Source of the DNA: Naegleria gruberi
Taxonomy: Eukaryota
Strand: one strand, 5' to 3'
DNA: 64,000 bases
Assembly (NCBI GenBank): GCA_000004985.1
Contig: GG738930.1
In this document: in pieces, positions 1-64,000 of the stretch
Numbering within the stretch: the first letter of the stretch is position 1
Layout of the letters: every line of letters starts with the position of its first letter
Made by a program: the position numbers and the translations under genes
The notes under the pieces: generated by a model
The model's database searches: none
What the model saw: only the letters and a program-made list of their open reading frames with translations
Told to the model about the DNA's origin: nothing

Positions 1-3000
1 TTCACTTTCATCATACAGTTATGTTCTCATGTGTCTTCAATTTTTGCAACATTTAGAAATTTTACCATCCCTCCAACAAATTGCTGAAGATACATCACTT
101 GGATTAACTGACGAAGATTATTCCAAGCCACAACATGTCAATGCTTATAATACCAAGTATTTGAAGAATTTGGAAAAGCTTCCAACTATTTGGAAAGCCA
201 AGAACCCTCAAAAGGTTGCTTCCTATACACTTGGTCACTTGATCTACTTGTTCTTTGAATTCTATGCTAAGAAGTTTGACTTTGATACTAATTGTATCTC
301 AATTAGAGCTGGTAGTCCAGTTCCAAAGAAAAATGCCAAGACTATTATTTCACTTGAAGATCCATTCGAAATTCGTGATCTTGGATGTGTTGTTTCTAAT
401 GAAATGGGTCCTGTCATTGTTTCTGAATTTAGAAGATCTCATGAAATTTTGTCTGCTGGTGGTTCTATCAATGACTTGCTTGAGGAAAGAGAAGGAGTCT
501 CCTCTGTTAATATTTATCAAATGAAGAGAGAAGTAGGAAAACAAGGTTATGATGATTACTTAGCCAGTGAAGCTGTTGATGAAATGTTGGCCAAGGGCGA
601 ACTTTATCAAGGTGAATTGAGAGTCAATAAGAAGCGTTTCACAACTGAGGCCTATGTTTCAGTTGAAGGTTTTAAAAAGGATGTCTTGGTTGAAGGCCTT
701 AAGAATCGTAACAGAGCAATGCATGGTGATGTTGTTGCCATTAAGATTCAAAAGACCAAGGTTGTTGCTGGTTCTGTCATGAGCAATACTCAACAAGAAT
801 CTGCTAAGAGTCCAGAAGATACTGAACCTGCCACTGAAAAGATTGAAGTCGTAGCAACTGATTCTAATCTTGATGAGTCTGATGAAAATGTAATGATAAC
901 TGGTGTTGTTGTTTCGATCTTGAAGAAGAAATCACCATCTATTTTCCCATGTACTTTAATGGCTCAAGATGATATTAGAGGTTACAGATGGCTGTTACCA
1001 CTCGAAAAGACCTATCCAAAGCTCAACGTTCCTTTCGAAGAATTTGAAAAACAATTCAATGCCAAATCTATTACTTTGGAAGAAGGTATTTTCGTTGTTG
1101 AAATGAAACCTTGGAATAAGAATTCAAACTTCCCTAAGGGTGCTATTATTGGTTGCCTTGGTTTGAAGAAGGATTTGTGGAGTTTAAAGAGAGCTCTCCT
1201 CCTTCAATACTGTCCAATTATGTTTGATAATATTTTCTCTGAAAGAAAGGTTGATAGAGACACTGAAAAGGAAATTACTTCTGCAACTTCAAGTTCTGTT
1301 ATGAGTCAATCCATGGCAGGATCTACTGCAGGAAGTGTCGTGGCCAAATCTGGTCTCGAAACTCATGCAGATGATGTTAAAAGAAGAAGTGATTATGGTC
1401 AAAATCAAGTTGCAAACATTGGTGATACTATCAGTGATATCAAACTTGAATCAGTTTCTTCAGATGAAATTATTCAAATTCAAGACTGGAGAGAATCGAG
1501 AAGAATTTTCACTATCGATCCTACTGAATCCAGAGATCTTGACGATGCTATCGCCATTGAACCAATTCTTGAGAATGGCCAACAACTTAACAATGATGCC
1601 TACCGTAAACCATATGCTGGTGTTCGTAAATTCTTAGTCACTGTTGCCATTGCTGATGTTTCTCAATTTGTTCCTGAAGGTTCACCAATTGATAAGGAAG
1701 CCAGAAAGAGAGGTACCAGTGTTTACATGGTCAATAGTGTTGAACATATGCTTGATCCTTCATTGTCTCAAAATCTTTGCAGTTTGCACGGAGGTGTCAA
1801 TCGTTTTGGTGTTGCTGTTGAATTTGTAATTGATAGAGAAACTGCTACCATTGAAAAGAGTAGTATCAAGTTTAATAGATGCATGATGAGATCCGCATGT
1901 CGTTTGGACTACAACAGAGCCCAAAAGATGATTGTTCACTACAAGAATAAGTTCTTTAATGGTCAAAATGAGACTGATCCAAAACGTAGATATGGTCTTG
2001 AACCAGAAGAAGTCCCAGCTGTCTATGGCTCTTTTACCTTGGATGAAATTTATGAAGATGTTCAAATTTTCAATGAACTTTCTCAAAAGTTGAGAAAGCA
2101 AAGAGCTGATAAGGGAAGTATTTTCTTGCAAAACGAACAACTTCGTTTCGAATGTGACATGGATGGTAAAGGTTTCCCATTGAAGGTTGCCTGTGATGAA
2201 CATAATGAATCCCACATGCTCATTGAAGAAATGATGTTGGTTGCTAACGAACTTGCTGCTACCGTTTTGAATGATCATTTTGGTGATGCAACCTTGTTGA
2301 GAGTTCACTCCTCTCCAAAGGTTGAAAAATGGGCTGTCACTGTTTCATTGCTTGCTGATAAGATTTACAAGTGGAAGCTTGACAATGTTACCAGATCAGG
2401 TATTGCAGTTGAAGCAGAAAAGGAAAAGGCTCACGTTTTAGATAAGTTGGAAAAGTGCGTTAAACATGTAACAAAGGGAGCTGAAAACAATGAGAAGCCA
2501 ATTACAATTCAAAACATTATCAATCTCCTCATTGAATCCACCAAGGATTATCCAACATTGATGCATACTATTCAACACAGTCTTTTGAGAGAAATGCAAT
2601 TGGCTCAATACGCCACTGTTGGAGATTGTAAGAAGGGAAAAGAAACTACTAAGGAAATTGTTGTTGAACCAACAGATATTGGCTCCAAGAGAATGGTTCC
2701 TAAGAAGCAATTTGAGAATACTTGGCATTTTGCTTTGTGCAAGGAATTCTACACTCACTTTACTTCTCCAATCAGAAGATATGCCGATTTGGTTGTTCAC
2801 AGATTGTTGCTTCAAATGATTCGTGAAAAGAGACTCAAGGAAATGAATCAATCAGATGAATCTATTCTCAGTAAGAGAGAAACTTCCTTGTCAGCTCAAG
2901 AAATTTCCTCCATTGCTGAACATCTTAATGATCAAGCCTATAGAGCAAGATTACTCCAAGACGAATGCGAAAAGCAATACTTGGCATATTATTTGTGGCC

Positions 3001-3829
3001 AAAACTTTCCAAGTCTGTTGAAAGAGTTGAAGCAGTTGTCTTGTCTATGGGTAAGAGAAGTTTCACCCTCTTTGTACCAAAATACGGTCTCGAACTCCAA
3101 GTTAATGCTATGAAGCACTTCTCCCCAACTCCTACCACACTCAAGATGGACGAAATTGAAATGGAAAGCCTTGTTTCAAACAGTATTTTGAAATTAGGAT
3201 CTCAAAGTGGTGAAGATGAAGATGCTCCAGTTATTGGTGGTACTATTATTGAAAAATTGACCATCACCTGGTCTGGTGCTTCACAAGCCCTTATTTCTGT
3301 GGATGATGACGAAAATTCAGCTCCTACAGACTCTGTTCCTGTTGCCTCTCAACATAACAAAACTATTGAGCTCAAACCACTTAAACAAGTTCTTGTTGAT
3401 TTGGACATTAATACCTCGTCTGTTCCTCTTGAAATTATTTGTTACAATATTTGGGAAAAGGATGAAAATTTGATCAATAATGAGTTCAGTAAGAAGATTA
3501 TTGATAAGAATACCAAGGCTGTCTGCAGTAGAAATGCACATGGTTCCAAGCAATTCTCCTCTGATAGTACTACAGCTGTCCTCAAGAGCTCATCAGAAGC
3601 TCAAGGCAAGCAAATGGAAAAGCTTATCGATAACATGCAAAAGATCAATAGAAGAAAGAAATTCTTTGAACAAGACAATAACAACAATTCATCTCCATAC
3701 ACATCAGGAGGAGGTTCTTCTTCATCAGGCCCTAACAATAATTTTGAAAGAAGAGGAAAACCATTTGCAAGAGGAGGTGGTAACGTGAATTCAAGAGGAG
3801 GTGGTTCCAGAAGACAATACAATCAATAA
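1..3829 (+). CDS. 5'-truncated gene: PAP/25A-associated (Cid1/TUTase-type) domain fused in frame to a Dis3L2-like 3'-5' exoribonuclease (cold-shock domains, RNB domain, S1 domain, C-terminal RGG-rich tail)
   Basis: The reading frame is open from nt 2 with no stop; the listed ATG at 29 is internal. Residues ~50-125 (FYAKKFDFDTNCISIRAG ... ISLEDPFEIRDLGCVVS) match the PAP-associated domain of Cid1/TUT4-type nucleotidyltransferases. GELRVNKKRF...NRNRAMHGDVVAIKI matches the Dis3L2 CSD. RNB hallmarks are ESRDLDDAIAIEP and HFTSPIRRYADLVVHRLL. The tail carries RGG/RG repeats. Stop TAA at 3827-3829. Confidence 0.8.
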   Translation, partial: SLSSYSYVLMCLQFLQHLEILPSLQQIAEDTSLGLTDEDYSKPQHVNAYNTKYLKNLEKLPTIWKAKNPQKVASYTLGHLIYLFFEFYAKKFDFDTNCISIRAGSPVPKKNAKTIISLEDPFEIRDLGCVVSNEMGPVIVSEFRRSHEILSAGGSINDLLEEREGVSSVNIYQMKREVGKQGYDDYLASEAVDEMLAKGELYQGELRVNKKRFTTEAYVSVEGFKKDVLVEGLKNRNRAMHGDVVAIKIQKTKVVAGSVMSNTQQESAKSPEDTEPATEKIEVVATDSNLDESDENVMITGVVVSILKKKSPSIFPCTLMAQDDIRGYRWLLPLEKTYPKLNVPFEEFEKQFNAKSITLEEGIFVVEMKPWNKNSNFPKGAIIGCLGLKKDLWSLKRALLLQYCPIMFDNIFSERKVDRDTEKEITSATSSSVMSQSMAGSTAGSVVAKSGLETHADDVKRRSDYGQNQVANIGDTISDIKLESVSSDEIIQIQDWRESRRIFTIDPTESRDLDDAIAIEPILENGQQLNNDAYRKPYAGVRKFLVTVAIADVSQFVPEGSPIDKEARKRGTSVYMVNSVEHMLDPSLSQNLCSLHGGVNRFGVAVEFVIDRETATIEKSSIKFNRCMMRSACRLDYNRAQKMIVHYKNKFFNGQNETDPKRRYGLEPEEVPAVYGSFTLDEIYEDVQIFNELSQKLRKQRADKGSIFLQNEQLRFECDMDGKGFPLKVACDEHNESHMLIEEMMLVANELAATVLNDHFGDATLLRVHSSPKVEKWAVTVSLLADKIYKWKLDNVTRSGIAVEAEKEKAHVLDKLEKCVKHVTKGAENNEKPITIQNIINLLIESTKDYPTLMHTIQHSLLREMQLAQYATVGDCKKGKETTKEIVVEPTDIGSKRMVPKKQFENTWHFALCKEFYTHFTSPIRRYADLVVHRLLLQMIREKRLKEMNQSDESILSKRETSLSAQEISSIAEHLNDQAYRARLLQDECEKQYLAYYLWPKLSKSVERVEAVVLSMGKRSFTLFVPKYGLELQVNAMKHFSPTPTTLKMDEIEMESLVSNSILKLGSQSGEDEDAPVIGGTIIEKLTITWSGASQALISVDDDENSAPTDSVPVASQHNKTIELKPLKQVLVDLDINTSSVPLEIICYNIWEKDENLINNEFSKKIIDKNTKAVCSRNAHGSKQFSSDSTTAVLKSSSEAQGKQMEKLIDNMQKINRRKKFFEQDNNNNSSPYTSGGGSSSSGPNNNFERRGKPFARGGGNVNSRGGGSRRQYNQ

Positions 3830-3868
3830 TTCTCTTCACGAATAAATTTCTTTAAATTCAAATCCACC

Positions 3869-3918
3869 NNNNNNNNNNNNNNNNNNNNNNNNNNNNNNNN
3901 NNNNNNNNNNNNNNNNNN
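3869..3918. other. assembly gap (50 N)
   Basis: Run of N in intergenic space downstream of the RNB gene. Confidence 0.95.
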
Positions 3919-4049
3919 CAACACACCAATCCTATTAAGTTGTTCGTTCATCAAAAAACTCAACACTTATTATTATTTTGATTGTATTGATTAATCCTCT
4001 ATTTTGTTAATAGATCCTTCTTCTCATCATTGTTATTGAGAAAACAAGA

Positions 4050-5531
4050 ATGGATCCTAATAATAATAATTTACCATCTTCAACAATAGATTCCTCCCCT
4101 TCATCATCATCAAACAAAAAGACTAAGAAGAAACTTACCTTCTCTTCCTCTACTGATAATACCCAACAAAAACAACAGAATGTCCCATCACCAACAGGAG
4201 GGAAGAAGAACGTTTCCTTCCGAGGATCTTCATCCAATGAGGCAATTTCATCCTCTGCTGCTTCCTCTTCAAAAAAGAGTACTAGTATTAGTATTAAACC
4301 TTCTAGTAACAGTAGCTTTATTCCAGAAACTCCACCAGATCATGTGATGGCCTCCAATTCATTGAGAATGAGATATCTATCGGATGATATGATTGAGGGA
4401 GATTCGTCCGATGATGATAATAGTAAATCAGATTCATCTGCGAATGGAGATGATAATAGAGCTGCTTCTGTGATTAGTACGAGAACTAATTCACAGGGAT
4501 TAATGGATTTGGAAGATCAAGATGTGATTGAGGAAACACCAAAAAGGCCATCCATTAGAAAATCAGCAAAATCTGTAGCTTATACAATGGAACATTTGGG
4601 AAATAGATCTTCTTTCTATGATTTTGAAACTATTGGAATGCATCGATCAGCTACGAGATCAAATTTCACAGGAAGAACTATGGATCGTTCCATGTCTTTT
4701 TATCCAGGTTCTGCTGTGAGTCCTAGTTCTAAGCTCACTCAACAAGAATTCAAACGTAGAAATTCAATTAGAAGAATGAAATCAGTATTTGACTTTTCGA
4801 GAGATGAAAATATGCTCCACGATGGACGTGCCTTATTTTTTGATCCTGAAAGAGGAGCTTTTATTGGAGGATCAGAGGATGATTTAATGTATTCAGGTGG
4901 AATGAGTCAAGATGAAGATGAAATGAGTGAATCAGCAAAGAAAAAGTTTTCGTACAGAGCCAAGAAGTGGATGAAGGAAAAGTATGCTGCCTTTGTGGAA
5001 AAGTTAAAGATTGTAATGAGATTTATCTATACTATCACTTTTGGAGTTTTATTGTTTTTGATATTTAATTTATTCTCTGGATTGAGTTTCATTACAGTCT
5101 TTGGGGCTGATTATGGCAAAACCTTATTTAAATTATCCTTCTTTATGCTTAATCCGTTTAACAAGAGAGTTTTCTTTGGATATTTGATAGAGCAGACAAC
5201 CAGTGGTGCAGGAGAAAGAACTGGGTTGTTATCTTCTTCAAACACCTCATCAGAAAAGCAAAAGAAAAAGTATCCAATCTCAAGGTTAGTGAAACACTTG
5301 TTTTGGGTGTTACTTATTGGACTGCCAATGACTTTTGTACAATCATTTATTGTCATTATGTGTTGGTTCCCAATTATACCAATTCCAATTTCAAAACTCA
5401 TTTTCAGTATTAACAAGAACATGTTCTTGCCAAGTTTTATTGATTTGACCATTACAAGGAGAGTGGAAACATCAAATTCCAATTCAATTAATAACGAAGA
5501 TAATGATGAAGAGAAGAAGGAAGAAACCTAA
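4050..5531 (+). CDS. hypothetical Ser-rich protein with C-terminal transmembrane segments
   Basis: 493-aa ORF starting at an ATG. The N-terminal half is Ser/Asn-rich low complexity. The C-terminal ~170 aa contain 3-4 hydrophobic helices. It lies in the same frame as the downstream CAX gene, 15 nt away. Confidence 0.4.
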   Translation: MDPNNNNLPSSTIDSSPSSSSNKKTKKKLTFSSSTDNTQQKQQNVPSPTGGKKNVSFRGSSSNEAISSSAASSSKKSTSISIKPSSNSSFIPETPPDHVMASNSLRMRYLSDDMIEGDSSDDDNSKSDSSANGDDNRAASVISTRTNSQGLMDLEDQDVIEETPKRPSIRKSAKSVAYTMEHLGNRSSFYDFETIGMHRSATRSNFTGRTMDRSMSFYPGSAVSPSSKLTQQEFKRRNSIRRMKSVFDFSRDENMLHDGRALFFDPERGAFIGGSEDDLMYSGGMSQDEDEMSESAKKKFSYRAKKWMKEKYAAFVEKLKIVMRFIYTITFGVLLFLIFNLFSGLSFITVFGADYGKTLFKLSFFMLNPFNKRVFFGYLIEQTTSGAGERTGLLSSSNTSSEKQKKKYPISRLVKHLFWVLLIGLPMTFVQSFIVIMCWFPIIPIPISKLIFSINKNMFLPSFIDLTITRRVETSNSNSINNEDNDEEKKEET

Positions 5532-5546
5532 GATAAATCCATTCAC

Positions 5547-7450
5547 ATGGTTGATCCTTTCACTTTCAAAGCATTCAAGATGAAATTATTCTCTATTAGA
5601 GTTCCACTCATCAACTTGCTTCCTCTCGTTGCCTTAACTATTGGACTTCATTATGGTATGGAAGATGACTTTACAACCAAATATAGTATGGTCATCTTTG
5701 CCTTGTCAATTGTTGCTGCCATGCCTCTTGCTTTCATTATTGGCCATTGTGTTGAATCTATTGTTGCTCAAACTTCATTTGTTTTTGGAGCATTGTTGAA
5801 TGCCACATTTGGTAGTATAATTGAACTGATATTATACTTCTTAGCTCTGTACAAGGGGTTGCAGGGTGTGGTTGTGAACTCTGTAAGTGGTGCAATCTTA
5901 GGTGCTGTCTTACTTACTCCAGGGCTTGCCATGGGCTGTGGAGGTCTTAGATACAGGGAACAATACTTTAATAGATATGCTGCAGGTGTTTCCAGCATCT
6001 TGTTATTCATTGCAGTTGTTGGTGCCTTCTTGCCATGTTTGTACTACTTGTCATTTGGTGTTCAGCAATTGAAATGTGGCCAATGTTTGAATGGTTTGCC
6101 ATACAATAGAACGAAGGAAGAGCCAGATATTTATTCGAAAGGACTATTATCAACTAGTACAGCACCTTATTCATCATTTTCATCCAATATTGAAGGAGTC
6201 AACAATCCTCCTGAAGCTGATTCCTCTTGGTTTGATACTGCTAAACGTAGCTTTAAGAGTTTGTATGGTAGAAAGTACAAGAGGCCCAACAAATCAGTTC
6301 ATGGAGCGAACCTTAAAGAAATTACCAAAAAGACAACAATTGGAACAATTTATGGGGCTCCTGTCGAAATTGCTCCTCGCTCCTTCTCACCAATGGATGA
6401 AATTCAAAATTATCACACCTTATTGGACTTAAAATCTGCAGATTTATTATTGACCAGTAATTATACTCCAGTGAGTAATTTCACCAACAACAGTACCTTT
6501 AGTATTCGGTGTGTTGGTTGTGATATTTCATTGGAAGACTTTGTCCATGATCCTCTCTATGAAAACAAGGTGAGACCACTTGCATTCACAGCAGCAATTA
6601 TCTTACCATTTGCCTACTTTTTCGGATTATTCTACAGTTTGAGAACCCACAGATTCTTAATGCAAAAACCACCAAAGAAGGGATTCTCTGGAGAAGGAGA
6701 ACACCAAGAAAAAGAGCCAGAAGATGACCAAGAACAAGAGGAAACAAACTCAACAAAAGGAGATCAATTAGATGATAATAAGAGTGCTAGTAAGGCGTCA
6801 ATGGAAAATCTGAAAGATTCTGACAGCGAAGGACATGACCAATCTCTAATTAAATCAGAAAAAGACGAGTCGAACAAAACAGAAGAAGAGGAGGAGGAAA
6901 GTATTTGGCCTATCTGGTTGGCTATTTTAGTTCTCATTTTGTGTACTGCAGCATATTCGTTCGTTGCAGTTATGACTTCAGCACTTGGTAAGTTTGTTTT
7001 TTACTATATTTCTCAAATATTTAAATGAAATTGTTAACTCGTTCATCAACAAATTCAGAACCTGCCTTTGAAAGTATTGGAGTTAGTGCAGAATTTGCTG
7101 GATTAACCTTCATTGCAACTGTGCCAAGTATGGGCGAATTCCTCAATGCAATTCAATTTGCCTGGATGGACAATGTTACACTTGCTTTGGAAATTGGTAA
7201 CGTTGCTGCTATTCAAATTTCTCTCCTTCAAATTCCAGCTCTTGTCTTGGGATCCTTCCTCATCTTTGAAGGAAATGAAAATATGATTTTTTCCCTTACT
7301 TTCCCTCAATTCAATTTGATGGCCATCTTCTTCTCAGTTCTCATGTTGAATTACATTAGTAGAGATGGACGTAGTAATTACTTCCACGGACTGGCTCTGG
7401 TGTTTGTCTATATTTTCATTGTGGTTGGATTTTTCTTCATTTATCTGTAA
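5547..7450 (+). CDS. cation/proton exchanger of the CaCA superfamily (CAX-like Ca2+/H+ antiporter); join(5547..6987,7059..7450), ~610 aa
   Basis: Eleven predicted TM helices with a central acidic loop (EEEEEES). Alpha-repeat-like motifs GALLNATFGSIIELI and GNVAAIQISLLQIPALVLGS are present. One 71-nt intron (GTAAGT...TTCAG) joins the two track ORFs in phase; the junction reads ...TSAL-G-E-PAFESIGVSAEFAGLT. Confidence 0.75.
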
Positions 7451-7751
7451 TTTGTCAAGTTGGATTCAAAAATGGAAAAATTCCATAAACTAGTTTTGGT
7501 ATCGATTTAAATTCAAAGAAATAAATAATTCAATTCTTTCGATTCAAAGAAGAAATAAATACTAATTTACACCAAATGCAAGAGTCAAGCGATATTCCTT
7601 TGAATCCAATTTTTATCTATCATTCTTTCGAATAGAATTGTTTTCTTCTCTGATCTAGAGGAACTAAGAAAATAGTTTTGCAAGTCTGAAAGCTGTCAAA
7701 CTCCGTTTGACTCCTGAAAAATCCCTTAACAATCTCAAAAAAAAAACAAGC

Positions 7752-9294
7752 ATGACCCAACAACTGCACTCTTTCTCCGGAGCTCATCTCCTCCTCATAT
7801 TATTGTTAATAAATAACAGTATTATTGGCCTCGTGACTTCACTCTATGTTCCAGTTTATATCATGATGCCACTCAATACAGTGAATTCAGACGGATCGTT
7901 GAATAATCCAGAGAAAATTTACGATTACTTGCAACGAGTAAAACAAGTAGGAACAGACGGGTAAGTTTGATGATTGTGTTGAATATTTCAATTAATTTCA
8001 ATGTCATCAACTAGAATAATGATTGACGTTTGGTGGGGAATTATTGAACCATCTCCCCAACAATACAATTTCAATGCCTACATGCAACTGTTTACCATGT
8101 GTCGACAGGTGGGTTTAAAGGTGGAGCCAGTTCTTTCCTTTCATCAATGTGGAACCAATGTAGGTGATGCATGCTACATTCCATTGCCATTGTGGATTCA
8201 TCAAGTGGTGGGTGATAAAAATCCAGAGATTTTCTACACTGACCAGAATGGACACAGAGACAGGGAGTATCTTTCGCTAGGAGTTGATTCGGAAGCACTA
8301 TTTCCAAGCAATGATTCGAGAAGAAATAGAACTCCTCTCGAAATGTACGAACAAGTTATGATTCAATTCAATGCTACATTTTCTTCGTTTATTAAGGGTG
8401 GAGTAATTGATACGATTGAGATTGGTCTAGGACCTGCTGGAGAAATGAGATATCCCTCCTATCAGTTGCAAGATAATATGTGGAGTTTTCCTGGAATTGG
8501 CGCATTTCAATGGTGAGTTTTTGTTTTCAATGTTTCTGTTCAATAACACAAGAAAAATTTATGAATTATTTTCGAATACTTTCTGGATTAGTTATGATCG
8601 ATATATGCTGCAAGATTTGGCCAAGGCAGCGAGAGAAGTAGGTCATCCAGAATGGGGAAAGACAGGTCCGGCCAATGCTGGCAATTACAACTCTCGGCCA
8701 TTCGAAACTGGTTTCTTCTCTGAGAATACTTTTGATAATTATGATTCCAGTTATGGTAAATTCTTTATTGGATGGTATACAGCCAAACTTATTCAACATG
8801 GTGATGCCATTTTGGGAAGAGCTAGATCAGTATTTGGTCAATCAAGCAAATTGGCAACCAAAATAGCAGGCATTCATTGGTGGTATTATACATGGAGTCA
8901 CGCAGCTGAACTCACGGCCGGTTACTACAACACGATCCATTACAATGGTTATATTGACATTGCCAAAATGTTCAAAAAACACAATGTAGAATTCCAATTT
9001 ACATGTTTGGAAATGAAAGATCGAGAACAACCCTCCGATTGTGCATGTGGTCCAGAAGAGTTGGTTGCCCTCACACGAGAATCAGCTTTCAATTTGGGAT
9101 TGAAATATGGAGGTGAGAATGCTTTGGAAATTTTGGGAAATTACGCAGCAAATCAACAAATTGCAAAACAGTCGATTAGTGACGGCAAGTCAATTTCTAG
9201 TTTTACATTTTTGAGAATGTCAGATGAGTTGATGGCTAGTTCTCAGTATATGGGAAGTTATGCTAATCTTGTTTACGTGATGCATAATTTGTAA
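7752..9294 (+). CDS. beta-amylase (glycoside hydrolase family 14) with N-terminal signal peptide; join(7752..7960,8015..8512,8592..9294), ~469 aa
   Basis: ATG at 7752. Signal-like LLLILLLINNSIIGL. Family-14 motifs: VPVYIMMPL, GTDG-IMIDVWWGIIE across intron 1, and GIGAFQ-C-YDRYMLQDLAKAA across intron 2 (the plant motif is PGIGEFQCYDKY). Introns of 54 nt (GTAAGT..CTAG) and 79 nt (GTGAGT..TTAG) keep phase. Confidence 0.85.
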
Positions 9295-9930
9295 TTGGAT
9301 TCGAATAAAATTTGGTGGAATACGAAAGGTATAGTTTGTGAGTTGTCGATGATCAAGTGATTGTATAAAATGAATTTTGTTAGCAGAGAAATGGTTTCTT
9401 TTGTTTTGGACTTTGAATTATGAGCTAGGGAGGTCAATGTTCTATAAATGAATCTAACGTGCATTTTGTACGATTGACTAAACTCCTTATCCGAAACTTG
9501 TCTGTTAAGTATCGCGCGAGCATCAATAATAATGGTAGATATGCAGTTGACTAGTGCACTCTATGCATTTTTATATTCTAAACATTGCATACCATTAGAA
9601 CAATCAAAAGAACATTCGAATAATTTATACTAATTGACAAGATCTCTTTTCCAAAAAATACAGATCTGGTATTCAGAGATAACCATCATTGTTATTTTCA
9701 TGCAGCGATAACTCAATTGATAGATACCAAGTAGTTGCTTTCTTATTCGAAAGTAGTCGATTCTATCAATGTAATTACCAGTTATTGTCGAAACCGGGTC
9801 TATATTTGGTATGTAGCACTTATCCTGCACAAAATAAGAAACTCAAAGCCAATTTTTGGTAGATAAAAGTTTAGACAACTTTCGCTCTCTTTCGTCCAAA
9901 TTAAAAAAATTGTCAACACACAACAATAGC

Positions 9931-11532
9931 ATGCCAACCTCCACCTCAACAGCTGCTGCAGCCACATCAAGGAAACAACGTGATGGGTATGAATTATTAG
10001 TCATTCCACTTGAAGCAGTCATTGGCTATACGAATCTCTTGTCGAAAGAAAACCGAAACTCATTATCAAGCTTTAGAAGTCATGATTCGGCAAATTCATC
10101 AAAAAGTAAAACCACCAACACCACAACCAACCTTTCGTCCAATTTACCAATTGACATTGCTCCACTCGATGAATTACGTTGTAAATTTGAAAATCACATT
10201 TCGAGTGGTGAGTTGAAAAATTGTGCCACATTGAATTTGCAAAAATTGCAATTTCTTGACAGATTTTACGATTCCAAGAGGAAGAAACCTATCAAGTTTG
10301 AGAGAAAGATATTTTATTCGAAATTGAATAGTTTTATATTCGAGTTGATACAAGATTCGAATTGTCAAGGATTGATTATTCAGAATACAGCAGTTGAGAA
10401 TGGTTTCTTATTGCAATTTGATATGATTCAATCAGAAAATGAAGGAATGATTCCACTTTTCTCTGAACATGCATATATTCGAAACTGGTTTTCGAAACAA
10501 CAAGCTAATTACAAATTATTTATGGAAGGAAAAGACATAGCACAAGAGATTGACATTGATAATGGTCAATTGGGTTTAATAGTTAACATGTTCTATTCAG
10601 ATTTGAAAGAATTTTTCTTTTACTTTCAAAAACACGAAACTAAATATTGTAAAAACTGGATTGAAGATAATATTCTAACACTTCCTAAATTCCTCCTCGT
10701 TGACTTGAAAGCCAAACAAGATAAGATTGCTAAATATAGAGATTTATTGGTTTACAAAGAAGAGGATATGAACAATAGGATTGTTCTAGATTCGGATTTT
10801 GAATTTATTTATCATTTGGCTGAGCATACGAGTGATTGGAAACTTTCTAAACATTCGAAACTTGGTTCCTGTCATGTCTATTCATCCAAGGAGAATTACA
10901 CAACTGTTACAGGAACGAAAATCCAGAAATATGTCCACACTGTAAATATGAGTATTGAAAAGTGTACGAAAGCTTTCTTTTCATACGATGCAAAGGATTT
11001 AATGATAATCTTTGGTGATTATAGAGATTACAAGGAATTGGATAACAGCAATTCATTGAAAAAGTATAGTAGTGTGGTGAGAAGTTGTACAGTGGATTTT
11101 GGAAGATTCTTCTCGAAACGTTACTTGGAAACTGTCTTTGCCACAAAGGGAAAATTTGTGGGTTCTGAATTGGTTGAGGCTGTCTATCTATTCAAGACTT
11201 GTGACATTGCAAATAATCAAAAGGAACAGAAAAACAGATGCATGACTATTGGAGGAGCCATTCTCCAAAAATGTGGAGCTAATTCCACACGTTTCACAGA
11301 CATCAAAATGTTCAATGTTGGTGGAATCTTACAAAAGGATTTCATAATCAATAATATTGGAATTAAGTTGTACATGAAGCAGATTCCTTCCTACATGGAT
11401 GGCATGACTAAATCATTGGAAAAGATGGGCGGAAAGGTTGATGAGAATGAGAAACCAATTTGGAGAACTTTCTGTGATTATGCCAGAGCCAACTATAAAA
11501 TTGATCCAAATGAATTACCAGTGTTGGATTAA
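9931..11532 (+). CDS. hypothetical protein (no recognisable domain)
   Basis: Long ORF; the track start at 9856 is TTG and the first in-frame ATG is at 9931. Ser/Thr-rich N-terminus. Stop at 11530-11532. Confidence 0.4.
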   Translation: MPTSTSTAAAATSRKQRDGYELLVIPLEAVIGYTNLLSKENRNSLSSFRSHDSANSSKSKTTNTTTNLSSNLPIDIAPLDELRCKFENHISSGELKNCATLNLQKLQFLDRFYDSKRKKPIKFERKIFYSKLNSFIFELIQDSNCQGLIIQNTAVENGFLLQFDMIQSENEGMIPLFSEHAYIRNWFSKQQANYKLFMEGKDIAQEIDIDNGQLGLIVNMFYSDLKEFFFYFQKHETKYCKNWIEDNILTLPKFLLVDLKAKQDKIAKYRDLLVYKEEDMNNRIVLDSDFEFIYHLAEHTSDWKLSKHSKLGSCHVYSSKENYTTVTGTKIQKYVHTVNMSIEKCTKAFFSYDAKDLMIIFGDYRDYKELDNSNSLKKYSSVVRSCTVDFGRFFSKRYLETVFATKGKFVGSELVEAVYLFKTCDIANNQKEQKNRCMTIGGAILQKCGANSTRFTDIKMFNVGGILQKDFIINNIGIKLYMKQIPSYMDGMTKSLEKMGGKVDENEKPIWRTFCDYARANYKIDPNELPVLD

Positions 11533-11548
11533 TAAATGTATTATTTGT

Positions 11549-12475
11549 TCAATATTCTTCACAAATTATTACCAAATCGGTCAATCTATTGCGTTGATTT
11601 TTCAATTTTTCCATTAATGAGTTCTTCCTCAAATTATTACATTTACCATTGAACTCTTCAATGATATTTCCCTGCTCATCTTGATATTCATTAACAAAAT
11701 TGTCTAAAGCTTGAATTACTTCCGGTATGATTTGATTTTCACTTTTTACATATTCTACAGAAAAGAAATCCAGGTAGGCTTCAATACTCTTTTCCCTGTC
11801 AACAACTTCCATACAATTATATTCAAATCCATCCATTAATTCGTACCAATTAATCTCAAACAATTCATGATATCCTCCACCACACAATTCTTTCGCAACA
11901 TTCAAAAATTCATTTCTGAAAGCAATAGAAATAGGTTTTTCGTGATAGTATCTCAACTTGGAGAAGTGATTCACATCCGCTCCATACTTCAACAATACTC
12001 TAACTTTATCCAAACTTCCACTTTTTGCACAAACATAGAGAATGTGATAAGCTTCCCAAGAGTCCCTTGTATATATTTCATTTGCATTTGCTTTATAATT
12101 CTTCAATAGCCATTCTCCCATCTTGGCCAAATCCGAATCCTTTCTTTCTCTTTCTTCATCTCTAATCACTCGCTCATTGTTATAGTCAACTTTCTCATTC
12201 ATACATAAAACTTTCCAGAGCCAACTTTGTGGAAAACCCTCATTAGAACAAAACTCACATGATCCATATTCTTCAACAAGCCTTTCCAGCTGCCCAATAA
12301 TCCATTCGGAATCAACAAGAACACTCTCGGAATGATTGAAATCATCATCATCACAAATTTTCGAATTTTTAAATAATTTAAATAAATTAATTAGTAAAGG
12401 ATCGTTTTTCTGCAGTCTTTCCAAGTGATGATCGATATAGAGTGAGAGTAAATGCTGAACATCTCGTTGCGACAT
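11549..12475 (-). CDS. hypothetical protein with ankyrin-repeat-like segment
   Basis: 308-aa ORF with ATG at 12475. The segment AYHILYVCAKSGSLDKVRVLLKYGADVNH resembles an ankyrin repeat. It is convergent with the upstream gene. Confidence 0.45.
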   Translation of the reverse strand: MSQRDVQHLLSLYIDHHLERLQKNDPLLINLFKLFKNSKICDDDDFNHSESVLVDSEWIIGQLERLVEEYGSCEFCSNEGFPQSWLWKVLCMNEKVDYNNERVIRDEERERKDSDLAKMGEWLLKNYKANANEIYTRDSWEAYHILYVCAKSGSLDKVRVLLKYGADVNHFSKLRYYHEKPISIAFRNEFLNVAKELCGGGYHELFEINWYELMDGFEYNCMEVVDREKSIEAYLDFFSVEYVKSENQIIPEVIQALDNFVNEYQDEQGNIIEEFNGKCNNLRKNSLMEKLKNQRNRLTDLVIICEEY

Positions 12476-13160
12476 TTTTTTTGAATGAATTTTTCAAGTT
12501 TACAATGAAAATTTGTTTGTTTTTCCTTGTGTGTAAAATATTAAGGTTATCCAGTAATTGACACAGCACGTTTTCCACGAGATTACTGTAAATAACTCAT
12601 CAACACATTACAAATGTCAGTAATCAAAAGATATCAACTGAACTTACCGGTTAATTACAAAACCACAGGATTCTTTACTGAAAATCATGATAATGGTTTC
12701 CATTCCAGACTTACATGTGTATTCATACCACAACTAACAAATATCAACAAAGAATCTTCATCTCACTTTACAATTCGGCTTATAAATTATTTCCCGCCAA
12801 TTATCCAAAATCTACAACAAAACAAAATAGAAAAAAATGCACCAACTTGAAGCCTTGATGTCGCTTTAGATTACCTTAGAGACGGCCAAATACCAAAGAA
12901 AATGATTATTATATGGAAGAGTCCAAAACGCTTCTTTTTAATGATTCCAAACATGTCAAGTACCTTCTCAAGAAGAAATTTGCACTTCATGTTTTTTTGA
13001 CTTTCTCACTAATTATGAGAGTAACCCGTAAAATTTGGGTATGGACTGTGAAAGGAGCTTTGCTAAAATATTTTGTTACTTTCATCCTTTGTGTGTTGTT
13101 CAATAATCAAACAGATGTTGTTGTTTGGCAGAGAAGCAAAATATTAAAAAAACATTTTAG

Positions 13161-14882
13161 ATGACATCGAATAACTCTTCATCCTCGAATGGTGGGGATA
13201 GCACTTCTACTACTTCAGAAACCACAACGACAGAGAGAATGAATTCTCCACAACAAATGTCATTAACTGTCAACAATAATCAGCCGCAAGCCAGTGTTTC
13301 AACACAGTGTGAAATCGAATTGGCAGATATAAAGGATAACCAGATTTCTCCTAACTCTGCTGAAGAACATATTAAATCCTCTGAAACTAGAACACCAAGT
13401 GATTGTGATGACGTCTTATCCACTACTGCTGAAGTTAACTTTGATTGTCAGTCACCAATGAAAAAGCCAACATCAAAGTGTGATTTTGAAATTCCAACTT
13501 CACCACAATCGTTGAATCCAGCTGGATCCAGCACCACTAACCTAATTTCTGATGATAAGCTTGTGAAAAAGTTACCAAACAATAGCAAGTCAGTCACAAT
13601 GATAACACAAGAAGAACAAGCATTCGATACCAAAACTGTAAATAGTTACCAAAGCAAAGCAACCTCTAAGACATCAAAGACATCAGGCGGGTTTTCAGTT
13701 GCCACTTGTTGTGGTACTGTGGAGCTAAACTGTATTCGTGTCTTGTCAATTCTAGGTATGATGATCAACATTATTGCCTTTGTTGCCATGGCAGTTGTGA
13801 TTTCAGTTGCCTTCTCCGTCTCCACTACTAACGAAACTGAATTGTTGATACTCAGAGCTGATGCTAACTTGATGAGTGAAGTAGCTGCTTCTTCACTAAA
13901 GATTGCCGTGTATTCTAATCAAACCGAACCCTATATTTCCAGATGGAAAACAACTAAAGATAAGGCCGTTGCAGCTATTGCTTCGATCGTTGATGCCCTC
14001 CCACCCGATGTTTTCCTCAGACTTCTCAATGGTTCTACATACTTCAACTCTAGCGCAATTCCAGTCAATCCCTATGAACAACAAGTGGTAAACCTGTTAA
14101 AATCAGGCAAGCAGAAGGAAGCCATCACTCTCATTGAAAGTAAGAATTATACTTCCTACTCTCTTGGATGGAAGAATGTGGTTTCTAACTTGTTGACCTA
14201 TGCAAAGGAATTGGCAAGAAACAAGAATGATTACTTGTTGACCTCTTCAAGTGTCAACATGGGTCTCATTGGTTTTTCAATTCTGCTGGTTGTTCCAATT
14301 GTGTTGGCCATCTTTATTATGGCCATCAATAGAGAAGGTGTTTCTCAAAAACGTCTCAAAAAGGCAAATGCTGTCATGTTACTCGACACACTGCAGGATC
14401 ATGCACTCAAAGCACTCTTTAGAAAGCATTGTGAAACTGAAAGATGTTTGGAATCATTTGAATTTTTGGAAAAGATTCATTACTATAAGGAATTCTGTAA
14501 TGACTCATTCGATATTCAAGTCAAACTTTATGACAGTAGTCACCCAACACAAACAGAAAAGAAGTCCCTCGAATCCGATCTCAAGGAAGTTGAACAAAAG
14601 AAGTATGAGGTTGCCTTTGAAATTTTCACAGAATTTATTGATGAACATGGAGAAAAGGCACTTGTTGTCACAAGCCATTTGTGTGAAGATGTCAAGATGA
14701 AATTGGATCATTTCAATACAGGACAATCAGACCATTTGAGTGACGAACTATTCGACAAACTTCAAACTGAAGTTGCCATCCACTTGTTGGATTGCCATGC
14801 CAGATTCAAGCAAAGTATTGCATTCCAAAAGAAGATGAAAATTCAAGATATTCGTTCCAAAACCAAGATTACAGGTAAATGA
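13161..14882 (+). CDS. two-TM membrane protein with C-terminal RGS (regulator of G-protein signalling) domain
   Basis: ATG at 13161. Ser/Thr-rich N-terminus. TM1 is LSILGMMINIIAFVAMAVVISVAFSV, followed by a ~150-aa loop with N-glycosylation sequons, then TM2 GLIGFSILLVVPIVLAIFIMAI. RGS signature: ALFRKHCETERCLESFEFLEKIHYYKE ... EIFTEFIDEHGEKALV ... LFDKLQTEVAIHLLDCHARFKQS. Confidence 0.65.
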   Translation: MTSNNSSSSNGGDSTSTTSETTTTERMNSPQQMSLTVNNNQPQASVSTQCEIELADIKDNQISPNSAEEHIKSSETRTPSDCDDVLSTTAEVNFDCQSPMKKPTSKCDFEIPTSPQSLNPAGSSTTNLISDDKLVKKLPNNSKSVTMITQEEQAFDTKTVNSYQSKATSKTSKTSGGFSVATCCGTVELNCIRVLSILGMMINIIAFVAMAVVISVAFSVSTTNETELLILRADANLMSEVAASSLKIAVYSNQTEPYISRWKTTKDKAVAAIASIVDALPPDVFLRLLNGSTYFNSSAIPVNPYEQQVVNLLKSGKQKEAITLIESKNYTSYSLGWKNVVSNLLTYAKELARNKNDYLLTSSSVNMGLIGFSILLVVPIVLAIFIMAINREGVSQKRLKKANAVMLLDTLQDHALKALFRKHCETERCLESFEFLEKIHYYKEFCNDSFDIQVKLYDSSHPTQTEKKSLESDLKEVEQKKYEVAFEIFTEFIDEHGEKALVVTSHLCEDVKMKLDHFNTGQSDHLSDELFDKLQTEVAIHLLDCHARFKQSIAFQKKMKIQDIRSKTKITGK

Positions 14883-15213
14883 ATAAGTTGATTTTTATCA
14901 AAACCTTCCTTGGTATTGTATCATGAATAAACCAAATTACCGAAATTACTTTTTGGTTTTATTCTTGGCGAGTGGTATTCGATTATTTCGAATCGTCGGC
15001 ACTCTTGTCAATTATTTGCAGTACTGTCATTTGTAAATGTTTCTGCACATTATTGATCATCCATTGTCAGGTGTTTCAAGTGAAAAGTCAAATGAATGAA
15101 ATGTTATCTAGATCACTAACCAAACCTTGCAACAGAATCTGGTACCAACAAGATCACCAGGGATTCCAATAACTCTTGACAAGCGAAGTTTTTTTCATCA
15201 TTTTTCATTCATT

Positions 15214-18200
15214 TCAATTATATATACTTTGAGTAATCCAAGTATCCAATGGAATATTGATAGGACTTGAATATTTATCCAATGCAATCTCTTCTCCTTT
15301 CATTAGATTTTCAGAAAAGAGAGATTTTGATTTTTCACTTCTCAGTTCCTTGTAAGTTGAGTTTGAGATGTGAACTTGATTGACCTTTCCTGTTGCTTCC
15401 ATCATTTGAGCAATTTCAACTGCAGGTCCAAATAAATCATATGTTCGTTTCACTTTTCCAACAACTGCTGCGATCACATCATTTCCAGTGTGAATTCCCA
15501 ATCGAACTGATAATAAATGATCAGTATTTGTGTAGGTAGTATATTGTTTCATGTTTCGAATCATTGCAAGACCTCCCTTTACAATGTTATCTGCATGATT
15601 GGTCTCACTCTTCGAAAGACCTGAAGCAACAAAGTAACAATCACCAATGGTCTTGATTTTCTCCAAATTCAGTTCAGTACAAACATTGTCAAAGAGTGTG
15701 AAAATGTCATGTAAGATTTTGACAACATCTTTTGGTGATTTTCTTGAAGAGAAATCAGTGAAACCAACCATATCACAATATAACATGGAGCAGGAATCGA
15801 TTGTGTCAATGACAGTCTGGCCCATGCTCAATCTTTCTGCAATACTTTTTGGGAAAATCTTTTCTGCAATTCTTGTCATGTGTTCTTCTGGTGTTGACAA
15901 TGATTTGTAATCTCTGAGATAGGCCACATAGGATGGTTTTCCATCAGTGACAATTTGTGAAATTTTAATTTCCAAAGAAATGATCTTTCCAGATTTGGTT
16001 TCTCCCTTCACTTTCCGTGTTACATCCACAACGCCATTTTCTCTACTTCGACATCTATCCAAATAACTGTCATGTTTCAACCTATCTCTACTGTTGCAAA
16101 TAATCTTGACATTTCTTCCAACAATTTCCTTTGGTTCATATCCAAATGTAGATGAAGCTGCCTTGTTAAAAACTTGAATAATTCCCTTGTCATTAATTGT
16201 AATGACTGGAATGATACTTAGATCAGTAATAGCATGTTTGAAAGAGTTTGTAACAGCTGCCTGATGTTCATTATCAATTTCCTTGAAGAATTTCAAATAG
16301 ACACAAAAGTGAATTTCTTGAAGTTTCTTAATTGGAATAATTCTTGCAGTTACAATGAAGAATTGTTTAAGCATGGTAGCTTTGGCTCTGAGATATCGTT
16401 CCTCTGAGAGTGATTTCCTTCTTGTTGCTTTTTCTTCCTCACTCAATTGACTATATGGCTTAATATCATCGAGATAGTTCTGATCAGATCCAATTTTATC
16501 TGCCTTCAGAGTGCTATTCTCTGTTGGACCCAAGAATTCATACATGGCTTGATGAAGTTCAACGGAGGCATCATCCAAGAATAATTCACTAACATGTTCT
16601 CCCATTGCACTGAATGAATAAACTCCAAATAAATCCTCTGCTTCCTTATTAAGAAACTCAATGGATCCAAGTTTGTCAAAAACAAGAACTGGAAATCCAC
16701 AATGAACAAATTGATGAACTAAATAATTCAATTGAGAGAATTCTACCTGATGTGTAAATCCAACTTCATCACAAATTTCTCTCTGACTCAATACAGTAGT
16801 ATCTGTTGTTGACCTGATTGAAATTTCACTTGTTGTATCAGAAAAGTTTCCATCAGATTCTTCCAATCGTTGCTTCAATTTTGAAAGGAATCTTTGATTA
16901 ATTGACTGTTTGTATCCTTGATCATTTCTTGACATTCCTCTATCCACAGGAGGTGGTCGTTCCTGAGTGGTGTTTGTTGTTGGTGTTGGTCTTTGTTTTG
17001 GTACAGAACTAGCTTCTCTCATATAGACACTACTCTCTCTTTGAAGTGCCCCTCTTGGAAGCTCAGAAGATCTCGTCACTACACTATTTTCTCTTTGAAG
17101 TTGACCACGAGGTCTTTCAGAAGATGACGACTGATTCCTGACAGAGTTTTCTCTCTGTAAAAATCCTCGAGGTGCTCCACTTGTCATGATGCTGTTCTCT
17201 CTCTGGAGAGTTCCTCTTGGATTTTGAGAGGCAATCATCAGACTATTCTCTCTTTGTAAAACAGAGGTTGCTCTCCTATTAGAGGAAGTCATTTCAGTAA
17301 TTGGTGTCTTTTCTGTTGTTGAGGTAAAAACTGAATTTTCTCTCTGGAGAGTTCCTCTCTTAATCATTTGTGAATTTGATGAAACCAGAGGAGGAGGAGG
17401 AGCCTGTTGTTGAAGAATATCCTTTGTAACAAGTAAGGAAGATCCCTCTCTGATGAGTATTCCTTTTGGTTTTGATGACTCGCCTGCTATTGAATTATCT
17501 CTAATCAATCGAAAACTTGGCTTTAAATCCACACCCTCCAGAATATTCCGAGAACTTGATGTATTGATTGATGAGGAATCGAGTGGAGCTGATGATACAG
17601 AGCTTGTTGGTTGCTGTTGATTTTGCTTCTTTGCCAAGAATTCTGCAAAAGCTAGTTGATGTTCATCGAGTAATTGTTGAGTGGAGGAGCTTATCTCAAC
17701 ACTGCCTCCACTACCAGAATTCATGTTATTCTTTGGAGTTGGTTTGAAATTCACACCAGAGAGAATATTCCTCGAACTCTGACTATTCAATGTGCTTTTT
17801 GGTGATGAAGAATTTTGAAGAGAAATTGCTGATGGTGAGGAAACTTCAGGTTGAGCTTCTTGTATGGTTATCTTTTTAATCATGGTACCTCCAGAGCCAG
17901 CCAGTATATTCCTCGAGCTCTGGCTATTCAATGCGCCACCTGTTGTTGCTATCTGTTCCTTCTTTTGTGCAATGTATTCCCTTAATTCCCGATCATCATC
18001 ATCATTGCTTAATTGAATTTTTCTGGATGATGAAGAGAAGCCATTGGCATTCAGTGGAATCTTTCCATTGTTTGCCATCATGATGGAAGAATTGGCAAAT
18101 ATATTTCTCGAACTCTGATGATTGAATTGTGCTGATGATTGTTGAGCTGTTGTTGGAGTTGTTTTCATCTTTTGAGCCAAAAACTCCTGTAAGGCCTTCT

Positions 18201-18231
18201 CATCTTCATTGTATCCATACAAATCGTCCAT
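15214..18231 (-). CDS. PAS-domain adenylyl/guanylyl cyclase (class III), paralogue 1
   Basis: Catalytic motifs MLYCDMVGFTDFSS, KIKTIGDCYFVASGL, GIHTGNDVIAAVVG and FGPAVEIAQMMEATG. PAS/PAC region upstream. The track start at 18369 is TTG; the ATG at 18231 (MDDLYGYNEDEKALQEFLAQK) aligns with the paralogue start MTNYDDDDDDKALQEFLAKK. Confidence 0.85.
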   Translation of the reverse strand: MDDLYGYNEDEKALQEFLAQKMKTTPTTAQQSSAQFNHQSSRNIFANSSIMMANNGKIPLNANGFSSSSRKIQLSNDDDDRELREYIAQKKEQIATTGGALNSQSSRNILAGSGGTMIKKITIQEAQPEVSSPSAISLQNSSSPKSTLNSQSSRNILSGVNFKPTPKNNMNSGSGGSVEISSSTQQLLDEHQLAFAEFLAKKQNQQQPTSSVSSAPLDSSSINTSSSRNILEGVDLKPSFRLIRDNSIAGESSKPKGILIREGSSLLVTKDILQQQAPPPPLVSSNSQMIKRGTLQRENSVFTSTTEKTPITEMTSSNRRATSVLQRENSLMIASQNPRGTLQRENSIMTSGAPRGFLQRENSVRNQSSSSERPRGQLQRENSVVTRSSELPRGALQRESSVYMREASSVPKQRPTPTTNTTQERPPPVDRGMSRNDQGYKQSINQRFLSKLKQRLEESDGNFSDTTSEISIRSTTDTTVLSQREICDEVGFTHQVEFSQLNYLVHQFVHCGFPVLVFDKLGSIEFLNKEAEDLFGVYSFSAMGEHVSELFLDDASVELHQAMYEFLGPTENSTLKADKIGSDQNYLDDIKPYSQLSEEEKATRRKSLSEERYLRAKATMLKQFFIVTARIIPIKKLQEIHFCVYLKFFKEIDNEHQAAVTNSFKHAITDLSIIPVITINDKGIIQVFNKAASSTFGYEPKEIVGRNVKIICNSRDRLKHDSYLDRCRSRENGVVDVTRKVKGETKSGKIISLEIKISQIVTDGKPSYVAYLRDYKSLSTPEEHMTRIAEKIFPKSIAERLSMGQTVIDTIDSCSMLYCDMVGFTDFSSRKSPKDVVKILHDIFTLFDNVCTELNLEKIKTIGDCYFVASGLSKSETNHADNIVKGGLAMIRNMKQYTTYTNTDHLLSVRLGIHTGNDVIAAVVGKVKRTYDLFGPAVEIAQMMEATGKVNQVHISNSTYKELRSEKSKSLFSENLMKGEEIALDKYSSPINIPLDTWITQSIYN

Positions 18232-18733
18232 CTTTTCTTTGTCAATAAATGTACAAGGTAAATTATCTTCCGTCTTATTAAGGCACTTAATATTCTTCTT
18301 CTTCTGCTTCCAATTATTGAATTGATAATACAAAAAACAAACTCTAGCAGCAGTAGCAGAACAATACAAGTTGGGTTGATCTTTTTCTTTTACGTTAACT
18401 GTTTTGAATATTATTGTGTTTGCTAGTTTGCAAGTTTCCTTGCTTGTGTGAAGAGTTTTTTCTAAACCTCAAATCAGAAGTTCATGATGCCTTATTCTTA
18501 AAGTGCGGATGAGGGCACTTTATGACCAGTTATGGAAGAGAGCTGTTGTGTGAGATTCTAAGGGCCTTGTTGAGGGAACAATTTCACAATTACATTCATC
18601 AAGCATTGAAATCATGAAAAGTCTTGATATTTAATATATATATAAATAAATGGTCGAAAATTGATAAAGAAAATTTGAATATTTAATTTCTTGTGAATTT
18701 GTAATGAAATAATTATTAAAATTGAGTATTTAA

Positions 18734-19354
18734 TTATTCAATTTTATCCTTTTCCAATACTTTTGAATGATCCAATTGTTTTGGTATTTCCAATGAATTT
18801 GAATGTTTGGAAGAAACACAACAAAATGCCCAAATTATTAATCCAAACAAGAAAATCAGCAAAATTCCAACAATTACCATCAAGAATGCAATCACTACAA
18901 ATGCAATTCCATATCCAACAAGTAAATTAAACAAAAATTCCAAATCTTCTTCTTTCCATCCCCATTCCTTTCTGAGATAAATTCCTATTCGAAAGAATTG
19001 ATCATAAATTTGTTTACGTGTTGGATCGGAGAGTGTTTCATAGGCTTTAGTCATTTGGGAATATTGTTCTGTGAGGAGGGAAAAGTCACTCCGATTAAAT
19101 CCGAATTGTGTTAGAGTTTCGTCTGATTGTGGAGATTCGTCTTGAACCAAGGATTGAATTTGTTCATATCTTTCCTTGACGGTTTTAAATTTCTCGTTAA
19201 TTTCTTCGATAGTTGCTGAACGTGTTAAATCCAACACTGAATAAAAATCGGAAGTTTCTTCTTCATCTTGTTGGAAACTAGAAGAAACTAGAACCACAAG
19301 AATTGACATGAAAATTAAAAGGATAATACCTCTCCCAACCATCATTGATGCCAT
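18734..19354 (-). CDS. hypothetical membrane protein (signal peptide or N-terminal TM plus C-terminal TM)
   Basis: 206-aa ORF. Hydrophobic N-terminus IILLIFMSILVVLVSS and C-terminal helix VIAFLMVIVGILLIFLFGLIIWAF. No catalytic motif recognised. Confidence 0.4.
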   Translation of the reverse strand: MASMMVGRGIILLIFMSILVVLVSSSFQQDEEETSDFYSVLDLTRSATIEEINEKFKTVKERYEQIQSLVQDESPQSDETLTQFGFNRSDFSLLTEQYSQMTKAYETLSDPTRKQIYDQFFRIGIYLRKEWGWKEEDLEFLFNLLVGYGIAFVVIAFLMVIVGILLIFLFGLIIWAFCCVSSKHSNSLEIPKQLDHSKVLEKDKIE

Positions 19355-19421
19355 TTTTTATTTTAATATTAAATTAAATAATCAAATAATTAGCTCCTTC
19401 TATTTCTAGAAACAAAGTTTC

Positions 19422-20303
19422 CTAATTTGTAATCAAATCGTACAAAATGAAACCTCCAGAAATTGCCAAAGAGGTAGCAATACTAATCTTCCATCCTCTG
19501 AAAAATCCAGAAATTCCTTCTTCCTTATAAGTTTTTTGGAAACAATCCAAAGTTCCAGAAAAAGTTTTTTCCTTCTTGTCAGCTTGAACTTGAAGTTTTC
19601 TTTCGACAGTTTCCAATGGATAGCAGATGAGAAAGTTGGAAAATGAAATGAGTTGGGCGATTAGGAATTTGGCCCTGATGTCGTTTGGATATGGATTGAC
19701 ACTTGTCAAAATGTCATACATGACAAAATAGGAAAATCTGTATACGATTAATTTGATTAAGGAAGCGTCAAGACCAACAAATAGAGCAGAATAACCATTG
19801 GTTTCAATAGTCTTCTTTAAAACATCGATTGGACCTGAATATTGTCTCTTGCCAATTGTGTCAAATGCCAATTTAAATCTGACATAGGCTAATGGTCTTG
19901 TAAGAGCTTCCATGGCAGTTCCTATCAAAGCTCCACCAACTACATTTCTCAAATAGTACTTTCCCAAGTCAGTGCTTGGATCAAATTTTGGGATTATATT
20001 GAAAATCTTCATTAACATTGGAGAAAACATGCCAGTCAAGATATTTTTCAATAATTCAACAGGAAATCCTCTGAACCAACTGGAAATTCCTTGATCTTGT
20101 TTAATTTGTTGCAGGATTGTAATGGTATTCAACTGTTTATCACCAATTTGCTTGGCCAATTGATGATCGGCTTGGTGAGATTGAAGAATGCATGCGGCTG
20201 TGAAAAGAGGACAAATTGGCAATTTAACAAGTAGACTGGACGAAACCTTTGCTACAATACCGACGGTCACCTGTACGAGTGGGCTGTTGTTGCTTGTTTG
20301 CAT
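19422..20303 (-). CDS. mitochondrial carrier family protein (ADP/ATP-carrier-like)
   Basis: 293 aa with ATG at 20303. Threefold ~100-aa repeat structure with six hydrophobic helices. The C-terminal motif FSGTLDCFQKTYKEEGISGFFRGW resembles the AAC signature. Confidence 0.7.
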   Translation of the reverse strand: MQTSNNSPLVQVTVGIVAKVSSSLLVKLPICPLFTAACILQSHQADHQLAKQIGDKQLNTITILQQIKQDQGISSWFRGFPVELLKNILTGMFSPMLMKIFNIIPKFDPSTDLGKYYLRNVVGGALIGTAMEALTRPLAYVRFKLAFDTIGKRQYSGPIDVLKKTIETNGYSALFVGLDASLIKLIVYRFSYFVMYDILTSVNPYPNDIRAKFLIAQLISFSNFLICYPLETVERKLQVQADKKEKTFSGTLDCFQKTYKEEGISGFFRGWKISIATSLAISGGFILYDLITN

Positions 20304-20322
20304 TTTTTTGTTTTGACCGACG

Positions 20323-21733
20323 ATGAAAAAAATACCTCAACAAGACCATCCTCCGGATACGGAAGGGAGTAATTTGCTTGCTGACAGGATTTTTGTGTTA
20401 GAGAGAGCAATTAAAACCTACCAAAAGGAAAACAATAATCTCCGTGACTATCTTCAACAACTTGTAAATATATGTAATGGTCACCCGTTATTGAATAATA
20501 ATAATAATAATCCCATCAAACCTGTAAATAATAATCTGATCAATACCCAACCATCAGAAAATGAAAATCTATTTATTACTAGAAATCCAGTAAATGTTAG
20601 AAATCTACCAACTAGTAGAAATTTAATTAATGGTGGAAATTTCTTGACTGAGACAGTTCAAATATGCGATAGTAATCCTAAAAATAGAACTGTCAGTTAT
20701 GCTGATATTACAAGATTAGCTCCTATTAAAGCTCAGCCATCTATTAAGAAAACAATAGCAAAACAAAAATCAACAACTAATAAGATGAAAAGAAATATGG
20801 CAACTAATACTAGACCTAACAAACGTAAATCTAATTACAATCTTAATCAAATAATTAATGTAATTTGCTACAAAGATGTTACTAACGAATTTGTTGAACA
20901 AATTACAGACCTACTCGGTGACTCTGTAATCATTAGAGTTAATCGATACTGTAATAATATTATTAATGTAATTTGCCCTGATGAAACCAGTTATAAAGAG
21001 TGTTTCAATCAATTAGTGCAAGGAAGTCATGGAGGAAAATTCATATTAGAATGCTTTCCATCTCCAGCAATCTTTAATCCTAAACCTTTAGCACTTTCAC
21101 ATACTACTTCCAGTAAAACTACTCACCTTAAAATGCTAGAAAATATTATTAGCAAATATATATTGGAAGATAATATTTCTGTTGAGGAACTCTACACTAA
21201 CTATTCTCATAACCAATTTATAATTAGAATATCATTTGAGGATCAAACTATTTGCTCTCAAATGGCACAAAATCTTGGTTTAAATCAATATAAAACTATT
21301 GAACAGATTAGAAATGAAACCAAGGAGACAACATCTCAATGCTCTATTCCAATTAATTATACTAATGATGAAATTAAAAAAGGAATTATCCAAGCATTTA
21401 CCAGAATTAATAAGACTCTCCAAGAAAACAATCTTACCATTACTGATACAACTAACCGCTCTGGAACAACTAAATACAAATTAATTAAAATTGTACACAA
21501 TGATATGGATGAAATGAATGAATTTTGCAAGAAATCTATCTCCCTAAAGGATAAACAAAGAAATCATAGTGGAAATGGATTTAAATTTAAGCCATCTATT
21601 CAAATATTGGATTCTAAAATCCAAAGGAAAAGTAAATTACACCCATATCTTCCTCAATTAGAGTTATCACCTATTGATAAACTCGTATTTATTGATGAAC
21701 CAATTAGACAACTACCAACTACTACTATTGTTA

Positions 21734-21738
<5 letters not shown>
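20323..21738 (+). CDS. LINE ORF1 protein (coiled-coil nucleic-acid chaperone-like)
   Basis: 471-aa ORF beginning 20 nt inside the element. The N-terminal heptad region is LLADRIFVLERAIKTYQKENNNLRDYLQQLV. Confidence 0.6.
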
Positions 21739-21770
<32 letters not shown>

Positions 21771-21772
21771 TC
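21736..21772. repeat. (AAT)n microsatellite, ~12 units
   Basis: Directly visible trinucleotide run at the ORF1/ORF2 junction of the LINE; it encodes a poly-Asn tract. Confidence 0.9.
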
Positions 21773-22020
21773 ACAAATGCAAATAATAGAATTGATAAAA
21801 TTGAAAAAAGTATTATAGATTTAACTCAACAGCTCATGCTCACTAATAACAATATTAATAATATAGTTGAAATACTTAAACAAGCAAATATTATTAGACC
21901 TAATAATGATAACAAAATGTTAAATAATCCTAATAATAAGATGTTAGAGGATTCTAATAATAGTAATAATAATATGTTAGATGATGAATTAAGTTCATCA
22001 TCTAATCCATCTACTCTACC

Positions 22021-25000
22021 TTGAGTAGAACCACAACAAGTTTAAGGCTAGCGTGCTATAACGTAAATGGTTTATATAAGCACGCAAGCCATAAATCAGT
22101 TACTCCTGAATTGAAATCCATGTGTTTAACACATGGAATTCACTTTATGAGTTTAACTGAAACTCACTTAAATACCCCAGAACTAGAAATAGAAGTCAAA
22201 AACTCTGGATCAGGGTACCTATTATTTAACTCATTAATGAATACAAGAAAAGGTTGCAAAGGTACTGCAGCTATGCACTTTCTAAATAATTATAGAAAGC
22301 GCAATATTACAAATAATAATCTCGTACCTGGAACATTACAATGGACACGATTCGAAAGTCGTGGAATTCCAATTAACATCTTCACAATTTATCTTAGTGG
22401 AAGATAATGATTATGACAATGAGGAAGAAGCTCTTAATAGCTTTATTAATGCTGCCCTCACAATTAAAGATGAACATATTATTTTAAGTGGTGATATTAA
22501 TATTGATACAAGAAATCCCACTAGTAAAAGAGAAAAAGACTGGCTATGGATACTTAATCTACTCAGACTAACCGAATTACAAACATCCAATAATACTTGG
22601 ATAAGAAGAGTTCAATCTAATATTTTTGAATCGAAACCTGATCATGTCTTTGTGTCAAAAGACATAAGAATAGTTAAAGAAGTGCTCATGCCTCCATTAA
22701 CCACTAATGATCACATTCCTTTCTATATAGATCTCGAATTTAAATCTAACTTAACCTGGAGACCTTACTTTAGTAAGAGTAAGAGAAAGAAAATATATGA
22801 AGAAATTAATAAGTCTCCTATAGATAATTTCAAAGAGTTAAATCAAGCTATCTTGACTCAAATTAACAAATATGGCTCCAAAACTGATAGATTAGGTGTT
22901 GGTCGAATCTCAACAGCCTATAAAGAAGAAATTCAAGATTTGGAAGAAGAAATTCTTCACAAATTAAATAATGAAACTATTTCTCAATCAGAAATATCTG
23001 AATTACAAACATTACTGAAAGAAACTCATATTAAAAATGGAAAACATATTAAGGAAAAATTGATAGAAGAATTCAATGATAGAACTTCATCTAAAATGTA
23101 TCAATTTGATAGAATGGTTCATTCCAAAGAAATTAAATGGAAAGATATTAATTTCGAAGAAGAGGAAATTTTAGAATACTTTACAAATAAGTTTACCTCG
23201 ACTAATCAACTTCCAACATTCATTCCAAGTAGATCAACTATTAAAGAAGGACCAAATTGGACCAACTCGATCCATATAGAAGAATTGGAAAAAGCTTTAA
23301 AACGTATGAAATCAAATACCCCTGGTCCTGATCTAATTTCTCTGGATATTATTAAGCATCTCACAGAAAAAAATCAGAAAATTTTATTGAACGAATTTAA
23401 TAATTGCCTAAGAATAGGTGATATCTCTGAAGATTGGAAGCAAGGATGGGTGAAACTCATTCCTAAAAGAGATATCACTTCTCTCAGTGACATTCGTCCA
23501 ATCACTATTTTACCTACATTTTATAGAATTTTATTTAATATTATAGCCTTTCGACTTAGATCTTGGGCATCATCTCATATAAATATGAGACAACAAGCAT
23601 TTATTACAGACAGAAACACTTTAAATCATGGTGTCCTTCTATCATCATTAGCTATGAAAACTAAGAAAAGAACCTTCATTCTTGTTAACCTAGATATTGA
23701 AGGAGCTTATGATGCTGTAGAATTGTCAGTGATTAAAATGGCACTAGACCATTGTAAATTTCCTAACGAACTCACTCAATTTATTATTAATGCCTATAGC
23801 AACCATGAATTGAGCCTAGAAATTGATAATCATCTATCCACAAAATTTACAAAAACTCGAGGAATCCCACAAGGATGCCCATTGGCTCCTCTTATATACG
23901 ATTGTATCACACAATTAATTATTGATAAAGCAATAGATAAATGGAAAATACCAATCAAACCAAACAAACTATGTGCTAATGATATTGCACTCTGTTGCTT
24001 TGCAGATGATATGAATGTTGTCTGTGACAGATATGCCAAATACAATGACAGGCTAGATAACATACATGACTGGCTAGGTCAACTACTTTTTAAACTAAAT
24101 GCAAAGAAATCAGTTGCAACTCTACTACCTAAAACAAGCAAAGTATCTCCCAAAATTAAGGGTACACCTATTCCTAAACAAAAAAACCTTAGGATACTTG
24201 GACATTATCCATGGGATGATATTCTGGTTCGACAAGATATCCAAAACAAAATTGAAAAATTTACCAAATCTTTGAAATTTCTCCCATTATTCAAAATTGA
24301 ACCAGATAACCTTAAACAAATTATTCACGCTAAAGCTATTAGCTTATTTACACACCTTTCTAAAATTAACTTAATTCCTCTGAAAAAGGCACAACAAATT
24401 GATATAGCCATTAGAGGAGCAATTAGAAGAAAACTATATATGGACAGGAAAACACCAACCAGCTTATTCCACTTACCATTAGAAAAAGGTGGATTAGGAC
24501 TACCATCTATTGTAGAATTTTCTGAAAGAATGAACCTAAGAACCATGACCTTAATTGCTAACAGTAACAATTTACTCGTCAAGAAAGCTTTCAAACATGG
24601 TATCAAGCACTGTGAGGAAACGAAAGACAATATTTATTCGAAATGGCTACTAGTACTAAAAGAATACAACCTCACACTTAAGAAAAATGAAATGAAATTC
24701 AAGTTGAAAAAAATCAAAACAGGAAATAATTTTGATATTCACACTGACGGATCAAGACTCGAATCAAAGACTGGAATGGGGATTAATATCTATGATTGCT
24801 CCAATATGAACACTCCAGTTAGATCTTTATCCCTCCATATTAATGATCAATATTCAAATAATGTAGCTGAAATATGCTCTATTATTACAGCAGCTAAAGT
24901 TATCCCAAGAGACTCCAAGATTAAAATCCATACTGATAGTAATGTGGCAATTGAAGTTCTCAAAGAACGATATAAGGGAAACTTTCTACCACTAAAAAAA

Positions 25001-25705
25001 GCCTTCTTTAAAACCATTAAGGATAGAAAACTTGAATATGAATTCAAGAAAGTTGAAGCTCATAAGGATAAGGAAAATATCAAAGTTGATTTATTGGCAA
25101 AGAATGCAACTCTGAAACCTAAAATCTTTGATATCCGTAAACTACTCTTTAATCAATATATCCTCACAAAGAACGATATTATAATCTTTGACTATAAGAG
25201 GTTAACTACCTCACAACATTTAAGGCTAATGCTTGACAAGATAGAGAGTCACCCCAATCACATACCTAACCTAGATTGGAACTCTATCAACGTCAGCTAC
25301 CTTAAATCCCATTTGTCTCCTAAATCTAAATATTATATTTGGAGAAACTCTTCAAATGCCCACATCAATTTTGGTGAGGGTAAAAGTTTCTGTCATGATT
25401 GTAACACAGAATCTGACCTTAATCACTATATTCATGAATGCCCTGCTCTGGATAGTGCCAGATACTTTTGCTTGTCAAAAATATCTGATATTCTTGATCA
25501 GAGAGAGTGTAAACTCACTCATATTCAATTCAGACCAGAAAAGCATCACCATGTACTCTTCTTCCACCATTCTGGAACCACATTCTTCGAAGATGGATAC
25601 GTACAACAATACCCAGACATTGCAGAGAAATGGCCTGAGATCCAGGGAGCCATTTCTAACTTTGTCGGCCGCTCCTATAGATATTATTATATTGACTCAA
25701 TGTAA
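22021..25705 (+). CDS. LINE ORF2 polyprotein (APE endonuclease-RT-RNaseH), interrupted by a +1 frame change near 22361-22407
   Basis: The APE domain begins in frame 1 (22021-22407) and continues in frame 2 (22361 onward, SGDINIDTRNP). The frame-1 ORF begins at TTG, not ATG. An (AAT)n-rich frame-2 ORF at 21674-22024 overlaps the ORF1/ORF2 junction. Confidence 0.65.
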
Positions 25706-25756
25706 ATTTACAAATTCAAAGAGAATCTGAATAGATTCGTTATTATTGCAATAAAA

Positions 25757-26456
25757 GATTTTTTTGTTTTGATCGTCCCTCAAAAAAATACCTCAACGTC
25801 TAGTACGTTTGTGCGGTTTTCTAGATTGACCAAGATGCAAGTAGCACAGCGCTAAACTATCGCCGTAACTTTCGGCATCGAGGTTTAGATGGATTCAAAC
25901 TATGTATTGTTTATTCTTGTCTGTAGAATAACATATAGCTATCTTCTGTCAAAGATTTAAAGCAGGTTTCTTTAGTTTAGCACGGGCAAAACAATGTAAA
26001 GATACCGAGGCGTGGAGAGTAATGATTTAATTATGAACAGAAAGGAAATTTTATAAGAATATAATCAAAGAGAATAGATATTGTAGAACGTTACGTAAGA
26101 ATTTTATTGCAGCGTAAGAGATGGTATTGGATCACCTTCTCGATATCCTTGACAGATATTTCAGATGCTTCCCCATTTAATTTTCTATTATTTCGCGATG
26201 TTTACTTTCCCTATGGTTTCCATTAGTCACGGTCTAACTCTTGATTAGTTTCCAACTATGCAACTTAAAGGCTAGGCGATAACTCCACTCCTAAAAGTCC
26301 CCGTCCAATGACGAAGCTGTGAATGAACTTTGTTCCTACGATACACACTCCAAAAGTACACCATCACAAGAGTGTTTGGTCGAGAATCTGAATAGATTCG
26401 AAAAATTGTAGTGTATAATAATCGGTATTATAAATTTTTTTGTTTTGATTGGTTTT
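25757..26456 (+). mobile_element. ~0.7-kb derivative of the same LINE: shared 5' head and 3' tail flanking an unrelated, GC-richer non-coding interior (non-autonomous or internally replaced copy)
   Basis: 5' ATTTTTTTGTTTTGATCG...AAAAAAATACCTCAAC matches 20304-20340. 3' GAGAATCTGAATAGATTCG ... ATTTTTTTGTTTTGA at 26380-26456 matches 25718-25773. The interior 25800-26378 has no long ORF. Confidence 0.55.
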
Positions 26457-26457
26457 T

Positions 26458-26567
26458 ACAAACAGCCCATGCATTAAATTTGTGATATTGTGAAATGATT
26501 TTGATTGAGTGGTTTCGATGAACTTTTTGCTTCTTCCAAATGAGGGTTGTTTAATGCATGGCTGTTT
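26458..26567. repeat. ~20-bp inverted repeat (ACAAACAGCCCATGCATTAAA / TTTAATGCATGGCTGTTTGT) with ~65-nt spacer
   Basis: Seen directly; only a one-base difference between the arms. It sits immediately 3' of the LINE-derived tail and ~160 nt upstream of tRNA-Leu. Confidence 0.6.
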
Positions 26568-26726
26568 GTAAGCAAATAAAACGATGCAACAAAGTTTCCA
26601 ATTTAGCATTTGACCTCTAGAAAATATTTAGAATTCTAGTAGTAAAAATTAATGCATAAAATAATTGATGACATAGGTATCTGCCTACTTCGTTAATGTT
26701 TTACATTTTTTTTCCAATATCGTGAA

Positions 26727-26807
26727 GCAGGGGTTCCCGAGTGGTCAAAGGGGGTAGACTCAAGTTCTACTGCGCAAGCTTCGTGGGTTCAAATCCCACC
26801 TTCTGCA
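26727..26807 (+). tRNA. tRNA-Leu (anticodon CAA)
   Basis: Cloverleaf read by hand. Acceptor stem GCAGGGG/CTTCTGC with two G-U pairs. Anticodon stem GTAGA/TCTAC with loop CTCAAGT. Long variable arm typical of Leu. T arm GTGGG-TTCAAAT-CCCAC. Confidence 0.8.
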
Positions 26808-26999
26808 AATTTTGTTTTATTTTTCTTCATCTTCGAGATTGGAGCTTTTCTTTACCAATGAATATGTTCCAGTAATTCCTTGTATCTATGGTTGAAAGAT
26901 GATATTTTACAAATAAGAGATTATTTAGAAAATCAACAAAGATTACAAGCACCTCAAATTTTCTTGCTAAAAATGCTATTAATTTTGTTAGCTCAATAT

Positions 27000-28279
27000 T
27001 TACTTTTTCTTTCCGCCACTCGACACATTGAATTTAAAGTGCAAAATATCACCATCCTCTACCTCGTAGGTCTTTCCCTTCTCCTTGAGCTTTCCATTAT
27101 TTTTACATTCCGATTCACTACCATATTGCTTGTAATCTTCAAAACTCATAACTTCAACACAAATAAATCCCTTTTCAAAATCACTGTGAATTTGACCAGC
27201 AGCAGCTGGGGCCTTCATTCCTCTCTTGATGGTCCATGTACGCACATGTTGACCACATGTGAAATAATTGATGAGATTAAGCATGGCATATCCAATCTTG
27301 ATAATATCTGCCATCTTGGAGTTGATTCCCTTCTTGATTAATTCTTGTCTCTTTTCTTCATCAGTCTCTTGCCATTTCTTTTCAAAGGCAGCACTGTATG
27401 GAATGACAGGTTCAGCAATTGCACTCTTAGAAGTGACATATTCTCTAATCTTAATGACATGCTCATTCTTTTCTGGATCCACAACATCTTTTGGTGTCAT
27501 ATTCACAAGATAAATCATTGGTTTAGAGGTCAACAATTGGTGAGGATTGAGTAATTCAATATCCTTACTAGCCCAATCACCAAATCTCACTTCCTTTCCT
27601 TCCTTCAACATTTCCAATGCCTTTTCGACAGCAACGAGTTCAGAAGCCTTCTCCTTCTTTTGCTTTCCCATCTTTTCGAGTGGTCCCTTAACATTTTCCA
27701 AATAGGAAATATCCTTCTTGATCAATTCCTGTTCAATGGTTTTAATATCTCTCACTGGATCAATACTACCCTCAACGTGAGTAATATTCTTCGATTCGAA
27801 TGTTCTTACCATATGGAAAATGGCATCAACAGCTCTAATATGAGAAAGGAATGCATTTCCCAATCCTTCACCTAATAATTATTTCCAATCCAATTCATGA
27901 ATTATTTGAATTTAAAAATCCACATTTTCACACACACAAAATATTCACAAAAACACTTCTCACACTCCTAAAACAAACCTTCTGAAGCATTCTTGACCAA
28001 TCCAGCAATATCAGTCACATTCAAAATAGCTGGGGCATTATCTGTTGCTCCCAAATGTTTCACCAACCAATCATATCTCTCATCTGGCACTGCAACATGA
28101 CTCGTGCTCGGATCAATGGTACAGAATGGAAAATTCTCAGCTGGCACTGAAGAATTGGTGAGAATGTTAAAGAAGGTTGATTTACCAACGTTTGGCAAAC
28201 CAACGATGCCAATATTCAAGTTGGTTCCCACTCTGCCAAAGGCAATATTCTTATTTTCTGTTGTTGTTGAAGAAGACAT
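27000..28279 (-). CDS. OLA1: Obg-like ATPase 1 (OLA1/YchF family GTP-binding protein); join(27000..27872,27979..28279)
   Basis: N-terminal exon has the P-loop [13 protein letters not shown] 106-nt intron (GTTTGT...ATTATTAG on the minus strand) joins the exons in phase to give [34 protein letters not shown], matching the OLA1 consensus [17 protein letters not shown]-terminal TGS domain. Confidence 0.85.
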
Positions 28280-28480
28280 TTTTTTTGAGCTGATTGGAGA
28301 GTTATCATGATTCTTGTTGAAGTTGTGGCGTTGGCGAAAATATTACCAAATGGAGAAAGGAGTCGTTCAGTGCACTGATTTATTTGGCACGATTATTATA
28401 ACTATCAGTTCTCTAAAAAAATTAAGAGTTTTGTAATAAATCTTTAAATTACTTTGGAAAATAAAAAGAAAACAAAAAGA

Positions 28481-28554
28481 TGCCTCCCTTGGGAATCGAA
28501 CCCAAGACCTCTGTCTTACTAGGACAGCGCTACTGCCAACTGAGCTAGGAAGGC
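28481..28554 (-). tRNA. tRNA-Thr (anticodon AGT)
   Basis: Reverse complement gives acceptor GCCTTCC/GGGAGGC, D arm GCTC..., anticodon stem CTGTC/GACAG with loop CTAGTAA (anticodon AGT), and T arm TTGGG-TTCGATT-CCCAA. Confidence 0.8.
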
Positions 28555-28613
28555 GCACATTTCATTAAAATCCTTAATAAAATTGTTTTTCATATATGCA
28601 GCTTTCTTTTTTA

Positions 28614-29933
28614 TTACACAATAATCAAAATGAGTAGTAAAGCAAGAATGATCCAATTTCCAATTAGCTTCTCTGCTGATGAAACCTTTGTGCTATTTGC
28701 TGGTTGAATAATTGGTTGACTTACGGTTGGTGTTACCATTGGCGTCACAAAAGTTACATAGACCAATCCTTCAGTTTCCTTCACTGTGAATGTATTATCT
28801 TTTGAAACAGTTACATTTCTTCCAAAAATATCTACTACTGAACTGGCACTATTTGCCTTAATATTAACTGAAGCTCCAGTTTCAGTTGGCAACAGGACAA
28901 TAACTGAATCATTTGAACTCTTAAATCTCATAGCAGTTACAGAAGGGTGTTCAATTTGAATATATCCATCAAATAATCTATTTCTTACGATTGAACTCAA
29001 TTGCTTGACGGCTTTCATGGCTGGCTTGTCAGTATAATTATTGAAAAGCAAACCGAAATTGTGTTCTCTATTTGTTGGGTCAACTCCATCATTTCTCAAA
29101 TCGTAATAAATGTAAATTGGGAAACCAACTGCGCATGAGGAGAGTAATCTTCCTACTACATTATTAGCATGAAGTCTCAATGCTGCTTCGTCCAATCCAT
29201 TCGAGTTTGAGTCGAAATCAGTTGCTGTGAGACCCCATTCAGTATCCCAAACAGGTGGCACCGTAGAAATCAAAGATTTTTGAGCACTTGTCAATGTAGA
29301 TGCCTTTCCTTGAAGAGTGGCATTGATGTTATCATTAATAATTGATCTGAACTTTCTAGTCAAATCTGGGAATCTTCCGAATGGTGATTTAGGACTACCA
29401 ACTCCATAAGGATGCAATCCTATTCCAGAAAACAATTGAGAACCATTCTTTGAGGCAGCACCACCTTCAGATGTGAAACCTCTCACAAAAGTATACGAAA
29501 AACCAGCGACACCAGTTGTAGAAACTTGAGCATTTGGGTTTCCCTCTCGAATGGCAGCAACTGCAGCTTTTGATAATGCAGCATAAGTAACTGGAGTGAA
29601 TCCCTGAAGATCTGCCTCATTATAAACCTCGAAAATAACATTCTCATTAGCGTAATGCTTAGCAGCTGCTCTACTATAATTAGCAAAAGCTTCGATGGCG
29701 ATATCGGTAGTTGGTGGAGTAGAGGCACTTCCAGTGTAGAGAGTATTGGAATAGGTTAGAATGAACAATGCTTTCAATCCTCTCAATTTCAATGCAGTCA
29801 ACAATGTGTCATAAGAAGCAAAGTTGTAAACTTGTTTGGTTGTTTCAACTGATGACCAGAACAAATCCATTCTAATCCATGAGAAACCACCTGCTTGACA
29901 GCATCTAATCCCTTATCATCACTCGAAAGAATA
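28614..29933 (-). CDS. putative glycoside hydrolase (TIM-barrel, GH5/GH39-like) with C-terminal hydrophobic anchor; N-terminus lost in an assembly gap
   Basis: The 418-aa ORF plus the upstream frame run into the N run at 29934. The C-terminus LIGNWIILALLLILIIV is a TM or GPI-anchor signal. The family assignment is weak and based on motif similarity only. Confidence 0.4.
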
Positions 29934-29983
29934 NNNNNNNNNNNNNNNNNNNNNNNNNNNNNNNNNNNNNNNNNNNNNNNNNN
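29934..29983. other. assembly gap (50 N placeholder)
   Basis: It separates the truncated hydrolase gene from the truncated cyclase paralogue; both are incomplete at this junction. Confidence 0.95.
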
Positions 29984-31976
29984 CTTCTGGTGTTGACAAT
30001 GATTTGTAATCTCTAATATAAGCAATGTATGAAGATTTACCATCTTTTAGAATGTGGGATACTCTGATTTCTACCGAGATGATCTTGCCTGACTTGGTTT
30101 CTCCCTTCACTTTCTTTACCATATTGAGAGTATTCTTATCTTTGGTTTTACATTTTTCCAAATAGCTGTCATGTTTGAGTCTATCCTTCTTATTACAAAT
30201 AATTTTGACATTTCTTCCAACAACTTCTTTAGCTTCGAAACCAAAAGTGGATGAGGCAGCCTTGTTAAAAACTTGAATAATTCCCTTGTCATTGATTGTA
30301 ATAACTGGAATAGTAATCATTTCTGTTACTGCTTGATTCAGTGAGTTGGTCATTTGTGAATATTTGCCATTTTCTGCTTGTTGAGCAAACCTCATGTATA
30401 TACAAAAGTGAGTTTCTTGTAATTTTGATATTGGGATAATCTTGGCGGATACTGAAAAGAATTGCTTGATTGTTGTTGCTTTGGCTCTCAAAGTTCTTAA
30501 CTGTGAAAGGGCCCTTCTTCTCTCCAGTTTTTCTTCCTCACTGATTTGATTGTAAGGTCGAATATCATCGAGATAGTTCTGGTCTGAACCAATTTTATCT
30601 GCCTTCAGAGTGCTATTCTCAGTTGGACCCAAGAATTCATAAATTGCCTGATGTAGTTCAACAGAAGCATCATCCAAAAACAATTCACTCACATGTTCCC
30701 CAAGAGCACTGAATGAAAAGACTCCAAATAAATCCTCGGCTTCCTTATTCAAATATTCTATTGAGCCAAGTTTGTCAAAAACAAGAACTGGAAATCCACA
30801 AGTCATGAATTGAGACACCAAATGATTCAACTGTACAAATTCTACCTGATGTGTAAATCCAACTTCTTCATTAATTTCTCTATCACTCAGTAGGGCAGTT
30901 TCTGTCGACCTCACAGACATAACAGAAACTTCGCTCACTGTATCAGGAAAATCATCAAATCCTTCATTCTTCGTTTTCATTTTGGAAAGGAATCTCTGAT
31001 TAATTGACTGTTTGTAGCCTTGATCGTTTCTTGACATTCCTCTTTCGAGTGGAGGTCTTGCTCTGGGCACAGATTGTGATCCCTCCCTCATCATTAAACT
31101 GTTTTCTCTCTGTAGTGGCCCTCTCTTTGTTGGAACATCAGACAAGGGTTTATCAGATAGCTCATATTCATTATTCTTCCTAGTAATAAAACTACTATTC
31201 TCTCTTTGTAACATTCCTCTCCTAGGAGCAGATGGTGCTGTTGTCATTGTAGAATTACCTCTCAATAGAGGAGGTGGTCTCGATAGTGTGCCATCGTTAT
31301 TCGTCAGCAGAGAAGAACCTTCCCTCCTTAACATTCCTCTTGGTTTTTGGGAGATAGTAGAATTTTCTCTTGTCAGTTTTGGAGCTACTCTCAACGATGA
31401 AGAAACTCCAACTTTAAGCATTGCAGAGGTATCCAAACCTTCAAATATGTTCCTAGAACTTGCTGTATTTTTCGACGATACCTCATACATGGATTGTTTT
31501 TTAGACATGAACTCATTAAGTGCTTTTTGATCTTCGTCTTCCTTCTCCTTTCTAGCAGAGGCAGGTGTTTCTGTTATTGTAAATGGAGCAAGAAAGTCTG
31601 AACCACCTACTCCATCATTATTTGGAATCCGTGTTGGTACTTTAGGTTTTACTGGACTAAACCCTACCAATACATTTCTCGAACTTTGAGTATTGAAAGC
31701 TCCAGGAGACGGTTTTGACTTTTTTGCTTGGAGAAACTCTTGGAGAGCCTTCTCATCCTCATCTTCATCATCCTTATTGTTTTGTTTTGTTGGGGAGGTT
31801 AGAGGTTTTTTAGGAGAAGTACTTTTAGAAAGAGCAGAAGCATCAAACGAAGCAAATATATTCCTCGAACTCTGATGATTAAAATTGGAAGAGGGTGAAT
31901 GAAGGTTTGCTGTCTTCTTCTTGGCTAGAAATTCCTGTAGAGCCTTATCGTCATCATCGTCATCATAATTTGTCAT
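29984..31976 (-). CDS. PAS-domain cyclase paralogue 2 (N-terminal regulatory region and PAS domains only; catalytic domain missing in the gap)
   Basis: ATG at 31976 (MTNYDDDDDDKALQEF...). It is collinear with paralogue 1 through ...YIRDYKSLSTPE, where the N run begins. The nucleotide sequence at 29984-30060 matches 15889-15965. Confidence 0.8.
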
Positions 31977-32434
31977 GTTGTTGTTATTATGAATAATTGA
32001 AACTCTATTCTTTGATTATACAATTAATAGTAATTAAATTATAACAGCTGTTATCCTCCTAGTAGAACAAATTAATGTCTTTTTTACGTTTCATAATCAC
32101 TATAGTACAGATGATATATGATGATGAGTGAGAGTTGTAAATTATAATGTACAACTGAGAGAAAGAAGACAACAATTTGATGAGCGATGATGTTGTGTGT
32201 TCATCTCTGCTTTAAAGAGGAAGGTACCGAAAGAAGTTTGTTGGAGGTAACCTCTCAAATGCAATCACATGTGATGGTATATCTCAAGGAATAGCTTGGT
32301 ATTTTGTTGTTGCTTTTTTTCATTGTTACCGTTACGAATTAATTTAATTCTTTATTTTTTTAAATTGTTGAAATAAAATGGCGCTATTTGCTTCTTTGTA
32401 TTATTCTGATGATTTTGCTGAGCAGCAACAAAGA

Positions 32435-32821
32435 TTATTGTTGGCCACCTTCTTCGTCTAATGATTGTTTTGCTTCGTGTTCCTCTTCTTCTGCTTGTAG
32501 TCTTGATGGTTCCTCCAAACCCATCGAACAAACCGTTGTTACTATTAACGAAAGATCTTGTCCACTTTTTTCGTATTCATCAAGAGTATTGATAAACTCA
32601 GCCAGCACTCGAGCATTCTTGATTTGAAAACCAATTTCCTCCCCGAGATCATTCAATACGGTGAGAGAGCCATCATTCCTATCCAAATTTACAAACACAT
32701 AATTCTTCTCTGTAATAACTGGAACATCCACATCGCTTGCTGTTGCTACTACAATATGATGCTTTTCTCCAGTGTAAATATCGTGAGCAACGATGAATGT
32801 TTTGGTTTTACTCTTTGACAT
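32435..32821 (-). CDS. hypothetical small acidic protein (128 aa)
   Basis: ORF with ATG at 32821. Non-repetitive composition and an acidic C-terminal tail. No domain recognised. Confidence 0.35.
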   Translation of the reverse strand: MSKSKTKTFIVAHDIYTGEKHHIVVATASDVDVPVITEKNYVFVNLDRNDGSLTVLNDLGEEIGFQIKNARVLAEFINTLDEYEKSGQDLSLIVTTVCSMGLEEPSRLQAEEEEHEAKQSLDEEGGQQ

Positions 32822-32975
32822 GATGATTGATAATGACGATTTTGTGATTGTTTTTTACTGTGGATCGAAACAGTTGATATTAATAGAAAAGCAATGTTCA
32901 TTTCGAATTATTCCATACCTAGAAAGCAGGTTTACAAAATTAGAATTGGTTTTGATTCAAAATTTTCACATGATT

Positions 32976-35280
32976 TTACTGTTTCATCAACTTGGATTGA
33001 ATAATTTTGGTGAGGTGTAAAATCTTATTGTTATCCTCTTTGTTTTCTTTCGTCAATTCGGACAAGTAAGACAATAAATAAAAGGCTCTATTATACAGGG
33101 CAGTCCACTTGGGATAACCAATCATTTCCCAACAACAAGCTTCTTTGGTCAACTCGATAGCCGACAAATACATTACATTGGTAATGTCTTTGCATTTTGA
33201 TGGCTCTAATAATTTGGTTTTGGAGTGTAGTTTTTCTGTCCTCTTGAAAACATCATTTAATAAATGATTCATGAATGACATGAGAGCTGTTTTGCGATCA
33301 GATGGTGGAATTCGAGAAAGAAAAGGGGTGCAGTTCTGTAAAAGTTGAGTTGATCTCAAGTAGAGAGCAAAAGATTCAGTTATTTTCGAGGTTCTTTCAA
33401 AATTGAGAGCCATCTCTGCAAGAACCCAACTGATTTGAAGATTTCGTTCTACATTATCCAAAGTTGGCTTGTCCTCTGGGGATGATGCTAGCTCTGAAAA
33501 ATCAAATATTACAATTGGATATTTTTCCAATGAGGATTCTATGGTATAAGTTTTAGAAATGTACAAATCTGGATTAGGTTCAAATTTTTCATCAAAGAGA
33601 ATAATTAAATTCTTCTTTTCTGTTGAATCAGTGAGGGATGGTGGTTGTTGAGTAGATGTTGATGATGATGAAGCAACAATTGGGGAAGGGGTAGGAGTTG
33701 AGTTTGTTGAGATATCAGTTGTTGAAATAATGATATCATCTGGAGTTGATGGTATTCCTTGAATTTCCAAAGGATCTATAATGTCATACTCTTCTTCCAA
33801 GCTCGAAAGTTGAATGACATTTGGTTCACTGCTCTTTCGTTGCTCGTTTCTAATATTTACAATGTAAGGATGATTGTAAAATTGATCGAAATCAAATCTT
33901 GAATTAGGATCAAATGTCAATAATCCTTTCAATAAATCAATCAATTCAGGCGAAGTGTCTCTAGTTGGAAAGGATGTTCCACTCATCACTCTCCTATATT
34001 GTTGAGCCATATCGTTTGCTATGAAAGGTAAATTACCATAGCATAATAAATAAATAATTACACCAATTGACCATAAATCAGCCTTAATATCATAGGTAAC
34101 TTGTTTTCCAGCCAAGTAATGCATAATTTCAGGTCTTTGCTCCAATGAATAAAATAGAAATTACAAAAACTTACGCCATAAACATTGGAGTTCCACAAAC
34201 TGTCTGAGCTAATTTGTTTGTATCCAATTCCTTTGCAAGTCCCAAATCTGCAATCTTTAACGTTCCAAAATCAATATCATAATCATCATCTCCATTATCT
34301 ATTATTTCCATTGGTTTGGAAAAGAGTAAATTTGCTGGTTTTAAATCTCTAAACAACAAATTAGTTCAAAATGCAAGCAATATAACCTACCTATGCATAA
34401 TCTGTTTTCTATTCAAATATTCAACTCCTTCAGATAATTGGTAAATCAACTTTTTCAAAAATCTCTCTTTCATTCTTCCATTATTATTGAACACGAGTGG
34501 TGATCTCTTCTTAATCAAATCATTCAAATCACCTCCTCCACAAAATTCCAACACAACATAACAATTGTGATGCGTCTCTAAAAATTCAACCATTCTAATG
34601 CAATAATCCGAATCCAAATCTCTCATAATCTTAATTTCACTCGAAAAGTATTTGAGATTGGAAGAATTCAAAATTTTCTTATCAATCACCTTGATGGCAA
34701 CTTGTTGCTTTGTTATTGAATGCATTCCTTCATAAACACTTGCATAACTTCCTGATCCCAACTTGCTATCAATAAATATCAAAAAGTCACCAACTTTCTT
34801 TGCCTTTTCCTTCTTGTCTGATTGATAAACAAGACCTCCACTTGATTGTACACGATGAGTGGTTGCCACTCTCTTCTTCTTTTGTTCTGGTGTTACAACT
34901 ACAGTTGTTCCTGATGATGCAGGTGATGATTTACTATTTACATTTCTTGGTGATGATGATGGAGATGCTGATGAAGGCACTTTGAATTCGGAAAGGTTGA
35001 TATCAGATGATGATCGAATAGAATCTTCCTCTCCCACCTTGACAAGTCTTGATGACTTGTTCGTTTCATCCAATTTACGTGTTATTGTTGTTGATACTCC
35101 AATAGTTTCAATTGTTGTTGTTGTTGTTGCTGTTGCTGTTGTGGCAGCAGAATCAAATGAATTATTGCCATCACTACTACCCGATGATCCATTATTATTG
35201 TCATCATCCACCACTACTGAATCATCATTATTGTTTTCTTCAACGATGAAAATTCCTTCACGAATTCGTTTTGTTGACAT
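32976..35280 (-). CDS. serine/threonine protein kinase with long C-terminal non-catalytic region; join(32976..34134,34175..34348,34391..35280), ~740 aa
   Basis: Subdomains LGSGSYASVYEG, AIKVI, HRDLKPANLL, DLGLA and GTPMFMAPEI are reconstituted across two short introns (42 nt GTAGGT..TTTAG and 40 nt GTAAGT..CAAAG), both in phase. ATG at 35280. Confidence 0.8.
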
Positions 35281-35497
35281 TTTTTAGTAGGTTACCAAAT
35301 TTTCAAAAGTGGAAACGTGATGAAAACTCTTGTTGTCATTCTCGAGAGAAGCATGTTTAACGTGATTGAGTTTACTGTTTGAGAAAACAACTGTTTTCAA
35401 TAACATTGTAAACTGGGTTGATAATAAATTGCAATTTATTAGATATTAGTAAATAATTGAGTTTTAAATCGACAGTCGAGAGAATTATCAAGATTTC

Positions 35498-35935
35498 TTA
35501 AGCAATGATGCATGATTTTCCAGGCAAGCTTGAACTGTCCCAATTGGATTCAAAATGAGTTTGAATATTGTTGGCAAAATTACCAAACATTGACATGTCC
35601 AAACAATTCTCTGCAGATGCTTCTCCTTGTCCAACAATGTACCCATACAATGCACTAGTATCAGAAGAAGGTCCATATCGATGACAATAATGAGCAACAG
35701 CTTGTTCTTCACCTTGATTATTGCCCAAAAGGAAAACACTTGCCGATTCTCTCAGATAATATCCCATCGATGCATAGGATGCTGACAATGATTCGGAAGA
35801 AATTGAACTCACATCCATTCGAAAATTAAAAGTATGACCACTTTTACTAATGGAAAATGAGTGACTCGATTTCTCACAGAGAGGATAAGGTGCTGAAAGA
35901 TTGGCAGTGTAGGATGGAATAGTTGAGGAGGACAT
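35498..35935 (-). CDS. small protein of unknown family, tandem paralogue A (145 aa)
   Basis: Shares clear collinear similarity with the ORF at 36211-36609 (YPL.E.S...F..S.....TFNFR.D..SISS.SL..S.A..G..LRESA..FLL.NN......VA.YCH.YGP.S..S..YGYIVGQ......N.....MF.NF...IQ.HFE.NW). Confidence 0.55.
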   Translation of the reverse strand: MSSSTIPSYTANLSAPYPLCEKSSHSFSISKSGHTFNFRMDVSSISSESLSASYASMGYYLRESASVFLLGNNQGEEQAVAHYCHRYGPSSDTSALYGYIVGQGEASAENCLDMSMFGNFANNIQTHFESNWDSSSLPGKSCIIA

Positions 35936-36210
35936 TTTTTTACTGTTATTGTTTGGGATATTTCTTCACATTGCACAATTATTCATTTGATTTTGGAGGG
36001 TTACACATTCCAGCATGTACAAACTGGAAGGAGAATCGCTTACTACTATGGTATTATATTTGGTGTTGTTGTGTGAACTTTGGAAAGGTTTACAATAATG
36101 TCATCATCACACTAGTAGTCGTTAGTAGAGAGATAGAGGTATTAGAATGCACAGTTGGGGATGTAACACGATCAGATATGATTTTACAGTAAAATAAACA
36201 AATGGAAAGT

Positions 36211-36609
36211 TTAGTTTTGTTTCCAATTCAATTCAAAGTGTTTTTGAATTGCTTTTGTAAAATTAGCAAACATGTCATGTTCAAAACTATTATCATCTTG
36301 TTCTCCTCCTGATTGTCCAACAATATATCCATAGAATGAGCTCATATTTGAACAAGGTCCATAGCCATGACAATATTGAGCAACCATTCTTTGCTCATCA
36401 TTATTTTCTAATAGGAAGATTGTTGCCGATTCTCTTAGAAAAACTCCCTTGGTTGCAAAGGATCTTGTTAGAGATTGGGAAGAAATTGAATAAATATCAA
36501 TTCGAAAATTGAAAGTTTGATTATTTCTTGTGAGTGAAAATAATTGATTGCTGACTTCGGAGAGAGGATAAGGTGATGGAAGTTTGGCAGTGTATTTGAT
36601 TATTGACAT
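36211..36609 (-). CDS. small protein of unknown family, tandem paralogue B (132 aa)
   Basis: See paralogue A; same strand, ~280 nt apart. Confidence 0.55.
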   Translation of the reverse strand: MSIIKYTAKLPSPYPLSEVSNQLFSLTRNNQTFNFRIDIYSISSQSLTRSFATKGVFLRESATIFLLENNDEQRMVAQYCHGYGPCSNMSSFYGYIVGQSGGEQDDNSFEHDMFANFTKAIQKHFELNWKQN

Positions 36610-37260
36610 TTTTTTTTGATCTTTTGTTAGAAATTAACAGGTTAGGGAATGTTCAAAACACTTCAATTTACTGGTAAATTGTTTATTTCTTGAAACAGTG
36701 CCACTGGGGCATGCCTTGAATGAAAATCAGGTGAGAGTGGATAAATTTTAGATGAAAGATTGTTAAATTCAGAATATTATTCCAAGAGAAATGGAATATC
36801 TTCTATTAATTCATTAAGTAAACCTGTTTTGAGATTATAAAAAAAGTTAAGATTGGAAGCCAACTCCCTCTCTAATATGTTGCTATGATTCTATGCATGT
36901 ATTGTATGAAGGAATATTGCAGGATATGATGGCCATGATTCCAGTTTCTTATTGGGAGAAATTCGATCTCCTCTTCCTTAAACAAAAATATCCTTCATTT
37001 CTTCACAAACATCCTAGAAAAACAACTAATGGACAAACAATGAATAGTTTGAAAGCCATTGAAGTATATATGATAACTCATTATTATTTGGAATTATTTA
37101 CTTGTATAGAAAATTATCAAGCAATTGAAAGAGAAGTTAATCTTATTCGCAGATTTGTTAATATCATAGATTCATTGACAGATTCATTCATTTCTTCTGA
37201 ATTGGAGCAAAAGCATTTCCTCAACCATTAATCTTAAAGGTTTATAAAGTAGACAAAAGC

Positions 37261-37333
37261 TGGGGACTGTGAGGATCGAACTCACGACCTTAGGATTATG
37301 AGACCTACGCGCTACCGACTGCGCCAAGTCCCC
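37261..37333 (-). tRNA. tRNA-Met (anticodon CAT; elongator-like)
   Basis: Reverse complement gives acceptor GGGGACT/AGTCCCC, D stem GCGC/GCGC, anticodon loop CTCATAA, and T arm GTGAG-TTCGATC-CTCAC. Confidence 0.8.
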
Positions 37334-37599
37334 TTACATGTATGTCCTTAATAATTAATTTTTCACCAATGAAATAACACATACTCTAAAAATGAGCACC
37401 AATTTTTTCCCTTATTTACTCAGATGTATCTTATCCTTATTGGTACTCAGGATCCTTCCAAATCTTTGCGAACAAGGCAACCAGTTCAAAACGTTATGGC
37501 CACATCTTCACAACTTCACTACGCATCAAACAAAACCGCCTCTTCACTTGCCCTCAAATTCAACCCACAACTTTCTATCAACACTATATTGAAAAAAAC

Positions 37600-40539
37600 A
37601 TGCCCACCAATACAATAGCCACTTCTGCTACTCCCTCAACAAACAACTCGACTGCTGCATACTCAGCAACAACAACAAATTCCAACTCCAATTTTTTACT
37701 TCGACCCTCTTCGAGAGAACCACGAGTTATACGAAAAGCTCCAACTCCTCAGCCTTATCAATCGAAAAAGTCTGCTATCGGTCCAACTAGTGNNNNNNNN
37801 NNNNNNNNNNNNNNNNNNNNNNNNNNNNNNNNNNNNNNNNNNNNNNNNNNNNNNNNNNNNNNNNNNNNNNNNNNNNNNNNNNNNNNNNNNNNNNNNNNNN
37901 NNNNNNNNNNNNNNNNNNNNNNNNNNNNNNNNNNNNNNNNNNNNNNNNNNNNNNNNNNNNNNNNNNNNNNNNNNNNNNNNNNNNNNNNNNNNNNNNNNNN
38001 NNNNNNNNNNNNNNNNNNNNNNNNNNNNNNNNNNNNNNNNNNNNAACGAGAAGCAAAACCTCCTGGAAATTCTGAGGTTCCTCCTCTCAAGAAGAAATCT
38101 TCATCAATAACAACCACTCTAACTTCATCACCTAAGGCTGCCTCTGGAGGAGAGAAAAAAAAGGCTTCTAATCTATCTCCCTCGCCAGTAAGAAAGAGAG
38201 GTTACGAATTGGCCACCAAGTCAAGCTCGAGTTCTTCCCTATTGAAGAATGAAGAAGGAAGTGCTGCCAAGCCATCTCAATTGAGAAAATCAGGATCGTT
38301 TACAGGGCAGAATGTCATTTCTAATAATACAAAGAAGGAAGCAAATAATGGAAAAAAGTTGGCAAGACCAAAGGGATCTGCTTTTCAAAAGAAGCGTCCT
38401 CTTGATGATAAATCTGTTTCATACAAGCTGTTGGAAGAAATTGTCAATTCAACCATTACTCAGTTTATTAAGCAAGATGGAATTTTAAGTCATAGAGACT
38501 TACGCTTAATTATTAATAAGAAGATTGCCCTCGTCAAGTCAATCCATGACAATATTATTGGATCTGAAGCTGTATTTAGAACACCATTTGGGTCGAAAAA
38601 GTATTTACCAATCACGTATTGTGATTACATTGCAACGGGGAAACCATTGAAAATGATTGAGGATTACATTTTGGAACAAGTTTTACCAACCTATGCCAAC
38701 ACTCATAATACAACATCTTTCACAGGTTATCAAACAACACACTTGATAGAAGATGCAAGACAAATAATTGCTCAATGTGTGAATGCCAATTTGAAAAAAC
38801 CAGAAGTTGCAAGTTCAACCTGTACAGTGAGTGGGGAGTGTGCTTCACAGGAATCCAACAACACTCAGAAGGAAGACGATGAAGATGTTATTATCTTTGC
38901 TGGAAGTGGTAGTGCAGCATGTATCAATACACTCATTCACTACATTGGAATCAGACAGAAAGTGAGAGAGGCACCAAGTGAAAAGGAGCTCCCTGTTGTC
39001 ATTATCTCAACACTGGAACACCACAGTAATATTCTTGCTTGGAGAGAAACTGGAGCTTGTGTGATTCAAATTATGGAAGATAAGTACGGTAATGTCGACC
39101 TGGATGAACTACTAATTCACCTCAAACAATTCAAAGACAGTGGAAGAATGCTAATTGTCTCAATGACTGCAGCTTCAAATGTAACTGGTGTTGTGACTGA
39201 TACTGAAGCTATTGCCAAGTTGGCTCACGAAAATAATGCTTGGTGCTTTTTTGACTATGCTGGAGGTGCTCCATATTTGGATATTAATGTCAATCCAAAG
39301 AATGATCCTCTTCTTGCTAAGGATGCAGTCTTTATATCCCCACACAAATTTATTGGTGGTCCAAGCACTCCTGGTGTTTTGATTGCCAAGAAGAAACTCT
39401 TTTCAAATACAGTGCCAAGTCAACCTGGTGGTGGTACAGTGACCTACAATCACAGTTATACTCCAGTTGTTGAAGAAAAGGAGGAAGGAGGCACATCAAA
39501 TATTATTGGAAGCATTCGGTGTGCTCTGGTATTCAAGTTGAAGGATGAAGTTGGACCAAAATTGATTCAGAGAATTGAGGAAAAGTATAGAGATAGAGCT
39601 TTAAAGACGTGGTCAACAAATCCCAATCTTGTAATGGTTGGTCCTGGATTGGACTGTATTGGGGAGGGAAAGGTTGAAAAACTTGCCTTCTTCTCCTTTT
39701 TGGTCAAACATGAAGACTACTTTTTGCATCCATCCTATGTGAGTTTGTTGTTGAATGATCTGTTTGGACTGCAGAGCCGTCCCGGATGTTCTTGTGCTGG
39801 TCCTTACGGGGCTGAAATATTGGGCATTCAAATGACCAAGTTAAATCTTATTGAAGCTGCCATTGTTGAATCTATCAAGTCGTCCAATAGCTTGACTTGT
39901 TTGAAGCCAGGTTGGAGTAGACTCAATTTGAACTACTTTTTCGATGATAATACTGTTCAATTTGTTTTACAGGCTGTGGACTTTGTTGCAACTCATGGCT
40001 GGAAATTATTGCCTTACTATGTTTTTGATTCAAAAACCAATGAATGGAGTCATAGAAGATTTGGAAATAATTCACCTATGCGTTTGTCAGGATATTTTGA
40101 TAACTTTACCAAATACACAGAGGAAAATAGAAAGAAACTGACAGAGGTTTCATTTTCAAATGGCTTCTTGGAGTTTGTAGATAAGAATGGAGAACTTCAC
40201 AACACCGAGCCAACCACACCATTATCATACAGTAATATTTTGAAAGAAGCAGAGTCTGTATTGAGAGAATCAACAAATAACTTTAATGCACTCTACATTA
40301 ACATTGAATCTGAACTTAATAATATTTTTGGTGATGAGGAGCTCGGATTAAGACATAGATATGGTAATTTGCGATGGTTCATGCTTCCTTCTGAAGCTTT
40401 AATGGACATGAAAGGTATTGAACGTGAGAAACATACAGATCCTGTGATTGTTCCAAAAGTTTACCCATCCTCAGATAGTTATATCAAGCAAAAAAAGATT
40501 GAATCAAGAACATTCCTCAAATCAAGGTTAAATAAATAA
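37600..40539 (+). CDS. class-V aminotransferase-fold PLP-dependent enzyme (cysteine desulfurase/selenocysteine-lyase-like) with Ser/Thr-rich N-terminal extension; spans a 252-N gap
   Basis: ATG at 37600. Motifs VIIFAGSGSAACI, VVIISTLEHHSNILAW and ISPHKFIGGPSTPGVL (PLP-lysine context). The gap 37793-38044 lies inside the low-complexity N-terminal part. Confidence 0.65.
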   Translation: MPTNTIATSATPSTNNSTAAYSATTTNSNSNFLLRPSSREPRVIRKAPTPQPYQSKKSAIGPTSXXXXXXXXXXXXXXXXXXXXXXXXXXXXXXXXXXXXXXXXXXXXXXXXXXXXXXXXXXXXXXXXXXXXXXXXXXXXXXXXXXXXXREAKPPGNSEVPPLKKKSSSITTTLTSSPKAASGGEKKKASNLSPSPVRKRGYELATKSSSSSSLLKNEEGSAAKPSQLRKSGSFTGQNVISNNTKKEANNGKKLARPKGSAFQKKRPLDDKSVSYKLLEEIVNSTITQFIKQDGILSHRDLRLIINKKIALVKSIHDNIIGSEAVFRTPFGSKKYLPITYCDYIATGKPLKMIEDYILEQVLPTYANTHNTTSFTGYQTTHLIEDARQIIAQCVNANLKKPEVASSTCTVSGECASQESNNTQKEDDEDVIIFAGSGSAACINTLIHYIGIRQKVREAPSEKELPVVIISTLEHHSNILAWRETGACVIQIMEDKYGNVDLDELLIHLKQFKDSGRMLIVSMTAASNVTGVVTDTEAIAKLAHENNAWCFFDYAGGAPYLDINVNPKNDPLLAKDAVFISPHKFIGGPSTPGVLIAKKKLFSNTVPSQPGGGTVTYNHSYTPVVEEKEEGGTSNIIGSIRCALVFKLKDEVGPKLIQRIEEKYRDRALKTWSTNPNLVMVGPGLDCIGEGKVEKLAFFSFLVKHEDYFLHPSYVSLLLNDLFGLQSRPGCSCAGPYGAEILGIQMTKLNLIEAAIVESIKSSNSLTCLKPGWSRLNLNYFFDDNTVQFVLQAVDFVATHGWKLLPYYVFDSKTNEWSHRRFGNNSPMRLSGYFDNFTKYTEENRKKLTEVSFSNGFLEFVDKNGELHNTEPTTPLSYSNILKEAESVLRESTNNFNALYINIESELNNIFGDEELGLRHRYGNLRWFMLPSEALMDMKGIEREKHTDPVIVPKVYPSSDSYIKQKKIESRTFLKSRLNK

Positions 40540-41394
40540 TCTATCCCTAGGTAAAATAATTCGGTTCTGTTCAATCTTGACATCTTTTACTTCGAAGAGA
40601 GTTGACAACCTATTCAACCGTATGAGGTTTCCAGAAGAAAAAATTGCCATAATATTCCATTCTTCATTGCCAGTTTCAATGATTCGTTTCATGTCCAATC
40701 CTGTTAGATTTGTTTCATGAGAATTTGAAGAATCTCTTCTTGCAAATTGAAATATCTTTTCCGAGTCTATTAGATGGGAAATAGTGGAAATACTGACCAT
40801 ACTTTTTAATGCAGTAAAGCTTGGGTCAAACAATATGGACAATAAAAAAGTTAAAAGTGGTAGACAAGTTGGAGCAAGATCATATTTCCTGAATGTAAAG
40901 CATGGTTTCAATTTGACTTGATTATTGTGTAGAGTTGATATTTTCGAGAGGGATATTATCTTGCAGAGTGAAACAAGAGTCGATAATTCATTTTGAATTT
41001 CATCTTGATTGTTACCATATTTATATTCTAAAAATGTCATAATATCAAAATTAAATATAAATTCCAACGAGTTTTCGCCTCTCCTTGGTAGTAGAGAGAA
41101 AAGATATTGAAACACTCTCACATAATCAATACAATCATTATCCAAAAATTCATATTCACTTCCACCAATAAAATTCCTAATTAAATTAAAATTAGAAATG
41201 GCCTTCTCCAATCCAATCAACACATCTTCCAAGTAGTATTTCTTTACAAATATATATTTGTAAATATATGAACTTGTATGAATAGCAATGTACCATGTTC
41301 TACTGACAAGGCTACATTTAATTTGATCCGATAGGTCCAAATATTCCGTGATGACTGATACGAGGTCTTGATGAAGAACGTCTTGTTGATTCAT
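40528..41394 (-). CDS. F-box domain protein
   Basis: N-terminal [25 protein letters not shown] is a typical F-box. ATG at 41394 overlaps the stop of the upstream chromodomain gene (ATGA). Confidence 0.6.
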
Positions 41395-42284
41395 TTTTTC
41401 TTACGATTTTCCTGTTCAAAATTGTGGATCAAATCTTCTGAAATGTTCTCAAGTGGTTCCCAAGTATTATCAGAGTCAGGATAACCAGCCCACTTAACAA
41501 GGTATTCAACCTTTTTCCTTCTTGTTCTCTTACCCACTAATTTTTCTACTCTGTATTGTCCATCGTCCAGCTCGTCATCACTTTCTAAAGTTGGTGGTTC
41601 AATAACTTGTGCTGTTTTTGGTTTTCTGATTGGTGTTCTCTTTGGTGTTTCTGTTTTGGCCTTTTTGGAAGAAGAAGCTCCACCTCTCTTGATGGATTTA
41701 CGTTTCTTTGGAACTTCTTCCTCTGATATTGGAGTTGTTACTTCTGTTTCGAGTCGTTTCTTACTAGGGGTTGAAGGAGGAGGTAAAATTGAAGTTGATG
41801 GTCCTGGTTGTTCACCCAGAACTTCCTTGATAAGTGAAGACTGTGCTTCGTGAACACCTGTCACTTCTGAAAAGTAATTGAATATATTTGCTAATCCAAT
41901 TGGCAGATCAACACCTCTATCATCCTGATTTAAATAATCCAAAATCAACAATTGATTATAATATTGAAAATGTTGGTCTCTGGTAAAACTGGAACCAATT
42001 TTTCTCTTTTCGATATCTAAATAATATTTAGCACAAGTTAATAGTTTTGTCTGACTATTAATCAAAGCTCCCAACATTGGAGTATCCGATCCACTTGTTG
42101 TTGTTGTTCCATTACTACTTGAAGTTCCAGCTTTTCTTCTACTAGTTGCAGTTACTGTTGTTGTTGTTGAAGATTTTGATGAAGAAGATTTACTAGCAGG
42201 AAGCTTAACTTCAGGTTCCTCGTCTTCACTACTACTACTGAGTGTGTAAGTTGCCGAAGCTTCTTTCGATCGTTTTGTAGCCAT
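41391..42284 (-). CDS. chromodomain protein (HP1-like chromo domain at C-terminus)
   Basis: C-terminal [38 protein letters not shown] matches the chromo-domain consensus. Ser/Thr/Lys-rich N-terminus. Confidence 0.7.
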
Positions 42285-42389
42285 TTTTTATTGTTAATAA
42301 TTTAAAAAACGATTTTTGTTTTGGCGCCAAAACATAAAATAATATTTAATATTATATTGAAATGAATTAAAGAAATGTTATGAAAATTG

Positions 42390-44872
42390 TTATTCCAAAA
42401 TGTTGAGAGTTGGTGTTTGAGCTTGTTGTTCACATAATCGAAGTAAATGTTGGGTTGGAAGGTCATTTGGGTTGACTTGTTGATATTCTCGAAATAGAGG
42501 AATGGCTTCTTCAAATTTACCTTCAAACAGAAGAGAGCAACCTTGGTTGTAAACTCCCCATTTTAAATATCTTTCCTTCTTATTGAAATGTGAATGTAAA
42601 TCTTTGGTCGAGTTAAGTAAATGAGTAGAGATTGGAAACTTACCATCATCAGTTTCTTGTTTCATTTCAATTGAATCTCCCAATTCATATAATAAACAAT
42701 CTTTTGTCAATGAATTTGACATAGAAACACTTCCAATTTCCCAATTTTCTTGGTTGAAATCATCTAGAGAGGAAAAGAAATAATCCTCCCTTAATTCTCT
42801 TCTATCCAGGAATCTAGTCTCACACCTAGTGTGGCAATATTGCTTGATGTGCTGTGTGATAATGATTGGAACTTTGAGTTTCTTGCCAAATCTTATTATT
42901 TGATCCAAATTATGTCTCGTGCTTGAAAAAATTGTAAAGTGCTTAATGTCTTTAGTTCCAATATTTCCACAAAATGTTTTTTGAGCACAAATAGCAAATC
43001 TGAAATTAATCAATTCACAAATTTCCTCCCTCAATAGTCCACTTTCTCTCCACTTGTTTTCTTTCACGTTGGTTAACTTTTCTTGTAAAAGTTGAGCGCT
43101 GGCAACTGCTTTTTCTTCGTGATTGTTCTGGTTAATAGTAGTATTATAAGCAATAGTTAAAATATCATTCTCAAAGTTGACCAAATGGCCAGATGTAGTC
43201 CTAATCACTGTGTCCACTTGGCTAAATAAATCTCCCAACAATGAAACTAGATGAGTTGGGTTTCCTTCTAAGGATAACAACCATTCATTCAATCCTTCAA
43301 TGTACATTTGATTGATACTAATCTTTCTTGGTTCCAAATAGAGAGAAAATTTGCATTTCAATTTAGATGATTTTTTCTTACTGTCCAAAATATTAGATAA
43401 TTTTGAAGCTTTCCCTCCTTCAAGTGAATTATCTTCAATGCTTGAAAATGGTTGACTTTTTTCCAATTCAACAGAATCTGAAGTCATTGTTCTAGGTGAA
43501 AAGGAATCCAACGAAAGTCTAGTTGCAGTTTCTTGTTCTCCATTTNNNNNNNNNNNNNNNNNNNNNNNNNNNNNNNNNNNNNNNNNNNNNNNNNNNNNNN
43601 NNNNNNNNNNNNNNNNNNNNNNNNNNNNNNNNNNNNNNNNNNNNNNNNNNNNNNNNNNNNNNNNNNNNNNNNNNNNNNNNNNNNNNNNNNNNNNNNNNNN
43701 NNNNNNNNNNNNNNNNNNNNNNNNNNNNNNNNNNNNNNNNNNNNNNNNNNNNNNNNNNNNNNNNNNNNNNNNNNNNNNNNNNNNNNNNNNNNNNNNNNNN
43801 NNNNNNNNNNNNNNNNNNNNNNNNNNNNNNNNNNNNNNNNNNNNNNNNNNNNNNNNNNNNNNNNNNNNNNNNNNNNNNNNNNNNNNNNNNNNNNNNNNNN
43901 NNNNNNNNNNNNNNNNNNNNNNNNNNNNNNNNNNNNNNNNNNNNNNNNNNNNNNNNNNNNNNNNNNNNNNNNNNNNNNNNNNNNNNNNNNNNNNNNNNNN
44001 NNNNNNNNNNNNNNNNNNNNNNNNNNNNNNNNNNNNNNNNNNNNNNNNNNNNNNNNNNNNNNNNNNNNNNNNNNNNNNNNNNNNNNNNNNNNNNNNNNNN
44101 NNNNNNNNNNNNNNNNNNNNNNNNNNNNNNNNNNNNNNNNNNNNNNNNNNNNNNNNNNNNNNNNNNNNNNNNNNNNNNNNNNNNNNNNNNNNNNNNNNNN
44201 NNNNNNNNNNNNNNNNNNNNNNNNNNNNNNNNNNNNNNNNNNNNNNNNNNNNNNNNNNNNNNNNNNNNNNNNNNNNNNNNNNNNNNNNNNNNNNNNNNNN
44301 NNNNNNNNNNNNNNNNNNNNNNNNNNNNNNNNNNNNNNNNNNNNNNNNNNNNNNNNNNNNNNNNNNNNNNNNNNNNNNNNNNNNNNNNNNNNNNNNNNNN
44401 NNNNNNNNNNNNNNNNNNNNNNNNNNNNNNNNNNNNNNNNNNNNNNNNNNNNNNNNNNNNNNNNNNNNNNNNNNNNNNNNNNNNNNNNNNNNNNNNNNNN
44501 NNNNNNNNNNNNNNNNNNNNNNNNNNNNNNNNNNNNNNNNNNNNNNNNNNNNNNNNNNNNNNNNNNNNNNNNNNNNNNNNNNNNNNNNNNNNNNNNNNNN
44601 NNNNNNNNNNNNNNNNNNNNNNNNATAACAAACACACTCATTAATGTCAAACTCGAAATTACTATAAGCATACAATTTCTTATAGAAATTTGGCAATTGC
44701 TCGCCGATAAGAAGAAGACGGAAGAGTTTGTATCCGAATTATTGTATTTTCTATTCCAATCATTGTCTTCATAACTAAATCTCCCATTAGAATAAATATC
44801 ATGTTGAGGTAAATCAAAGGCAAGAGGTAAAACCTTACGAGAGGACGTTGATGATCGCCTTGTGAGTGGCAT
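42390..44872 (-). CDS. cyclase-homology-domain protein with degenerate catalytic residues plus C-terminal TPR-like region; interrupted by a 1079-N gap
   Basis: The C-terminal part (42390-43545) aligns to a class III cyclase domain (HLVSLLGDLFSQVDTVIRTTSGHLVNFENDILTIAY; FRFAICAQKTFCGNIG; FTIFSSTRHNLDQI) but lacks the first metal-binding Asp and the N/R transition-state residues. A TPR-like helix pair follows. The N-terminal fragment is at 44625-44872. Confidence 0.5.
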
Positions 44873-45116
44873 ATTATTACTAAATTAAATTTCCCTTACT
44901 TTTACCTCTTCTACCAGTAGTCCGAGATTAATTTCCTTTGATGACCAAGAGAAAAAATATTGCTAAATTTCAAAGCAGAAAAGCGCGAGGTTGTGTTGCA
45001 CCTTTTTTTTTGAGGTTGTTTTAGGTGCATATCTCGCCTTAATAAGGAAGAGCGAGAGGAACAAGAGTATGAGGAGATTTTAGAAATGACATTTAGATAT
45101 AGATTGTTTATGTAAA

Positions 45117-48100
45117 TTAAGCTTCTGTTTTTGAGGGAGAGATTGTTGGTGAAGGGTTGAGATTGTTGGTTGTTTCTGGTAAATTTTGTTGGGTGTTGGA
45201 TGTTTGATTGAGTTTGAGAACAGTCAATTCGTCAACTGAACTTGATTCTAATAGATTTGTTGGAGATTGGGAGTCTATCTTGAGTTCTTGAATTTCTTGA
45301 ACTGTTGGCAATGGGTTTGCATGATGTTTGTCCTTTAACAGGTATGTTTTCATTTCACCCTTTCCTTTGACATAGATTGATTCTCTTTCTTCAAATTCAT
45401 ATCCCAAATCGAATACTCTTTCATAGGTTGCTCTTGAAATTTGAATTCTTCCTGGAACACCTGTTGATTCCATTCGAGAGGCTGTGTTGATTGTATCACC
45501 CCACAAATCGTAAGCAAACTTTTTAGTTCCAATAACACCTCCAACACATGGTCCTGTGTGCATTCCAATTCTCAAATTCACTTCCTTTCCAAATTTAATA
45601 TTGAAATCTCTCAAGAATGAATAAACTGAGATTGCAAACTTTAACATTCTCTCAGGGTGGTCAGATGATTTTGAAGAGTGAGTTCCTGAAACTGCAAAGT
45701 AAGCATCTCCAATAGTTTTGATCTTGTCAATCAAATATTTCTCAGTCAACTTGTCAAATTCATTCACAATTGTGTTCAACATCATCACCAATTGATCTGC
45801 TTCCATTCCTGAAGACATTTTGGTGAAACCAACCATATCAGAAAAGAAAATCGTAACATCTGGGAACTTTTCTGCGATATAGGTTTCTCCTTGTTTCAAT
45901 CTATTAGCAACTGGCAATGGCAAAATATTCAACAATAACTCTTCACTTTTCTTCTTTTCCTCACCTAGCAACAATGAATGTTTCTTCAATTGAGTAACAT
46001 CCTTCACAAAACAGGACAAGATTGGTTTACCAAGGTACTGACTGATAGAAATCGACACAAATGCAGGGAAAGTGGTCTTGTTCTTTCTCAATCCTGTCAC
46101 TTCGAATGAATCTGCTGAAACACCTGTTTCCTCATTGCAAACTTTCATGGAATCAATAAGAACTGTAATCTTTTCCACATTCAATTCTGTAAATAGAGTT
46201 TCTAATCGAATTCCCAAAATCTCTTCCTTCTTATAACCAAACATATCTTCACTGGAAGGATTGAACATTACAACCTCTCCCTTTGGATTACAGATAATGC
46301 TTCCATCTACACCACTATTCAAAATTGATCTTGTCATGTCCATATTTTCATCATCCACTTCAAGTCCAGACATGACTGCATTTCTTCTCTTTATCAATTT
46401 CTTCAATTTTTGAGCTGAGGATGGAACTCTATAGTTTAAAATATAGTCAATCATATCTGGTATCATGTCAACAACATCTTTAGGAATATAATTCAACATT
46501 ATTCTTAATGATTGAATTTCTCTAAAGAGATCCATCATCGCTAGATAGGAAAGCCAACCAAACACAAGAACTGCTAATGAGCCCAGAATGGTTGAAATGA
46601 TTGCCAAGTAATCTTCTGATTGTTTTGTATTCTGTACATATGTGCTTGTGAAATCGTAAATAAGCTGAACTGCAACCAGAGCTGGATAGTACAGATATGT
46701 AAAGTACTGATCAGTTTCGTATGATTTTGTGTAAAACCTTGCTTTTAAATCCTCATTAATCTCTGCTGCTAGATCTTGAAAAGAGTGAATCAACTTTTCT
46801 AAACCATAACATGAAACTCTTGTCTTCACCAAACTGTCTGGGAGAATATCCAAAGCCGGACCACTTGTGTAATTAACCATTGAAGTATTTGAATCACACT
46901 TATAGGCAAGTAATTTGTCAATATCAGAATATTTTCCAAAAAGAGAATTGGAATAGCCCAACTCTGGAGCTCCTCTTACAGCATAAGACCAGGACATTGT
47001 AATATTCATTAATTGCTTTTGATTCCGCAAGTGTAACTCATCGGGAGTGTAATCTGACATATTTGATGCAATAATCATCTCGGCCAACTTGAAATTCACA
47101 GAAGTTACTGAACTAAGAACGTAGTTTACAGAAGCAGCAGTTTTCATTGTAATAAACTGATTCTGTTTGTTGAGTTGGAATTCGTATATCTGAATAGGAC
47201 TCACCAATGCTACTACAAAAAATGTGATTGCAGTGTATATGATAATCTTATTCTTTGGACTTAGTACAGTTTCTCCGTAATCTCCAGTTTTAGTAGATGT
47301 CAAAGTGTGATATAGCTTACCAACCTCATCCTTTTGAATCTTTCTAAAGATATGAAAAATGACCTGTCTTATTTGAACAAAGTATTGACTCAACATGGAT
47401 ATATAGAACCCAACCAATACAAAATAGCATCCCAATAGAATTCCTGAACTCCATAAAAACACTTGTGAGAGGGTATCTGCTCTTTCCATGGAAAATGTCA
47501 AAAAGTATTGGCAAAACCCATCAAATGCATCGGTCATCGTCTCTCTATTGTACAGGAAGAACAAGACTGGGAAGTTTGTGGCAGTGTTATTCAATTGAAC
47601 AGGATAAGAAAACTGACTGATAACTGTTGGAGCTTGAGCTGCAAACATTGCAATGAAATCCAACACTGACACATTCATGGTTGTGTAAACCTGAGAGGAT
47701 TCTCCAACTACCTGCTTGTTTGGAATTTTGTAAGTCCACTTTTGAGAGATGAAGTCATCTGTAATAGATGGAAAGAATGACTCTGTGGATGCACTCATCA
47801 CATTCTTAACTAAATTTAAAACATAGTTCGCTTGCAGTGTTGCCAAATGCTGAACTGGTCCAGCAGTGGTTTCGTTCAAGTACCTGTATCTTGCTTGCAA
47901 TGTTCTAACATGATTTGCCATAATGCTTGGAGCACCAGCTATTGAGCAAATCTTTTCCTCTAGTGCTGTTCTACTCGTAAACTCTGATGAAACAATCAAA
48001 CTAAGAATCAACATGAATAGAATAATGAGAATGGAAATTACAATAAATGGAAGAAAAAGCATAAAGAATGATTTCCTGCGCTCTGGCATGTTGATAGAAT

Positions 48101-48687
48101 TTCTGTAGAATGCTTCCTCCCTCATAGTTTCTTCCATTCTTGCACTGATTGAATCCCAATTATCCACAACTTCATCGAATGAAACAGCATTCTTCATGGC
48201 AGCATTGGACTTACTGTGCTTCATTAATTGAGATGTAGAAGTAGCATAGGGAAGAACTCTATTTTCTGGTTGTTTTTTCTTAGTTGACTTTGCTTTCTCT
48301 TCCTCAATTTGGTTGGCTTCTTCATAAAGTTCTGCAGCCATTTCCAGTTCAAATTTGAAAGTTTCTAAGAAGTGAGCATATGCTCTCATTAAAGTCTTGT
48401 TATTCATATTGGAACTCATACTATTCTTGTATGCATTTTCACAATAATGTGTAAGATTGTGAGCTTGTCTGTTGATGTCCTCTAATTTTGTCTCTGAAGG
48501 ATTTTCGCTTGAAAGCTCTTTAAAGAAATCCTGATGTAGATTAATGATCTTTGCTTGTCTCTTCTCAAGTTTTTCCAATATTTTTTGAAGTTCAAAACTC
48601 AAGGCATCACCATCTTGTGATTGCACTTCAATTTCCTTACTTCTCAAATAGAAATGGAATAGTTGGACGAAACTTGGACTATGTCTC
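45117..48687 (-). CDS. receptor-type adenylyl/guanylyl cyclase: TM1, ~430-aa extracellular region, TM2, PAS, class III cyclase domain (first codons lie in the gap)
   Basis: Catalytic motifs VTIFFSDMVGFTKMSS, KIKTIGDAYFAVSG, GMHTGPCVGGVIG and YDLWGDTINTASRMEST. TM helices FLPFIVISILIILFMLILSLIV and LAIISTILGSLAVLVFGWLSYL. The ORF continues open (…RHSPSFVQLFHFYLRSKEIE) into the N run at 48688. Confidence 0.85.
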
Positions 48688-49877
48688 NNNNNNNNNNNNN
48701 NNNNNNNNNNNNNNNNNNNNNNNNNNNNNNNNNNNNNNNNNNNNNNNNNNNNNNNNNNNNNNNNNNNNNNNNNNNNNNNNNNNNNNNNNNNNNNNNNNNN
48801 NNNNNNNNNNNNNNNNNNNNNNNNNNNNNNNNNNNNNNNNNNNNNNNNNNNNNNNNNNNNNNNNNNNNNNNNNNNNNNNNNNNNNNNNNNNNNNNNNNNN
48901 NNNNNNNNNNNNNNNNNNNNNNNNNNNNNNNNNNNNNNNNNNNNNNNNNNNNNNNNNNNNNNNNNNNNNNNNNNNNNNNNNNNNNNNNNNNNNNNNNNNN
49001 NNNNNNNNNNNNNNNNNNNNNNNNNNNNNNNNNNNNNNNNNNNNNNNNNNNNNNNNNNNNNNNNNNNNNNNNNNNNNNNNNNNNNNNNNNNNNNNNNNNN
49101 NNNNNNNNNNNNNNNNNNNNNNNNNNNNNNNNNNNNNNNNNNNNNNNNNNNNNNNNNNNNNNNNNNNNNNNNNNNNNNNNNNNNNNNNNNNNNNNNNNNN
49201 NNNNNNNNNNNNNNNNNNNNNNNNNNNNNNNNNNNNNNNNNNNNNNNNNNNNNNNNNNNNNNNNNNNNNNNNNNNNNNNNNNNNNNNNNNNNNNNNNNNN
49301 NNNNNNNNNNNNNNNNNNNNNNNNNNNNNNNNNNNNNNNNNNNNNNNNNNNNNNNNNNNNNNNNNNNNNNNNNNNNNNNNNNNNNNNNNNNNNNNNNNNN
49401 NNNNNNNNNNNNNNNNNNNNNNNNNNNNNNNNNNNNNNNNNNNNNNNNNNNNNNNNNNNNNNNNNNNNNNNNNNNNNNNNNNNNNNNNNNNNNNNNNNNN
49501 NNNNNNNNNNNNNNNNNNNNNNNNNNNNNNNNNNNNNNNNNNNNNNNNNNNNNNNNNNNNNNNNNNNNNNNNNNNNNNNNNNNNNNNNNNNNNNNNNNNN
49601 NNNNNNNNNNNNNNNNNNNNNNNNNNNNNNNNNNNNNNNNNNNNNNNNNNNNNNNNNNNNNNNNNNNNNNNNNNNNNNNNNNNNNNNNNNNNNNNNNNNN
49701 NNNNNNNNNNNNNNNNNNNNNNNNNNNNNNNNNNNNNNNNNNNNNNNNNNNNNNNNNNNNNNNNNNNNNNNNNNNNNNNNNNNNNNNNNNNNNNNNNNNN
49801 NNNNNNNNNNNNNNNNNNNNNNNNNNNNNNNNNNNNNNNNNNNNNNNNNNNNNNNNNNNNNNNNNNNNNNNNNNNNN
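48688..49877. other. assembly gap (1190 N)
   Basis: It hides the 5' end of the cyclase gene at 45117-48687 and the 3' two-thirds of its upstream paralogue. Confidence 0.95.
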
Positions 49878-51100
49878 CAGTCAGCTCTCTCCATAGAAGT
49901 ATCCAAAAATGATCTACAAAACCAATCAAAAGCCTCAGACATTGTCTCTCTATTGTAGAGGAAGAAAAGAACTGGAAAATTTGTTGAAGTGTCGTTCAGT
50001 TGGGCAGGAGAGCTCAATTGAGAAATTGCTCTACCAGCATGATTTTCAAACATGTTTAAAAATTCCAAAACAGATACATTCATGGTAGAATAGAGTTGTG
50101 TAGATTCTCCTACAACTTGTTTGTTTGGAACCTTGTACAAAAACTTTTGGGCAATAAAATCTTCAGTAACAGCTGGGAAGAATGATGAGGAAGATGCACT
50201 CAATACATTATTAATCAATGTTGTAACATAGCTGGTCTGAACAGTAGCTAAGGCATGAGCGGTACTTGCTGAAGATTCATTCAAATATCTATACCTAGCT
50301 TGAATAGAACGAATGTGATTGGCCATAATGCTTGGAGCACCAGCTATTGAGCAAATCTTTTCTTCTAACACTGTTCTACTGGTAAATTCTGACGAAAAGA
50401 CCAGAGACATTGTTAATAAAATTAATAAAACAAGGAATGAAACAATCACAAACGGTAAAAATGTGAAATAATAGGATTTTCTGTGTTCTGGAGTGTTGAT
50501 TGAATTTCTATAGAAGGCTTCTTGTTTCATTGATTCTTCCATTCTTGCACTGATCGAATCCCAGTTATCTACAACTTCATCGAATGATACTCCATGTTTC
50601 AGAGTGTCTGATTTCCTTCTTTTCATAAGTGATGACTCTTCTGAGGCACTGGTATAAGGAACTACTCTATTACTTTTTGAATGAGACTGCTTGTTGGTTT
50701 TGGATTTCTCTTCCTCAATTTGATTAGCCTCCTCATATAATTCATTGGCCACTTCAATCTCAAATCTAAATATCTCCAAAAAGTATGCGTAAGCTCTCAA
50801 CAGGGTCTTGTTGTTCATATTGGTATACATGCAATTCTTGTATGCATTTTCACAAAATATTATCAAATTATTGGATTTTCTGTTAATCTTTTCAAGTTTG
50901 TCCTCAGAAGGATTTTCACTGGAAAGCTCTTTGAAAAATTCCTGGTGCAATGCCAGTATCTGAGATTGTTTCTTATCGAGTCTCTCTAATAATTTTTTAA
51001 CTTCATAACTAACATTAGCATAATTCTCAGAGTTGGCTTCAATCTCTTTGCATCTCAAAAAGTAATGGAAAACTTGAACGAAATTTGGGTTTTGTTTCAA
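49878..51100 (-). CDS. receptor-type cyclase paralogue (N-terminal ~400 aa only; remainder in the gap)
   Basis: Collinear with the N-terminus of the 45117-48687 gene (KEIEANSE.../KEIEVQSQ..., LHQEFFKELSSENPSE, TM helix, SRTVLEEKICSIAGAPSIMANH). The track start at 51100 is TTG. Confidence 0.75.
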
Positions 51101-52782
51101 ACTCTTCTCATTATTTCAACTGCAAGGGCTGTGTTTCCACTTTCTGTGGTGCTAGCTGGGGCATTATTACCAACAAAGCTTGCTGCCATGATTAACAAGT
51201 TGACATCTGTAACACTACGTAAGTTTGCTGATTTGATGAATTTTCTTGCCAACTCCAAATCTGAACCTTCTCCACCCTTTGTTTTCAATGTGTTAAATTT
51301 AATGAACATGATAATACTCTTGTTCATCTTTTTTGTTGTCAATTCAGAGACAATATTGGATACGGAATGGCTGTCTGAAAAGTATTCGTTCAATACTGTT
51401 CTTATCGATCTCATCTTTAGTCTTGTATAAATTTCCATAATCACATATCCAAGTATGAAACCAACAATCATCAGAGCCAATGTTATTCCTGTTAAGATTC
51501 CTCCAATTAATTCCTTGTCAATGGTTGAATCTCTTGTGACAAGCAAACAAACAAGAGGTCCTAAACTTCCCAAAGCCCTTGAAACTCCAACTCCACAATA
51601 AACACAATTCTCCCACCTTCTGTAGAAGGGTATTGCCACAAATAGTGAAACAATAAAGAGAATGCTCAACAAGAATTTGATACCAGCGGAAATAACACAC
51701 AACTCATAAGTTAAAACTACTGTCAGTATGATACCAACTTGGTTATTGAGTAACAAGAGACATAGTGGATAAATTCTATCTAGTACGAATACTGTCCTGG
51801 TTCCTCTTGTTGGAATAGTTTCATATACAAGATAAAAACCTAATACAGAAATACCTAGTGTCAAAATTGCCCCTATACATCCAATAACAATGAGACCAAT
51901 GTTAACAGAGGCTGTAAATAATGGTGTTGTGAAATGTTTCATATAAATTTCGGTTGATGATGATGTGGAGAAGATATTCATGTTAACAGCTAGAGGGTAT
52001 GTATGTACAAAAAGCATGAATGGTGAAAGTATAATTACAATTATTATGAATAGTCTGGATACCATTTTGATTTTGTCATTGTATCTGCTTCCATTCTTGA
52101 TTCCTACTCTGTATGCATAAAAGCAAATCAAACATAGAATTTCAACGAATAGCCATATTGCAGAAAATGTATAAACTAGCTCATAAGGATAATATTGTAT
52201 TCCAAAATCAAGAGGAAAATGCAAAACTCTCCAAATCCAACCACCAACAACACCCCACATTGCTCCACTACTCTCCTCACTCGCAGTCGTTGTTATTGAA
52301 CAGGTTATCAAAGAATAGTATATCATGTAAATATGTAACATAATCCATGCGACTGCTTGGTATTTGCTCTTGATGAAAGATTCATTCCTCTTGAAAGAAA
52401 CAATAAATTCAAATATGGAATTACGAAATGCTAGTAATGGTGATTGAGGATTTGTAAAGGCTGATGATGAATAACTGGTATTACTTCCCACATAGGAAGC
52501 TTCACCCTTATTCATTGGTTGATTTGCAACTTCTTCATCTTGCGAGTTTTTGATGGGTTTTCCCCAATATTGGTCATCATCTTCATCTTCCATCAAATTC
52601 TTTGTGCTTCCATGTGAGGATGGTGTTGGAATAGGTGAGGAATGATGTTGTTGATGTTGAGAATGATGTGGATCTAAATGATGCACAGATGTATTGCTCT
52701 TGTCTCGCCTTATCGAGATGGGCTGAGGATCATCACCATTGCCCAATGTTGTTGTTGTTGTATTGATGTGAGGGTGAGACAT
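51097..52782 (-). CDS. hypothetical polytopic membrane protein (~10 TM helices)
   Basis: 561-aa ORF with ATG at 52782. His/Gln-rich N-terminus followed by many hydrophobic helices. Its stop overlaps the TTG start of the next ORF. Confidence 0.5.
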   Translation of the reverse strand: MSHPHINTTTTTLGNGDDPQPISIRRDKSNTSVHHLDPHHSQHQQHHSSPIPTPSSHGSTKNLMEDEDDDQYWGKPIKNSQDEEVANQPMNKGEASYVGSNTSYSSSAFTNPQSPLLAFRNSIFEFIVSFKRNESFIKSKYQAVAWIMLHIYMIYYSLITCSITTTASEESSGAMWGVVGGWIWRVLHFPLDFGIQYYPYELVYTFSAIWLFVEILCLICFYAYRVGIKNGSRYNDKIKMVSRLFIIIVIILSPFMLFVHTYPLAVNMNIFSTSSSTEIYMKHFTTPLFTASVNIGLIVIGCIGAILTLGISVLGFYLVYETIPTRGTRTVFVLDRIYPLCLLLLNNQVGIILTVVLTYELCVISAGIKFLLSILFIVSLFVAIPFYRRWENCVYCGVGVSRALGSLGPLVCLLVTRDSTIDKELIGGILTGITLALMIVGFILGYVIMEIYTRLKMRSIRTVLNEYFSDSHSVSNIVSELTTKKMNKSIIMFIKFNTLKTKGGEGSDLELARKFIKSANLRSVTDVNLLIMAASFVGNNAPASTTESGNTALAVEIMRRV

Positions 52783-54024
52783 CGAGGGGTTTTTTTCTTA
52801 GCTTTTTTCAACTACAAGTATCTTATATTTTGGCGGGAGTATAATGTCGCTTTTAGAGACGGCATCGCACATTTGAGACCTTAATCAATGAATTGTGCTC
52901 TCCAATTTAAAAATTTCCCTTTGCATCTTAATAAGCTGAGAATGATCGGTTTTGTCCTTCTGCCGAGATTCTAAACCCGCTTATGTTCAGATTTCAATTG
53001 AAGGGAGAAGATATGATATTCCAATGGTAATGTGGGCGTATTATTGTGTGTTCATTATTCATTGTATTTTACAATTATTACTGCTCTAAAGAGAGAGATT
53101 ATCATTCCGTAACAATTGTTTTGTGCTTGCGAGATCGTATTAAATATTAATTATTTTTGTTACTGTAATTTATACGTCTTGTTTTGGATTAATCTCTACA
53201 GGTTCTTTGCTGAGAACATTTGTGTTGTTCTTTTAATTATTATTATTAATATATTTCCTAATCGTCTGATGAAGAAGAATACATGTTGTTGTTTTTGTTT
53301 TGAATANNNNNNNNNNNNNNNNNNNNNNNNNNNNNNNNNNNNNNNNNNNNNNNNNNNNNNNNNNNNNNNNNNNNNNNNNNNNNNNNNNNNNNNNNNNNNN
53401 NNNNNNNNNNNNNNNNNNNNNNNNNNNNNNNNNNNNNNNNNNNNNNNNNNNNNNNNNNNNNNNNNNNNNNNNNNNNNNNNNNNNNNNNNNNNNNNNNNNN
53501 NNNNNNNNNNNNNNNNNNNNNNNNNNNNNNNNNNNNNNNNNNNNNNNNNNNNNNNNNNNNNNNNNNNNNNNNNNNNNNNNNNNNNNNNNNNNNNNNNNNN
53601 NNNNNNNNNNNNNNNNNNNNNNNNNNNNNNNNNNNNNNNNNNNNNNNNNNNNNNNNNNNNNNNNNNNNNNNNNNNNNNNNNNNNNNNNNNNNNNNNNNNN
53701 NNNNNNNNNNNNNNNNNNNNNNNNNNNNNNNNNNNNNNNNNNNNNNNNNNNNNNNNNNNNNNNNNNNNNNNNNNNNNNNNNNNNNNNNNNNNNNNNNNNN
53801 NNNNNNNNNNNNNNNNNNNNNNNNNNNNNNNNNNNNNNNNNNNNNNNNNNNNNNNNNNNNNNNNNNNNNNNNNNNNNNNNNNNNNNNNNNNNNNNNNNNN
53901 NNNNNNNNNNNNNNNNNNNNATAGATGCGAAGGATTGTTTGGATTCTCCAAATTGATGAAAATGTTTTGGAATTTTTCATAACTTAGTGCAAGGAATTGT
54001 TTCAATTACATAGACAAAAAAAAG

Positions 54025-55617
54025 ATGAATCCATTTCTTAACCTTGATTCTCTGATATTGAATTTGACTGATAATGATAATAATTTATTGGAAGACTTTC
54101 CAACAATTGGCAGTGTTACCAACACTGAAGAAAGTAATAGTTCAAGTCCACTAACAGAAGAATTATCTGAAACCAATAGTGACAATCAAACATCTAATGA
54201 AGTTGACTTTCATCCCATCTCTTGTATTCGTTGTAGGCGTATGCACAAATATTGTTGTAAGTATTCCACATAATATGTCAGAATTATGAGAATGTAACAA
54301 AACATGCAAATAGCCAAGAACAAACCTGCATGTGAAAGATGTACCTCGAGAGGTGTTGAATGCATCTATAGAGAACCTAAGAAAATCTTGAAAAGTAAGG
54401 AACATTCACCAACATCAACAAGCAAGAGAAAGAGGGATGCATCATCTGACCATCAAGTGGATGATAATCATCCCTCACCCAAGCATGTGGTGGTCAATTT
54501 GGAAGAAGCACATGTCAATACAACAACCATTGAACATTATGCACCATGGTACTTTTCCATGCCTCTTCCTCTCAACTTTTTTGTTACGAGTGTGACTAGG
54601 AGGGAAAACATGCATTTAAATAGAGATTTATTTGAACAGTACTTTGGAAAATATCAAGCATGCGAATCACCAGAAAGTTACATGCTGGAAAGGAATGCCT
54701 TTTATTGGAGTGTGCAAGCTCTGTTATATCAATCATGTGGAAAGTTGAATTTGGCTGAGGAATGTGGTATGAAATCGAGAAATTTAATTTCAAAAAGTTT
54801 CAATCCAAGTTGTATTATAGTTTCGTATACATATCTAAATTTAGGACTCTTCGAAACGGGAAGAGGAAATGTAGAAATTTCAAATTTTGATTTGCACTGT
54901 TGCAAATTTGGAATGCAAGCCAACATTTCAAATGGAGAGTTGAAGAATGAGAATTTGGCAAGGACTGTTTCATTTGTTGAGCAATTTTCTTTGGGTGAGA
55001 TGGATGTGTTGCGCCTTGCAAGTCGACTACCTTTCATCTTTGAGTTTATTTGTGGAAATGCATTAGCATCTCAATTGGTGAATTTATTGCAACAAAATAT
55101 TACAAAAGAAAATTGTCATGATATTGTCAGTACAGGATCAGACATTGTAAAATTGTGTATTTCTAACATTCGAGCCAGAATAACCAAAGATTCCAACAAT
55201 GATGAAAACTCTTCACAAAATGGATTTGAATTCACTCAAACATTATTAATTGAAGGATTGAAAATGGGAGTTTTTATTTCTTCCCTTAGTAGAACTGACC
55301 TCATAGAAGAATGTAGCTTGAAAATAACCTATCTGTGTGAAAGTGATGCTTTCAATCATTGTAGCTTGTTCATGATTCCATTCATTGTAATGGCCACACG
55401 TGTTAACTTGCAAGTGGTGAAATCCATCTCCAATGGTTCAAGAATTAATGCTCCCATAGGAGTGGGCGAGCTTGGAAATCTGCAACCAATAGATTATTAT
55501 GGAATTCTGCGAAGAAATCAAAGAGCTCTCCACTCTTTAAACTCTCGATTTTCAATCGTTTCGATTGTTCATGGAAAATTGATGGCATCAATAGGTGAAA
55601 TACTTGCAAACAAATAA
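54025..55617 (+). CDS. Zn(II)2Cys6 (GAL4-type) binuclear-cluster transcription-factor-like protein; join(54025..54256,54314..55617), ~511 aa
   Basis: A 57-nt intron (GTAAGT...AAATAG) joins the exons to give CIRCRRMHKYC-S-KNKPACERCTSRGVEC, i.e. Cys-X2-Cys-X6-Cys-X6-Cys-X2-Cys-X6-Cys. The exon lengths sum to a multiple of 3. Confidence 0.7.
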
Positions 55618-55840
55618 AGTATCCAAAATGTGCCTCATTGAAAATCACGAATTATATTCCACTTGTATATCTCCGTCAAGTTCAAATCAAAGTTTCCCAC
55701 TTCTCCAAAAATTGCCATTACACTAGTTTTCACTTCACCAACATATAAAAATCAATAAAACATTTCAACAGAAGTTGGTATCATTTATTAATGACAGTTT
55801 CTTGTGAAAGGAGTTTCTTCCACACGTGTTTTAATAAATC

Positions 55841-56083
55841 TTAAGCATTGTTGCATTGTTCGACCATGCCTGGAATTAAACAAGCATCAATTAACCAACC
55901 AATACCACACAAAGCACCAGTGAGGAGGTAAACAATACCCATAATTGGTGAATTCAAGTAGAATCTAATCATGAAACTAAACTAAACCATGCACACAACA
56001 ATCGAAACTTACCTATGGATACCAAGGAATCCAAACAAGAACCACAAAATGTAAGCAATAGCAATATCCTTTTGTTCAGCCAT
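55841..56083 (-). CDS. TM2-domain small membrane protein (64 aa); join(55841..55964,56013..56083)
   Basis: Absent from the ORF track because each exon is under 60 aa. MAEQKDIAIAYILWFLFGFLGIHR + FYLNSPIMGIVYLLTGALCGIGWLIDACLIPGMVEQCNNA. A 48-nt intron (GTAAGT...GATTAG) interrupts the HR|FY motif. Confidence 0.65.
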
Positions 56084-56560
56084 TTTTTTCAAGTGTTAAA
56101 TCTTTAGTTTGGTTTCGTTATTATAACTGTCATGGAATTTATACCTTGTTACACGCACTGAGGGTAAATGTTAAAAGAGCGTTAATCATCACACCCTAAA
56201 AGGAGTGTTTTAATGGCAATGAAGAAACTAAACTAAACCAAGATAATTGACATAACTCTGTAATATGGTGGCCATGGTTTTCTGAAAAGTTGCGATGATG
56301 GCTATTCTGTAAATACTCCAATGTCACTTTCCTTTTGACTGAGGTTTGTTGACTTTTGACTTGTATGAAATGTCACTTTCTTTCTAAGGGTTGTTTGTTG
56401 TTACAAACCAAAGTGCATCAATAGTTTACAATTGTTGTTTCTGTAGTGCGTTGTCGGTAAAGCGAGTCCGATTTTGAATGGCTTCCTTAACGAAAATCAA
56501 TAAAATATACTATTCAAAACAGAAGAACAAAGTTAAAGATAAAAAAATTAATCATTATCA

Positions 56561-57094
56561 ATGGCCACATCAGAGAAGAGTTTAATCCTAGCCTATCTGC
56601 TTTGGTTTCTATTCGGATTTTTTGGCTTTCATAGGTAAGTCCTTATTATCGACCTTTCTTCCACTTTCCTCCAGATTCTACTTGGATTCTCCAATCATGG
56701 GAATACTCTTCTTCTTCACAGGCGCTTTCTGTGGCGTAAGTACCTTCCAACCAACCCATAAATCCTCTAACTCTCCTATCAGTTTGGTTGGCTAATTGAC
56801 TTTTGTCTCATTCCTCATCTCATCCACCAATCCAATTCGAAACACACAATTTCCACAACAACAACAATTTTAAATTCAAATCCAACAAATTTTAATAATC
56901 AAAATCCAAATGTTGTAAATAATCAAATTGACAACAGCAATCAAAATAATTTTGTTCAACCACCTTCGTTTAATATAAAGGCAGTTCAGCCAATGATGAT
57001 GTCGATGGAACAGCAACCTGCGTATGTGCAGGCAGGTGTTGTGGGGTATGATTTACAGCAACTACCACCTCCTGCTTATTCATTTCAACAATAA
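56561..57094 (+). CDS. TM2-domain protein paralogue with Q/N/P-rich C-terminal tail; join(56561..56634,56675..56735,56783..57094), ~148 aa
   Basis: MATSEKSLILAYLLWFLFGFFGFHR + FYLDSPIMGILFFFTGAFCG + FGWLIDFCLIP... The first intron is at the identical position as in the minus-strand paralogue. Introns of 40 and 47 nt. Confidence 0.6.
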
Positions 57095-57255
57095 GTTTAA
57101 TAAAAATCTATTCGAAAAAAGTTTAGTTTCGAATTGGATTCTTTTCCTTTTTACTAAATTTGATTCAAACATACCAATTTTGGAGTCGTACTGGAACCTG
57201 TAATTAGATGTTGTGATAATTGGAAAGTTTTGAAATTGCGTTTCCAATAAAAAAA

Positions 57256-59766
57256 ATGCAACCTAGACTATTCTTCATCTTTGTTTGTCTCATTCTCATT
57301 TTCGAATATTCAACTTGCAATGATATTAGAATCATCAAACCAATCAATCTTCAAAGTCAACTACAAGATATCTCTGAACCATTCTCCATCATTTCTATTC
57401 GAAAGTATTACAGTTTAATCATTAATAATATAGCTCCAATCATGGGCAAAAGTGCAGAATTTCTTGACGATTCAACAACTCTTGCTTCATTCTCCAACCT
57501 TTCCTGCGTTTTAAATATTCCATCCAATGGTGAATTAGCTCCATATGACAAGTCAATTGTCAACTCGATAGAAACGACAAGCTCTGTATGTTCATCTTTC
57601 ATTTTGGTTGAAAGAGGAAACATGCAAATCGATGCAGCACATCATGCCTACCTAGTTTTGGGCGAAGAACCAACTTTAATGATTTCTCCGAATGATTTAA
57701 TTCCACTTTGGTCAATTGTGTTGAAAAATGCAATGTTTTATGAGAATACTCGATTTGGAATTTGGAATAGGACAATTGACCAGGTGTTTACATTATCACC
57801 GATATATTTTACACCTTATTCTGTTGAATATGTATTGGATAATCAATTAGAAAGTGAAAGAAATGAAATTGTGAAAGAATTGGAAGAGGAAATTTTGGTT
57901 GACTTGGAACTTTTTGAAATAGTTCATCGAATTCAATTAGCGGAAGGGAGAGTAATGGGATTTAGTTCGATTAGAGTGGACGAAACATTTTTTTGTAATT
58001 CAACATTACATAATTCAACTTTTGTGGAAGAATATCACAATGCCTTATATAGAATTGATTTCTATTTATATATAATACTTAATCTAGGTTTAGTCAATTC
58101 AAGTGGTACAATTTCTGGTATTCAGGATATTGATTTGGTATTTAGTGATGGGAAATTTCGTAAATTTAATCCAAATTTCATATTAGAATCTATTCGAAAC
58201 GTATTACAACGAGGAGGTTTCAACAATTATCTATCCTATTCTCATCCTAACTCTTCTTTCGACATGCACTACTTTTCAAACTTACAAAAATCAAATATAC
58301 GATCAGTTTCTGAACTCATGATTCATTCCTACTGTTTCAGTTATTACAATCACTATGCCTCTCAATACTATTTCAGAGATAGCTCTCTATTTTACCTAAT
58401 CTTCAATGATGTGATTTACTTTCTACTAGCATTCACTGGAATTGCCCTCCTCCTTCTCAACATCACAAGTTATTCATTGGATTTCAATCTTTTCCTAAAG
58501 AAGAGAATTTTACTTCCCCTCATGGGACCTCCTACCTTAATATTGATAAGTTTGTGTTATACAGTTGCGATCAGATCAAAGTTATCGGTTGCAACTTATT
58601 GGATTCTCATGATTATTATTGTGTTTCCAGTTCCAGTTTTGATAGGTTCATATATGGTAACACTTTTTAGGTTTTCCTATTTAAAGAATATGGATTTGTG
58701 GCAGAAAGTTGTTTTCAAACATCCCAAAATTCAAAGACATTTGGCATCTGTCAAATCCTCAGTGGTTATTTCATTAATTTTGACATTGGCAGGTTTCGTC
58801 ATTTGTGCAGCTCCTGTCATTGGTGCTTCTCTCGCTGTTTTATATAGCAGTTTGAGTGTTCCACAGGAGATGTTCATTATCATGTTTGCTGCTGAGATTT
58901 TGTACATGTTAATTCTTGCAGTAATTTTCTTTACTGTTGATTTGAAGAATAATGGCGCCAAAATTATTAGACGAAAGGGAATAGGATACTTTTTCTTCTT
59001 TGATGATCCGTTTTATTATAGAATTGACTTGTTAATTATGATGGTTATGATGTTGTTGATTATTCCAATAATTGTTGGTTCTTTGAATGATACACTTTCG
59101 TATTTTATTGTTCGAAAGGTATTCTCATTGATTTTCTTCATGATGTTTTATTCGATAATTGGTGGAACTGTTACAATATTTTATTGGATTGGCAAAGTGA
59201 AACGATTATTATTTAGGAATAAGGAAGAAGAACCATTAGTTACACAATTAGAAAGTTTGTTGGAAGACGAAACTTTCAGAGAAATATTCAAATCTTATTC
59301 AAAGAATGAATTTTCAATGGAGAATATTCTTCTATATGAGGAATTGGAAAGATTGAGAAAACAAAGGAAATGTACACTGCAAGATTTGAAAAATTTATTC
59401 GAAACCTTTCTTTCAGCAACAGCAGTTCACGAAGTCAATTTTCCATCAGGAATTAAAAAGAGTTATCAAGAAATTATGGACTCTTACAAGGACGACATTT
59501 CAGATAATAGTGAAGGCAGTAATCTTTCAAAATTTGTTTCGAATTTAGCAAACCTAAACCTTCAGGATCAATTAAAACACCAAACCAAAAAGGAAAATTC
59601 AAGAATTGAGCAAGTTTTCGAACTACTTAGACCTGATCTACTGAAAAACATGTTAGACACCTTTTCTCGATTAGAAACCACTCCAGAATTTATCAATTGG
59701 AAGAAAATGAAAGAAATTCAAGTTTGTGAACTTGGAGAAGAAAAATCAAAGGAAGAAAATGTTTAA
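57256..59766 (+). CDS. 7TM-RGS protein: signal peptide, ~380-aa extracellular domain, seven TM helices, C-terminal RGS domain
   Basis: The track start at 57220 is TTG; the ATG at 57256 begins the signal peptide MQPRLFFIFVCLILIF. Seven hydrophobic helices lie between residues ~395 and 660. RGS signature: FREIFKSYSKNEFSMENILLYEELERL ... FETFLSATAVHEVNFPSGIKKSYQEIM ... LLRPDLLKNMLDTFSRL. Confidence 0.7.
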   Translation: MQPRLFFIFVCLILIFEYSTCNDIRIIKPINLQSQLQDISEPFSIISIRKYYSLIINNIAPIMGKSAEFLDDSTTLASFSNLSCVLNIPSNGELAPYDKSIVNSIETTSSVCSSFILVERGNMQIDAAHHAYLVLGEEPTLMISPNDLIPLWSIVLKNAMFYENTRFGIWNRTIDQVFTLSPIYFTPYSVEYVLDNQLESERNEIVKELEEEILVDLELFEIVHRIQLAEGRVMGFSSIRVDETFFCNSTLHNSTFVEEYHNALYRIDFYLYIILNLGLVNSSGTISGIQDIDLVFSDGKFRKFNPNFILESIRNVLQRGGFNNYLSYSHPNSSFDMHYFSNLQKSNIRSVSELMIHSYCFSYYNHYASQYYFRDSSLFYLIFNDVIYFLLAFTGIALLLLNITSYSLDFNLFLKKRILLPLMGPPTLILISLCYTVAIRSKLSVATYWILMIIIVFPVPVLIGSYMVTLFRFSYLKNMDLWQKVVFKHPKIQRHLASVKSSVVISLILTLAGFVICAAPVIGASLAVLYSSLSVPQEMFIIMFAAEILYMLILAVIFFTVDLKNNGAKIIRRKGIGYFFFFDDPFYYRIDLLIMMVMMLLIIPIIVGSLNDTLSYFIVRKVFSLIFFMMFYSIIGGTVTIFYWIGKVKRLLFRNKEEEPLVTQLESLLEDETFREIFKSYSKNEFSMENILLYEELERLRKQRKCTLQDLKNLFETFLSATAVHEVNFPSGIKKSYQEIMDSYKDDISDNSEGSNLSKFVSNLANLNLQDQLKHQTKKENSRIEQVFELLRPDLLKNMLDTFSRLETTPEFINWKKMKEIQVCELGEEKSKEENV

Positions 59767-60390
59767 ATTTTAAATAAATAGAAAAGATGAATAGTTGTCA
59801 AGTTAAATAATGAAAGAATGGAATGTTTATTAAAAGAATTTTGATTTACTTCCTTCTATCCATTTATGTATTTGTTGTGGTTGACCGACATTTGGAAGAT
59901 CCTCCAATTCCTTCGCATTCTTATTTGAAAACGGACACAAGTCTTTTGGTGTTGTGTTAGATAGACATTTCGTATGATGTTTTAATTCCTTCTTTAGATT
60001 CGGAAGGAAATGAGTAAAATTCGGGCAACGGTTGATTAGTTTAAAAGAAGGACGAATGTGGACGAAATTAAGATAACAAACATTAAAAAAATAGCACAAG
60101 AGATATCAAACAGAATGAATAACAATAATAATAACAACAATAACGAACAAATGAGCAATGAAGAGATAATTGCTCACGTGTGGAGATTTTATGCAGAATT
60201 TCTCAGTGAAGACAGGTAAGTTGTTGGTTGACCATTTCTTCTAATATTATTGACAGTAAATCGAAAGATAGAAGGTTTATTTTGAGTTGGTTTGCAAATT
60301 GACATGTTTCCATGAGCAATATTTGCAGAAATAGGTCTTATTCGAAACTAAATTTTATTCGAAATATTGAAAATATATCAGAAAGTCAAT

Positions 60391-60921
60391 CTATCCATTT
60401 GGAACATAACAAACAGAATATCCAATCTTATTCCACTTTCCATCCACACTCCAATTACAATTAGAATATTCACAACTGAAAATATCACCTCTCAATGAAA
60501 CTCTAATTTTTTCTGAACCAGATCCAATTTTTCCATCATTGGATTGACCTGAACTTCCACACACAATCAAACCATCTCCAATAAATGCATTTCCATTCAT
60601 TGTAAAAGTTACAGCCAAATTGGTAAATGTGTACAAATATGGTTCTGCAAAATTTGTGGCGCCAATTATAATTCCTTTTGTGGATTTGAAAGAATTTGGT
60701 TGGATAAACATGGACAGGGCTGATTCTTTGAGAGGGAAAGTACGGAGGCCAATGGATTGGAATGATTGGTCATTGTTGGACGAATATCCAGTGTAAAACA
60801 TTGGATGGTCAACCGTGGTGTTGACTTGCAAGACGAAACGTTGTGCTGTTGTGAATGAGACGAAACTGCACAAGAAAATCAAGATTGAAAGTGAGAGGAT
60901 ACTTTTGTGTTGTTGTTGCAT
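60391..60921 (-). CDS. hypothetical secreted protein (signal peptide, Cys-containing, Gly/Ser-rich)
   Basis: 176-aa ORF with ATG at 60921. N-terminal signal ILSLSILIFLCSFVSFTTA. No domain recognised. Confidence 0.45.
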   Translation of the reverse strand: MQQQHKSILSLSILIFLCSFVSFTTAQRFVLQVNTTVDHPMFYTGYSSNNDQSFQSIGLRTFPLKESALSMFIQPNSFKSTKGIIIGATNFAEPYLYTFTNLAVTFTMNGNAFIGDGLIVCGSSGQSNDGKIGSGSEKIRVSLRGDIFSCEYSNCNWSVDGKWNKIGYSVCYVPNG

Positions 60922-61085
60922 TTTTTTTTTGCAAGACGAAAGGTGTGAGGCAAACTGTCCAAATAAATCCTATTCGAAAATATCCGAAACACCTTGAATC
61001 ATTGGCGAGTTTAGAATTATTGTAAATTGTTATTTGTTTATTATAATACATTAAATCATGGCTACTGCAAAATATTTCCAGTTTC

Positions 61086-62393
61086 TTAAGCCATTTGACT
61101 TGTTTCTTGACTTTCTTCTGATTGACTAACTTCACTTGGTGAGGTCACTACGATATTAGAACCAGATTGATGAAGTATGGAAGGTTCCTTTCCAACTTGT
61201 GATTTTCTACGTCCAAGAAGTGGAGATGGTGAAGAAGGATCTCCTTTCAATTCAAGATTTTGAGGAGTGGCAACTGACATGTTACTGGAAGAGGCATTCT
61301 TACCCTCTTGAGTCCAGTATGGAGCATAGCAAAACAAGACAAAGGAAGAGAATAAGGTTACTCCCAAACCATGTAAAAAGTAGTCAATAATATGCAAGTC
61401 ATCATTCAAAAGTGATGTGAAAACTGAAACAATAATTGACAGGATGGCACAAAGTTGGAAAATTAAAATACCAATAATGAGACCAACTATCTTGGTATAT
61501 GGACGGTTCATGAAGGATCTGAGAGTGTTGGTATGTTGAACTTGAGAAGCACCAAGAGAATTCTTTCTAACAACGTAAATTAAACGAATGCCACTTGCCA
61601 AAAAGATAATAATTTCAGTAATGTTGATGGCAATGTAAACAATGAAGAGTGAAATGTAGATTGGAGTGACATCAAACTTGATTTCTTGAATTTTGATTAA
61701 TAAATTGATCAAACCATTGAGAATAGCCAAAATGATTTGAACAGTGACAGCAATAACTGTCACTACCATGACAAACCAAAAGATAATAGTGTAAGCTTTC
61801 TTACTCATAGCACCTGCTCTCTCTACAGTTCTCAAACTATATTTCATCTATCAATATCACTCACAAAATATATTCGAAACTTACAAAATAATTTGAATAA
61901 ATGACATGATAGCAATAGAAAATGGAATCATCTGCAAGAATGAAATCACATTCTCCATAAACGAAGTAGCCCACATCAACTTTAAATCCTCAATCACAGT
62001 GTCCTTTTCAATATTTGGAGTTACCAAATTAATATGTAGCCCAGTACAATTATAAATTAATCTCAAAACTAAAGCAACTAATTGAGTGAAAACAAAGGAG
62101 AAGAGCAAAACAAAGAGGATTTTCTGGTTTCTCATGATGGTATCCTTCGATTTTAAATAGTACATGACTACGGTTGAGCAAATGATAATGTAAATTGGGA
62201 TGAAAAAGCAAGTGTTGGCAATTGATGTGGCGTTTTGAATATATTGTGGAAATTTGGATCCTGATGTGATGGAACTGACTGTCATGTTAGTGAAATCAAT
62301 TGCTCTTGGCTGGTAAGCCAAGTATTCACTCAACAATTGGTTTCCACCACTTTCTAATAATTTCGTCAAAGTATAGTCTATCAGTGAATTCAT
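61086..62393 (-). CDS. seven-transmembrane receptor-like protein; two exons joined by a ~54-nt intron (approximately join(61086..61830,61885..62393))
   Basis: The two track ORFs are linked by GTAAGTTTCG...GTTTGAG, giving ...IMSFIQII-L-TVERAGAMSKKAYTIIFWFVM. There are seven hydrophobic helices in total and a Ser-rich C-terminal tail. Intron coordinates are within ±1 nt because my hand count and the track disagree by one base in this stretch. Confidence 0.55.
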
Positions 62394-64000
62394 TTCTAAT
62401 AGTTGACCACAACTAGTTGTCTGTTTGTTTTTTTCAATTATGATCCAAGTCTAATTAGCGAATATCAAACTAATTGTGACTCTTTCCTTCCTTATAAGTA
62501 CAGTTGACTCTTTCCAATTTGAAATTAAACAAGTTTGGCTGTAAAGGATATTGCGATTCGATATTATGTGAGTATTTAAAACGGCGTCAAGCTTCTTCTG
62601 GGTGTAATCATTGGTTGACTTCATACTCAATAGTTTAAGCTTTCTTGATTGGAAAATTAAATTATTTTGAGTGCTGACACTTCGGCACTTCATCGATAAT
62701 AATGGATAGTATGTGCAGTTCAATCTTCATGGTTGAGGTGCACATTTTGAAGAGTTTCATGGTTGGTTTCTACTAATTGATTCAATAGTTTCTTATTTTG
62801 TAAAGTATTATAATTATTGTAAAAATGTTAAATGGATTATTGCACAACAGGTTCAGCCTGTTTTACATTAGATAGGGAATGGAAACTTGGTTATTCTTTG
62901 TAAAACTATGAAATTTTCAAAAAGTATTGAGTTTCGAATAGAGTTAAATATTGTTTCCACACAACTTTACAATCATTTATCCTCTACAAATATCTTCAAG
63001 GTGCAAAATTTTCATAACCAAAGCCCCTTCACCTCGTCGTTCCAGTGAACGAAAAATTTCTGTATGCGAAACTGTGTAAATTTCTTCTCACGACGGATTA
63101 GGATAATTAACATTGTCGATGGTAACACCATCACACAACTGGAATCACTTTTTAAAGAATTTGCTAATAAATTGATTCACTGTTTCGCATCAGGTTATTC
63201 CCACTTCAATAATGTTTTTTTATGCGATATGTACTGTTGTATTTACAGTTTCGAATAGTTTGTGAGGTCAATGAATAGTATTACAGACTTTAAATTTGAC
63301 GCTTTGCGGAAAAACCATTCGAAACTTGTGAAAAGAAAAGGTTACATTTGGCCATGGTGATGAGTTGAATTTTTTTTCTTGTTGGTAATCAAGTTTTTTG
63401 TGAGGAGACAAACAAAAAATCAATTTGGCCTTTAGGCTTATTTATTCGATTTTTTTAGACGAAACTGCCATTTATAAATCAATGAGATGAATTTCACACT
63501 TCCAATTTACTGAATTTTTGCTTTTAACAAGGTCAGTCTTTACAATTATATTAACTATTTACATTCCAATACATTATCCTATAATACAAAGAGTATTTAA
63601 TATTAAATATATTCAATACAATATTTAATTTTATATTTTTCAAAGATTTTATGTGAATTTAATTTTAAAAAAAAATCTCAAAATGGTTTCCGTAAAAGTC
63701 ATCATGCAAAACATTAGCCAAGCAAGCATTTTGGTCGTAAGTTTTTCACGTTTCAGTTTTCGGAATTTTTGATGCATTTTCGGAATTGAAGAATAATGTT
63801 GATGAATGGAAAACAACAACCAATGGAAGAGGTAAGTTGGAATTAATGATGATGAAAATTAATTATTGATGATGATGATTATTTTGTTGTTGTTCATTGT
63901 TTGATGTATATACGGAATTAATTGAATATTTAAATATTTTAAATATTTAATTGTTTAATTGATGTAATAATTATTAATTTAACTATTTGATGATGATGAC

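What the first reader, a model, noticed from the sequence alone, without database searches (positions are those of the whole stretch)
1..3829. Single ORF fusing a TUTase-type PAP-associated domain to a Dis3L2-like RNB exonuclease
The frame is open from the first base of the window. The first ~130 residues match the PAP/25A-associated domain of Cid1/TUT4/TUT7-type terminal uridylyltransferases (FYAKKFDFDTNCISIRAG, ISLEDPFEIRDLG). This runs with no stop into the canonical Dis3L2 layout (CSD, RNB with DLDDAIAIEP and HFTSPIRRYADLVVHR, S1) plus an RGG tail. In animals and fission yeast, uridylation by Cid1/TUT4/7 marks RNAs for Dis3L2 decay as two separate proteins. A natural writer-eraser fusion would be a Rosetta-stone confirmation of that pathway and an unusual enzyme. 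The nucleotidyltransferase catalytic domain would lie upstream of the window.
Basis: partly seen in the sequence, partly recalled or inferred. Interest (0 to 1): 0.75.

Follow-up and report, generated by a model that had tools for sequence, protein, structure and literature searches.

The report
Tailing enzyme fused to Dis3L2 exonuclease
The start of this Naegleria gruberi window encodes the back half of one 2200-residue protein that joins an RNA 3'-tailing enzyme (URT1/TUT4/7-like) to a complete Dis3L2-type RNA-degrading exonuclease; this is a real gene fusion, conserved across heterolobosean amoebae, of two activities that work as separate proteins in animals and yeast.

Summary
Window 2-3829 (+, frame 2) is an uninterrupted 1275-codon ORF. 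Pfam finds PAP_assoc, Rrp44_CSD1, OB_Dis3 (CSD2) and RNB, all above their curated cut-offs, followed by an RGG tail.

The ORF is 100% identical to the C-terminal 1275 residues of a 2200-aa public protein, "ribonuclease II family protein [Naegleria gruberi]".

The same architecture and junction occur in Willaertia magna, N. lovaniensis, a Percolomonas transcriptome contig and several metagenomic relatives. In four loci the gene is one continuous ORF. It is therefore an old, real fusion and not a gene-model artefact.

By sequence and fold, the tailing half is closest to Arabidopsis URT1 and human TUT7/TUT4. The nuclease half is closest to Dis3L2. Both catalytic centres are invariant.

One caveat: the histidine that marks U-specific enzymes (Cid1 H336) is an invariant arginine here, as in the C/U-adding enzyme CutA. 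The nucleotide added is therefore unproven.

The most likely function is tail-then-degrade RNA surveillance in cis. That would make it a covalent counterpart of the Drosophila TRUMP and trypanosome MPsome complexes. I found no paper describing it. It is a new variant of a known kind, and interest is moderate to high.

The parts
2..3829 (+). C-terminal 1275 codons plus the TAA stop of the N. gruberi NTase-Dis3L2 fusion gene. This corresponds to residues 926-2200 of the 2200-aa protein. The 5' 925 codons lie upstream of the window.
   Evidence: Open frame. 100% identity over 100% coverage to P0001, 'ribonuclease II family protein [Naegleria gruberi]'.
2..496 (+). C-terminal part of the nucleotidyltransferase module (PAP/OAS1 substrate-binding or 'fingers' half). 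It starts in the conserved SLSSYSY nucleotide-binding motif at nt 2-22.
   Evidence: Aligns to URT1 residues about 171-339 and TUT7 1143-1308. SLSSYSY is invariant in 11 orthologs.
227..370 (+). PAP_assoc (PF03828) domain hit, ORF aa 76-123.
   Evidence: E 8.9e-11, 42.3 bits against a cut-off of 22.6.
356..385 (+). Nucleotide recognition motif EDPFEIRDLG. Arg125 of the ORF (R1050 of the full protein, nt 374-376) sits where U-specific enzymes have the selecting His.
   Evidence: Alignments to URT1 (EDPFETSHDLG) and TUT7 (EDPFDLNHNLG). EDPFExRDLG occurs in 10 of the 11 aligned orthologs (P0006 has QDPFEQRELG); the D-P-F-E-x-R core, L and G are invariant in all 11. Meaning of the His and of CutA R557: PMC6344859, PMC7498324, PMC5689010.
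452..547 (+). Linker of about 30 residues between the end of the NTase module and the start of Dis3L2 CSD1. It contains the conserved NIYQ motif.
   Evidence: Conserved at protein level across orthologs. Low pLDDT in the ortholog model (residues 435-450 of P0008).
551..751 (+). Cold-shock domain 1 (Rrp44_CSD1), ORF aa 184-250.
   Evidence: Aligns to human DIS3L2 residues 47-117.
983..1210 (+). Cold-shock domain 2 (OB_Dis3), ORF aa 328-403.
   Evidence: E 1.4e-11.
1496..2824 (+). RNB catalytic domain, ORF aa 499-941. It contains motif I, FTIDPTESRDLDDAIAI (nt 1508-1558), and motif IV, HFTSPIRRYADLVVHR (nt 2756-2803).
   Evidence: E 6.6e-80. DPxxxxDLDDA and YTHFTSPIRRYAD are invariant in 11 orthologs. 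Best solved relative is DIS3L2.
3020..3457 (+). S1-like beta-rich C-terminal domain. Boundaries are approximate and mapped from the ortholog model.
   Evidence: DSSP strands at 1064-1160 in the P0008 model, mapped through alignment A2. Whole-chain superposition on Dis3L2. The Pfam Dis3l2_C_term hit is sub-threshold only.
3704..3826 (+). Low-complexity Gly/Ser and RGG-rich C-terminal tail.
   Evidence: Translation. Similar RG-rich tails occur in orthologs P0002, P0004 and P0009.

Best explanation
Window 2-3829 encodes the C-terminal 58% of one Naegleria gruberi polypeptide of 2200 aa.

Domain order, N to C:
- an RG-rich low-complexity head;
- a coiled-coil region and a helical-repeat region of unknown function;
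- a catalytically intact Cid1/URT1/TUT4/7-family terminal ribonucleotidyltransferase;
- a linker of about 30 residues;
- a complete, catalytically intact Dis3L2-type 3'-5' exoribonuclease (CSD1-CSD2-RNB-S1, with no PIN domain);
- an RGG tail.

Proposed mechanism. The enzyme tails and then degrades RNA in cis. The transferase adds a short non-templated, probably pyrimidine (U, possibly C/U) tail to the 3' end of a bound RNA. The tail gives a single-stranded 3' extension, which the tethered Dis3L2 module threads through its CSD/S1 funnel into the RNB active site. The RNA, including structured RNA, is then degraded without a helicase or the exosome.

Shown:
- the fusion is real;
- it is conserved across Heterolobosea;
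- both active sites are intact;
- each half is closest to URT1/TUT7 and to Dis3L2 respectively.

Inferred: the nucleotide added, hand-over between the two sites, the substrates, and a cytoplasmic location.
For: The fusion is real:
- There is a continuous ORF in the window, identical to P0001.
- Whole-gene single ORFs are found in Willaertia magna (L001 3001-9027), an ENA contig (L002 594-6950), a JGI contig (L003 3001-7965) and a Logan contig (L005 6001-10470).
- A Percolomonas transcriptome peptide, P0009, has both halves.
- The junction and linker are the same in all 11 aligned sequences.

The NTase is active and TUT-like:
- GS, DxD, the third Asp, Lys residues and SLSSYSY are invariant.
- Best solved relatives by sequence: URT1 1.6e-27, then TUT7, TUT4, CutA, GLD2 and Cid1.
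- By fold, the ortholog model matches URT1 with TMt 0.8, and the TUT7 catalytic module.

The nuclease is active and Dis3L2-like:
- RNB scores 6.6e-80. The four Asp of motif I and the RRY of motif IV are invariant.
- Best solved relative is human DIS3L2 at 4e-51, ahead of Rrp44 at 2e-44.
- The top six Foldseek hits are all Dis3L2.
- No PIN domain is present.

The functional logic has precedent. Uridylation marks RNA for Dis3L2 (PMC6451125). Tailor and Dis3L2 form the TRUMP complex (PMC6344859, PMC5311484). RET1 TUTase and the DSS1 RNase II-like exonuclease form the MPsome (PMC5159558).
Against: - The His that is called the hallmark distinguishing TUTases from PAPs (PMC6344859) is absent. The motif core is D-P-F-E-x-R in all 11 orthologs (EDPFExRDLG in 10 of them), one residue shorter than in URT1 and TUT7. 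Arg at this position is what CutA, a C/U-adding enzyme that is also processive with ATP, has (PMC7498324).
- No biochemical or RNA-end data exist for any member.
- The AF2 model of a whole ortholog gives pTM 0.45 and mean pLDDT 66. There is therefore no evidence for a fixed geometry between the two active sites.
- Relatives P0042 and P0052 keep the active NTase but have lost the RNB catalytic residues. This shows the module can also work without degrading RNA.
- The upstream 925 codons of the N. gruberi gene could not be read as DNA here. For this species the 5' part rests on the public gene model.
Confidence: 0.8

Rival explanations
1. The architecture is the same, but the tail is not oligo(U). 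The transferase would add C/U-mixed or A tails, acting as a CutA-like 'CUCU' tagger or a TRAMP-like adenylase. The tail would serve only as a generic single-stranded landing pad for the RNB nuclease, so the protein would not be a Rosetta stone for the uridylation pathway specifically.
For: - An invariant Arg replaces the UTP-selecting His.
- CutA has Arg557 at the position of Cid1 His336. It prefers CTP and polymerises A processively (PMC7498324).
- The Cid1 D330E/E333N/H336R mutant makes only about 50% U with 30-40% C (PMC5689010).
- CutA and GLD2 are among the solved relatives.
Against: - The other two residues of the PUP-type DxxExxH cluster (Asp and Glu of D-P-F-E) are kept. CutA has ExxN at these positions (PMC5689010).
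- The nearest relatives by sequence and fold are the U-adders URT1, TUT7 and TUT4.
- Several proven U-adders lack the His: Sp Cid16 and Ce PUP-3 (bioRxiv 10.1101/422972).
- The partner nuclease is closest to Dis3L2, the U-preferring member of the family.
Confidence: 0.3
2. The enzyme is a 3'-end processing or trimming machine rather than a decay enzyme. It would be comparable to the kinetoplastid mitochondrial 3' processome (RET1 TUTase plus DSS1 exonuclease), which trims precursors to a defined end and then U-tails the product, and it might act in an organelle.
For: - Heterolobosea and Kinetoplastea are both in Discoba.
- The MPsome couples a TUTase to an RNase II-like exonuclease in one particle and uses both activities for maturation (PMC5159558).
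- The large N-terminal helical region could play the part of the MPSS scaffold proteins.
Against: - No RET1 chain is among the 25 chains listed at E <= 0.001. The kinetoplastid TUTases that are listed, MEAT1 and TbTUT4, score only 2.5e-5 and 3e-4, against 1.6e-27 for URT1.
- A Diplonema RET1 fragment scores only 7.5e-12 against the junction profile.
- The nuclease is closest to Dis3L2, with the full CSD1-CSD2-RNB-S1 layout.
- The N-terminus is an RG-rich, His/Gln-rich low-complexity stretch and does not look like a targeting peptide. I judged this by eye and ran no predictor.
Confidence: 0.12
3. The apparent fusion is an artefact: two adjacent genes merged by assembly or gene calling, or a read-through ORF that is not expressed as one protein.
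For: - The upstream DNA of the N. gruberi gene could not be retrieved.
- A Met (ORF aa 174, MKREV...) lies just before CSD1 and could in principle start a stand-alone Dis3L2.
Against: - There is no stop anywhere between the PAP_assoc and RNB regions in the window.
- The same uninterrupted arrangement occurs in at least five independent loci from different organisms.
- A transcriptome-derived peptide from Percolomonas spans both halves.
- The linker, including that Met's neighbourhood (NIYQM), is conserved as protein, and the Met itself is not conserved.
- The upstream gene would have no stop codon.
Confidence: 0.03

Closest known systems
Drosophila TRUMP complex (Tailor TUTase + Dis3L2)
   Same: A Cid1-family terminal transferase is physically coupled to a Dis3L2-type exonuclease for tail-triggered decay of structured non-coding RNAs (PMC6344859, PMC5311484). 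Here the nuclease half is closest to Dis3L2 and the transferase half is closest to URT1/TUT7.
   Different: TRUMP consists of two polypeptides held together through Tailor's DUF1439 domain, whereas this is one polypeptide with a short linker. Tailor has the UTP-selecting His522; this protein has Arg. No DUF1439 or zinc finger was detected here. This protein has a roughly 700-aa N-terminal region with no detectable relatives.
Separate TUT4/TUT7 (or Cid1, URT1) and DIS3L2 enzymes of animals, fission yeast and plants
   Same: The two catalytic modules and the domain order within each are the same. The catalytic residues are conserved.
   Different: In those organisms the two enzymes are separate genes, and in mammals no stable complex is known (bioRxiv 10.64898/2026.03.27.714668, discussion). 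The nucleotide recognition motif here is DxxExR instead of DxxExxH. TUT4/7 also carry CCHC zinc knuckles and an inactive duplicate NTase, which are absent here.
Trypanosome mitochondrial 3' processome (RET1 TUTase + DSS1 exonuclease + MPSS1-3)
   Same: A TUTase-family enzyme and an RNase II-family exonuclease sit in one particle. It comes from the sister lineage within Discoba. In that system association changes both activities (PMC5159558).
   Different: It is non-covalent and mitochondrial, and it is built from RET1 and DSS1 lineages that are far from this protein. No RET1 chain is listed at E <= 0.001, and MEAT1 and TbTUT4 are about 1e-4 to 1e-5. This is probably an independent solution to the same problem.
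Aspergillus CutA (C/U 'CUCU' tagging nucleotidyltransferase)
   Same: It belongs to the Cid1 family and has Arg at the position of Cid1 His336 (PMC7498324). It is among the solved relatives of this NTase (3.7e-20).
   Different: CutA's motif is ExxNxxR, whereas here the PUP-type Asp and Glu are kept (DxxExR). CutA is a stand-alone enzyme that promotes decapping-dependent decay and is not fused to a nuclease.
Fungal Ssd1/Sts5 pseudonucleases (inactive Dis3L2 relatives)
   Same: The relatives P0042 and P0052 found here have lost the RNB catalytic Asp cluster and the RRY motif while keeping the fold-defining regions. This is the same kind of change as in Ssd1 (PMC8097288, PMC8934651).
   Different: This applies only to those paralog-like relatives and not to the window protein, whose RNB is intact. 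They retain an active-looking NTase fused in front, which Ssd1 does not have.

Membership tests
Cid1/TUT4/7/URT1-type terminal ribonucleotidyltransferases (non-canonical rNTases) | Pol-beta NTase signature hG[GS]-x(7-13)-DhDh plus a downstream third carboxylate. | tested here: met
   In P0001 upstream of the window: Y-G771-S772 ... D784-I-D786, and D858. These are invariant in 9-11 orthologs. Pfam MTPAP-like_central 7.5e-20 and NTP_transf_2.
Cid1/TUT4/7/URT1-type terminal ribonucleotidyltransferases (non-canonical rNTases) | PAP-associated domain (PF03828) C-terminal to the palm domain. | tested here: met
   Window ORF aa 76-123, 42.3 bits against a gathering score of 22.6. Aligns to URT1, TUT7 and TUT4 over about 170 residues.
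Poly(U) polymerases / TUTases (U-specific subset) | DxxExxH cluster in the nucleotide recognition motif. The His (Cid1 H336, Tailor H522) hydrogen-bonds uracil O4. | tested here: not met
   Asp and Glu are present, but the His is replaced by an invariant Arg and the loop is one residue shorter (motif core D-P-F-E-x-R). In P0042 and P0052 the Arg aligns exactly with the His (DPFEYQRDLG). Some proven PUPs also lack the His (10.1101/422972), so this lowers but does not exclude U-specificity.
Poly(U) polymerases / TUTases (U-specific subset) | Preferential UMP addition to RNA 3' ends. | not testable with these tools
   This needs an enzyme assay or 3'-end sequencing.
CutA-like C/U-adding enzymes | ExxNxxR cluster in the nucleotide recognition motif (E551, N554, R557). 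| tested here: not met
   Only the Arg is shared. The first two positions are Asp and Glu, as in PUPs (PMC5689010).
Dis3L2 (RNase II/RNB family, exosome-independent) | RNB domain with the catalytic Asp cluster (DxxxxxDxDD) and motif IV Arg/Tyr. | tested here: met
   RNB 6.6e-80. FTIDPTESRDLDDA and HFTSPIRRYADLVVHR are present and invariant across 11 orthologs.
Dis3L2 (RNase II/RNB family, exosome-independent) | CSD1-CSD2-RNB-S1 layout. | tested here: met
   CSD1 and CSD2 are above the Pfam cut-offs. S1 is inferred from the DIS3L2 alignment beyond the RNB domain and from superposition of the ortholog model on whole Dis3L2 chains at TMt about 0.7. The Pfam C-terminal model is sub-threshold.
Dis3L2 (RNase II/RNB family, exosome-independent) | Lacks the N-terminal PIN and CR3 domains that tether Dis3 and Dis3L1 to the exosome. 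| tested here: met
   No PIN hit in the window ORF or in P0001 and its orthologs. The sequence directly N-terminal to CSD1 is the NTase.
Dis3L2 (RNase II/RNB family, exosome-independent) | Closer to Dis3L2 than to Dis3, Dis3L1 or RNase R. | tested here: inconclusive
   DIS3L2 is the top solved relative by sequence (177 bits against 155 for Rrp44) and by fold (ranks 1-6). The best non-fusion database hits are named DIS3L2. The margins are modest and no phylogeny was built.
Dis3L2 (RNase II/RNB family, exosome-independent) | Preference for oligo(U)-tailed substrates. | not testable with these tools
   The U-contacting residues were not mapped. This needs biochemistry.

The most novel reading that the evidence does not exclude
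The fusion is an obligate cis-coupled 'tail-and-chew' enzyme. Its transferase, with an Arg-type nucleotide pocket, writes a non-canonical (C/U-mixed or otherwise non-pure-U) tail that its own co-evolved Dis3L2 module reads. This would give Heterolobosea a private RNA-decay mark. Relatives that kept the transferase but inactivated the nuclease (P0042, P0052) would have become tail-writing RNA-binding regulators. That would show that writer-reader specificity in tail-mediated decay can drift as a unit once the two are fused.
Probability: 0.2. Interest if true: 0.8.

Novelty: new variant of a known kind. Interest (0 to 1): 0.62.

Why it matters
Tail-triggered decay by TUTases and Dis3L2 is well established. 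Whether the two enzymes need to be physically coupled is still debated: they form a stable complex in flies, no complex is known in mammals, and a recent kinetic study argues that coupling is not required (bioRxiv 10.64898/2026.03.27.714668).

A natural, anciently conserved covalent fusion is independent evolutionary evidence for the functional link. It comes from a deep-branching eukaryotic lineage (Discoba), which suggests the pairing is old or has arisen repeatedly.

It also offers a single-chain system for biochemistry and cryo-EM of 3'-end hand-over between a transferase and an RNB nuclease.

The invariant His-to-Arg change in the nucleotide pocket, and the existence of relatives with an inactivated nuclease, give concrete and testable questions about how tail identity and tail reading co-evolve.

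Practically, the public annotation "ribonuclease II family protein" hides half of the enzyme.

Tried and rejected
- Upstream DNA. Retrieving the N. gruberi DNA upstream of the window through the exact-protein look-up failed, because P0001 is not on record there. The 5' part for this species therefore rests on the public protein model, and orthologous loci were used instead.
- Second word-indexed homolog search. The search with the junction profile returned only stand-alone NTases and did not even recover the known fusions. It is not a usable census.
- Third homolog search. The search with P0052 found only itself, so the organism of the pseudonuclease relatives remains unknown.
- Exhaustive profile search. 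About a dozen 50%-identity representatives span the NTase-to-CSD1 junction. Only the best 150 of 14,396 hits are listed, so more divergent fusions could be missed.
- AF2 model of a whole ortholog. It gave pTM 0.45, so nothing can be said about how the domains pack.
- Conserved N-terminal block (P0001 aa 404-637). It models as an all-helical repeat (pLDDT 79) with no significant structural match (best E 0.05) and no Pfam hit.
- Literature. Searches for Naegleria or Heterolobosea with Dis3L2, TUTase or uridylation, and for a described fusion, found nothing relevant. Subscription-only papers were not searched.
- Homology to the RET1-DSS1 MPsome was rejected because of the weak similarity to kinetoplastid TUTases.
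- The equal length of the neighbouring 493-aa ORFs at 4050-5531 and 5547-7028 was checked as a possible tandem duplication. They are unrelated.
- U-contacting residues of Dis3L2 were not mapped, and no RNB phylogeny was built.

Full report
**1. What is in the sequence**

Frame 2 of the + strand is open from base 2 to a TAA at 3827-3829, giving 1275 codons. Frames 1 and 3 are closed.

Pfam-A finds the following:
- PAP_assoc, aa 76-123, E 8.9e-11, 42.3 bits against a gathering score of 22.6;
- Rrp44_CSD1, aa 184-250;
- OB_Dis3/CSD2, aa 328-403;
- RNB, aa 499-941, E 6.6e-80;
- a sub-threshold Dis3l2_C_term match.

The C-terminus is Gly/Ser- and RGG-rich. A 50-N assembly gap follows 40 nt after the stop, and the next ORF starts at 4050.

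**2. Whose gene it is, and what lies upstream**

The ORF is 100% identical over its whole length to the C-terminal 1275 residues of a 2200-aa public protein named "ribonuclease II family protein [Naegleria gruberi]" (P0001). The window is therefore N. gruberi nuclear DNA: 36% G+C, with assembly gaps.

In P0001 the region just upstream of the window has the MTPAP-like central palm domain (aa 722-878, 7.5e-20) and NTP_transf_2. It carries the full Pol-beta signature: G771-S772, D784-x-D786 and D858.

I could not fetch the upstream N. gruberi DNA, so this part rests on the public model plus orthologs.

**3. Is the fusion real?**

Four lines of evidence say yes.
- The same architecture occurs in N. 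lovaniensis, Willaertia magna, a Percolomonas cosmopolitus MMETSP transcriptome peptide, and several metagenome- or SRA-derived proteins at 32-60% identity.
- Where DNA was retrievable, the whole gene is one uninterrupted ORF. This holds for W. magna L001 3001-9027, ENA L002 594-6950, JGI L003 3001-7965 and Logan L005 6001-10470.
- The junction is in the same place in all 11 aligned sequences. The linker is conserved as protein (…EEREG…NIYQ…DY..H…), while the Met that could have started a separate Dis3L2 is not conserved.
- The Percolomonas sequence is transcript-derived, which gives mRNA-level support in a second order of Heterolobosea.

An exhaustive profile search of 1.84 billion representatives used a profile spanning the NTase-to-CSD1 junction. 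About a dozen representatives cover the junction. All other top hits stop at the end of the NTase module. The fusion is thus a small, coherent family. A merged-gene artefact is effectively excluded.

**4. The two halves**

*Transferase.* The best solved relatives by sequence are Arabidopsis URT1 (1.6e-27), then human TUT7 and TUT4, then CutA, GLD2 and Cid1. Kinetoplastid TUTases are far behind, and no RET1 chain is listed. The AF2 model of ortholog P0008 superposes on URT1 (TMt about 0.8) and on the TUT7 catalytic module. The metal ligands, triphosphate-binding Lys residues and the SLSSYSY base-stacking motif are invariant.

*Nuclease.* The best solved relative is human DIS3L2 (4e-51), ahead of Rrp44 (2e-44). 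The alignment begins at DIS3L2 residue 47, the start of its folded CSD1. Foldseek ranks 1-6 are S. pombe, human and mouse Dis3L2, covering about 690 residues at TMt about 0.7. No PIN domain exists. Motif I (DPxxxRDLDDA) and motif IV (HFTSPIRRYAD) are invariant.

Both enzymes therefore look active.

**5. The caveat: which nucleotide is added?**

U-specific members of this family have a DxxExxH cluster. The His (Cid1 H336, Tailor H522) hydrogen-bonds uracil O4, and is described as the hallmark distinguishing TUTases from PAPs (PMC6344859 section 14; PMC5689010).

Here the motif is EDPFExRDLG in 10 of the 11 aligned orthologs (P0006 has QDPFEQRELG). The Asp and Glu are kept, the loop is one residue shorter, and Arg stands where the His should be. 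In the relatives P0042 and P0052 the loop has normal length and the Arg aligns exactly with the His.

Three published results bear on this:
- Arg at this position is the distinguishing feature of CutA, which prefers CTP, incorporates some U and polymerises A (PMC7498324).
- A Cid1 D330E/E333N/H336R mutant makes about 50% U and 30-40% C (PMC5689010).
- Several proven U-adders lack the His (bioRxiv 10.1101/422972).

So "TUTase" is the best guess from overall similarity, a pyrimidine tail is likely, and the specificity cannot be called from sequence.

**6. Rest of the protein**

The roughly 700 residues N-terminal to the NTase lie outside the window. They comprise an RG-rich head, a coiled-coil-like acidic or basic stretch, and a conserved block (aa 404-637). 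That block models as a helical repeat (pLDDT 79) with no significant structural or Pfam match. Some orthologs (P0005, P0006, P0009) begin with a segment that looks like a cold-shock domain; I judged this by eye and did not test it.

The whole-ortholog model has pTM 0.45, so no fixed arrangement of the two catalytic modules can be claimed.

**7. Mechanism proposed**

The proposed mechanism is tail-then-degrade in cis. RG/RGG tails and the N-terminal region bind substrate. The transferase extends the 3' end by a few nucleotides. The extension provides the single-stranded 3' segment that an RNB enzyme needs to engage, and the tethered Dis3L2 module degrades the RNA processively.

This follows from the established TUTase-Dis3L2 pathway (PMC6451125) and from two known physical couplings of the same two enzyme classes:
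- Drosophila TRUMP, Tailor plus Dis3L2 (PMC6344859, PMC5311484);
- the trypanosome MPsome, RET1 plus DSS1, where association limits TUTase processivity and activates the nuclease (PMC5159558).

The architecture, its conservation and the intact active sites are shown. The nucleotide added, the hand-over, the substrates and the location are inferred.

**8. Rivals**

- (a) Same machine with a non-U tail (C/U or A): plausible, about 0.3, for the reasons in section 5.
- (b) A processing rather than decay machine, MPsome-like and possibly organellar: about 0.12. It is weakened by the weak similarity to kinetoplastid TUTases (no RET1 chain listed) and by the Dis3L2-type layout.
- (c) Artefact: about 0.03.

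**9. Known or new?**

The protein is already in public databases, but named only as a ribonuclease II family protein. Full-text searches of 8 million open papers and preprints found no description of a TUTase-Dis3L2 fusion or of this protein. Subscription-only literature was not searched.

Conceptually it is a new variant of a known kind: a covalent version of TUTase-Dis3L2 coupling, with an unusual nucleotide pocket and a large private N-terminal domain.

It does not overturn anything. It gives independent evolutionary support for the pathway from Discoba. It also offers a single-chain model for a currently debated point, namely whether enzyme-enzyme coupling matters (bioRxiv 10.64898/2026.03.27.714668).

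Interest is 0.62.

Noticed in passing
P0042 (JGI metagenome, 1412 aa) and P0052 (NCBI GCA_037189345.1 contig JBBCKJ010042548.1; locus L004 2233-7254): These relatives of the fusion keep an active-looking NTase (GSS...SDIDL; NRM DPFEYQRDLG) and the CSD2. The RNB catalytic residues are lost (…FTISDHKIKSTAFAV…, …EFTSPAMAFTNLFAHR…) and Pfam no longer detects RNB. They also start with an RRM-like segment. They look like a transferase fused to a Dis3L2 pseudonuclease, analogous to fungal Ssd1. The organism is unknown.
   Followed up: partly
P0131 (JGI metagenome, 857 aa): This is another protein with the family-specific EDPFELRDLG motif. It is followed by a degenerate CSD1-like segment and has no RNB. 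It is either a fragment or a further decayed variant.
   Followed up: partly
Stand-alone NTases P0020-P0027: Many metagenomic stand-alone Cid1-family NTases also carry Arg instead of the selecting His (EDPFxLxRNLN). The Arg-type pocket is therefore more widespread than the fusion family. Their specificity is unknown.
   Followed up: no
P0005, P0006 and P0009 N-termini (outside the window): Some orthologs begin with a segment resembling a cold-shock domain (for example GKVSFLSEKDGLGYIE and VDFVDTVLGFGFAK). The Naegleria and Willaertia proteins lack it. If real, it would add a Lin28-like RNA-binding module to the fusion.
   Followed up: no
window 22361-25705 (+): A 1114-aa ORF with reverse transcriptase (RVT_1, 4e-28) and RNase H domains. 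It is probably a retroelement, and it lies in an A+T-rich stretch (29-31% G+C).
   Followed up: partly
window 15214-18369 (-) and 45117-48647 (-): Two large PAS-domain adenylate/guanylate cyclase genes. The second also has TPR repeats. RGS-domain genes lie at 13161-14882 (+) and 57220-59766 (+), so this stretch is rich in signalling genes.
   Followed up: partly
window 4050-5531 (+) and 5547-7028 (+): Two adjacent ORFs of exactly 493 aa each, one with a YccF membrane domain and one with a Na/Ca exchanger domain. Despite the equal length they are unrelated (BLASTP E about 2).
   Followed up: yes
window 3869-3918, 29934-29983, 37793-38044, 43546-44624, 48688-49877, 53307-53920: Runs of N (assembly gaps). 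The low G+C values in the composition profile around 42-54 kb are partly caused by these gaps, and several 'ORFs' listed across them are artefacts.
   Followed up: yes

What the first reader, a model, noticed from the sequence alone, without database searches (positions are those of the whole stretch)
13161..51100. Dense concentration of cyclic-nucleotide and G-protein signalling genes
Within ~45 kb there are two PAS-cyclases (15214-18231, 29984-31976), two tandem receptor-type cyclases (45117-48687, 49878-51100), one degenerate cyclase-TPR protein (42390-44872) and two membrane RGS proteins (13161-14882; 57256-59766 just beyond). This is a lineage-specific expansion of class III cyclases with mixed architectures, not a single conserved locus. 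Only a few protist lineages have such expansions (reported for Naegleria, trichomonads and ciliates), and this supports the taxonomic inference.
Basis: partly seen in the sequence, partly recalled or inferred. Interest (0 to 1): 0.6.

Follow-up and report, generated by a model that had tools for sequence, protein, structure and literature searches.

The report
Naegleria cyclase and RGS gene neighbourhood
This is an ordinary stretch of the published Naegleria gruberi genome in which members of two gene families already known to be hugely expanded in this amoeba (cAMP-making cyclases and G-protein regulators) lie close together, mostly because of two old local gene duplications.

Summary
The window is Naegleria gruberi NEG-M: four ORFs match its annotated proteins exactly. 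Only two genes have a cyclase catalytic domain above the Pfam threshold (15214-18231 and 45117-48686). Two others (29984-31976 and 49878-51100) are cut by assembly gaps and are called cyclases only by paralogy. The "degenerate cyclase-TPR" gene is a sub-threshold pseudo-cyclase. Both RGS proteins are real: one has 2 TM helices, the other is a 7TM-RGS.

The density comes from two old local duplications with synonymous sites saturated or nearly so, set against a known genus-wide expansion (at least 81 cyclases; about 108 RGS proteins in N. fowleri). The signalling genes are interspersed with unrelated genes. Nothing indicates a functional module.

New details:
- The "receptor-type" genes belong to a heterolobosean family of about 1600 aa (multi-TM, TPR_TmcB, PAS, cyclase).
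- The public 1602-aa model fuses the two tandem copies across a gap.
- The soluble PAS-cyclases carry a FixL-type heme-PAS domain with the proximal His conserved.
- Their catalytic domain lacks the transition-state Asn and Arg, like the C1 domain of mammalian cyclases.

The finding as stated is already known; the heme-PAS observation is a modest lead.

The parts
13161..14882 (+). 2-TM RGS protein, 573 aa. TM helices lie at about aa 189-224 and 362-395, around a loop of about 140 aa. The RGS domain is aa 409-557 (nt 14385-14831).
   Evidence: Pfam RGS 34.8 bits. Hydropathy. Exact match to XP_002669195.1, 'RGS domain-containing protein'. It has ERCLES in place of EFSEEN.
15214..18231 (-). Soluble PAS-PAS-cyclase, 1005 aa. 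The N-terminus is disordered and carries repeated motifs. PAS-A is nt 16537-16698. PAS-B, the FixL-type heme-PAS, is nt 15910-16236. The cyclase homology domain is nt 15325-15807.
   Evidence: Pfam. All PDB matches of PAS-B are heme-PAS proteins, with BjFixL at 62 bits. The His200, Arg206 and Arg220 equivalents are conserved. The catalytic Asn is Glu and the Arg is Met; the best match is the AC9 C1 domain. Exact match to XP_002669217.1.
29984..31976 (-). Paralogue of the PAS-PAS-cyclase, cut off after PAS-B by the assembly gap 29934-29983. PAS-A is nt 30642-30794 and PAS-B is nt 30009-30332. No cyclase domain is present in the sequence.
   Evidence: DNA homology to 15885-16954 is 76% over 1085 nt and ends exactly at the gap.
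42390..43544 (-). C-terminal part of a gene with a degenerate cyclase-like domain (about nt 42867-43277) followed by one TPR-like hairpin (nt 42462-42551). The upstream part is hidden by the gap 43546-44624.
   Evidence: Pfam 16.7 bits, below the cut-off. CyaC E 0.085. hhalign E 0.0075. Custom HMM 20.3 bits against at most 8.6 for 2000 shuffles. Lys, Asn and Arg are lost. Only the TPR part is confident in AF2. The annotated fragment P0128 carries no precomputed Pfam domain.
44625..44872 (-). Possible first exon of the degenerate cyclase-like gene. It is an 82-aa ORF starting at an ATG and ending in a TM-like segment at the gap edge.
   Evidence: The link to 42390-43544 is inferred and cannot be tested across the gap.
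45117..48686 (-). TmcB-type membrane cyclase, copy B. TPR_TmcB is nt 48288-48638. Four TM helices with two extracellular regions follow. PAS is nt 45990-46307 and the cyclase domain is nt 45333-45875. The reading frame is open to the gap edge, so the N-terminal multi-TM domain is missing.
   Evidence: Pfam. All six canonical catalytic residues are present with a Lys/Asp pair, indicating ATP specificity. Its PAS is nearest to FixL, but the His position is Ile. Hydropathy.
49878..51115 (-). TmcB-type membrane cyclase, copy A, middle part. TPR_TmcB is nt 50699-51052, followed by TM1 and the start of the extracellular region. The PAS and cyclase parts are lost in the gap 48688-49877.
   Evidence: Pfam. 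65% aa identity to copy B over 394 aa. 70% nt identity, ending at the gap edges.
51100..52782 (-). N-terminal domain of copy A, 561 aa with about 8-9 TM helices. It is joined to 49878-51115 through a 1-nt frame break at about 51100-51115.
   Evidence: Its homologues are the N-termini (aa ~20-530) of proteins of about 1600 aa from N. gruberi, N. fowleri, N. lovaniensis and Willaertia, which carry TPR_TmcB, PAS and Guanylate_cyc. The junction alignment has the same length as the homologues if one base is restored. AF2 pLDDT is 78.
57256..59766 (+). 7TM-RGS protein, 836 aa. It has a signal-like N-terminus, an extracellular region of about 350 aa, seven TM helices (nt 58387-59190) and a C-terminal RGS domain (nt 59248-59484).
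   Evidence: Pfam RGS 33.2 bits. Hydropathy. Matches RGS10 and RGS4, with EFSMEN and EVN conserved. Exact match to XP_002669200.1.
48688..49877 (.). Assembly gap of 1190 N between copies A and B. About 4.2 kb of coding sequence should lie here. The public model P0001 splices across it.

Best explanation
The region is ordinary nuclear DNA of Naegleria gruberi NEG-M. It is not a signalling operon or a dedicated locus. Seven independent genes from two superfamilies that are massively expanded in Naegleria (class III cyclases and RGS proteins) lie among unrelated genes. These include beta-amylase, a DnaJ protein, an ADP/ATP carrier, a non-LTR retrotransposon, a YchF ATPase, a GH5 hydrolase, a kinase, an aminotransferase, an F-box protein and a chromodomain protein.

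The density arises from two ancient local duplications, both retained under purifying selection, plus a mild neighbour effect:
- the PAS-cyclase pair, about 12 kb apart on the same strand;
- the TmcB-type pair, in tandem.

How the parts most likely work (inferred from sequence):
1. The TmcB-type genes encode multi-pass membrane receptors of about 1750 aa. Their domain order is about 8-9 TM helices, a TPR, four TM helices with two extracellular regions, a PAS domain and a cyclase domain. The catalytic domain has all six canonical residues with a Lys/Asp pair, so they should be homodimeric adenylate cyclases.
2. The soluble PAS-PAS-cyclases carry a FixL-type heme-PAS domain and probably sense O2 or another gas. 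Their catalytic domain keeps both metal-binding Asp residues and the Lys/Asp pair but lacks the transition-state Asn and Arg. As homodimers they should be weak or inactive, or they need a partner.
3. The 7TM-RGS protein is a receptor-like GTPase activator for G-alpha subunits. This has been shown for N. fowleri homologues.
4. The 2-TM RGS protein and the degenerate cyclase-like gene are divergent and probably regulatory.
For: Identity
- Four ORFs are exact matches to annotated N. gruberi NEG-M proteins.
- Two further annotated models map to the window.

Domains and context
- Domain content of the signalling genes.
- The intervening genes are unrelated.

Age and origin of the duplicates
- TmcB pair: 66% aa identity, pS 0.76, pN 0.20. 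PAS pair: 73% aa identity, dS about 1.05, dN 0.18.
- At the DNA level only the genes themselves are repeated.
- The PAS pair are closest to each other.

Family background
- At least 81 cyclases in Naegleria and a 40.9 Mb genome (PMC9928731).
- 28 7TM-RGS and 79 other RGS proteins in N. fowleri, with GAP activity shown for 7TM-RGS domains (PMC9283941).
- The TmcB-type architecture is present in five of the six full-length homologues scanned; the sixth, a 1400-aa metagenome protein, lacks a Guanylate_cyc match.

Residues
- Catalytic residues.
- Heme-PAS residues.

Orthologous locus
- The N. lovaniensis neighbourhood keeps the PAS-cyclase with the RNB and YccF/Na_Ca_ex genes but has no RGS gene.
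Against: - Even with duplicates collapsed, three cyclase lineages in 38 kb is nominally unlikely: P about 1e-4 per window, or 0.07-0.17 windows expected genome-wide.
- Two of three N. lovaniensis PAS-cyclase loci have a second cyclase-domain gene within 10 kb, and one also has a G-alpha gene. Some non-random clustering of signalling genes cannot be excluded.
- No expression data or whole-genome census was available.
- Two catalytic domains are inferred, not seen.
- The biochemical roles are inferred from sequence only.
Confidence: 0.8

Rival explanations
1. The genes form a functional signalling neighbourhood, kept together by selection or co-regulation. Membrane RGS proteins, G-alpha subunits and cyclases would act in one pathway.
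For: The enrichment is nominally significant. The convergent pair RGS1 and PAS-cyclase 1 are 332 bp apart. In N. lovaniensis, locus L003 has a PAS-cyclase next to another cyclase-domain gene and 3.8 kb from a G-alpha gene, and L001 has a second cyclase 9 kb away.
Against: The signalling genes are separated by about 20 unrelated genes and a retrotransposon, on both strands. The positional orthologue locus in N. lovaniensis has no RGS gene and a different set of neighbours on one side. L002 has no signalling neighbour other than a protein kinase. With roughly 100 members in each family, neighbours are expected fairly often. The window was chosen because it looked dense.
Confidence: 0.1
2. There is one giant gene rather than two tandem TmcB-type genes. 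This follows the public 1602-aa model, or a protein with an internal duplication of the TPR_TmcB-TM-extracellular module.
For: P0001 joins 52782..., copy A and copy B. The gap is stated as 1190 N, far less than the ~4.2 kb or more that two complete genes would need.
Against: All six full-length homologues tested have a single TPR_TmcB, placed directly after the N-terminal TM domain. Copy B aligns with copy A from the very first residues after the TM-domain junction, and its frame is open into the gap. P0001 removes most of the TM helices of the conserved N-terminal domain as an 'intron'. Gap lengths in Sanger scaffolds are estimates.
Confidence: 0.08
3. The apparent paralogue pairs are assembly artefacts, such as uncollapsed haplotypes or misplaced contigs, so the gene density is inflated.
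For: Three of the six N-gaps fall inside cyclase genes, and both DNA homology blocks end exactly at gap edges. There is a 1-nt frame break in copy A near a gap.
Against: The copies differ by 24-30% at the DNA level, and synonymous sites are saturated (TmcB pair) or nearly so (PAS pair, dS about 1.05). This is far beyond allelic divergence. Their N-terminal regions differ in repeat number. Misplacement of contigs within the scaffold cannot be excluded, but it would not remove the genes from the genome.
Confidence: 0.04

Closest known systems
Cyclase expansion of Naegleria. The N. gruberi genome paper (Fritz-Laylin et al. 2010, Cell) could not be read here; I recall about 108 cyclases from it. 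The pangenome paper PMC9928731 reports at least 81.
   Same: Same organism and same families. These very genes are in the public annotation. Membrane-bound and PAS-linked class III cyclases in many paralogues.
   Different: The papers that could be read here do not describe the local arrangement, the TmcB-type architecture, the heme-PAS signature or the Asn/Arg loss.
7TM-RGS proteins of N. fowleri (PMC9283941) and Arabidopsis AtRGS1
   Same: 57256-59766 has an extracellular region, seven TM helices and a C-terminal RGS domain with the canonical Glu-Asn and Asn contact motifs. N. fowleri 7TM-RGS domains are GAPs for G-alpha subunits.
   Different: No EGF, lectin or GPS motif was detected in its extracellular region. 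The second RGS protein has only 2 TM helices and a divergent motif.
FixL and DosP heme-PAS oxygen sensors
   Same: PAS-B of the soluble cyclases matches BjFixL at 62 bits. The proximal His200, Arg206 and distal Arg220 equivalents are conserved, and the His is invariant in every family member aligned at that position. The roles of these residues are described in PMC10765370 and PMC10468136.
   Different: The output domain is a class III cyclase homology domain rather than a histidine kinase or an EAL/GGDEF domain. The protein is eukaryotic. Heme binding is untested. The paralogue has Lys at both Arg positions.
C1 domain of mammalian membrane adenylyl cyclases and the alpha subunit of soluble guanylyl cyclase
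   Same: The PAS-cyclase domain scores 100 bits to AC9 C1 against 57 bits to C2, and 107 bits to sGC alpha against 69 bits to beta. It keeps the two metal-binding Asp residues but lacks the transition-state Arg, as C1 does.
   Different: It also keeps the Lys/Asp purine-specifying pair and has Glu at the Asn position. No C2-like partner was identified. It is a single-domain protein, presumably dimeric.
Trichomonas vaginalis transmembrane cyclase expansion (PMC2914791)
   Same: A large lineage-specific family produced by gene duplication, accompanied by degenerate copies.
   Different: The Trichomonas duplications are described in that paper's abstract as recent. Here synonymous sites are saturated or nearly so, and the architectures differ.
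Pfam PF25474 TPR_TmcB, named after Dictyostelium TmcB
   Same: Copies A and B match the TPR module at 47-53 bits.
   Different: The relation to Dictyostelium TmcB itself was not tested. Here the module is part of a PAS-cyclase receptor.

Membership tests
Class III nucleotidyl cyclase (Pfam Guanylate_cyc, PF00211) | Catalytic-domain match above the curated cut-off of 21.9 bits | tested here: met
   15214-18231 scores 150.5 bits and 45117-48686 scores 202 bits.
Class III nucleotidyl cyclase, gene 42390-43544 | Catalytic-domain match above the curated cut-off | tested here: inconclusive
   16.7 bits, below 21.9. The same region matches CyaC at E 0.085 and a cyclase profile by hhalign at E 0.0075. 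A custom HMM gives 20.3 bits against at most 8.6 for 2000 shuffles. The AF2 model is uninformative. This is a remote homologue and is not fileable as a cyclase.
Class III nucleotidyl cyclase, genes 29984-31976 and 49878-52782 | Presence of a catalytic domain | not testable with these tools
   The expected position of the domain lies in the N-gaps 29934-29983 and 48688-49877. It is inferred only from paralogues.
Catalytically competent homodimeric class III adenylate cyclase | Two metal-binding Asp, a Lys/Asp specificity pair, and the transition-state Asn and Arg, all in one chain | tested here: met
   Copy B (45117-48686) has FSDMVGFT, KTIGDAY, YDLWGD and NTASRME.
Catalytically competent homodimeric class III adenylate cyclase, soluble PAS-cyclase 15214-18231 | Transition-state Asn-Arg pair | tested here: not met
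   The sequence is VEIAQMME where the consensus is VNxASRME, so Asn is Glu and Arg is Met, in a gap-free alignment. The same loss occurs in all 12 relatives aligned. The Asn-Arg pair is the norm (PMC4215837). One active enzyme lacking the Asn is known, but none lacking the Arg was found.
RGS domain proteins (PF00615) | Domain match above the cut-off of 23.9 bits | tested here: met
   34.8 and 33.2 bits.
7TM-RGS (AtRGS1 and N. fowleri type) | Seven TM helices followed by a C-terminal RGS domain with G-alpha contact residues | tested here: met
   57256-59766 has seven hydropathy peaks between aa 390 and 657 and an RGS domain at aa 677-755 with EFSMEN and EVN. TM prediction is by hydropathy only.
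7TM-RGS, gene 13161-14882 | Seven TM helices | tested here: not met
   Only two TM helices. The motif is ERCLES, with Asn replaced by Ser.
FixL-type heme-PAS sensor | Proximal His on the F-alpha helix, proximal Arg206 and distal Arg220 (BjFixL numbering) | tested here: met
   KHDSYLDR...VTRKV aligns to RHDSYISR...IGRIV. The His is invariant across the family. In the TmcB-type PAS the His position is Ile, Leu or Val.
FixL-type heme-PAS sensor | Actual heme binding and a ligand-dependent switch | not testable with these tools
   This needs recombinant protein and spectroscopy.
Heterolobosean TmcB-type receptor cyclase | N-terminal multi-TM domain, one TPR_TmcB, a 4-TM region, PAS and Guanylate_cyc in one protein of about 1600 aa | tested here: met
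   Copy A supplies the first half and copy B the second half, with a 394-aa overlap. Five of the six homologues scanned show the full order; the sixth lacks a Guanylate_cyc match.
Conserved functional gene cluster | The same set of signalling genes kept together in related genomes | tested here: not met
   The N. lovaniensis positional orthologue keeps the PAS-cyclase with the RNB and YccF/Na_Ca_ex genes, but has no RGS or TmcB-type gene within 10 kb. Only 10 kb on each side could be seen.

The most novel reading that the evidence does not exclude
The soluble PAS-PAS-cyclases of Naegleria, two of which are in this window, may be heme-based gas (O2, NO or CO) sensors built on a FixL-type PAS domain. 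Their output would be a conserved, non-canonical cyclase domain resembling mammalian C1, with Glu and a hydrophobic residue in place of the transition-state Asn and Arg. They would then act either as regulatory half-cyclases that pair with canonical cyclases, or as enzymes with an altered mechanism. Either way, they would link oxygen level to cAMP in an amoeba predicted to switch between aerobic and anaerobic metabolism (that prediction is recalled from the 2010 genome paper, which could not be read here).
Probability: 0.35. Interest if true: 0.6.

Novelty: already known. Interest (0 to 1): 0.25.

Why it matters
As stated, the finding adds little. The expansion of cyclases and RGS proteins in Naegleria is published, and these genes are already in the public annotation.

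Three by-products are useful:
1. Three of the five cyclase-type genes here are broken by assembly gaps, and one public model is a chimera of two genes. Domain censuses based on this assembly will therefore miscount the family.
2. The "receptor-type" cyclases belong to a defined but uncharacterised heterolobosean family, with an N-terminal domain of about 8-9 TM helices that has no match among solved structures.
3. The soluble PAS-cyclases carry the FixL heme-binding signature. This gives a concrete, testable candidate for oxygen sensing in Naegleria.

Tried and rejected
- Word-indexed homologue searches were insensitive. The TmcB-type query returned only 7 hits. The degenerate gene returned only its own annotated fragment. 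The PAS-cyclase query missed its own database entry, which an exact look-up later found.
- N. gruberi gene positions are not in the contig index, so five look-ups failed. No N. gruberi neighbourhood census was possible. N. lovaniensis loci were used instead.
- Single-sequence AF2 of the degenerate gene gave pLDDT 38 and was unusable for the cyclase-like part. hhalign gave only 5% probability.
- Pairwise BLAST of the degenerate gene against copy B gave no in-register cyclase-core match; its one marginal hit (E 0.001) aligned the TPR end out of register.
- The small cyclase-domain gene upstream of N. lovaniensis P0014 was considered as a possible C2-like partner. It has VNIASR but no recognisable first half of the domain, so this was not pursued.
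- The 2010 genome paper is not held, so its cyclase count is cited from memory only. Literature searches for TmcB and for heme-PAS cyclases in Naegleria found no prior description.
- Haplotype or allele artefact was rejected on divergence.

Full report
**Source of the window**

The window has about 35% G+C and six runs of N: 3869-3918, 29934-29983, 37793-38044, 43546-44624, 48688-49877 and 53307-53920. Four ORFs are exact, full-length matches to annotated proteins of Naegleria gruberi strain NEG-M on one 158,571-bp scaffold:
- the 1005-aa PAS-cyclase, XP_002669217.1;
- the 573-aa "RGS domain-containing protein", XP_002669195.1;
- the 836-aa protein XP_002669200.1;
- an ADP/ATP carrier.

Two further annotated models, P0001 and P0128, map to the window. 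All the genes are already public.

**Check of the observation**

Pfam confirms the following:
- an RGS domain in 13161-14882 (34.8 bits) and in 57256-59766 (33.2 bits), against a cut-off of 23.9;
- two PAS domains and a cyclase domain (150.5 bits) in 15214-18231;
- TPR_TmcB, PAS and a cyclase domain (202 bits) in 45117-48686.

The other three "cyclases" are weaker.
- 29984-31976 has two PAS domains but ends at a 50-N gap, and no cyclase domain is present. The next gene, a GH5-like hydrolase, starts 64 nt beyond the gap.
- 49878-51100 has only TPR_TmcB, one TM helix and part of an extracellular region before the 1190-N gap.
- 42390-43544 matches Guanylate_cyc at only 16.7 bits, below the 21.9 cut-off.

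For the last gene, the same region aligns in the same register to CyaC (E 0.085) and to a cyclase profile by hhalign (E 0.0075, probability 5%). I therefore accept a remote cyclase-homology domain. The purine-specifying Lys and the transition-state Asn and Arg are gone, and the first metal-binding Asp is Glu, so it is a pseudo-cyclase. A single-sequence AF2 model was uninformative except for the C-terminal TPR hairpins.

**The "receptor-type" cyclases**

The ORF 51100-52782 lies directly upstream of 49878-51100 and is offset by one base. An exhaustive HMMER search found 70 relatives. Most match at their N-termini, and many are proteins of about 1400-1800 aa. Six long ones were scanned against Pfam. 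All six have one TPR_TmcB right after this domain and a PAS domain near residue 1250-1450. Five of the six also have a terminal Guanylate_cyc domain; P0130, a 1400-aa metagenome protein that may be truncated, does not.

The relatives come from N. gruberi (several paralogues), N. fowleri, N. lovaniensis and Willaertia magna. An alignment across the junction shows that restoring one base in AGAAGAG gives exactly the homologues' spacing. The break is therefore a sequencing error or a frameshift in a pseudogene.

Copy B's frame is open into the gap and aligns with copy A from the first residues after that junction. Hence there are two tandem genes of about 1750 aa each:
- copy A, 52782 to 49878, has lost its PAS and cyclase end in the gap;
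- copy B, 48686 to 45117, has lost its TM-domain start in the same gap.

About 4.2 kb is missing, where 1190 N are written. The public 1602-aa model P0001 is a chimera. It uses the first 175 residues of copy A, skips most of the TM helices, takes copy A's TPR region, and then splices across the gap into copy B.

The N-terminal domain models well (pLDDT 78, about 8-9 TM helices). It has no meaningful match among solved structures. Copy B has all six canonical catalytic residues with a Lys/Asp pair, so I predict a homodimeric adenylate cyclase.

**The soluble PAS-cyclases**

First, the catalytic domain matches the C1 domain of mammalian AC9 much better than C2 (100 against 57 bits). It also matches sGC alpha better than beta. 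In a gap-free alignment, the transition-state Asn is Glu and the Arg is Met, while both metal-binding Asp residues and the Lys/Asp pair are kept. The same loss is seen in all 12 relatives aligned: nine named proteins from N. gruberi, N. fowleri and N. lovaniensis plus three metagenome proteins. It is therefore a conserved state, not decay. The Asn-Arg pair is the norm in class III cyclases (PMC4215837).

Second, every PDB match of PAS-B is a heme-PAS oxygen sensor: BjFixL at 62 bits (E 4e-16), RmFixL and E. coli DosP. The proximal His200, Arg206 and distal Arg220 of BjFixL align to identical residues. The His is invariant in every family member aligned at that position. The roles of these residues are described in PMC10765370 and PMC10468136. 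The PAS domain of the TmcB-type cyclases is also nearest to FixL, but it has Ile, Leu or Val at the His position. That contrast makes the conserved His in the soluble family meaningful.

I infer a heme-based gas sensor coupled to a C1-like cyclase domain. Heme binding, and whether the domain is active alone, are untested. I found no description of this in the papers searched.

**The RGS proteins**

57256-59766 has a signal-like start, an extracellular region of about 350 aa, seven hydropathy peaks and a C-terminal RGS domain. The domain keeps the EFSxEN and VN contact motifs. It belongs to the 7TM-RGS class, of which N. fowleri has 28 members; tested domains of that class accelerate GTP hydrolysis on G-alpha subunits (PMC9283941).

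13161-14882 has only two TM helices around a loop of about 140 aa, and a divergent RGS domain with ERCLES in place of EFSEEN. It has no PDB match at E below 0.01.

**Origin of the density**

Self-comparison of the window shows that only the genes themselves are repeated, and both homology blocks end at gap edges:
- 15885-16954 against 29984-31056, 76% identity;
- 47476-48677 against 49881-51088, 70% identity.

Synonymous sites are saturated in the TmcB pair and near saturation in the PAS pair, while non-synonymous divergence is low:
- TmcB pair: pS 0.76, pN 0.20;
- PAS pair: dS about 1.05, dN 0.18.

The duplications are therefore old and both copies are under purifying selection. This rules out uncollapsed alleles and rules out recent tandem duplication.

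The two PAS genes are closest to each other (73%). They are 43-45% identical to N. fowleri P0010 and N. lovaniensis P0012. P0012 sits next to orthologues of the window's RNB (67% identity), YccF and Na_Ca_ex genes. The PAS-cyclase is thus ancestral to this neighbourhood and was duplicated in the N. gruberi lineage.

The N. lovaniensis locus has another cyclase (Peripla_BP type) 9 kb away, but no RGS gene. Of the two other N. lovaniensis PAS-cyclase loci, one has a cyclase-domain gene and a G-alpha gene nearby and one has nothing.

**Is it more than chance?**

With 81-108 cyclases in 40.9 Mb (the figure of 108 is from memory of the 2010 genome paper, which is not held), 0.075-0.10 are expected per 38 kb. 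Three independent lineages give P = 0.7-1.6e-4 per window, or 0.07-0.17 such windows genome-wide. Two RGS genes in 46.6 kb give P of about 0.007.

This is a mild enrichment in a window that was picked because it looked dense. The signalling genes are separated by about 20 unrelated genes and a non-LTR retrotransposon, on both strands. I conclude that this is a paralogue-rich neighbourhood, not a functional locus (confidence 0.8).

**Verdict**

The finding is already known in kind, and I score its interest as low. The most novel reading not excluded is the heme-PAS, C1-like "half-cyclase" oxygen-sensor idea.

Noticed in passing
window 15910-16236(-) and 30009-30332(-): PAS-B of the soluble PAS-cyclases carries the FixL heme-binding signature: the proximal His plus the Arg206 and Arg220 equivalents. 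All of its PDB matches are heme-PAS oxygen sensors. The paralogue has Lys at both Arg positions.
   Followed up: yes
window 15325-15807(-): The cyclase domain of the PAS-cyclase has Glu and Met in place of the transition-state Asn and Arg. This state is conserved in all 12 aligned relatives, and the domain scores best against mammalian C1 domains.
   Followed up: yes
window 45117-52782(-): The public N. gruberi model of 1602 aa (P0001) is a chimera of two tandem genes spliced across a 1190-N gap, and it skips most of a conserved TM domain. A 1-nt frame break at about 51100-51115 separates the TM domain of copy A from the rest of the gene.
   Followed up: yes
window 29934-29983, 43546-44624, 48688-49877: Three of the six assembly gaps fall inside cyclase-family genes, and paralogue homology ends exactly at the gap edges. 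This suggests that paralogous cyclase sequence broke the Sanger assembly, and that domain counts from it are underestimates.
   Followed up: partly
window 16950-18231(-) and 31040-31976(-): The disordered N-termini of both PAS-cyclases carry conserved repeated motifs. LQEFLAxKK occurs 3 times; the downstream QSSRNI[FL] occurs 4 and 2 times. (P)RGxLQRENS occurs 3-5 times. The second motif gives many RxxS sites, which may be kinase targets.
   Followed up: partly
window 20302-25797(+): A non-LTR retrotransposon lies between the two PAS-cyclase paralogues. It has an ORF1-like gene at 20323-21738 and an RVT_1 plus RNase_H ORF at 22361-25705. It is flanked by a 40-nt direct repeat (20302-20341 and 25758-25797, 87.5% identity), possibly a target-site duplication.
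   Followed up: no
window 35498-35935(-) and 36211-36609(-): A tandem pair of small ORFs (145 and 132 aa, 72% nt identity) with no Pfam match. This is a third local duplication in the window.
   Followed up: no
window 61086-62393(-): Two adjacent ORFs with 3 and 4 TM segments are separated by a spacer of about 37 nt with GT..AG ends. Together they look like a single 7-TM protein gene, 1.3 kb from the 7TM-RGS gene. No Pfam family matches.
   Followed up: partly
window 13161-14882(+): This RGS protein has a TM-loop-TM layout, which I recall as typical of bacterial sensor proteins, and a divergent RGS domain with Asn replaced by Ser in the EFSEEN motif. It may not be a canonical GTPase activator.
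   Followed up: partly
L003 8229-9561 and 15958-17337 (N. lovaniensis): The PAS-cyclase P0014 has a 417-aa gene with a partial cyclase domain (VNIASR present, first half not recognisable) 440 nt upstream, and a G-alpha gene 3.8 kb downstream.
   Followed up: partly
window 29-7028(+) and L001 12874-22661: There is microsynteny between N. gruberi and N. lovaniensis: RNB/PAP_assoc exonuclease, YccF and Na_Ca_ex. The window's YccF and Na_Ca_ex ORFs (4050-5531 and 5547-7028) are probably one gene, as they are annotated in N. lovaniensis.
   Followed up: partly
[not shown]
   Followed up: yes

What the first reader, a model, noticed from the sequence alone, without database searches (positions are those of the whole stretch)
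16900..18231. Arrays of repeated RxxS and SSRNI motifs in the N-terminal regulatory arm of both PAS-cyclase paralogues
Paralogue 1 carries six copies of P-R-G-x-L-Q-R-E-N-S-(V/I/L) (RGTLQRENSV, SVLQRENSL, RGTLQRENSI, RGFLQRENSV, RGQLQRENSV, RGALQRESSV), preceded by four copies of (K/E)ALQEFLAQK...QSSRNI(L/F). Paralogue 2 (30990-31976) has the same two motif types in the same order. R-x-x-S in a conserved context is the minimal consensus for basophilic kinases (AGC/CaMK group). The arrays look like a multi-site phospho-regulatory module, for example cyclic-nucleotide-dependent kinase feedback, attached to a PAS-cyclase. I do not recognise this motif pair from described cyclases.
Basis: seen in the sequence. 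Interest (0 to 1): 0.55.

Follow-up and report, generated by a model that had tools for sequence, protein, structure and literature searches.

The report
Conserved motif arrays on Naegleria cyclases
Two neighbouring Naegleria gruberi PAS-adenylyl-cyclase genes carry a long disordered N-terminal arm studded with two kinds of short repeated motifs; selection has kept these motifs, one kind looks like a multi-copy kinase target site, and whether they are phosphorylated is untested.

Summary
The window is Naegleria gruberi. Paralogue 1 (15214-18231, minus strand) is XP_002669217, and paralogue 2 (29984-31976) is cut by an assembly gap.

Both proteins start with an arm that AlphaFold predicts to be disordered. 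The arm carries:
- Three "A" modules: an acidic patch, a KALQEFLAxK helix, then FNxQSSRNI(F/L)xG.
- An array of "B" sites, (P)RGxLQRENS-hydrophobic. There are 8 Φ-x-R-[DE]-x-S sites in paralogue 1 and 5 B-type sites in paralogue 2.

The copies are not DNA tandem repeats. Synonymous codons among copies match only at the random level, and the key Ser uses both TCN and AGY codons, so the motifs are old and under purifying selection. Arrays like these occur only in these two proteins and one soil-metagenome fragment among 1.84 billion representative proteins.

The B unit resembles, in register, the single RGISRRFAS motif that all relatives carry just before the first PAS domain. The array therefore looks like an amplification of that ancestral site.

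The motif is Φ-x-R-x-x-S-Φ, the LxRxxS type used by CaMK, PKD and CDPK kinases. It is not a PKA/PKG site: there is no RRxS and position -2 is acidic. Phosphorylation is inferred only. I rate it a modestly interesting new variant of a known kind.

The parts
15214..18231 (-). Paralogue 1, complete single-exon gene (1005 aa; XP_002669217 / NAEGRDRAFT_82217): disordered arm, PAS-A, PAS-B, class III cyclase.
   Evidence: Searches give the Pfam hits: PAS_4 at 512-565, PAS at 666-774, Guanylate_cyc at 809-969. One search gives a 100% match to P0001, and one search gives the accessions.
17533..18207 (-). A-module region of paralogue 1. Three units of acidic patch plus amphipathic helix (18163-18207, 17956-18000, 17620-17664), each followed by (F/L/I)NxxSSRNI(F/L)xG (18091-18126, 17896-17931, 17533-17568). 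There is also one helix-less extra SSRNI copy (17755-17790) and a degenerate SSRKI (18007-18042).
   Evidence: One search gives the coordinates and codons. One search shows the three helices (aa 8-22, 78-96, 183-204) are the only arm segments with pLDDT 68-80. Searches show positional conservation in paralogue 2 and in P0122.
17020..17520 (-). B array of paralogue 1: eight Φ-x-R-[DE]-[NGS]-S-Φ sites. Two are degenerate (17482-17520, 17431-17469). Six are canonical (P)RGxLQRE(N/S)S (17323-17361, 17233-17271, 17182-17220, 17134-17172, 17074-17112, 17020-17058).
   Evidence: One search shows the whole stretch is coil with pLDDT 25-33.
16873..16944 (-). Juxta-PAS element DRGMSRNDQGYKQSINQRFLSKLK (aa 430-453). 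It is 100% conserved between the paralogues, and its INQRFLS part aligns with the family-wide motif [KR]RGIS[RS]R[FL]AS.
   Evidence: alignment columns about 465-490. One search shows a B-unit matrix hitting the family motif in register.
16537..16698 (-). PAS-A core (aa 512-565).
15910..16236 (-). PAS-B (aa 666-774).
15325..15807 (-). Class III cyclase catalytic domain (aa 809-969). Both metal Asp and the Lys/Asp pair are present, but the Asn/Arg pair is replaced (GPAVEIAQMME).
29984..31976 (-). Paralogue 2, from the start codon to the assembly gap (arm, PAS-A, PAS-B). Its cyclase domain is not in the assembly.
   Evidence: N run at 29934-29983. One search shows P0121 is a chimeric model.
31437..31955 (-). 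A-module region of paralogue 2: helices at 31911-31955, 31716-31760 and 31491-31535; SSRN(I/V) motifs at 31848-31883, 31662-31697 and 31437-31472.
31089..31388 (-). B array of paralogue 2: KLTRENST (31350-31388), PRGMLRREGSS (31305-31343), LLRGNST (31248-31268), RRGMLQRENSS (31185-31223) and KRGPLQRENSL (31089-31127).

Best explanation
The N-terminal 430-490 residues of both paralogues form an intrinsically disordered regulatory arm. It carries two classes of selected short linear motifs.

Class B, (P)RG-x-L-Q-R-E-N-S-Φ, is most likely a multi-site phospho-acceptor array for a basophilic kinase of the LxRxxS type (CaMK, PKD or CDPK-like). It appears to have arisen by serial amplification of the single R-G-x-x-x-R-x-x-S element that every member of this Naegleria/Willaertia cyclase family keeps just N-terminal of PAS-A. 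Phosphorylating several equivalent sites next to the PAS-A N-cap would tune the PAS-PAS-cyclase dimer, or its binding to a partner, in a graded or thresholded way.

Class A (acidic patch, KALQEFLAxK helix, FNxQSSRNI(F/L)xG; three positionally conserved copies) is most likely a docking module for a protein partner.

Shown here: the motifs exist, they are under purifying selection, they sit in a predicted disordered region, they are restricted to this lineage, and B resembles the family motif. Inferred: phosphorylation, the kinase class, and any effect on cyclase output.
For: - Real and non-random. The other ORFs of the window (about 50 stop-free stretches) hold only two [LIMV]xR[DE]xS in total, against 8 and 5 in the two genes.
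- Not DNA repeats. Tandem Repeats Finder finds nothing.
- Under selection. Among the 8 canonical B units the same-codon fraction at identical residues is 0.45, against 0.43 expected from codon usage. The invariant Ser is encoded by TCA, TCT, AGT and AGC, and Leu by CTC, TTA, CTT and CTA. This points to old copies held by purifying selection rather than slippage or gene conversion.
- Old paralogues. dS is at least 1.2 in the PAS region and saturated in the arm. Motif columns are 60% identical against 36% for the rest of the arm.
- Independent conservation. Soil fragment P0122 is only 49% identical to paralogue 2, yet keeps all three A units in place.
- Disorder. AlphaFold gives pLDDT below 50 over aa 1-494, except the three A helices.
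- Lineage restriction. A phmmer search of the arm against 1.84 billion representative proteins finds only self, paralogue 2 and P0122. A third PAS-cyclase in the same window lacks the motifs.
- Ancestry. A matrix built from 12 B units picks [KR]RGIS[RS]R[FL]AS in register as its best hit in 7 of 10 relatives, with shuffle p <= 0.02 in 5 of them (alignment).
- Kinase class. LxRxxS is the published consensus for PKD (PMC11634986), CPK/SnRK (PMC11174488) and MARK/AMPK-family kinases (PMC6890249).
Against: - There is no phosphorylation evidence of any kind.
- Q(-4), E(-2) and N(-1) are invariant in 7-8 of 8 canonical copies. A kinase consensus alone does not explain this, and it fits a specific binding interface at least as well.
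- There is no hydrophobic residue at +4, so the MARK/AMPK sub-type fits poorly.
- E-x-S-Φ also fits a Polo-like kinase consensus (my own knowledge), so the kinase class is ambiguous.
- The cyclase domain lacks the canonical Asn/Arg pair, so even its catalytic output is uncertain.
- The 7 in-register hits to the family motif are not independent lineages. Only the P0002-like group is individually significant.
- I could not screen the whole N. gruberi proteome for single-copy occurrences of the motif.
Confidence: 0.5

Rival explanations
1. The B units are phosphorylation-independent docking motifs: a multivalent platform for a repeat-domain or oligomeric partner, or for intramolecular binding to the PAS or cyclase domains. 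On this reading the conserved Ser is a contact residue rather than an acceptor.
For: Six consecutive residues (L-Q-R-E-N-S) are invariant or nearly so across 8 copies despite saturated synonymous divergence. That is more constraint than a Φ-x-R-x-x-S kinase consensus needs. The copies are spaced 16-30 residues apart in a disordered chain, which suits multivalent binding.
Against: The degenerate copies (LIRDNS, LIREGS, LTRENS, LRREGS, LLRGNS) keep exactly the Φ(-5), R(-3) and S(0) positions while Q, E and N vary. This is the pattern expected of a kinase consensus. The family's ancestral motif (RRFAS, RRLAS, RFLS) also keeps only R-x-x-S.
Confidence: 0.25
2. The arrays are PKA or PKG feedback sites: the cyclic-nucleotide-dependent kinase phosphorylates the cyclase that makes its activator.
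For: R at -3 and a hydrophobic residue at +1 are shared with PKA and PKG sites. In relatives the ancestral family motif is RRGIS / RRFAS, which is more PKA-like. Feedback on cAMP enzymes is a known design, for example the PDE4 UCR1 site (my own knowledge).
Against: There are zero R-[RK]-x-S in either arm. An acidic residue occupies -2 in 12 of 13 B-type sites (the exception is LLRGNST), and Leu sits at -5. This matches the CaMK/PKD-type pattern rather than the PKA/PKG pattern (PMC11634986, PMC11174488; the PKA preference is my own knowledge).
Confidence: 0.08
3. The repeats are functionally neutral remnants of past duplications in a fast-evolving low-complexity linker.
For: The arm is Ser-rich (17%). 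It is poorly conserved outside the motifs, and its length and copy number differ between the paralogues. Relatives function with short arms lacking the arrays.
Against: Amino-acid identity is kept while synonymous sites are randomised, and the Ser codons switch between TCN and AGY. The three A units are conserved in position in a 49%-identical environmental homologue. No DNA-level repeat is detected.
Confidence: 0.05
4. The arm is not translated, because the start codon is mis-annotated or the region is an intron or 5' UTR.
For: There are no expression data. The arm has no Pfam or PDB match.
Against: The arm is 465 stop-free codons continuous with the PAS domains, in a 36% GC genome. For the arm, pN is 0.35 against pS 0.77 between the paralogues. 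All three sequences begin M-x-x-Y-D/G...DDKALQEFLA at the same position.
Confidence: 0.03

Closest known systems
Multi-site LxRxxS regulatory regions, for example the class IIa HDAC N-termini phosphorylated by PKD, CaMK, MARK or SIK (HDAC5 is listed among LXRXXS PKD substrates in PMC11634986; the rest is my own knowledge)
   Same: Several copies of Φ-x-R-x-x-S in a disordered N-terminal regulatory region of a signalling enzyme. Leu at -5, Arg at -3 and Ser at 0 are all present here.
   Different: The sites here are near-identical 10-mers (RGxLQRENSΦ), in up to 8 copies. They lack the Pro at +2 and have an acidic residue at -2, so they do not fit the canonical 14-3-3 read-out. The host protein is a PAS-cyclase. 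No phosphorylation is shown.
Disordered multi-phosphosite regulatory domains such as the CFTR R domain (PKA) or the Sic1 CDK-site cluster (my own knowledge)
   Same: A disordered segment with many equivalent kinase-consensus sites, which permits graded or thresholded control.
   Different: Those sites are heterogeneous in sequence and experimentally proven. These are near-perfect repeats of one motif and are only predicted.
Isoform-specific disordered N-termini of mammalian membrane adenylyl cyclases, and the PDE4 UCR1 RRESF feedback site (my own knowledge)
   Same: Regulatory linear motifs placed N-terminal of the catalytic machinery of a cAMP enzyme.
   Different: There is no sequence similarity. 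This protein is soluble with PAS-PAS-cyclase architecture, and its sites are not of the R-R-x-S type.
Other members of the same Naegleria/Willaertia PAS-PAS-cyclase family (P0002-P0011)
   Same: 40-48% identity over the PAS-PAS-cyclase region, the same substitution of the catalytic Asn/Arg, and an acidic Ser-rich stretch plus one basic R-G-x-x-x-R-x-x-S element before PAS-A.
   Different: They have one copy of the basic motif and no ALQEFLAxK / QSSRNI modules. Only paralogues 1 and 2 and the fragment P0122 carry A modules, and only paralogues 1 and 2 are seen to carry the B array, because P0122 ends before that region.

Membership tests
Class III adenylyl/guanylyl cyclase (PF00211) | Catalytic-domain profile match above the curated threshold. 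| tested here: met
   150.7 bits against a cut-off of 21.9 for paralogue 1. Paralogue 2 is cut by the assembly gap before this domain.
Class III adenylyl/guanylyl cyclase (PF00211) | Six canonical catalytic residues: two metal-binding Asp, the Lys/Asp substrate pair, and the Asn/Arg transition-state pair. | tested here: not met
   Both Asp (CDMVGFT, IGDCYF) and the Lys/Asp pair (EKIKTIGD, TYDLFG) are present. Asn is replaced by Glu and Arg by Met (GPAVEIAQMME against GDTVNIASRMD). All family members share this.
PAS domain sensors | PAS profile matches above threshold. | tested here: met
   PAS_4 at 512-565 and PAS/PAS_9 at 666-774 in paralogue 1, with equivalents in paralogue 2. One search shows both fold as PAS in the AlphaFold model.
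LxRxxS basophilic kinase substrate sites (PKD, CaMK, CPK-SnRK type) | Hydrophobic residue at -5, Arg at -3, Ser/Thr at 0. | tested here: met
   9 sites in arm 1 and 7 in arm 2, with 0 of 2000 shuffles reaching these counts. The consensus comes from PMC11634986 and PMC11174488.
LxRxxS basophilic kinase substrate sites (PKD, CaMK, CPK-SnRK type) | The serine is actually phosphorylated. | not testable with these tools
   The searchable library holds no Naegleria phosphoproteome and no paper on these genes.
MARK/AMPK-type sites (LxRxxSxxxL) | Additional hydrophobic residue at +4. | tested here: not met
   in the six canonical paralogue 1 units, +4 is S, A, S, Q, R and R. The consensus comes from PMC6890249.
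PKA/PKG consensus sites (R-[RK]-x-S/T-Φ) | Basic residues at both -3 and -2. | tested here: not met
   there are 0 R[RK]xS in either arm. Position -2 is Glu or Asp in 12 of 13 B-type sites.
Canonical 14-3-3 mode I/II motifs (R-S-x-pS-x-P and R-x-x-x-pS-x-P) | Pro at +2, and a non-acidic residue between Arg and pSer. | tested here: not met
   +2 is F, M, M, R, V, Y, L, L, F or M, never Pro, and Glu or Asp is at -2. The motif definition is from my own knowledge.
DNA tandem repeat or low-complexity expansion | Head-to-tail nucleotide repeats, or codon identity between copies. | tested here: not met
   Searches find no array. One search shows codon identity at chance level (0.45 against 0.43).
Any described protein domain or repeat family for the arm | A significant Pfam or PDB sequence match. 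| tested here: not met
   nothing above the gathering score even when listing to E = 10; no PDB chain with E up to 10.

The most novel reading that the evidence does not exclude
The whole Naegleria/Willaertia PAS-PAS-cyclase family has a single juxta-PAS phospho-switch (R-G-x-x-x-R-x-x-S). In the paralogue 1/2 lineage this switch has been amplified into a 5-8 site array that works as a phosphorylation counter. A Ca2+-dependent LxRxxS kinase would then set cAMP synthesis with a threshold. The three helix-plus-QSSRNI modules would recruit that kinase or its phosphatase. This would be a previously undescribed, self-contained Ca2+-to-cAMP coupling device in a free-living excavate.
Probability: 0.15. 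Interest if true: 0.55.

Novelty: new variant of a known kind. Interest (0 to 1): 0.33.

Why it matters
Naegleria encodes an unusually large set of cyclases, at least 81 across the genus (PMC9928731), and how they are regulated is essentially unknown. A selected array of near-identical candidate kinase sites next to the sensor domains gives a concrete handle for experiments: a defined peptide, defined serines, and a natural series of relatives with one site, five sites and eight sites. It could be used to ask how phosphorylation is wired into cAMP signalling in a deep-branching eukaryote, and how multi-site regulation evolves by amplifying a single site. As it stands this is a sequence-level prediction in two lineage-specific proteins. 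It is not a new principle.

Tried and rejected
Both returned nothing, not even the known positives P0001 and P0121. I treat both as uninformative rather than as evidence of absence.
- Metagenome scan with the arm alignment: 600 pattern matches, none confirmed.
- Metagenome scan with a two-copy degenerate DNA pattern for QRENS...LQRENS: 35 loci. On translation all were out of frame, full of stops or unrelated.
- Pfam at E up to 10 and PDB sequences at E up to 10 for the arms: nothing meaningful.
- Contig look-up for P0122: not on record.
- Literature searches for a Naegleria phosphoproteome and for the gene and protein accessions: nothing.
- Rejected on the motif patterns, using definitions from my own knowledge: PP1 RVxF, IQ or calmodulin-binding, UIM and WH2 readings of the A unit, and 14-3-3 mode I/II for the B unit.
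- The neighbouring kinase gene (32976-35280) could not be assigned to one family. Gene adjacency in a eukaryote is not evidence of a functional link.
Full report
**Identity and anatomy.**
- The window is Naegleria gruberi. The minus-strand ORF 15214-18231 is 100% identical to the 1005-aa predicted protein XP_002669217 / NAEGRDRAFT_82217.
- Pfam finds two PAS domains (aa 512-565 and 666-774) and a class III cyclase domain (aa 809-969).
- The second copy starts at 31976. It is 74% identical to the first through the PAS-PAS region.
- The second copy runs into a 50-N scaffold gap at 29934-29983, so its cyclase domain is not in the assembly.
- The public model for it (XP_002669221, 1089 aa) is spliced across the gap onto an unrelated GH5-like ORF.

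**Checking the observation.** The counts need correcting as follows.
- Paralogue 1 has six canonical (P)RGxLQRE(N/S)S-Φ units, two degenerate ones upstream (FRLIRDNSI, PKGILIREGSS) and a trailing YMREASS.
- Paralogue 1 has three, not four, acidic-patch helices (EDEKALQEFLAQK, DDDRELREYIAQK, EHQLAFAEFLAKK).
- Paralogue 1 has four SSRNI motifs. One of them lacks a helix, and its DNA shows it to be a younger copy of its neighbour.
- Paralogue 2 has three helix-plus-SSRN(I/V) units in the same order. It has only two canonical LQRENS units plus three degenerate ones.
- In composition-preserving shuffles, [LIMV]xRxxS occurs 9 times in arm 1 (1.06 expected) and 7 times in arm 2 (0.54 expected), and 0 of 2000 shuffles reach these counts. 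SSRN occurs 4 and 3 times against 0.07 and 0.03 expected.

**Low complexity, or selected motifs?**
- Tandem Repeats Finder sees no nucleotide repeat in either arm.
- Among the eight canonical B units the amino acids L-Q-R-E-(N)-S are invariant. Synonymous codons agree only as often as the gene's codon usage predicts (0.45 against 0.43).
- The central Ser is encoded by TCA, TCT, AGT and AGC, two codon families that are two mutations apart.
- This rules out recent slippage and concerted evolution. It indicates long-term purifying selection on each copy.
- The two paralogues are themselves old: dS is about 1.2 in the PAS region and saturated in the arm. Within the arm, motif columns are 60% identical against 36% elsewhere.
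- AlphaFold2 on a 12-sequence family alignment gives pLDDT below 50 for residues 1-494. The exceptions are three helices at 8-22, 78-96 and 183-204, which are exactly the ALQEFLAxK units. The whole B array is coil at pLDDT 25-33.
- This is the classic signature of short linear motifs in a disordered region.

**Distribution.**
- A full phmmer search of the arm against 1.84 billion representative proteins returned only itself, paralogue 2, and a 147-aa fragment from a soil data set (P0122, SRR3989338).
- P0122 is 49% identical to paralogue 2. It keeps all three A units in the same positions.
- The annotated proteomes of N. fowleri, N. lovaniensis and Willaertia magna are in that collection, since their cyclases appear. 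None of them has such an arm.
- A rough neighbour-joining tree puts paralogues 1 and 2 as sister to a clade that includes Willaertia and the other Naegleria species. The lineage therefore looks old but sparsely retained or sampled.
- Within the window, the other stop-free stretches of at least 150 aa contain no in-frame LQRENS or SSRNI, and only two [LIMV]xR[DE]xS in total.
- Those stretches include a third, unrelated PAS-cyclase at 45117-48647.
- I could not test single-copy occurrences across the whole proteome. The two word-indexed searches missed known positives and are uninformative. Two metagenome scans found nothing real.

**Origin of the B array.**
- All relatives (P0002-P0011) have short arms with one conserved basic element just before PAS-A, [KR]RGIS[RS]R[FL]AS. 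It aligns with QSINQRFLSKLK in the window proteins.
- A position-specific matrix built only from the 12 B units picks that element, in register, as its best hit in 7 of 10 relatives. Shuffle p is at most 0.02 in five of them.
- In this register the RG, the Arg at -3 and the Ser at 0 coincide.
- The five significant hits are close relatives of one another, so this is suggestive rather than proven.
- It supports a simple history: a single juxta-PAS R-x-x-S element, present family-wide, was serially duplicated in the paralogue 1/2 lineage.

**Mechanism.**
- The full B pattern is Φ(-5)-x-R(-3)-[DE]-[NGS]-S-Φ(+1). The degenerate copies keep exactly Φ(-5), R(-3) and S(0) while the other positions drift. 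This is what a kinase consensus predicts.
- LxRxxS is the published consensus for PKD (PMC11634986). It is an enriched motif of plant CPK/SnRK kinases (PMC11174488) and, with a hydrophobic residue at +4, of MARK/AMPK-family kinases (PMC6890249).
- The +4 hydrophobic residue is absent here.
- Neither arm has a single R-[RK]-x-S, and position -2 is acidic. The PKA preference is my own knowledge.
- E-x-S-Φ also fits Polo-like kinases (my own knowledge).
- The canonical copies also keep Q, E and N invariant. That is more than any minimal consensus needs, so a phosphorylation-independent docking role is a serious rival.
- My best reading, at confidence about 0.5, is a multi-site phospho-acceptor array beside the PAS-A N-cap that tunes the dimeric PAS-PAS-cyclase. 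The three A modules would act as docking elements.
- Phosphorylation, the kinase and the effect on output are all inferred. No Naegleria phosphoproteome and no paper on these genes were found.

**Comparison with known systems.**
- In how it would work, this resembles multi-site disordered regulatory regions such as the class IIa HDAC LxRxxS clusters, the CFTR R domain, and the N-termini of mammalian adenylyl cyclases.
- It belongs to no described domain or repeat family. It fails the defining features of PKA/PKG, MARK/AMPK and canonical 14-3-3 motifs.
- I class it as a new variant of a known kind. It is a tidy, testable case of a single regulatory site amplified into an array. It is lineage-restricted and so far purely predicted, hence the modest interest score of 0.33.

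Noticed in passing
window 28614-31976 (gap at 29934-29983): The public gene model XP_002669221 / NAEGRDRAFT_82220 (P0121, 1089 aa) is chimeric. It splices paralogue 2 across a 50-N scaffold gap onto a GH5-like ORF (28614-29870). The Pfam match of that ORF starts only at profile position 60, so the gap hides the 3' end of the cyclase gene and the 5' end of the glycosidase gene.
   Followed up: partly
window 15325-15807 (-), and relatives P0002-P0010: The cyclase domain keeps both metal-binding Asp and the adenine-type Lys/Asp pair, but the transition-state Asn and Arg are replaced (GPAVEIAQMME against the canonical GDTVNxASRME). All Naegleria/Willaertia family members share this. The best PDB match is the C1 half of AC9 (100 bits) rather than the C2 half (56 bits). 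The family may have low activity as a homodimer, or may need a canonical partner.
   Followed up: partly
window 45117-48647 (-), possibly continuing upstream across the N run at 48688-49877: This is a third, unrelated PAS-cyclase gene: TmcB-type TPR, hydrophobic segments, PAS, then a cyclase with the canonical GDTINTASRMES. It has none of the A or B motifs and no [LIMV]xRxxS at all.
   Followed up: partly
window 32976-35280 (-): A Ser/Thr protein kinase gene, split by one apparent intron, lies about 1 kb upstream of paralogue 2. The N-lobe best matches MARK2/3/4, SIK3, ULK3 and CDPK structures. The C-lobe best matches ULK1/2, MELK and CDPK. MARK-family kinases use LxRxxS sites, but the adjacency may be coincidence.
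   Followed up: partly
window 20323-25705 (+) and 41391-42284 (-): Retroelement-like ORFs lie between the two paralogues: an ORF at 20323-21738 followed by a reverse transcriptase plus RNase H ORF at 22361-25705. A chromodomain ORF lies further on. Several large N runs (43546-44624, 48688-49877, 53307-53920) and AT-rich stretches show the scaffold is fragmentary in its second half.
   Followed up: no
window 13161-14882 (+) and 57220-59766 (+): Two RGS-domain proteins are encoded in the same 64 kb as three cyclase genes. This makes the stretch locally rich in signalling genes.
   Followed up: no
relatives P0002, P0003, P0005, P0006 (N-terminal 40-70 aa): These relatives share an N-terminal helix-like motif, QEAIK(K/R)xLLLAKMAQ(K/Q)Y, followed by an acidic run. 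It loosely recalls the acidic patch plus ALQEFLAQKM unit of the window proteins. MAFFT did not align them and I did not test the resemblance.
   Followed up: no
tool behaviour: The word-indexed protein search failed to return P0001 and P0121 when queried with their own arm or with a motif profile, although both are in the collection. The index or its filters probably discard this compositionally biased region. Negative results for such queries should not be trusted.
   Followed up: partly

What the first reader, a model, noticed from the sequence alone, without database searches (positions are those of the whole stretch)
20304..25773. Apparently intact LINE with APE, RT and RNase H, and a +1 frame change inside the endonuclease domain
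The element has an ORF1, and an ORF2 encoding an apurinic-endonuclease-type nuclease, RT (FADD), RNase H-like residues and a terminal Cys/His finger. This resembles an I/Tad/L1-like clade more than a restriction-enzyme-like-endonuclease LINE. The APE domain is split between frames at about 22361-22407. That is either a programmed +1 frameshift, an inactivating indel or a base-calling error in a homopolymer-rich stretch. Everything else is open, which suggests recent activity.
Basis: seen in the sequence. Interest (0 to 1): 0.5.

Follow-up and report, generated by a model that had tools for sequence, protein, structure and literature searches.

The report
Young, frame-broken LINE in Naegleria gruberi

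Summary
The element is real. It is a 5.4-kb non-LTR retrotransposon of Naegleria gruberi NEG-M, mis-annotated there as the chimeric gene NAEGRDRAFT_60001. It carries ORF1 and an ORF2 with an APE-type nuclease, RT (FADD), RNase H and a CX2CX7HX4C motif.

The frame change lies exactly at 22405. Against a sister family (L005, 77% nt identity, intact 1228-aa ORF2), the only indel in ORF2 is a 2-nt gap: AGA T-- AAT versus AGA TCA GAT. Three relatives with uninterrupted ORF2 frames read straight through. dN/dS is low on both sides (0.06 and 0.11). This fits a recent inactivating deletion or a consensus error, not a conserved programmed frameshift.

"Everything else is open" is wrong. ORF1 is also frame-broken at its (AAT)12 run near 21736.

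The missing ORF2 ATG is not a lesion. The ORF1 stop overlaps the ORF2 start as [A/T]TGA in five relatives.

The copy is flanked by a 14-bp duplication, TTTTTTTGTTTTGA. A third copy of that duplication follows a 662-bp non-coding element with LINE-like ends.

Relatives in N. lovaniensis and N. fowleri have 15–16-bp duplications that also start with T7–9G. Two of the three insertion sites abut a host gene's ATG.

The clade is unresolved. Interest is low to moderate.

The parts
20303..20316 (+). Target-site duplication, copy 1 (TTTTTTTGTTTTGA). Its first T is the complement of the A of the ATG of the minus-strand mitochondrial-carrier gene (19422-20303).
   Evidence: Exact 14-mer found three times in the window, 0.7 expected even with 1 mismatch. 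Carrier gene confirmed by Pfam Mito_carr, E 2e-34.
20317..25758 (+). Body of the LINE (5.44 kb). The 5' UTR is only about 6 nt and there is no poly(A) tail.
   Evidence: The 5' end CCGACGATGAAAAAAAT resembles the 5' ends of unit 2, L001 and L013. The 3' end ...AATAAAAGA matches L005.
20323..21738 (+). ORF1, main part (471 codons, frame 1), ending at the first TAA of the (AAT)n run.
   Evidence: ORF list. 28% identical over 450 aa to the ORF1 of related contig L001, E 4e-45.
21733..21772 (+). ORF1 frame break (AAA TAA TAA...) at the start of an (AAT)12 microsatellite. The exact indel position is not pinned: both frames are open across 21659-21735.
   Evidence: Three-frame translation and repeat families D1/D4.
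21737..22024 (+). ORF1 C-terminal segment, now in the +1 frame (N-rich linker plus a probable coiled coil), ending at the TGA homologous to the ORF1 stop of relatives.
   Evidence: Aligns with the C-termini of L001 and L005 ORF1 and ends at the same CYT TGA GT. An open frame of about 123 codons in 26% GC DNA is my estimate P ~2e-5 from local base composition.
22021..22024 (+). ORF1 stop / ORF2 start overlap, TTGA (TTG of ORF2 overlapping TGA of ORF1).
   Evidence: The same overlap is TTGA in L001 and L005, and ATGA in L003 and L012.
22021..22404 (+). ORF2 N-terminal 128 codons (frame 1): first half of the APE-type nuclease (CYNVNG at 22054-22071, LTETH at 22153-22167).
   Evidence: 87% aa identity to L005 with dN/dS 0.063.
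22402..22408 (+). Frame-change site AGA T AAT. This is a 2-nt deletion in the Ser codon that follows the conserved YLSGR.
   Evidence: Global alignment with L005 shows its only ORF2 indel here: window GGAAGAT--AATGAT versus GGCAGATCAGATGAT. L001 and L003 are continuous at this point.
22406..25705 (+). Rest of ORF2 (frame 2, 1099 codons plus stop). It holds the second half of the nuclease (GDINID, KPDHVF, NDHIPF), the RT, RNase H and the Cys/His motif.
   Evidence: dN/dS 0.108 against L005.
23459..24205 (+). Reverse transcriptase domain (FADD at 23999-24010).
   Evidence: Pfam RVT_1, E 4e-28, residues 367-615 of the 1114-aa ORF.
24734..25108 (+). RNase H domain.
   Evidence: Pfam RNase_H, E 4e-11. 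Motifs HTDGS, AEICSI, HTDSNV, VDLLAK.
25391..25441 (+). C-terminal CX2CX7HX4C motif (CHDCNTESDLNHYIHEC).
   Evidence: The same spacing occurs in P0001, P0004, P0005, P0008 and P0177.
25721..25739 (+). Conserved 3'-UTR motif GAGAATCTGAATAGATTCG (6-bp stem, GAAU loop), followed by AATAAA at 25750-25755.
   Evidence: 19/19 identical in the window LINE, unit 2, L001 and L005, while the surrounding UTR differs. The fold is not energetically exceptional, z about 0.
25759..25772 (+). Target-site duplication, copy 2.
25773..26434 (+). Unit 2: a 662-bp non-coding element with LINE-like ends. Its 5' end is TCGTCCCTCAAAAAAATACCTCAAC. Its 3' end is the 19-nt motif (26382-26400) plus an A-rich end. It is a probable non-autonomous partner inserted at the same site.
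   Evidence: Only the termini match the LINE. No ORF, no protein similarity, no Rfam family.
26435..26448 (+). Target-site duplication, copy 3, followed by the original upstream region of the carrier gene.

Best explanation
The region is a young, full-length but frame-broken copy of a LINE family restricted, as far as I can see, to heterolobosean amoebae. The host is Naegleria gruberi NEG-M.

The element inserted by target-primed reverse transcription at the A-run that forms the leader just in front of the ATG of a mitochondrial-carrier gene. This made a 14-15-bp duplication, TTTTTTTGTTTTGA. The regenerated site was hit a second time by a 662-bp non-coding element with the same kind of 5' and 3' ends.

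The family is bicistronic. The ORF1 stop overlaps the ORF2 start as [A/U]UGA, which suggests termination-reinitiation. ORF2 encodes nuclease, RT, RNase H and CCHC.

This copy lost 2 nt from the Ser codon after YLSGR in the nuclease. It also carries a second +1 frame break at the (AAT)12 run in ORF1. It therefore probably cannot make either full-length protein, while the family itself has been active very recently.

Inferred, not shown:
- The nuclease nicks the bottom strand at the 3' end of an A7-9 run.
- That A-run primer pairs with the U-run just downstream of the element's AAUAAA in a read-through transcript.
- This would explain the T-run at every 3' junction and the absence of poly(A) tails.
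For: Identity:
- Pfam RVT_1, RNase_H and (on the joined sequence) Exo_endo_phos_2.
- Best relatives are Naegleria and Willaertia proteins.
- Gene model XP_002669196 reproduces the window's ORF1 and even the out-of-frame stretch upstream of the shift.

Frame change:
- The only ORF2 indel against L005 is the 2-nt gap at 22405.
- L001, L003 and L005 have uninterrupted ORF2 frames in their DNA.
- dN/dS is 0.063 upstream and 0.108 downstream of the shift.

ORF1 break:
- The frame-2 segment aligns with the ORF1 C-termini of L001 and L005 and ends at the homologous TGA.

ORF2 start:
- The overlap is TTGA in the window, L001 and L005, and ATGA in L003 and L012.

Duplications and target:
- Three exact copies in the window.
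- L012: TTTTTTTGTTCTATT on both sides.
- L013: TTTTTTTTTGATATTA on both sides, again abutting a minus-strand ATG.
- T7-9 at the 3' junction of L001, L005 and L002.

Recent activity:
- Fragments 100% identical over 391 and 158 aa, plus an ORF1 fragment identical apart from its last residues, on 7-8-kb scaffolds.
Against: - No other copy of the same family, and no reads, could be examined. Whether the two frame breaks are private to this copy, shared by the family, or errors of the draft consensus is therefore untested.
- Both breaks read ARA TAA T (AAA TAA T and AGA TAA T) and both are +1. A simple two-random-indels view treats this as coincidence.
- No premature stop from a base substitution is seen in about 1,800 codons. 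If the lesions are real, the copy must be very young.
- The small scaffolds with identical fragments could be allelic or assembly duplicates rather than separate insertions.
- The priming model is inference only.
Confidence: 0.62

Rival explanations
1. The frame changes are errors of the draft assembly's consensus, with repeat copies collapsed or mixed. On this view the real copy has intact ORF1 and ORF2 and is an active master element.
For: - The window is a draft scaffold with six N gaps.
- Apart from the two 1-2-nt frame breaks, there is not one premature stop codon in about 1,800 codons.
- The flanking duplications are perfect.
- Other scaffolds carry fragments identical at the protein level, so reads from several copies could have been merged.
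- One break lies at a microsatellite boundary.
Against: - The ORF2 site is not a homopolymer or a repeat.
- Two independent errors in 5.4 kb would be many for a consensus.
- Frame-broken copies clearly exist in this lineage. The N. fowleri copy L013 has its ORF2 in three frames.
Confidence: 0.28
2. The two +1 changes are decoded by programmed +1 ribosomal frameshifting at ARA-UAA-U, so this copy makes full-length ORF1p and ORF2p.
For: - Both breaks are +1, and both can be read as A(A/G)A UAA U with a 0-frame stop at the shift.
- The coding sequence on both sides of the ORF2 break is under strong constraint in family comparisons.
- From memory: a stop codon at the shift site is typical of known +1 sites such as RF2, antizyme and Euplotes AAA-UAA.
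Against: - The shift is absent from every relative examined. L005 has TCA where the window has T, and L001 and L003 are continuous.
- The ORF1 shift position is not pinned. Both frames are open for 77 nt.
- D/N-rich codons (GAT, AAT) give TGA/TAA in the neighbouring frame, so a stop right after any indel here is expected.
- No stimulatory element was looked for or found.
Confidence: 0.05
3. The repeated T7GT4GA and the 662-bp unit are parts of one larger element, either terminal repeats or a modular 3' UTR as in Dictyostelium TRE5-A. On this view they are not target duplications flanking two separate insertions.
For: - The 40-nt repeat 20302-20341 / 25758-25797 extends beyond the 14-mer into element sequence.
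- From memory: TRE5-A repeats a module at both ends.
Against: - In L005 the sequence after the T-run (GTAAAGTTAC...) differs from unit 2.
- L012 and L013 have flanking repeats of the same length and the same T-run+G start, but otherwise different sequence. This is expected of target DNA.
- Joining the outer flanks restores an ordinary A-run leader in front of the carrier gene's ATG.
Confidence: 0.05
4. The element targets tRNA genes, in the manner of Dictyostelium TRE5 or yeast Ty1/Ty3. It lies 278 bp upstream of tRNA-Leu(CAA).
For: tRNA-Leu lies at 26727-26807 on the same strand. With 3 tRNA genes in 64 kb, such proximity is about a 3% event by chance (my estimate).
Against: No tRNA gene was found in the flanks of related insertions L002, L004, L005, L012 and L013. 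The distance is not the fixed short distance of known tRNA-targeting elements.
Confidence: 0.04

Closest known systems
L1 (LINE-1) type elements
   Same: - Two ORFs.
- ORF2 with an N-terminal APE-type nuclease, an RT and a C-terminal CCHC-like motif.
- Target duplications of about 15 bp starting in a homopolymer run.
- 5' truncation in relatives (L012).
- From memory: ORF2 translated without dependence on its own AUG.
   Different: - Has an RNase H.
- Has no poly(A) tail.
- The duplication starts with a T-run in the element's sense orientation, so the primer strand would end in A's rather than T's.
- ORF1 has no Transposase_22 hit.
- Human ORF2p is only a weak RT-level match, E 1e-14, no better than R2.
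I factor / Tad1 / Ingi-type LINEs (RNase H-bearing APE LINEs)
   Same: Domain order APE-RT-RNase H, followed by a Cys/His motif. This comparison is by architecture, and the architecture of those clades is from memory.
   Different: - No CCHC knuckles in ORF1.
- No (TAA)n or poly(A) 3' end.
- No RT phylogeny could be made here, so membership is untested.
Trypanosomatid ingi/RIME and L1Tc/NARTc pairs
   Same: - The host belongs to the same supergroup (Discoba).
- An autonomous APE-RT-RNase H element is paired with a short non-coding element that shares its termini (from memory), as the LINE and unit 2 do here.
   Different: - Those elements have a single ORF, poly(A) tails and a C2H2 motif (from memory).
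- Unit 2 shares only about 26 nt at the 5' end and about 55 nt at the 3' end.
- Its copy number is unknown.
SART1 UAAUG stop-start coupling (Kojima et al. 2005, from memory)
   Same: The ORF1 stop codon and the ORF2 start codon overlap, suggesting termination-reinitiation.
   Different: Here the overlap is AUGA or UUGA. In three of five elements the overlapping start is UUG, not AUG. No translation data exist.
Dictyostelium TRE5-A
   Same: A LINE in a compact protist genome, inserted in a short intergenic region near a tRNA gene, with sequence shared between its two ends.
   Different: Relatives show no tRNA association. The shared end sequences here are a target duplication plus a second element.

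Membership tests
Non-LTR retrotransposon (LINE), APE-type | Reverse transcriptase of the non-LTR type | tested here: met
   Pfam RVT_1, E 4e-28. PDB matches are R2 and L1 ORF2 proteins. FADD at 23999-24010.
Non-LTR retrotransposon (LINE), APE-type | Endonuclease/exonuclease/phosphatase-fold nuclease N-terminal to the RT | tested here: met
   On the frame-joined sequence: Exo_endo_phos_2 at 28.1 bits (cut-off 27.4), and Exo_endo_phos over the full profile length at 19.2 bits, below its cut-off. Motifs N-x-N-G, E-T-H, GDxN, PDH and NDH are present.
Non-LTR retrotransposon (LINE), APE-type | No terminal repeats of its own; flanked by target-site duplications of variable sequence; 5'-truncated copies occur | tested here: met
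   14-16-bp duplications of differing sequence in the window, L012 and L013. L012 is 5'-truncated inside ORF1.
Restriction-enzyme-like-endonuclease LINEs (R2, NeSL and similar) | Nuclease C-terminal to the RT and no N-terminal APE domain | tested here: not met
   An APE domain is at the N-terminus. The region after the RT is RNase H plus CCHC.
I / Tad1 / Ingi / LOA-type clades | RNase H domain downstream of the RT | tested here: met
   Pfam RNase_H, E 4e-11.
I / Tad1 / Ingi / LOA-type clades | Placement inside the clade in an RT-domain phylogeny with reference elements | not testable with these tools
   No labelled reference set was available. Outside Heterolobosea identity is at most about 30%, and the nearest outsiders have mixed architectures: APE+RNase H, APE only, or C2H2 R2-like.
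L1 clade | Poly(A) 3' end and an L1-type ORF1 (Transposase_22) | tested here: not met
   The 3' end is AATAAAAGA followed by the target T-run. ORF1 has no Transposase_22 hit. The AlphaFold model of ORF1 was unusable, pLDDT 35.
Programmed +1 ribosomal frameshift site | The frame change is conserved among functional relatives | tested here: not met
   L005, L001 and L003 have one continuous ORF2 through this point. The window lacks 2 nt of a TCA codon.
Programmed +1 ribosomal frameshift site | The frame change is shared by other copies of the same family and is supported by reads | not testable with these tools
   N. gruberi scaffolds could not be fetched. Exact look-ups of the window's ORFs and of repaired versions found nothing.
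tRNA-gene-targeting retroelements (TRE5, Ty3 and similar) | Insertions at a fixed short distance from tRNA genes in most copies | tested here: not met
   In the window the distance is 278 bp. No tRNA gene occurs in the flanks of L002, L004, L005, L012 or L013.
Non-autonomous LINE partner (SINE-like), for unit 2 | Shares the 3' end of its LINE and has its own target duplication | tested here: met
   The 19-nt motif and A-rich end are shared, and unit 2 is bounded by duplication copies 2 and 3.
Non-autonomous LINE partner (SINE-like), for unit 2 | Multiple dispersed copies; a small-RNA-derived head | tested here: inconclusive
   There is no second copy in the window or the fetched loci, and no Rfam match. 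The rest of the genome was not available.

The most novel reading that the evidence does not exclude
Both frame breaks (AAA UAA U in ORF1, AGA UAA U in ORF2) are bypassed by +1 frameshifting at a stop codon, so the copy is a functional master element. Naegleria would then have a retrotransposon that uses stop-codon-dependent +1 decoding twice. It would do so in addition to a UUGA stop-start overlap for ORF2 and to priming on A-run gene leaders.
Probability: 0.05. Interest if true: 0.7.

Novelty: new member of a known kind. Interest (0 to 1): 0.3.

Why it matters
N. gruberi is very poor in transposable elements: about 0.28% of the genome, according to bioRxiv 10.64898/2026.06.24.734286. I found no paper in the searched library that describes its LINEs, although curated repeat databases were not available to check.

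The points of some value are these:
- The reference annotation carries a chimeric host-gene model for this element (NAEGRDRAFT_60001).
- The lineage has a clear target preference for T7-9G. On the other strand this is the A-run leader next to start codons, which places insertions between a gene and its promoter.
- The ORF1 stop and ORF2 start overlap as [A/U]UGA across relatives, down to the most distant one examined (36% protein identity to the window).
- The family probably has a non-autonomous partner.

None of this changes how LINEs are understood. The frame change itself is best read as ordinary decay or a consensus error.

Tried and rejected
- **Other N. gruberi copies.** Look-ups of gene models P0002, P0004, P0171, P0025 and P0170 returned no contig.
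- **ORF1 protein search.** It found nothing.
- **Search with the joined nuclease domain.** It found only relatives at 51-53% identity.
- **Exact look-ups.** The window's ORFs and three repaired versions are not in the collection.
- **Metagenome scans.** The RT-profile scan found no relatives. The scan for the 19-nt 3'-UTR motif gave six unrelated chance matches.
- **Other copies in the window.** There are none.
- **Unit 2 as an internally deleted LINE, a tRNA/5S/7SL-derived SINE or a coding fragment.** Its interior has no similarity to the LINE, no Rfam hit and no protein similarity.
- **An intron bridging the frame change.** Rejected, because the codon-by-codon alignment with L005 is colinear on both sides with only 2 nt missing.
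- **A -1 frameshift fusing ORF1 to ORF2.** By inspection, the 19-nt overlap contains no slippery heptamer.
- **UPF0223 hit in ORF1 (30.5 bits).** It is not reproduced in the ORF1 of L001, L012 or L013, so I treat it as chance.
- **AlphaFold model of ORF1.** Unusable at pLDDT 35, so no fold search was run.
- **Clade assignment from the names of distant hits.** Uninformative.
- **Literature.** Searches for Naegleria LINEs gave nothing specific.

Full report
**What is there.** The window is AT-rich eukaryotic DNA (about 35% GC) with six N gaps. Between 20303 and 25772 lies a non-LTR retrotransposon.
- ORF1 runs from 20323 to 21738.
- The 1114-codon frame at 22361-25705 hits Pfam RVT_1 (E 4e-28) and RNase_H (E 4e-11).
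- That frame contains FADD, the RNase H acidic motifs and a CX2CX7HX4C motif.
- The first 128 codons of the nuclease (CYNVNG, LTETH) are in a different frame, at 22021-22404.
- When the two frames are joined, the domain hits Exo_endo_phos_2 across the junction, just above Pfam's cut-off. It also hits Exo_endo_phos over the full profile length, just below its cut-off.

The N. gruberi NEG-M gene model XP_002669196 (NAEGRDRAFT_60001, on a 158,571-bp scaffold) is a chimera of this very element. It consists of ORF1, then the out-of-frame peptide SAILQIIISYLEHYNGHDSKVVEFQLTSSQFILVE that the window gives in frame 2 upstream of the shift, then ORF2 with the RT spliced out.

Further gene-model fragments sit on scaffolds of 7.4-7.9 kb. 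Two are 100% identical to this ORF2 (391 aa and 158 aa). One matches this ORF1 apart from its last residues (164 aa). These fragments suggest several near-identical copies. Allelic or duplicated scaffolds cannot be excluded.

**The frame change in ORF2.** A sister family was recovered on an ENA contig (L005). It is 77% identical in DNA and has an uninterrupted 1228-codon ORF2.
- In a global alignment, the only indel inside ORF2 is a 2-nt gap in the window at 22405: GGA AGA T-- AAT GAT against GGC AGA TCA GAT GAT.
- Two more distant relatives with uninterrupted ORF2 frames in their DNA (L001, L003) also read YLSGR-S/K-D/E straight through.
- dN/dS against L005 is 0.063 upstream and 0.108 downstream of the shift. 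Both halves therefore evolved as coding sequence, each in its own frame.
- The site is not a homopolymer.
- The stop codon directly after the shift is expected, because GAT/AAT-rich codons read TGA/TAA in the neighbouring frame.

I conclude that this is a recent 2-nt deletion or a consensus error. It is not a conserved programmed frameshift.

ORF1 ends at a TAA that is the first unit of an (AAT)12 run. The next 95 codons are open in the +1 frame. They align with the C-terminal N-rich/coiled-coil part of ORF1 in L001 and L005. They end at the same CYT TGA GT as ORF1 does in those elements. ORF1 is therefore frame-broken as well. The exact position is not pinned, because both frames are open over 21659-21735.

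Apart from these two breaks, no premature stop occurs in about 1,800 codons. The copy is young. 'Apparently intact' is too generous.

**The missing ATG of ORF2 is not a lesion.** In the window, L001 and L005, the ORF1 stop overlaps a TTG as TTGA. The residues encoded from that TTG (LS..TSLR.ACYN) are conserved. In L003 and in the N. lovaniensis copy L012 the same overlap is ATGA. This arrangement suggests termination-reinitiation, as described for other LINEs (from memory: SART1, human L1). That reading is inference.

**Ends, duplications and a second element.**
- The 14-mer TTTTTTTGTTTTGA occurs exactly three times in the window, at 20303, 25759 and 26435.
- The first two copies bound the LINE. 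The last two bound a 662-bp non-coding unit.
- That unit's first ~26 nt resemble the LINE's 5' end. Its last ~55 nt carry the LINE's 3'-UTR motif GAGAATCTGAATAGATTCG.
- The motif is 19/19 identical in L001 and L005 as well. Its small hairpin is not energetically remarkable.
- The unit's interior matches nothing: no LINE sequence, no protein, no Rfam family.

Two complete relatives show that the repeats are target duplications and not part of the element:
- L012 (N. lovaniensis, 5'-truncated) is flanked by TTTTTTTGTTCTATT.
- L013 (N. fowleri, full-length, ORF2 in three frames) is flanked by TTTTTTTTTGATATTA.

L001, L005 and L002 also have T7-8 at the 3' junction.

In the window and in L013, the first T of the run is the complement of the A of a minus-strand gene's ATG. 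The element therefore sits head-to-head against the start codon, between the gene and its former promoter. A-run-plus-TG is common in this window: 9 of the 21 T7+ runs on the + strand are preceded by CA.

**How it probably works.**
- Shown: the domain set, the duplications, the T-run start of every duplication, the absence of poly(A), and the AATAAA 3-15 nt before the T-run.
- Inferred: the nuclease nicks the bottom strand at the 3' end of an A7-9 run. That primer pairs with the U-run of a transcript extending a few bases past the element, since AAUAAA followed by a U-rich tract looks like a polyadenylation site. Reverse transcription then starts at the element's last bases, possibly guided by the conserved 3' motif. 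The duplication recreates the target, which would explain the tandem second insertion.

**Clade.** The architecture (APE-RT-RNase H-CCHC, two ORFs, no ORF1 zinc knuckles, no poly(A)) excludes the restriction-enzyme-like group. It does not choose among the RNase H-bearing APE clades.

Only 26 of 1.8 billion representative proteins score E<=1e-30. Those whose source I looked up were mostly heterolobosean or unnamed environmental sequences. Outside Heterolobosea identity is at most about 30%, and the architectures are mixed. PDB matches favour neither R2 nor L1. A labelled RT phylogeny could not be built here.

**Other readings.**
- tRNA targeting is unlikely. The tRNA-Leu is 278 bp away, and no tRNA gene lies near five related insertions.
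- Programmed +1 frameshifting is kept only as a low-probability reading. Both breaks can be written ARA TAA T, but relatives lack them.
- Consensus error remains a serious alternative, because neither reads nor same-family copies could be reached.

**Verdict.** This is an ordinary, young, frame-broken LINE copy of a heterolobosean lineage. It comes with some neat family features: a target at A-run leaders, an [A/U]UGA ORF overlap, a conserved 3' motif and a probable non-autonomous partner. I found no description of these features in the searched literature.

Noticed in passing
window 20323-25705; protein P0171 (XP_002669196, NAEGRDRAFT_60001): The reference annotation of N. gruberi models this retrotransposon as one host gene ('RNase H type-1 domain-containing protein'). 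Predicted introns fuse ORF1 to an out-of-frame stretch and then to ORF2 with the RT removed. P0002, P0004 and P0026 look like similar partial models of a sister family.
   Followed up: partly
window, all T7+/A7+ runs (e.g. 12475, 28279, 36609, 57988, 60921; 12831, 57249): Nine of the 21 T7+ runs on the + strand are preceded by CA, and 2 of the 20 A7+ runs are followed by TG. These read as an A-run ending in ATG. This looks like a common start-codon leader in this genome and would be the natural pool of targets for this LINE. I did not check that each one is a real gene start.
   Followed up: partly
window 26727-26807 (+), 28481-28554 (-), 37261-37333 (-): Three tRNA genes are present: Leu-CAA, Thr-AGT and Met-CAT. 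The Leu gene is 278 bp from the end of the tandem insertions. A T8 run (26706-26713) lies 13 bp upstream of it.
   Followed up: partly
window 3869-3918, 29934-29983, 37793-38044, 43546-44624, 48688-49877, 53307-53920: Six runs of N (assembly gaps, 3,235 bases in all). These account for the very low GC values in the composition profile.
   Followed up: yes
L013 3372-8996 (N. fowleri VFQX01000037.1): A full-length related LINE with a perfect 16-bp duplication. Its ORF2 homology is spread over three frames and its ORF1 contains stops. The annotated genes FDP41_004384 and its neighbour are pieces of it. It abuts the ATG of a TELO2-like gene.
   Followed up: partly
L012 5198-9619 (N. lovaniensis PYSW02000053.1): A 5'-truncated related LINE lying between a guanylate cyclase gene and a mitofilin gene. 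Gene model C9374_012017 starts at an internal Met. The real ORF2 start appears to be the ATG overlapping the ORF1 TGA at about 5886.
   Followed up: partly
window 20323-21738, residues 255-336 of ORF1: A Pfam hit to the bacterial family UPF0223, above its cut-off (30.5 bits, E 5e-7). It is not reproduced in the ORF1 of three relatives, so it is probably chance.
   Followed up: yes
L002 30-110: The 5' flank of a truncated related element contains GTATAGTGGTAGTACA, which resembles a tRNA D-arm. ARAGORN calls no tRNA there.
   Followed up: no
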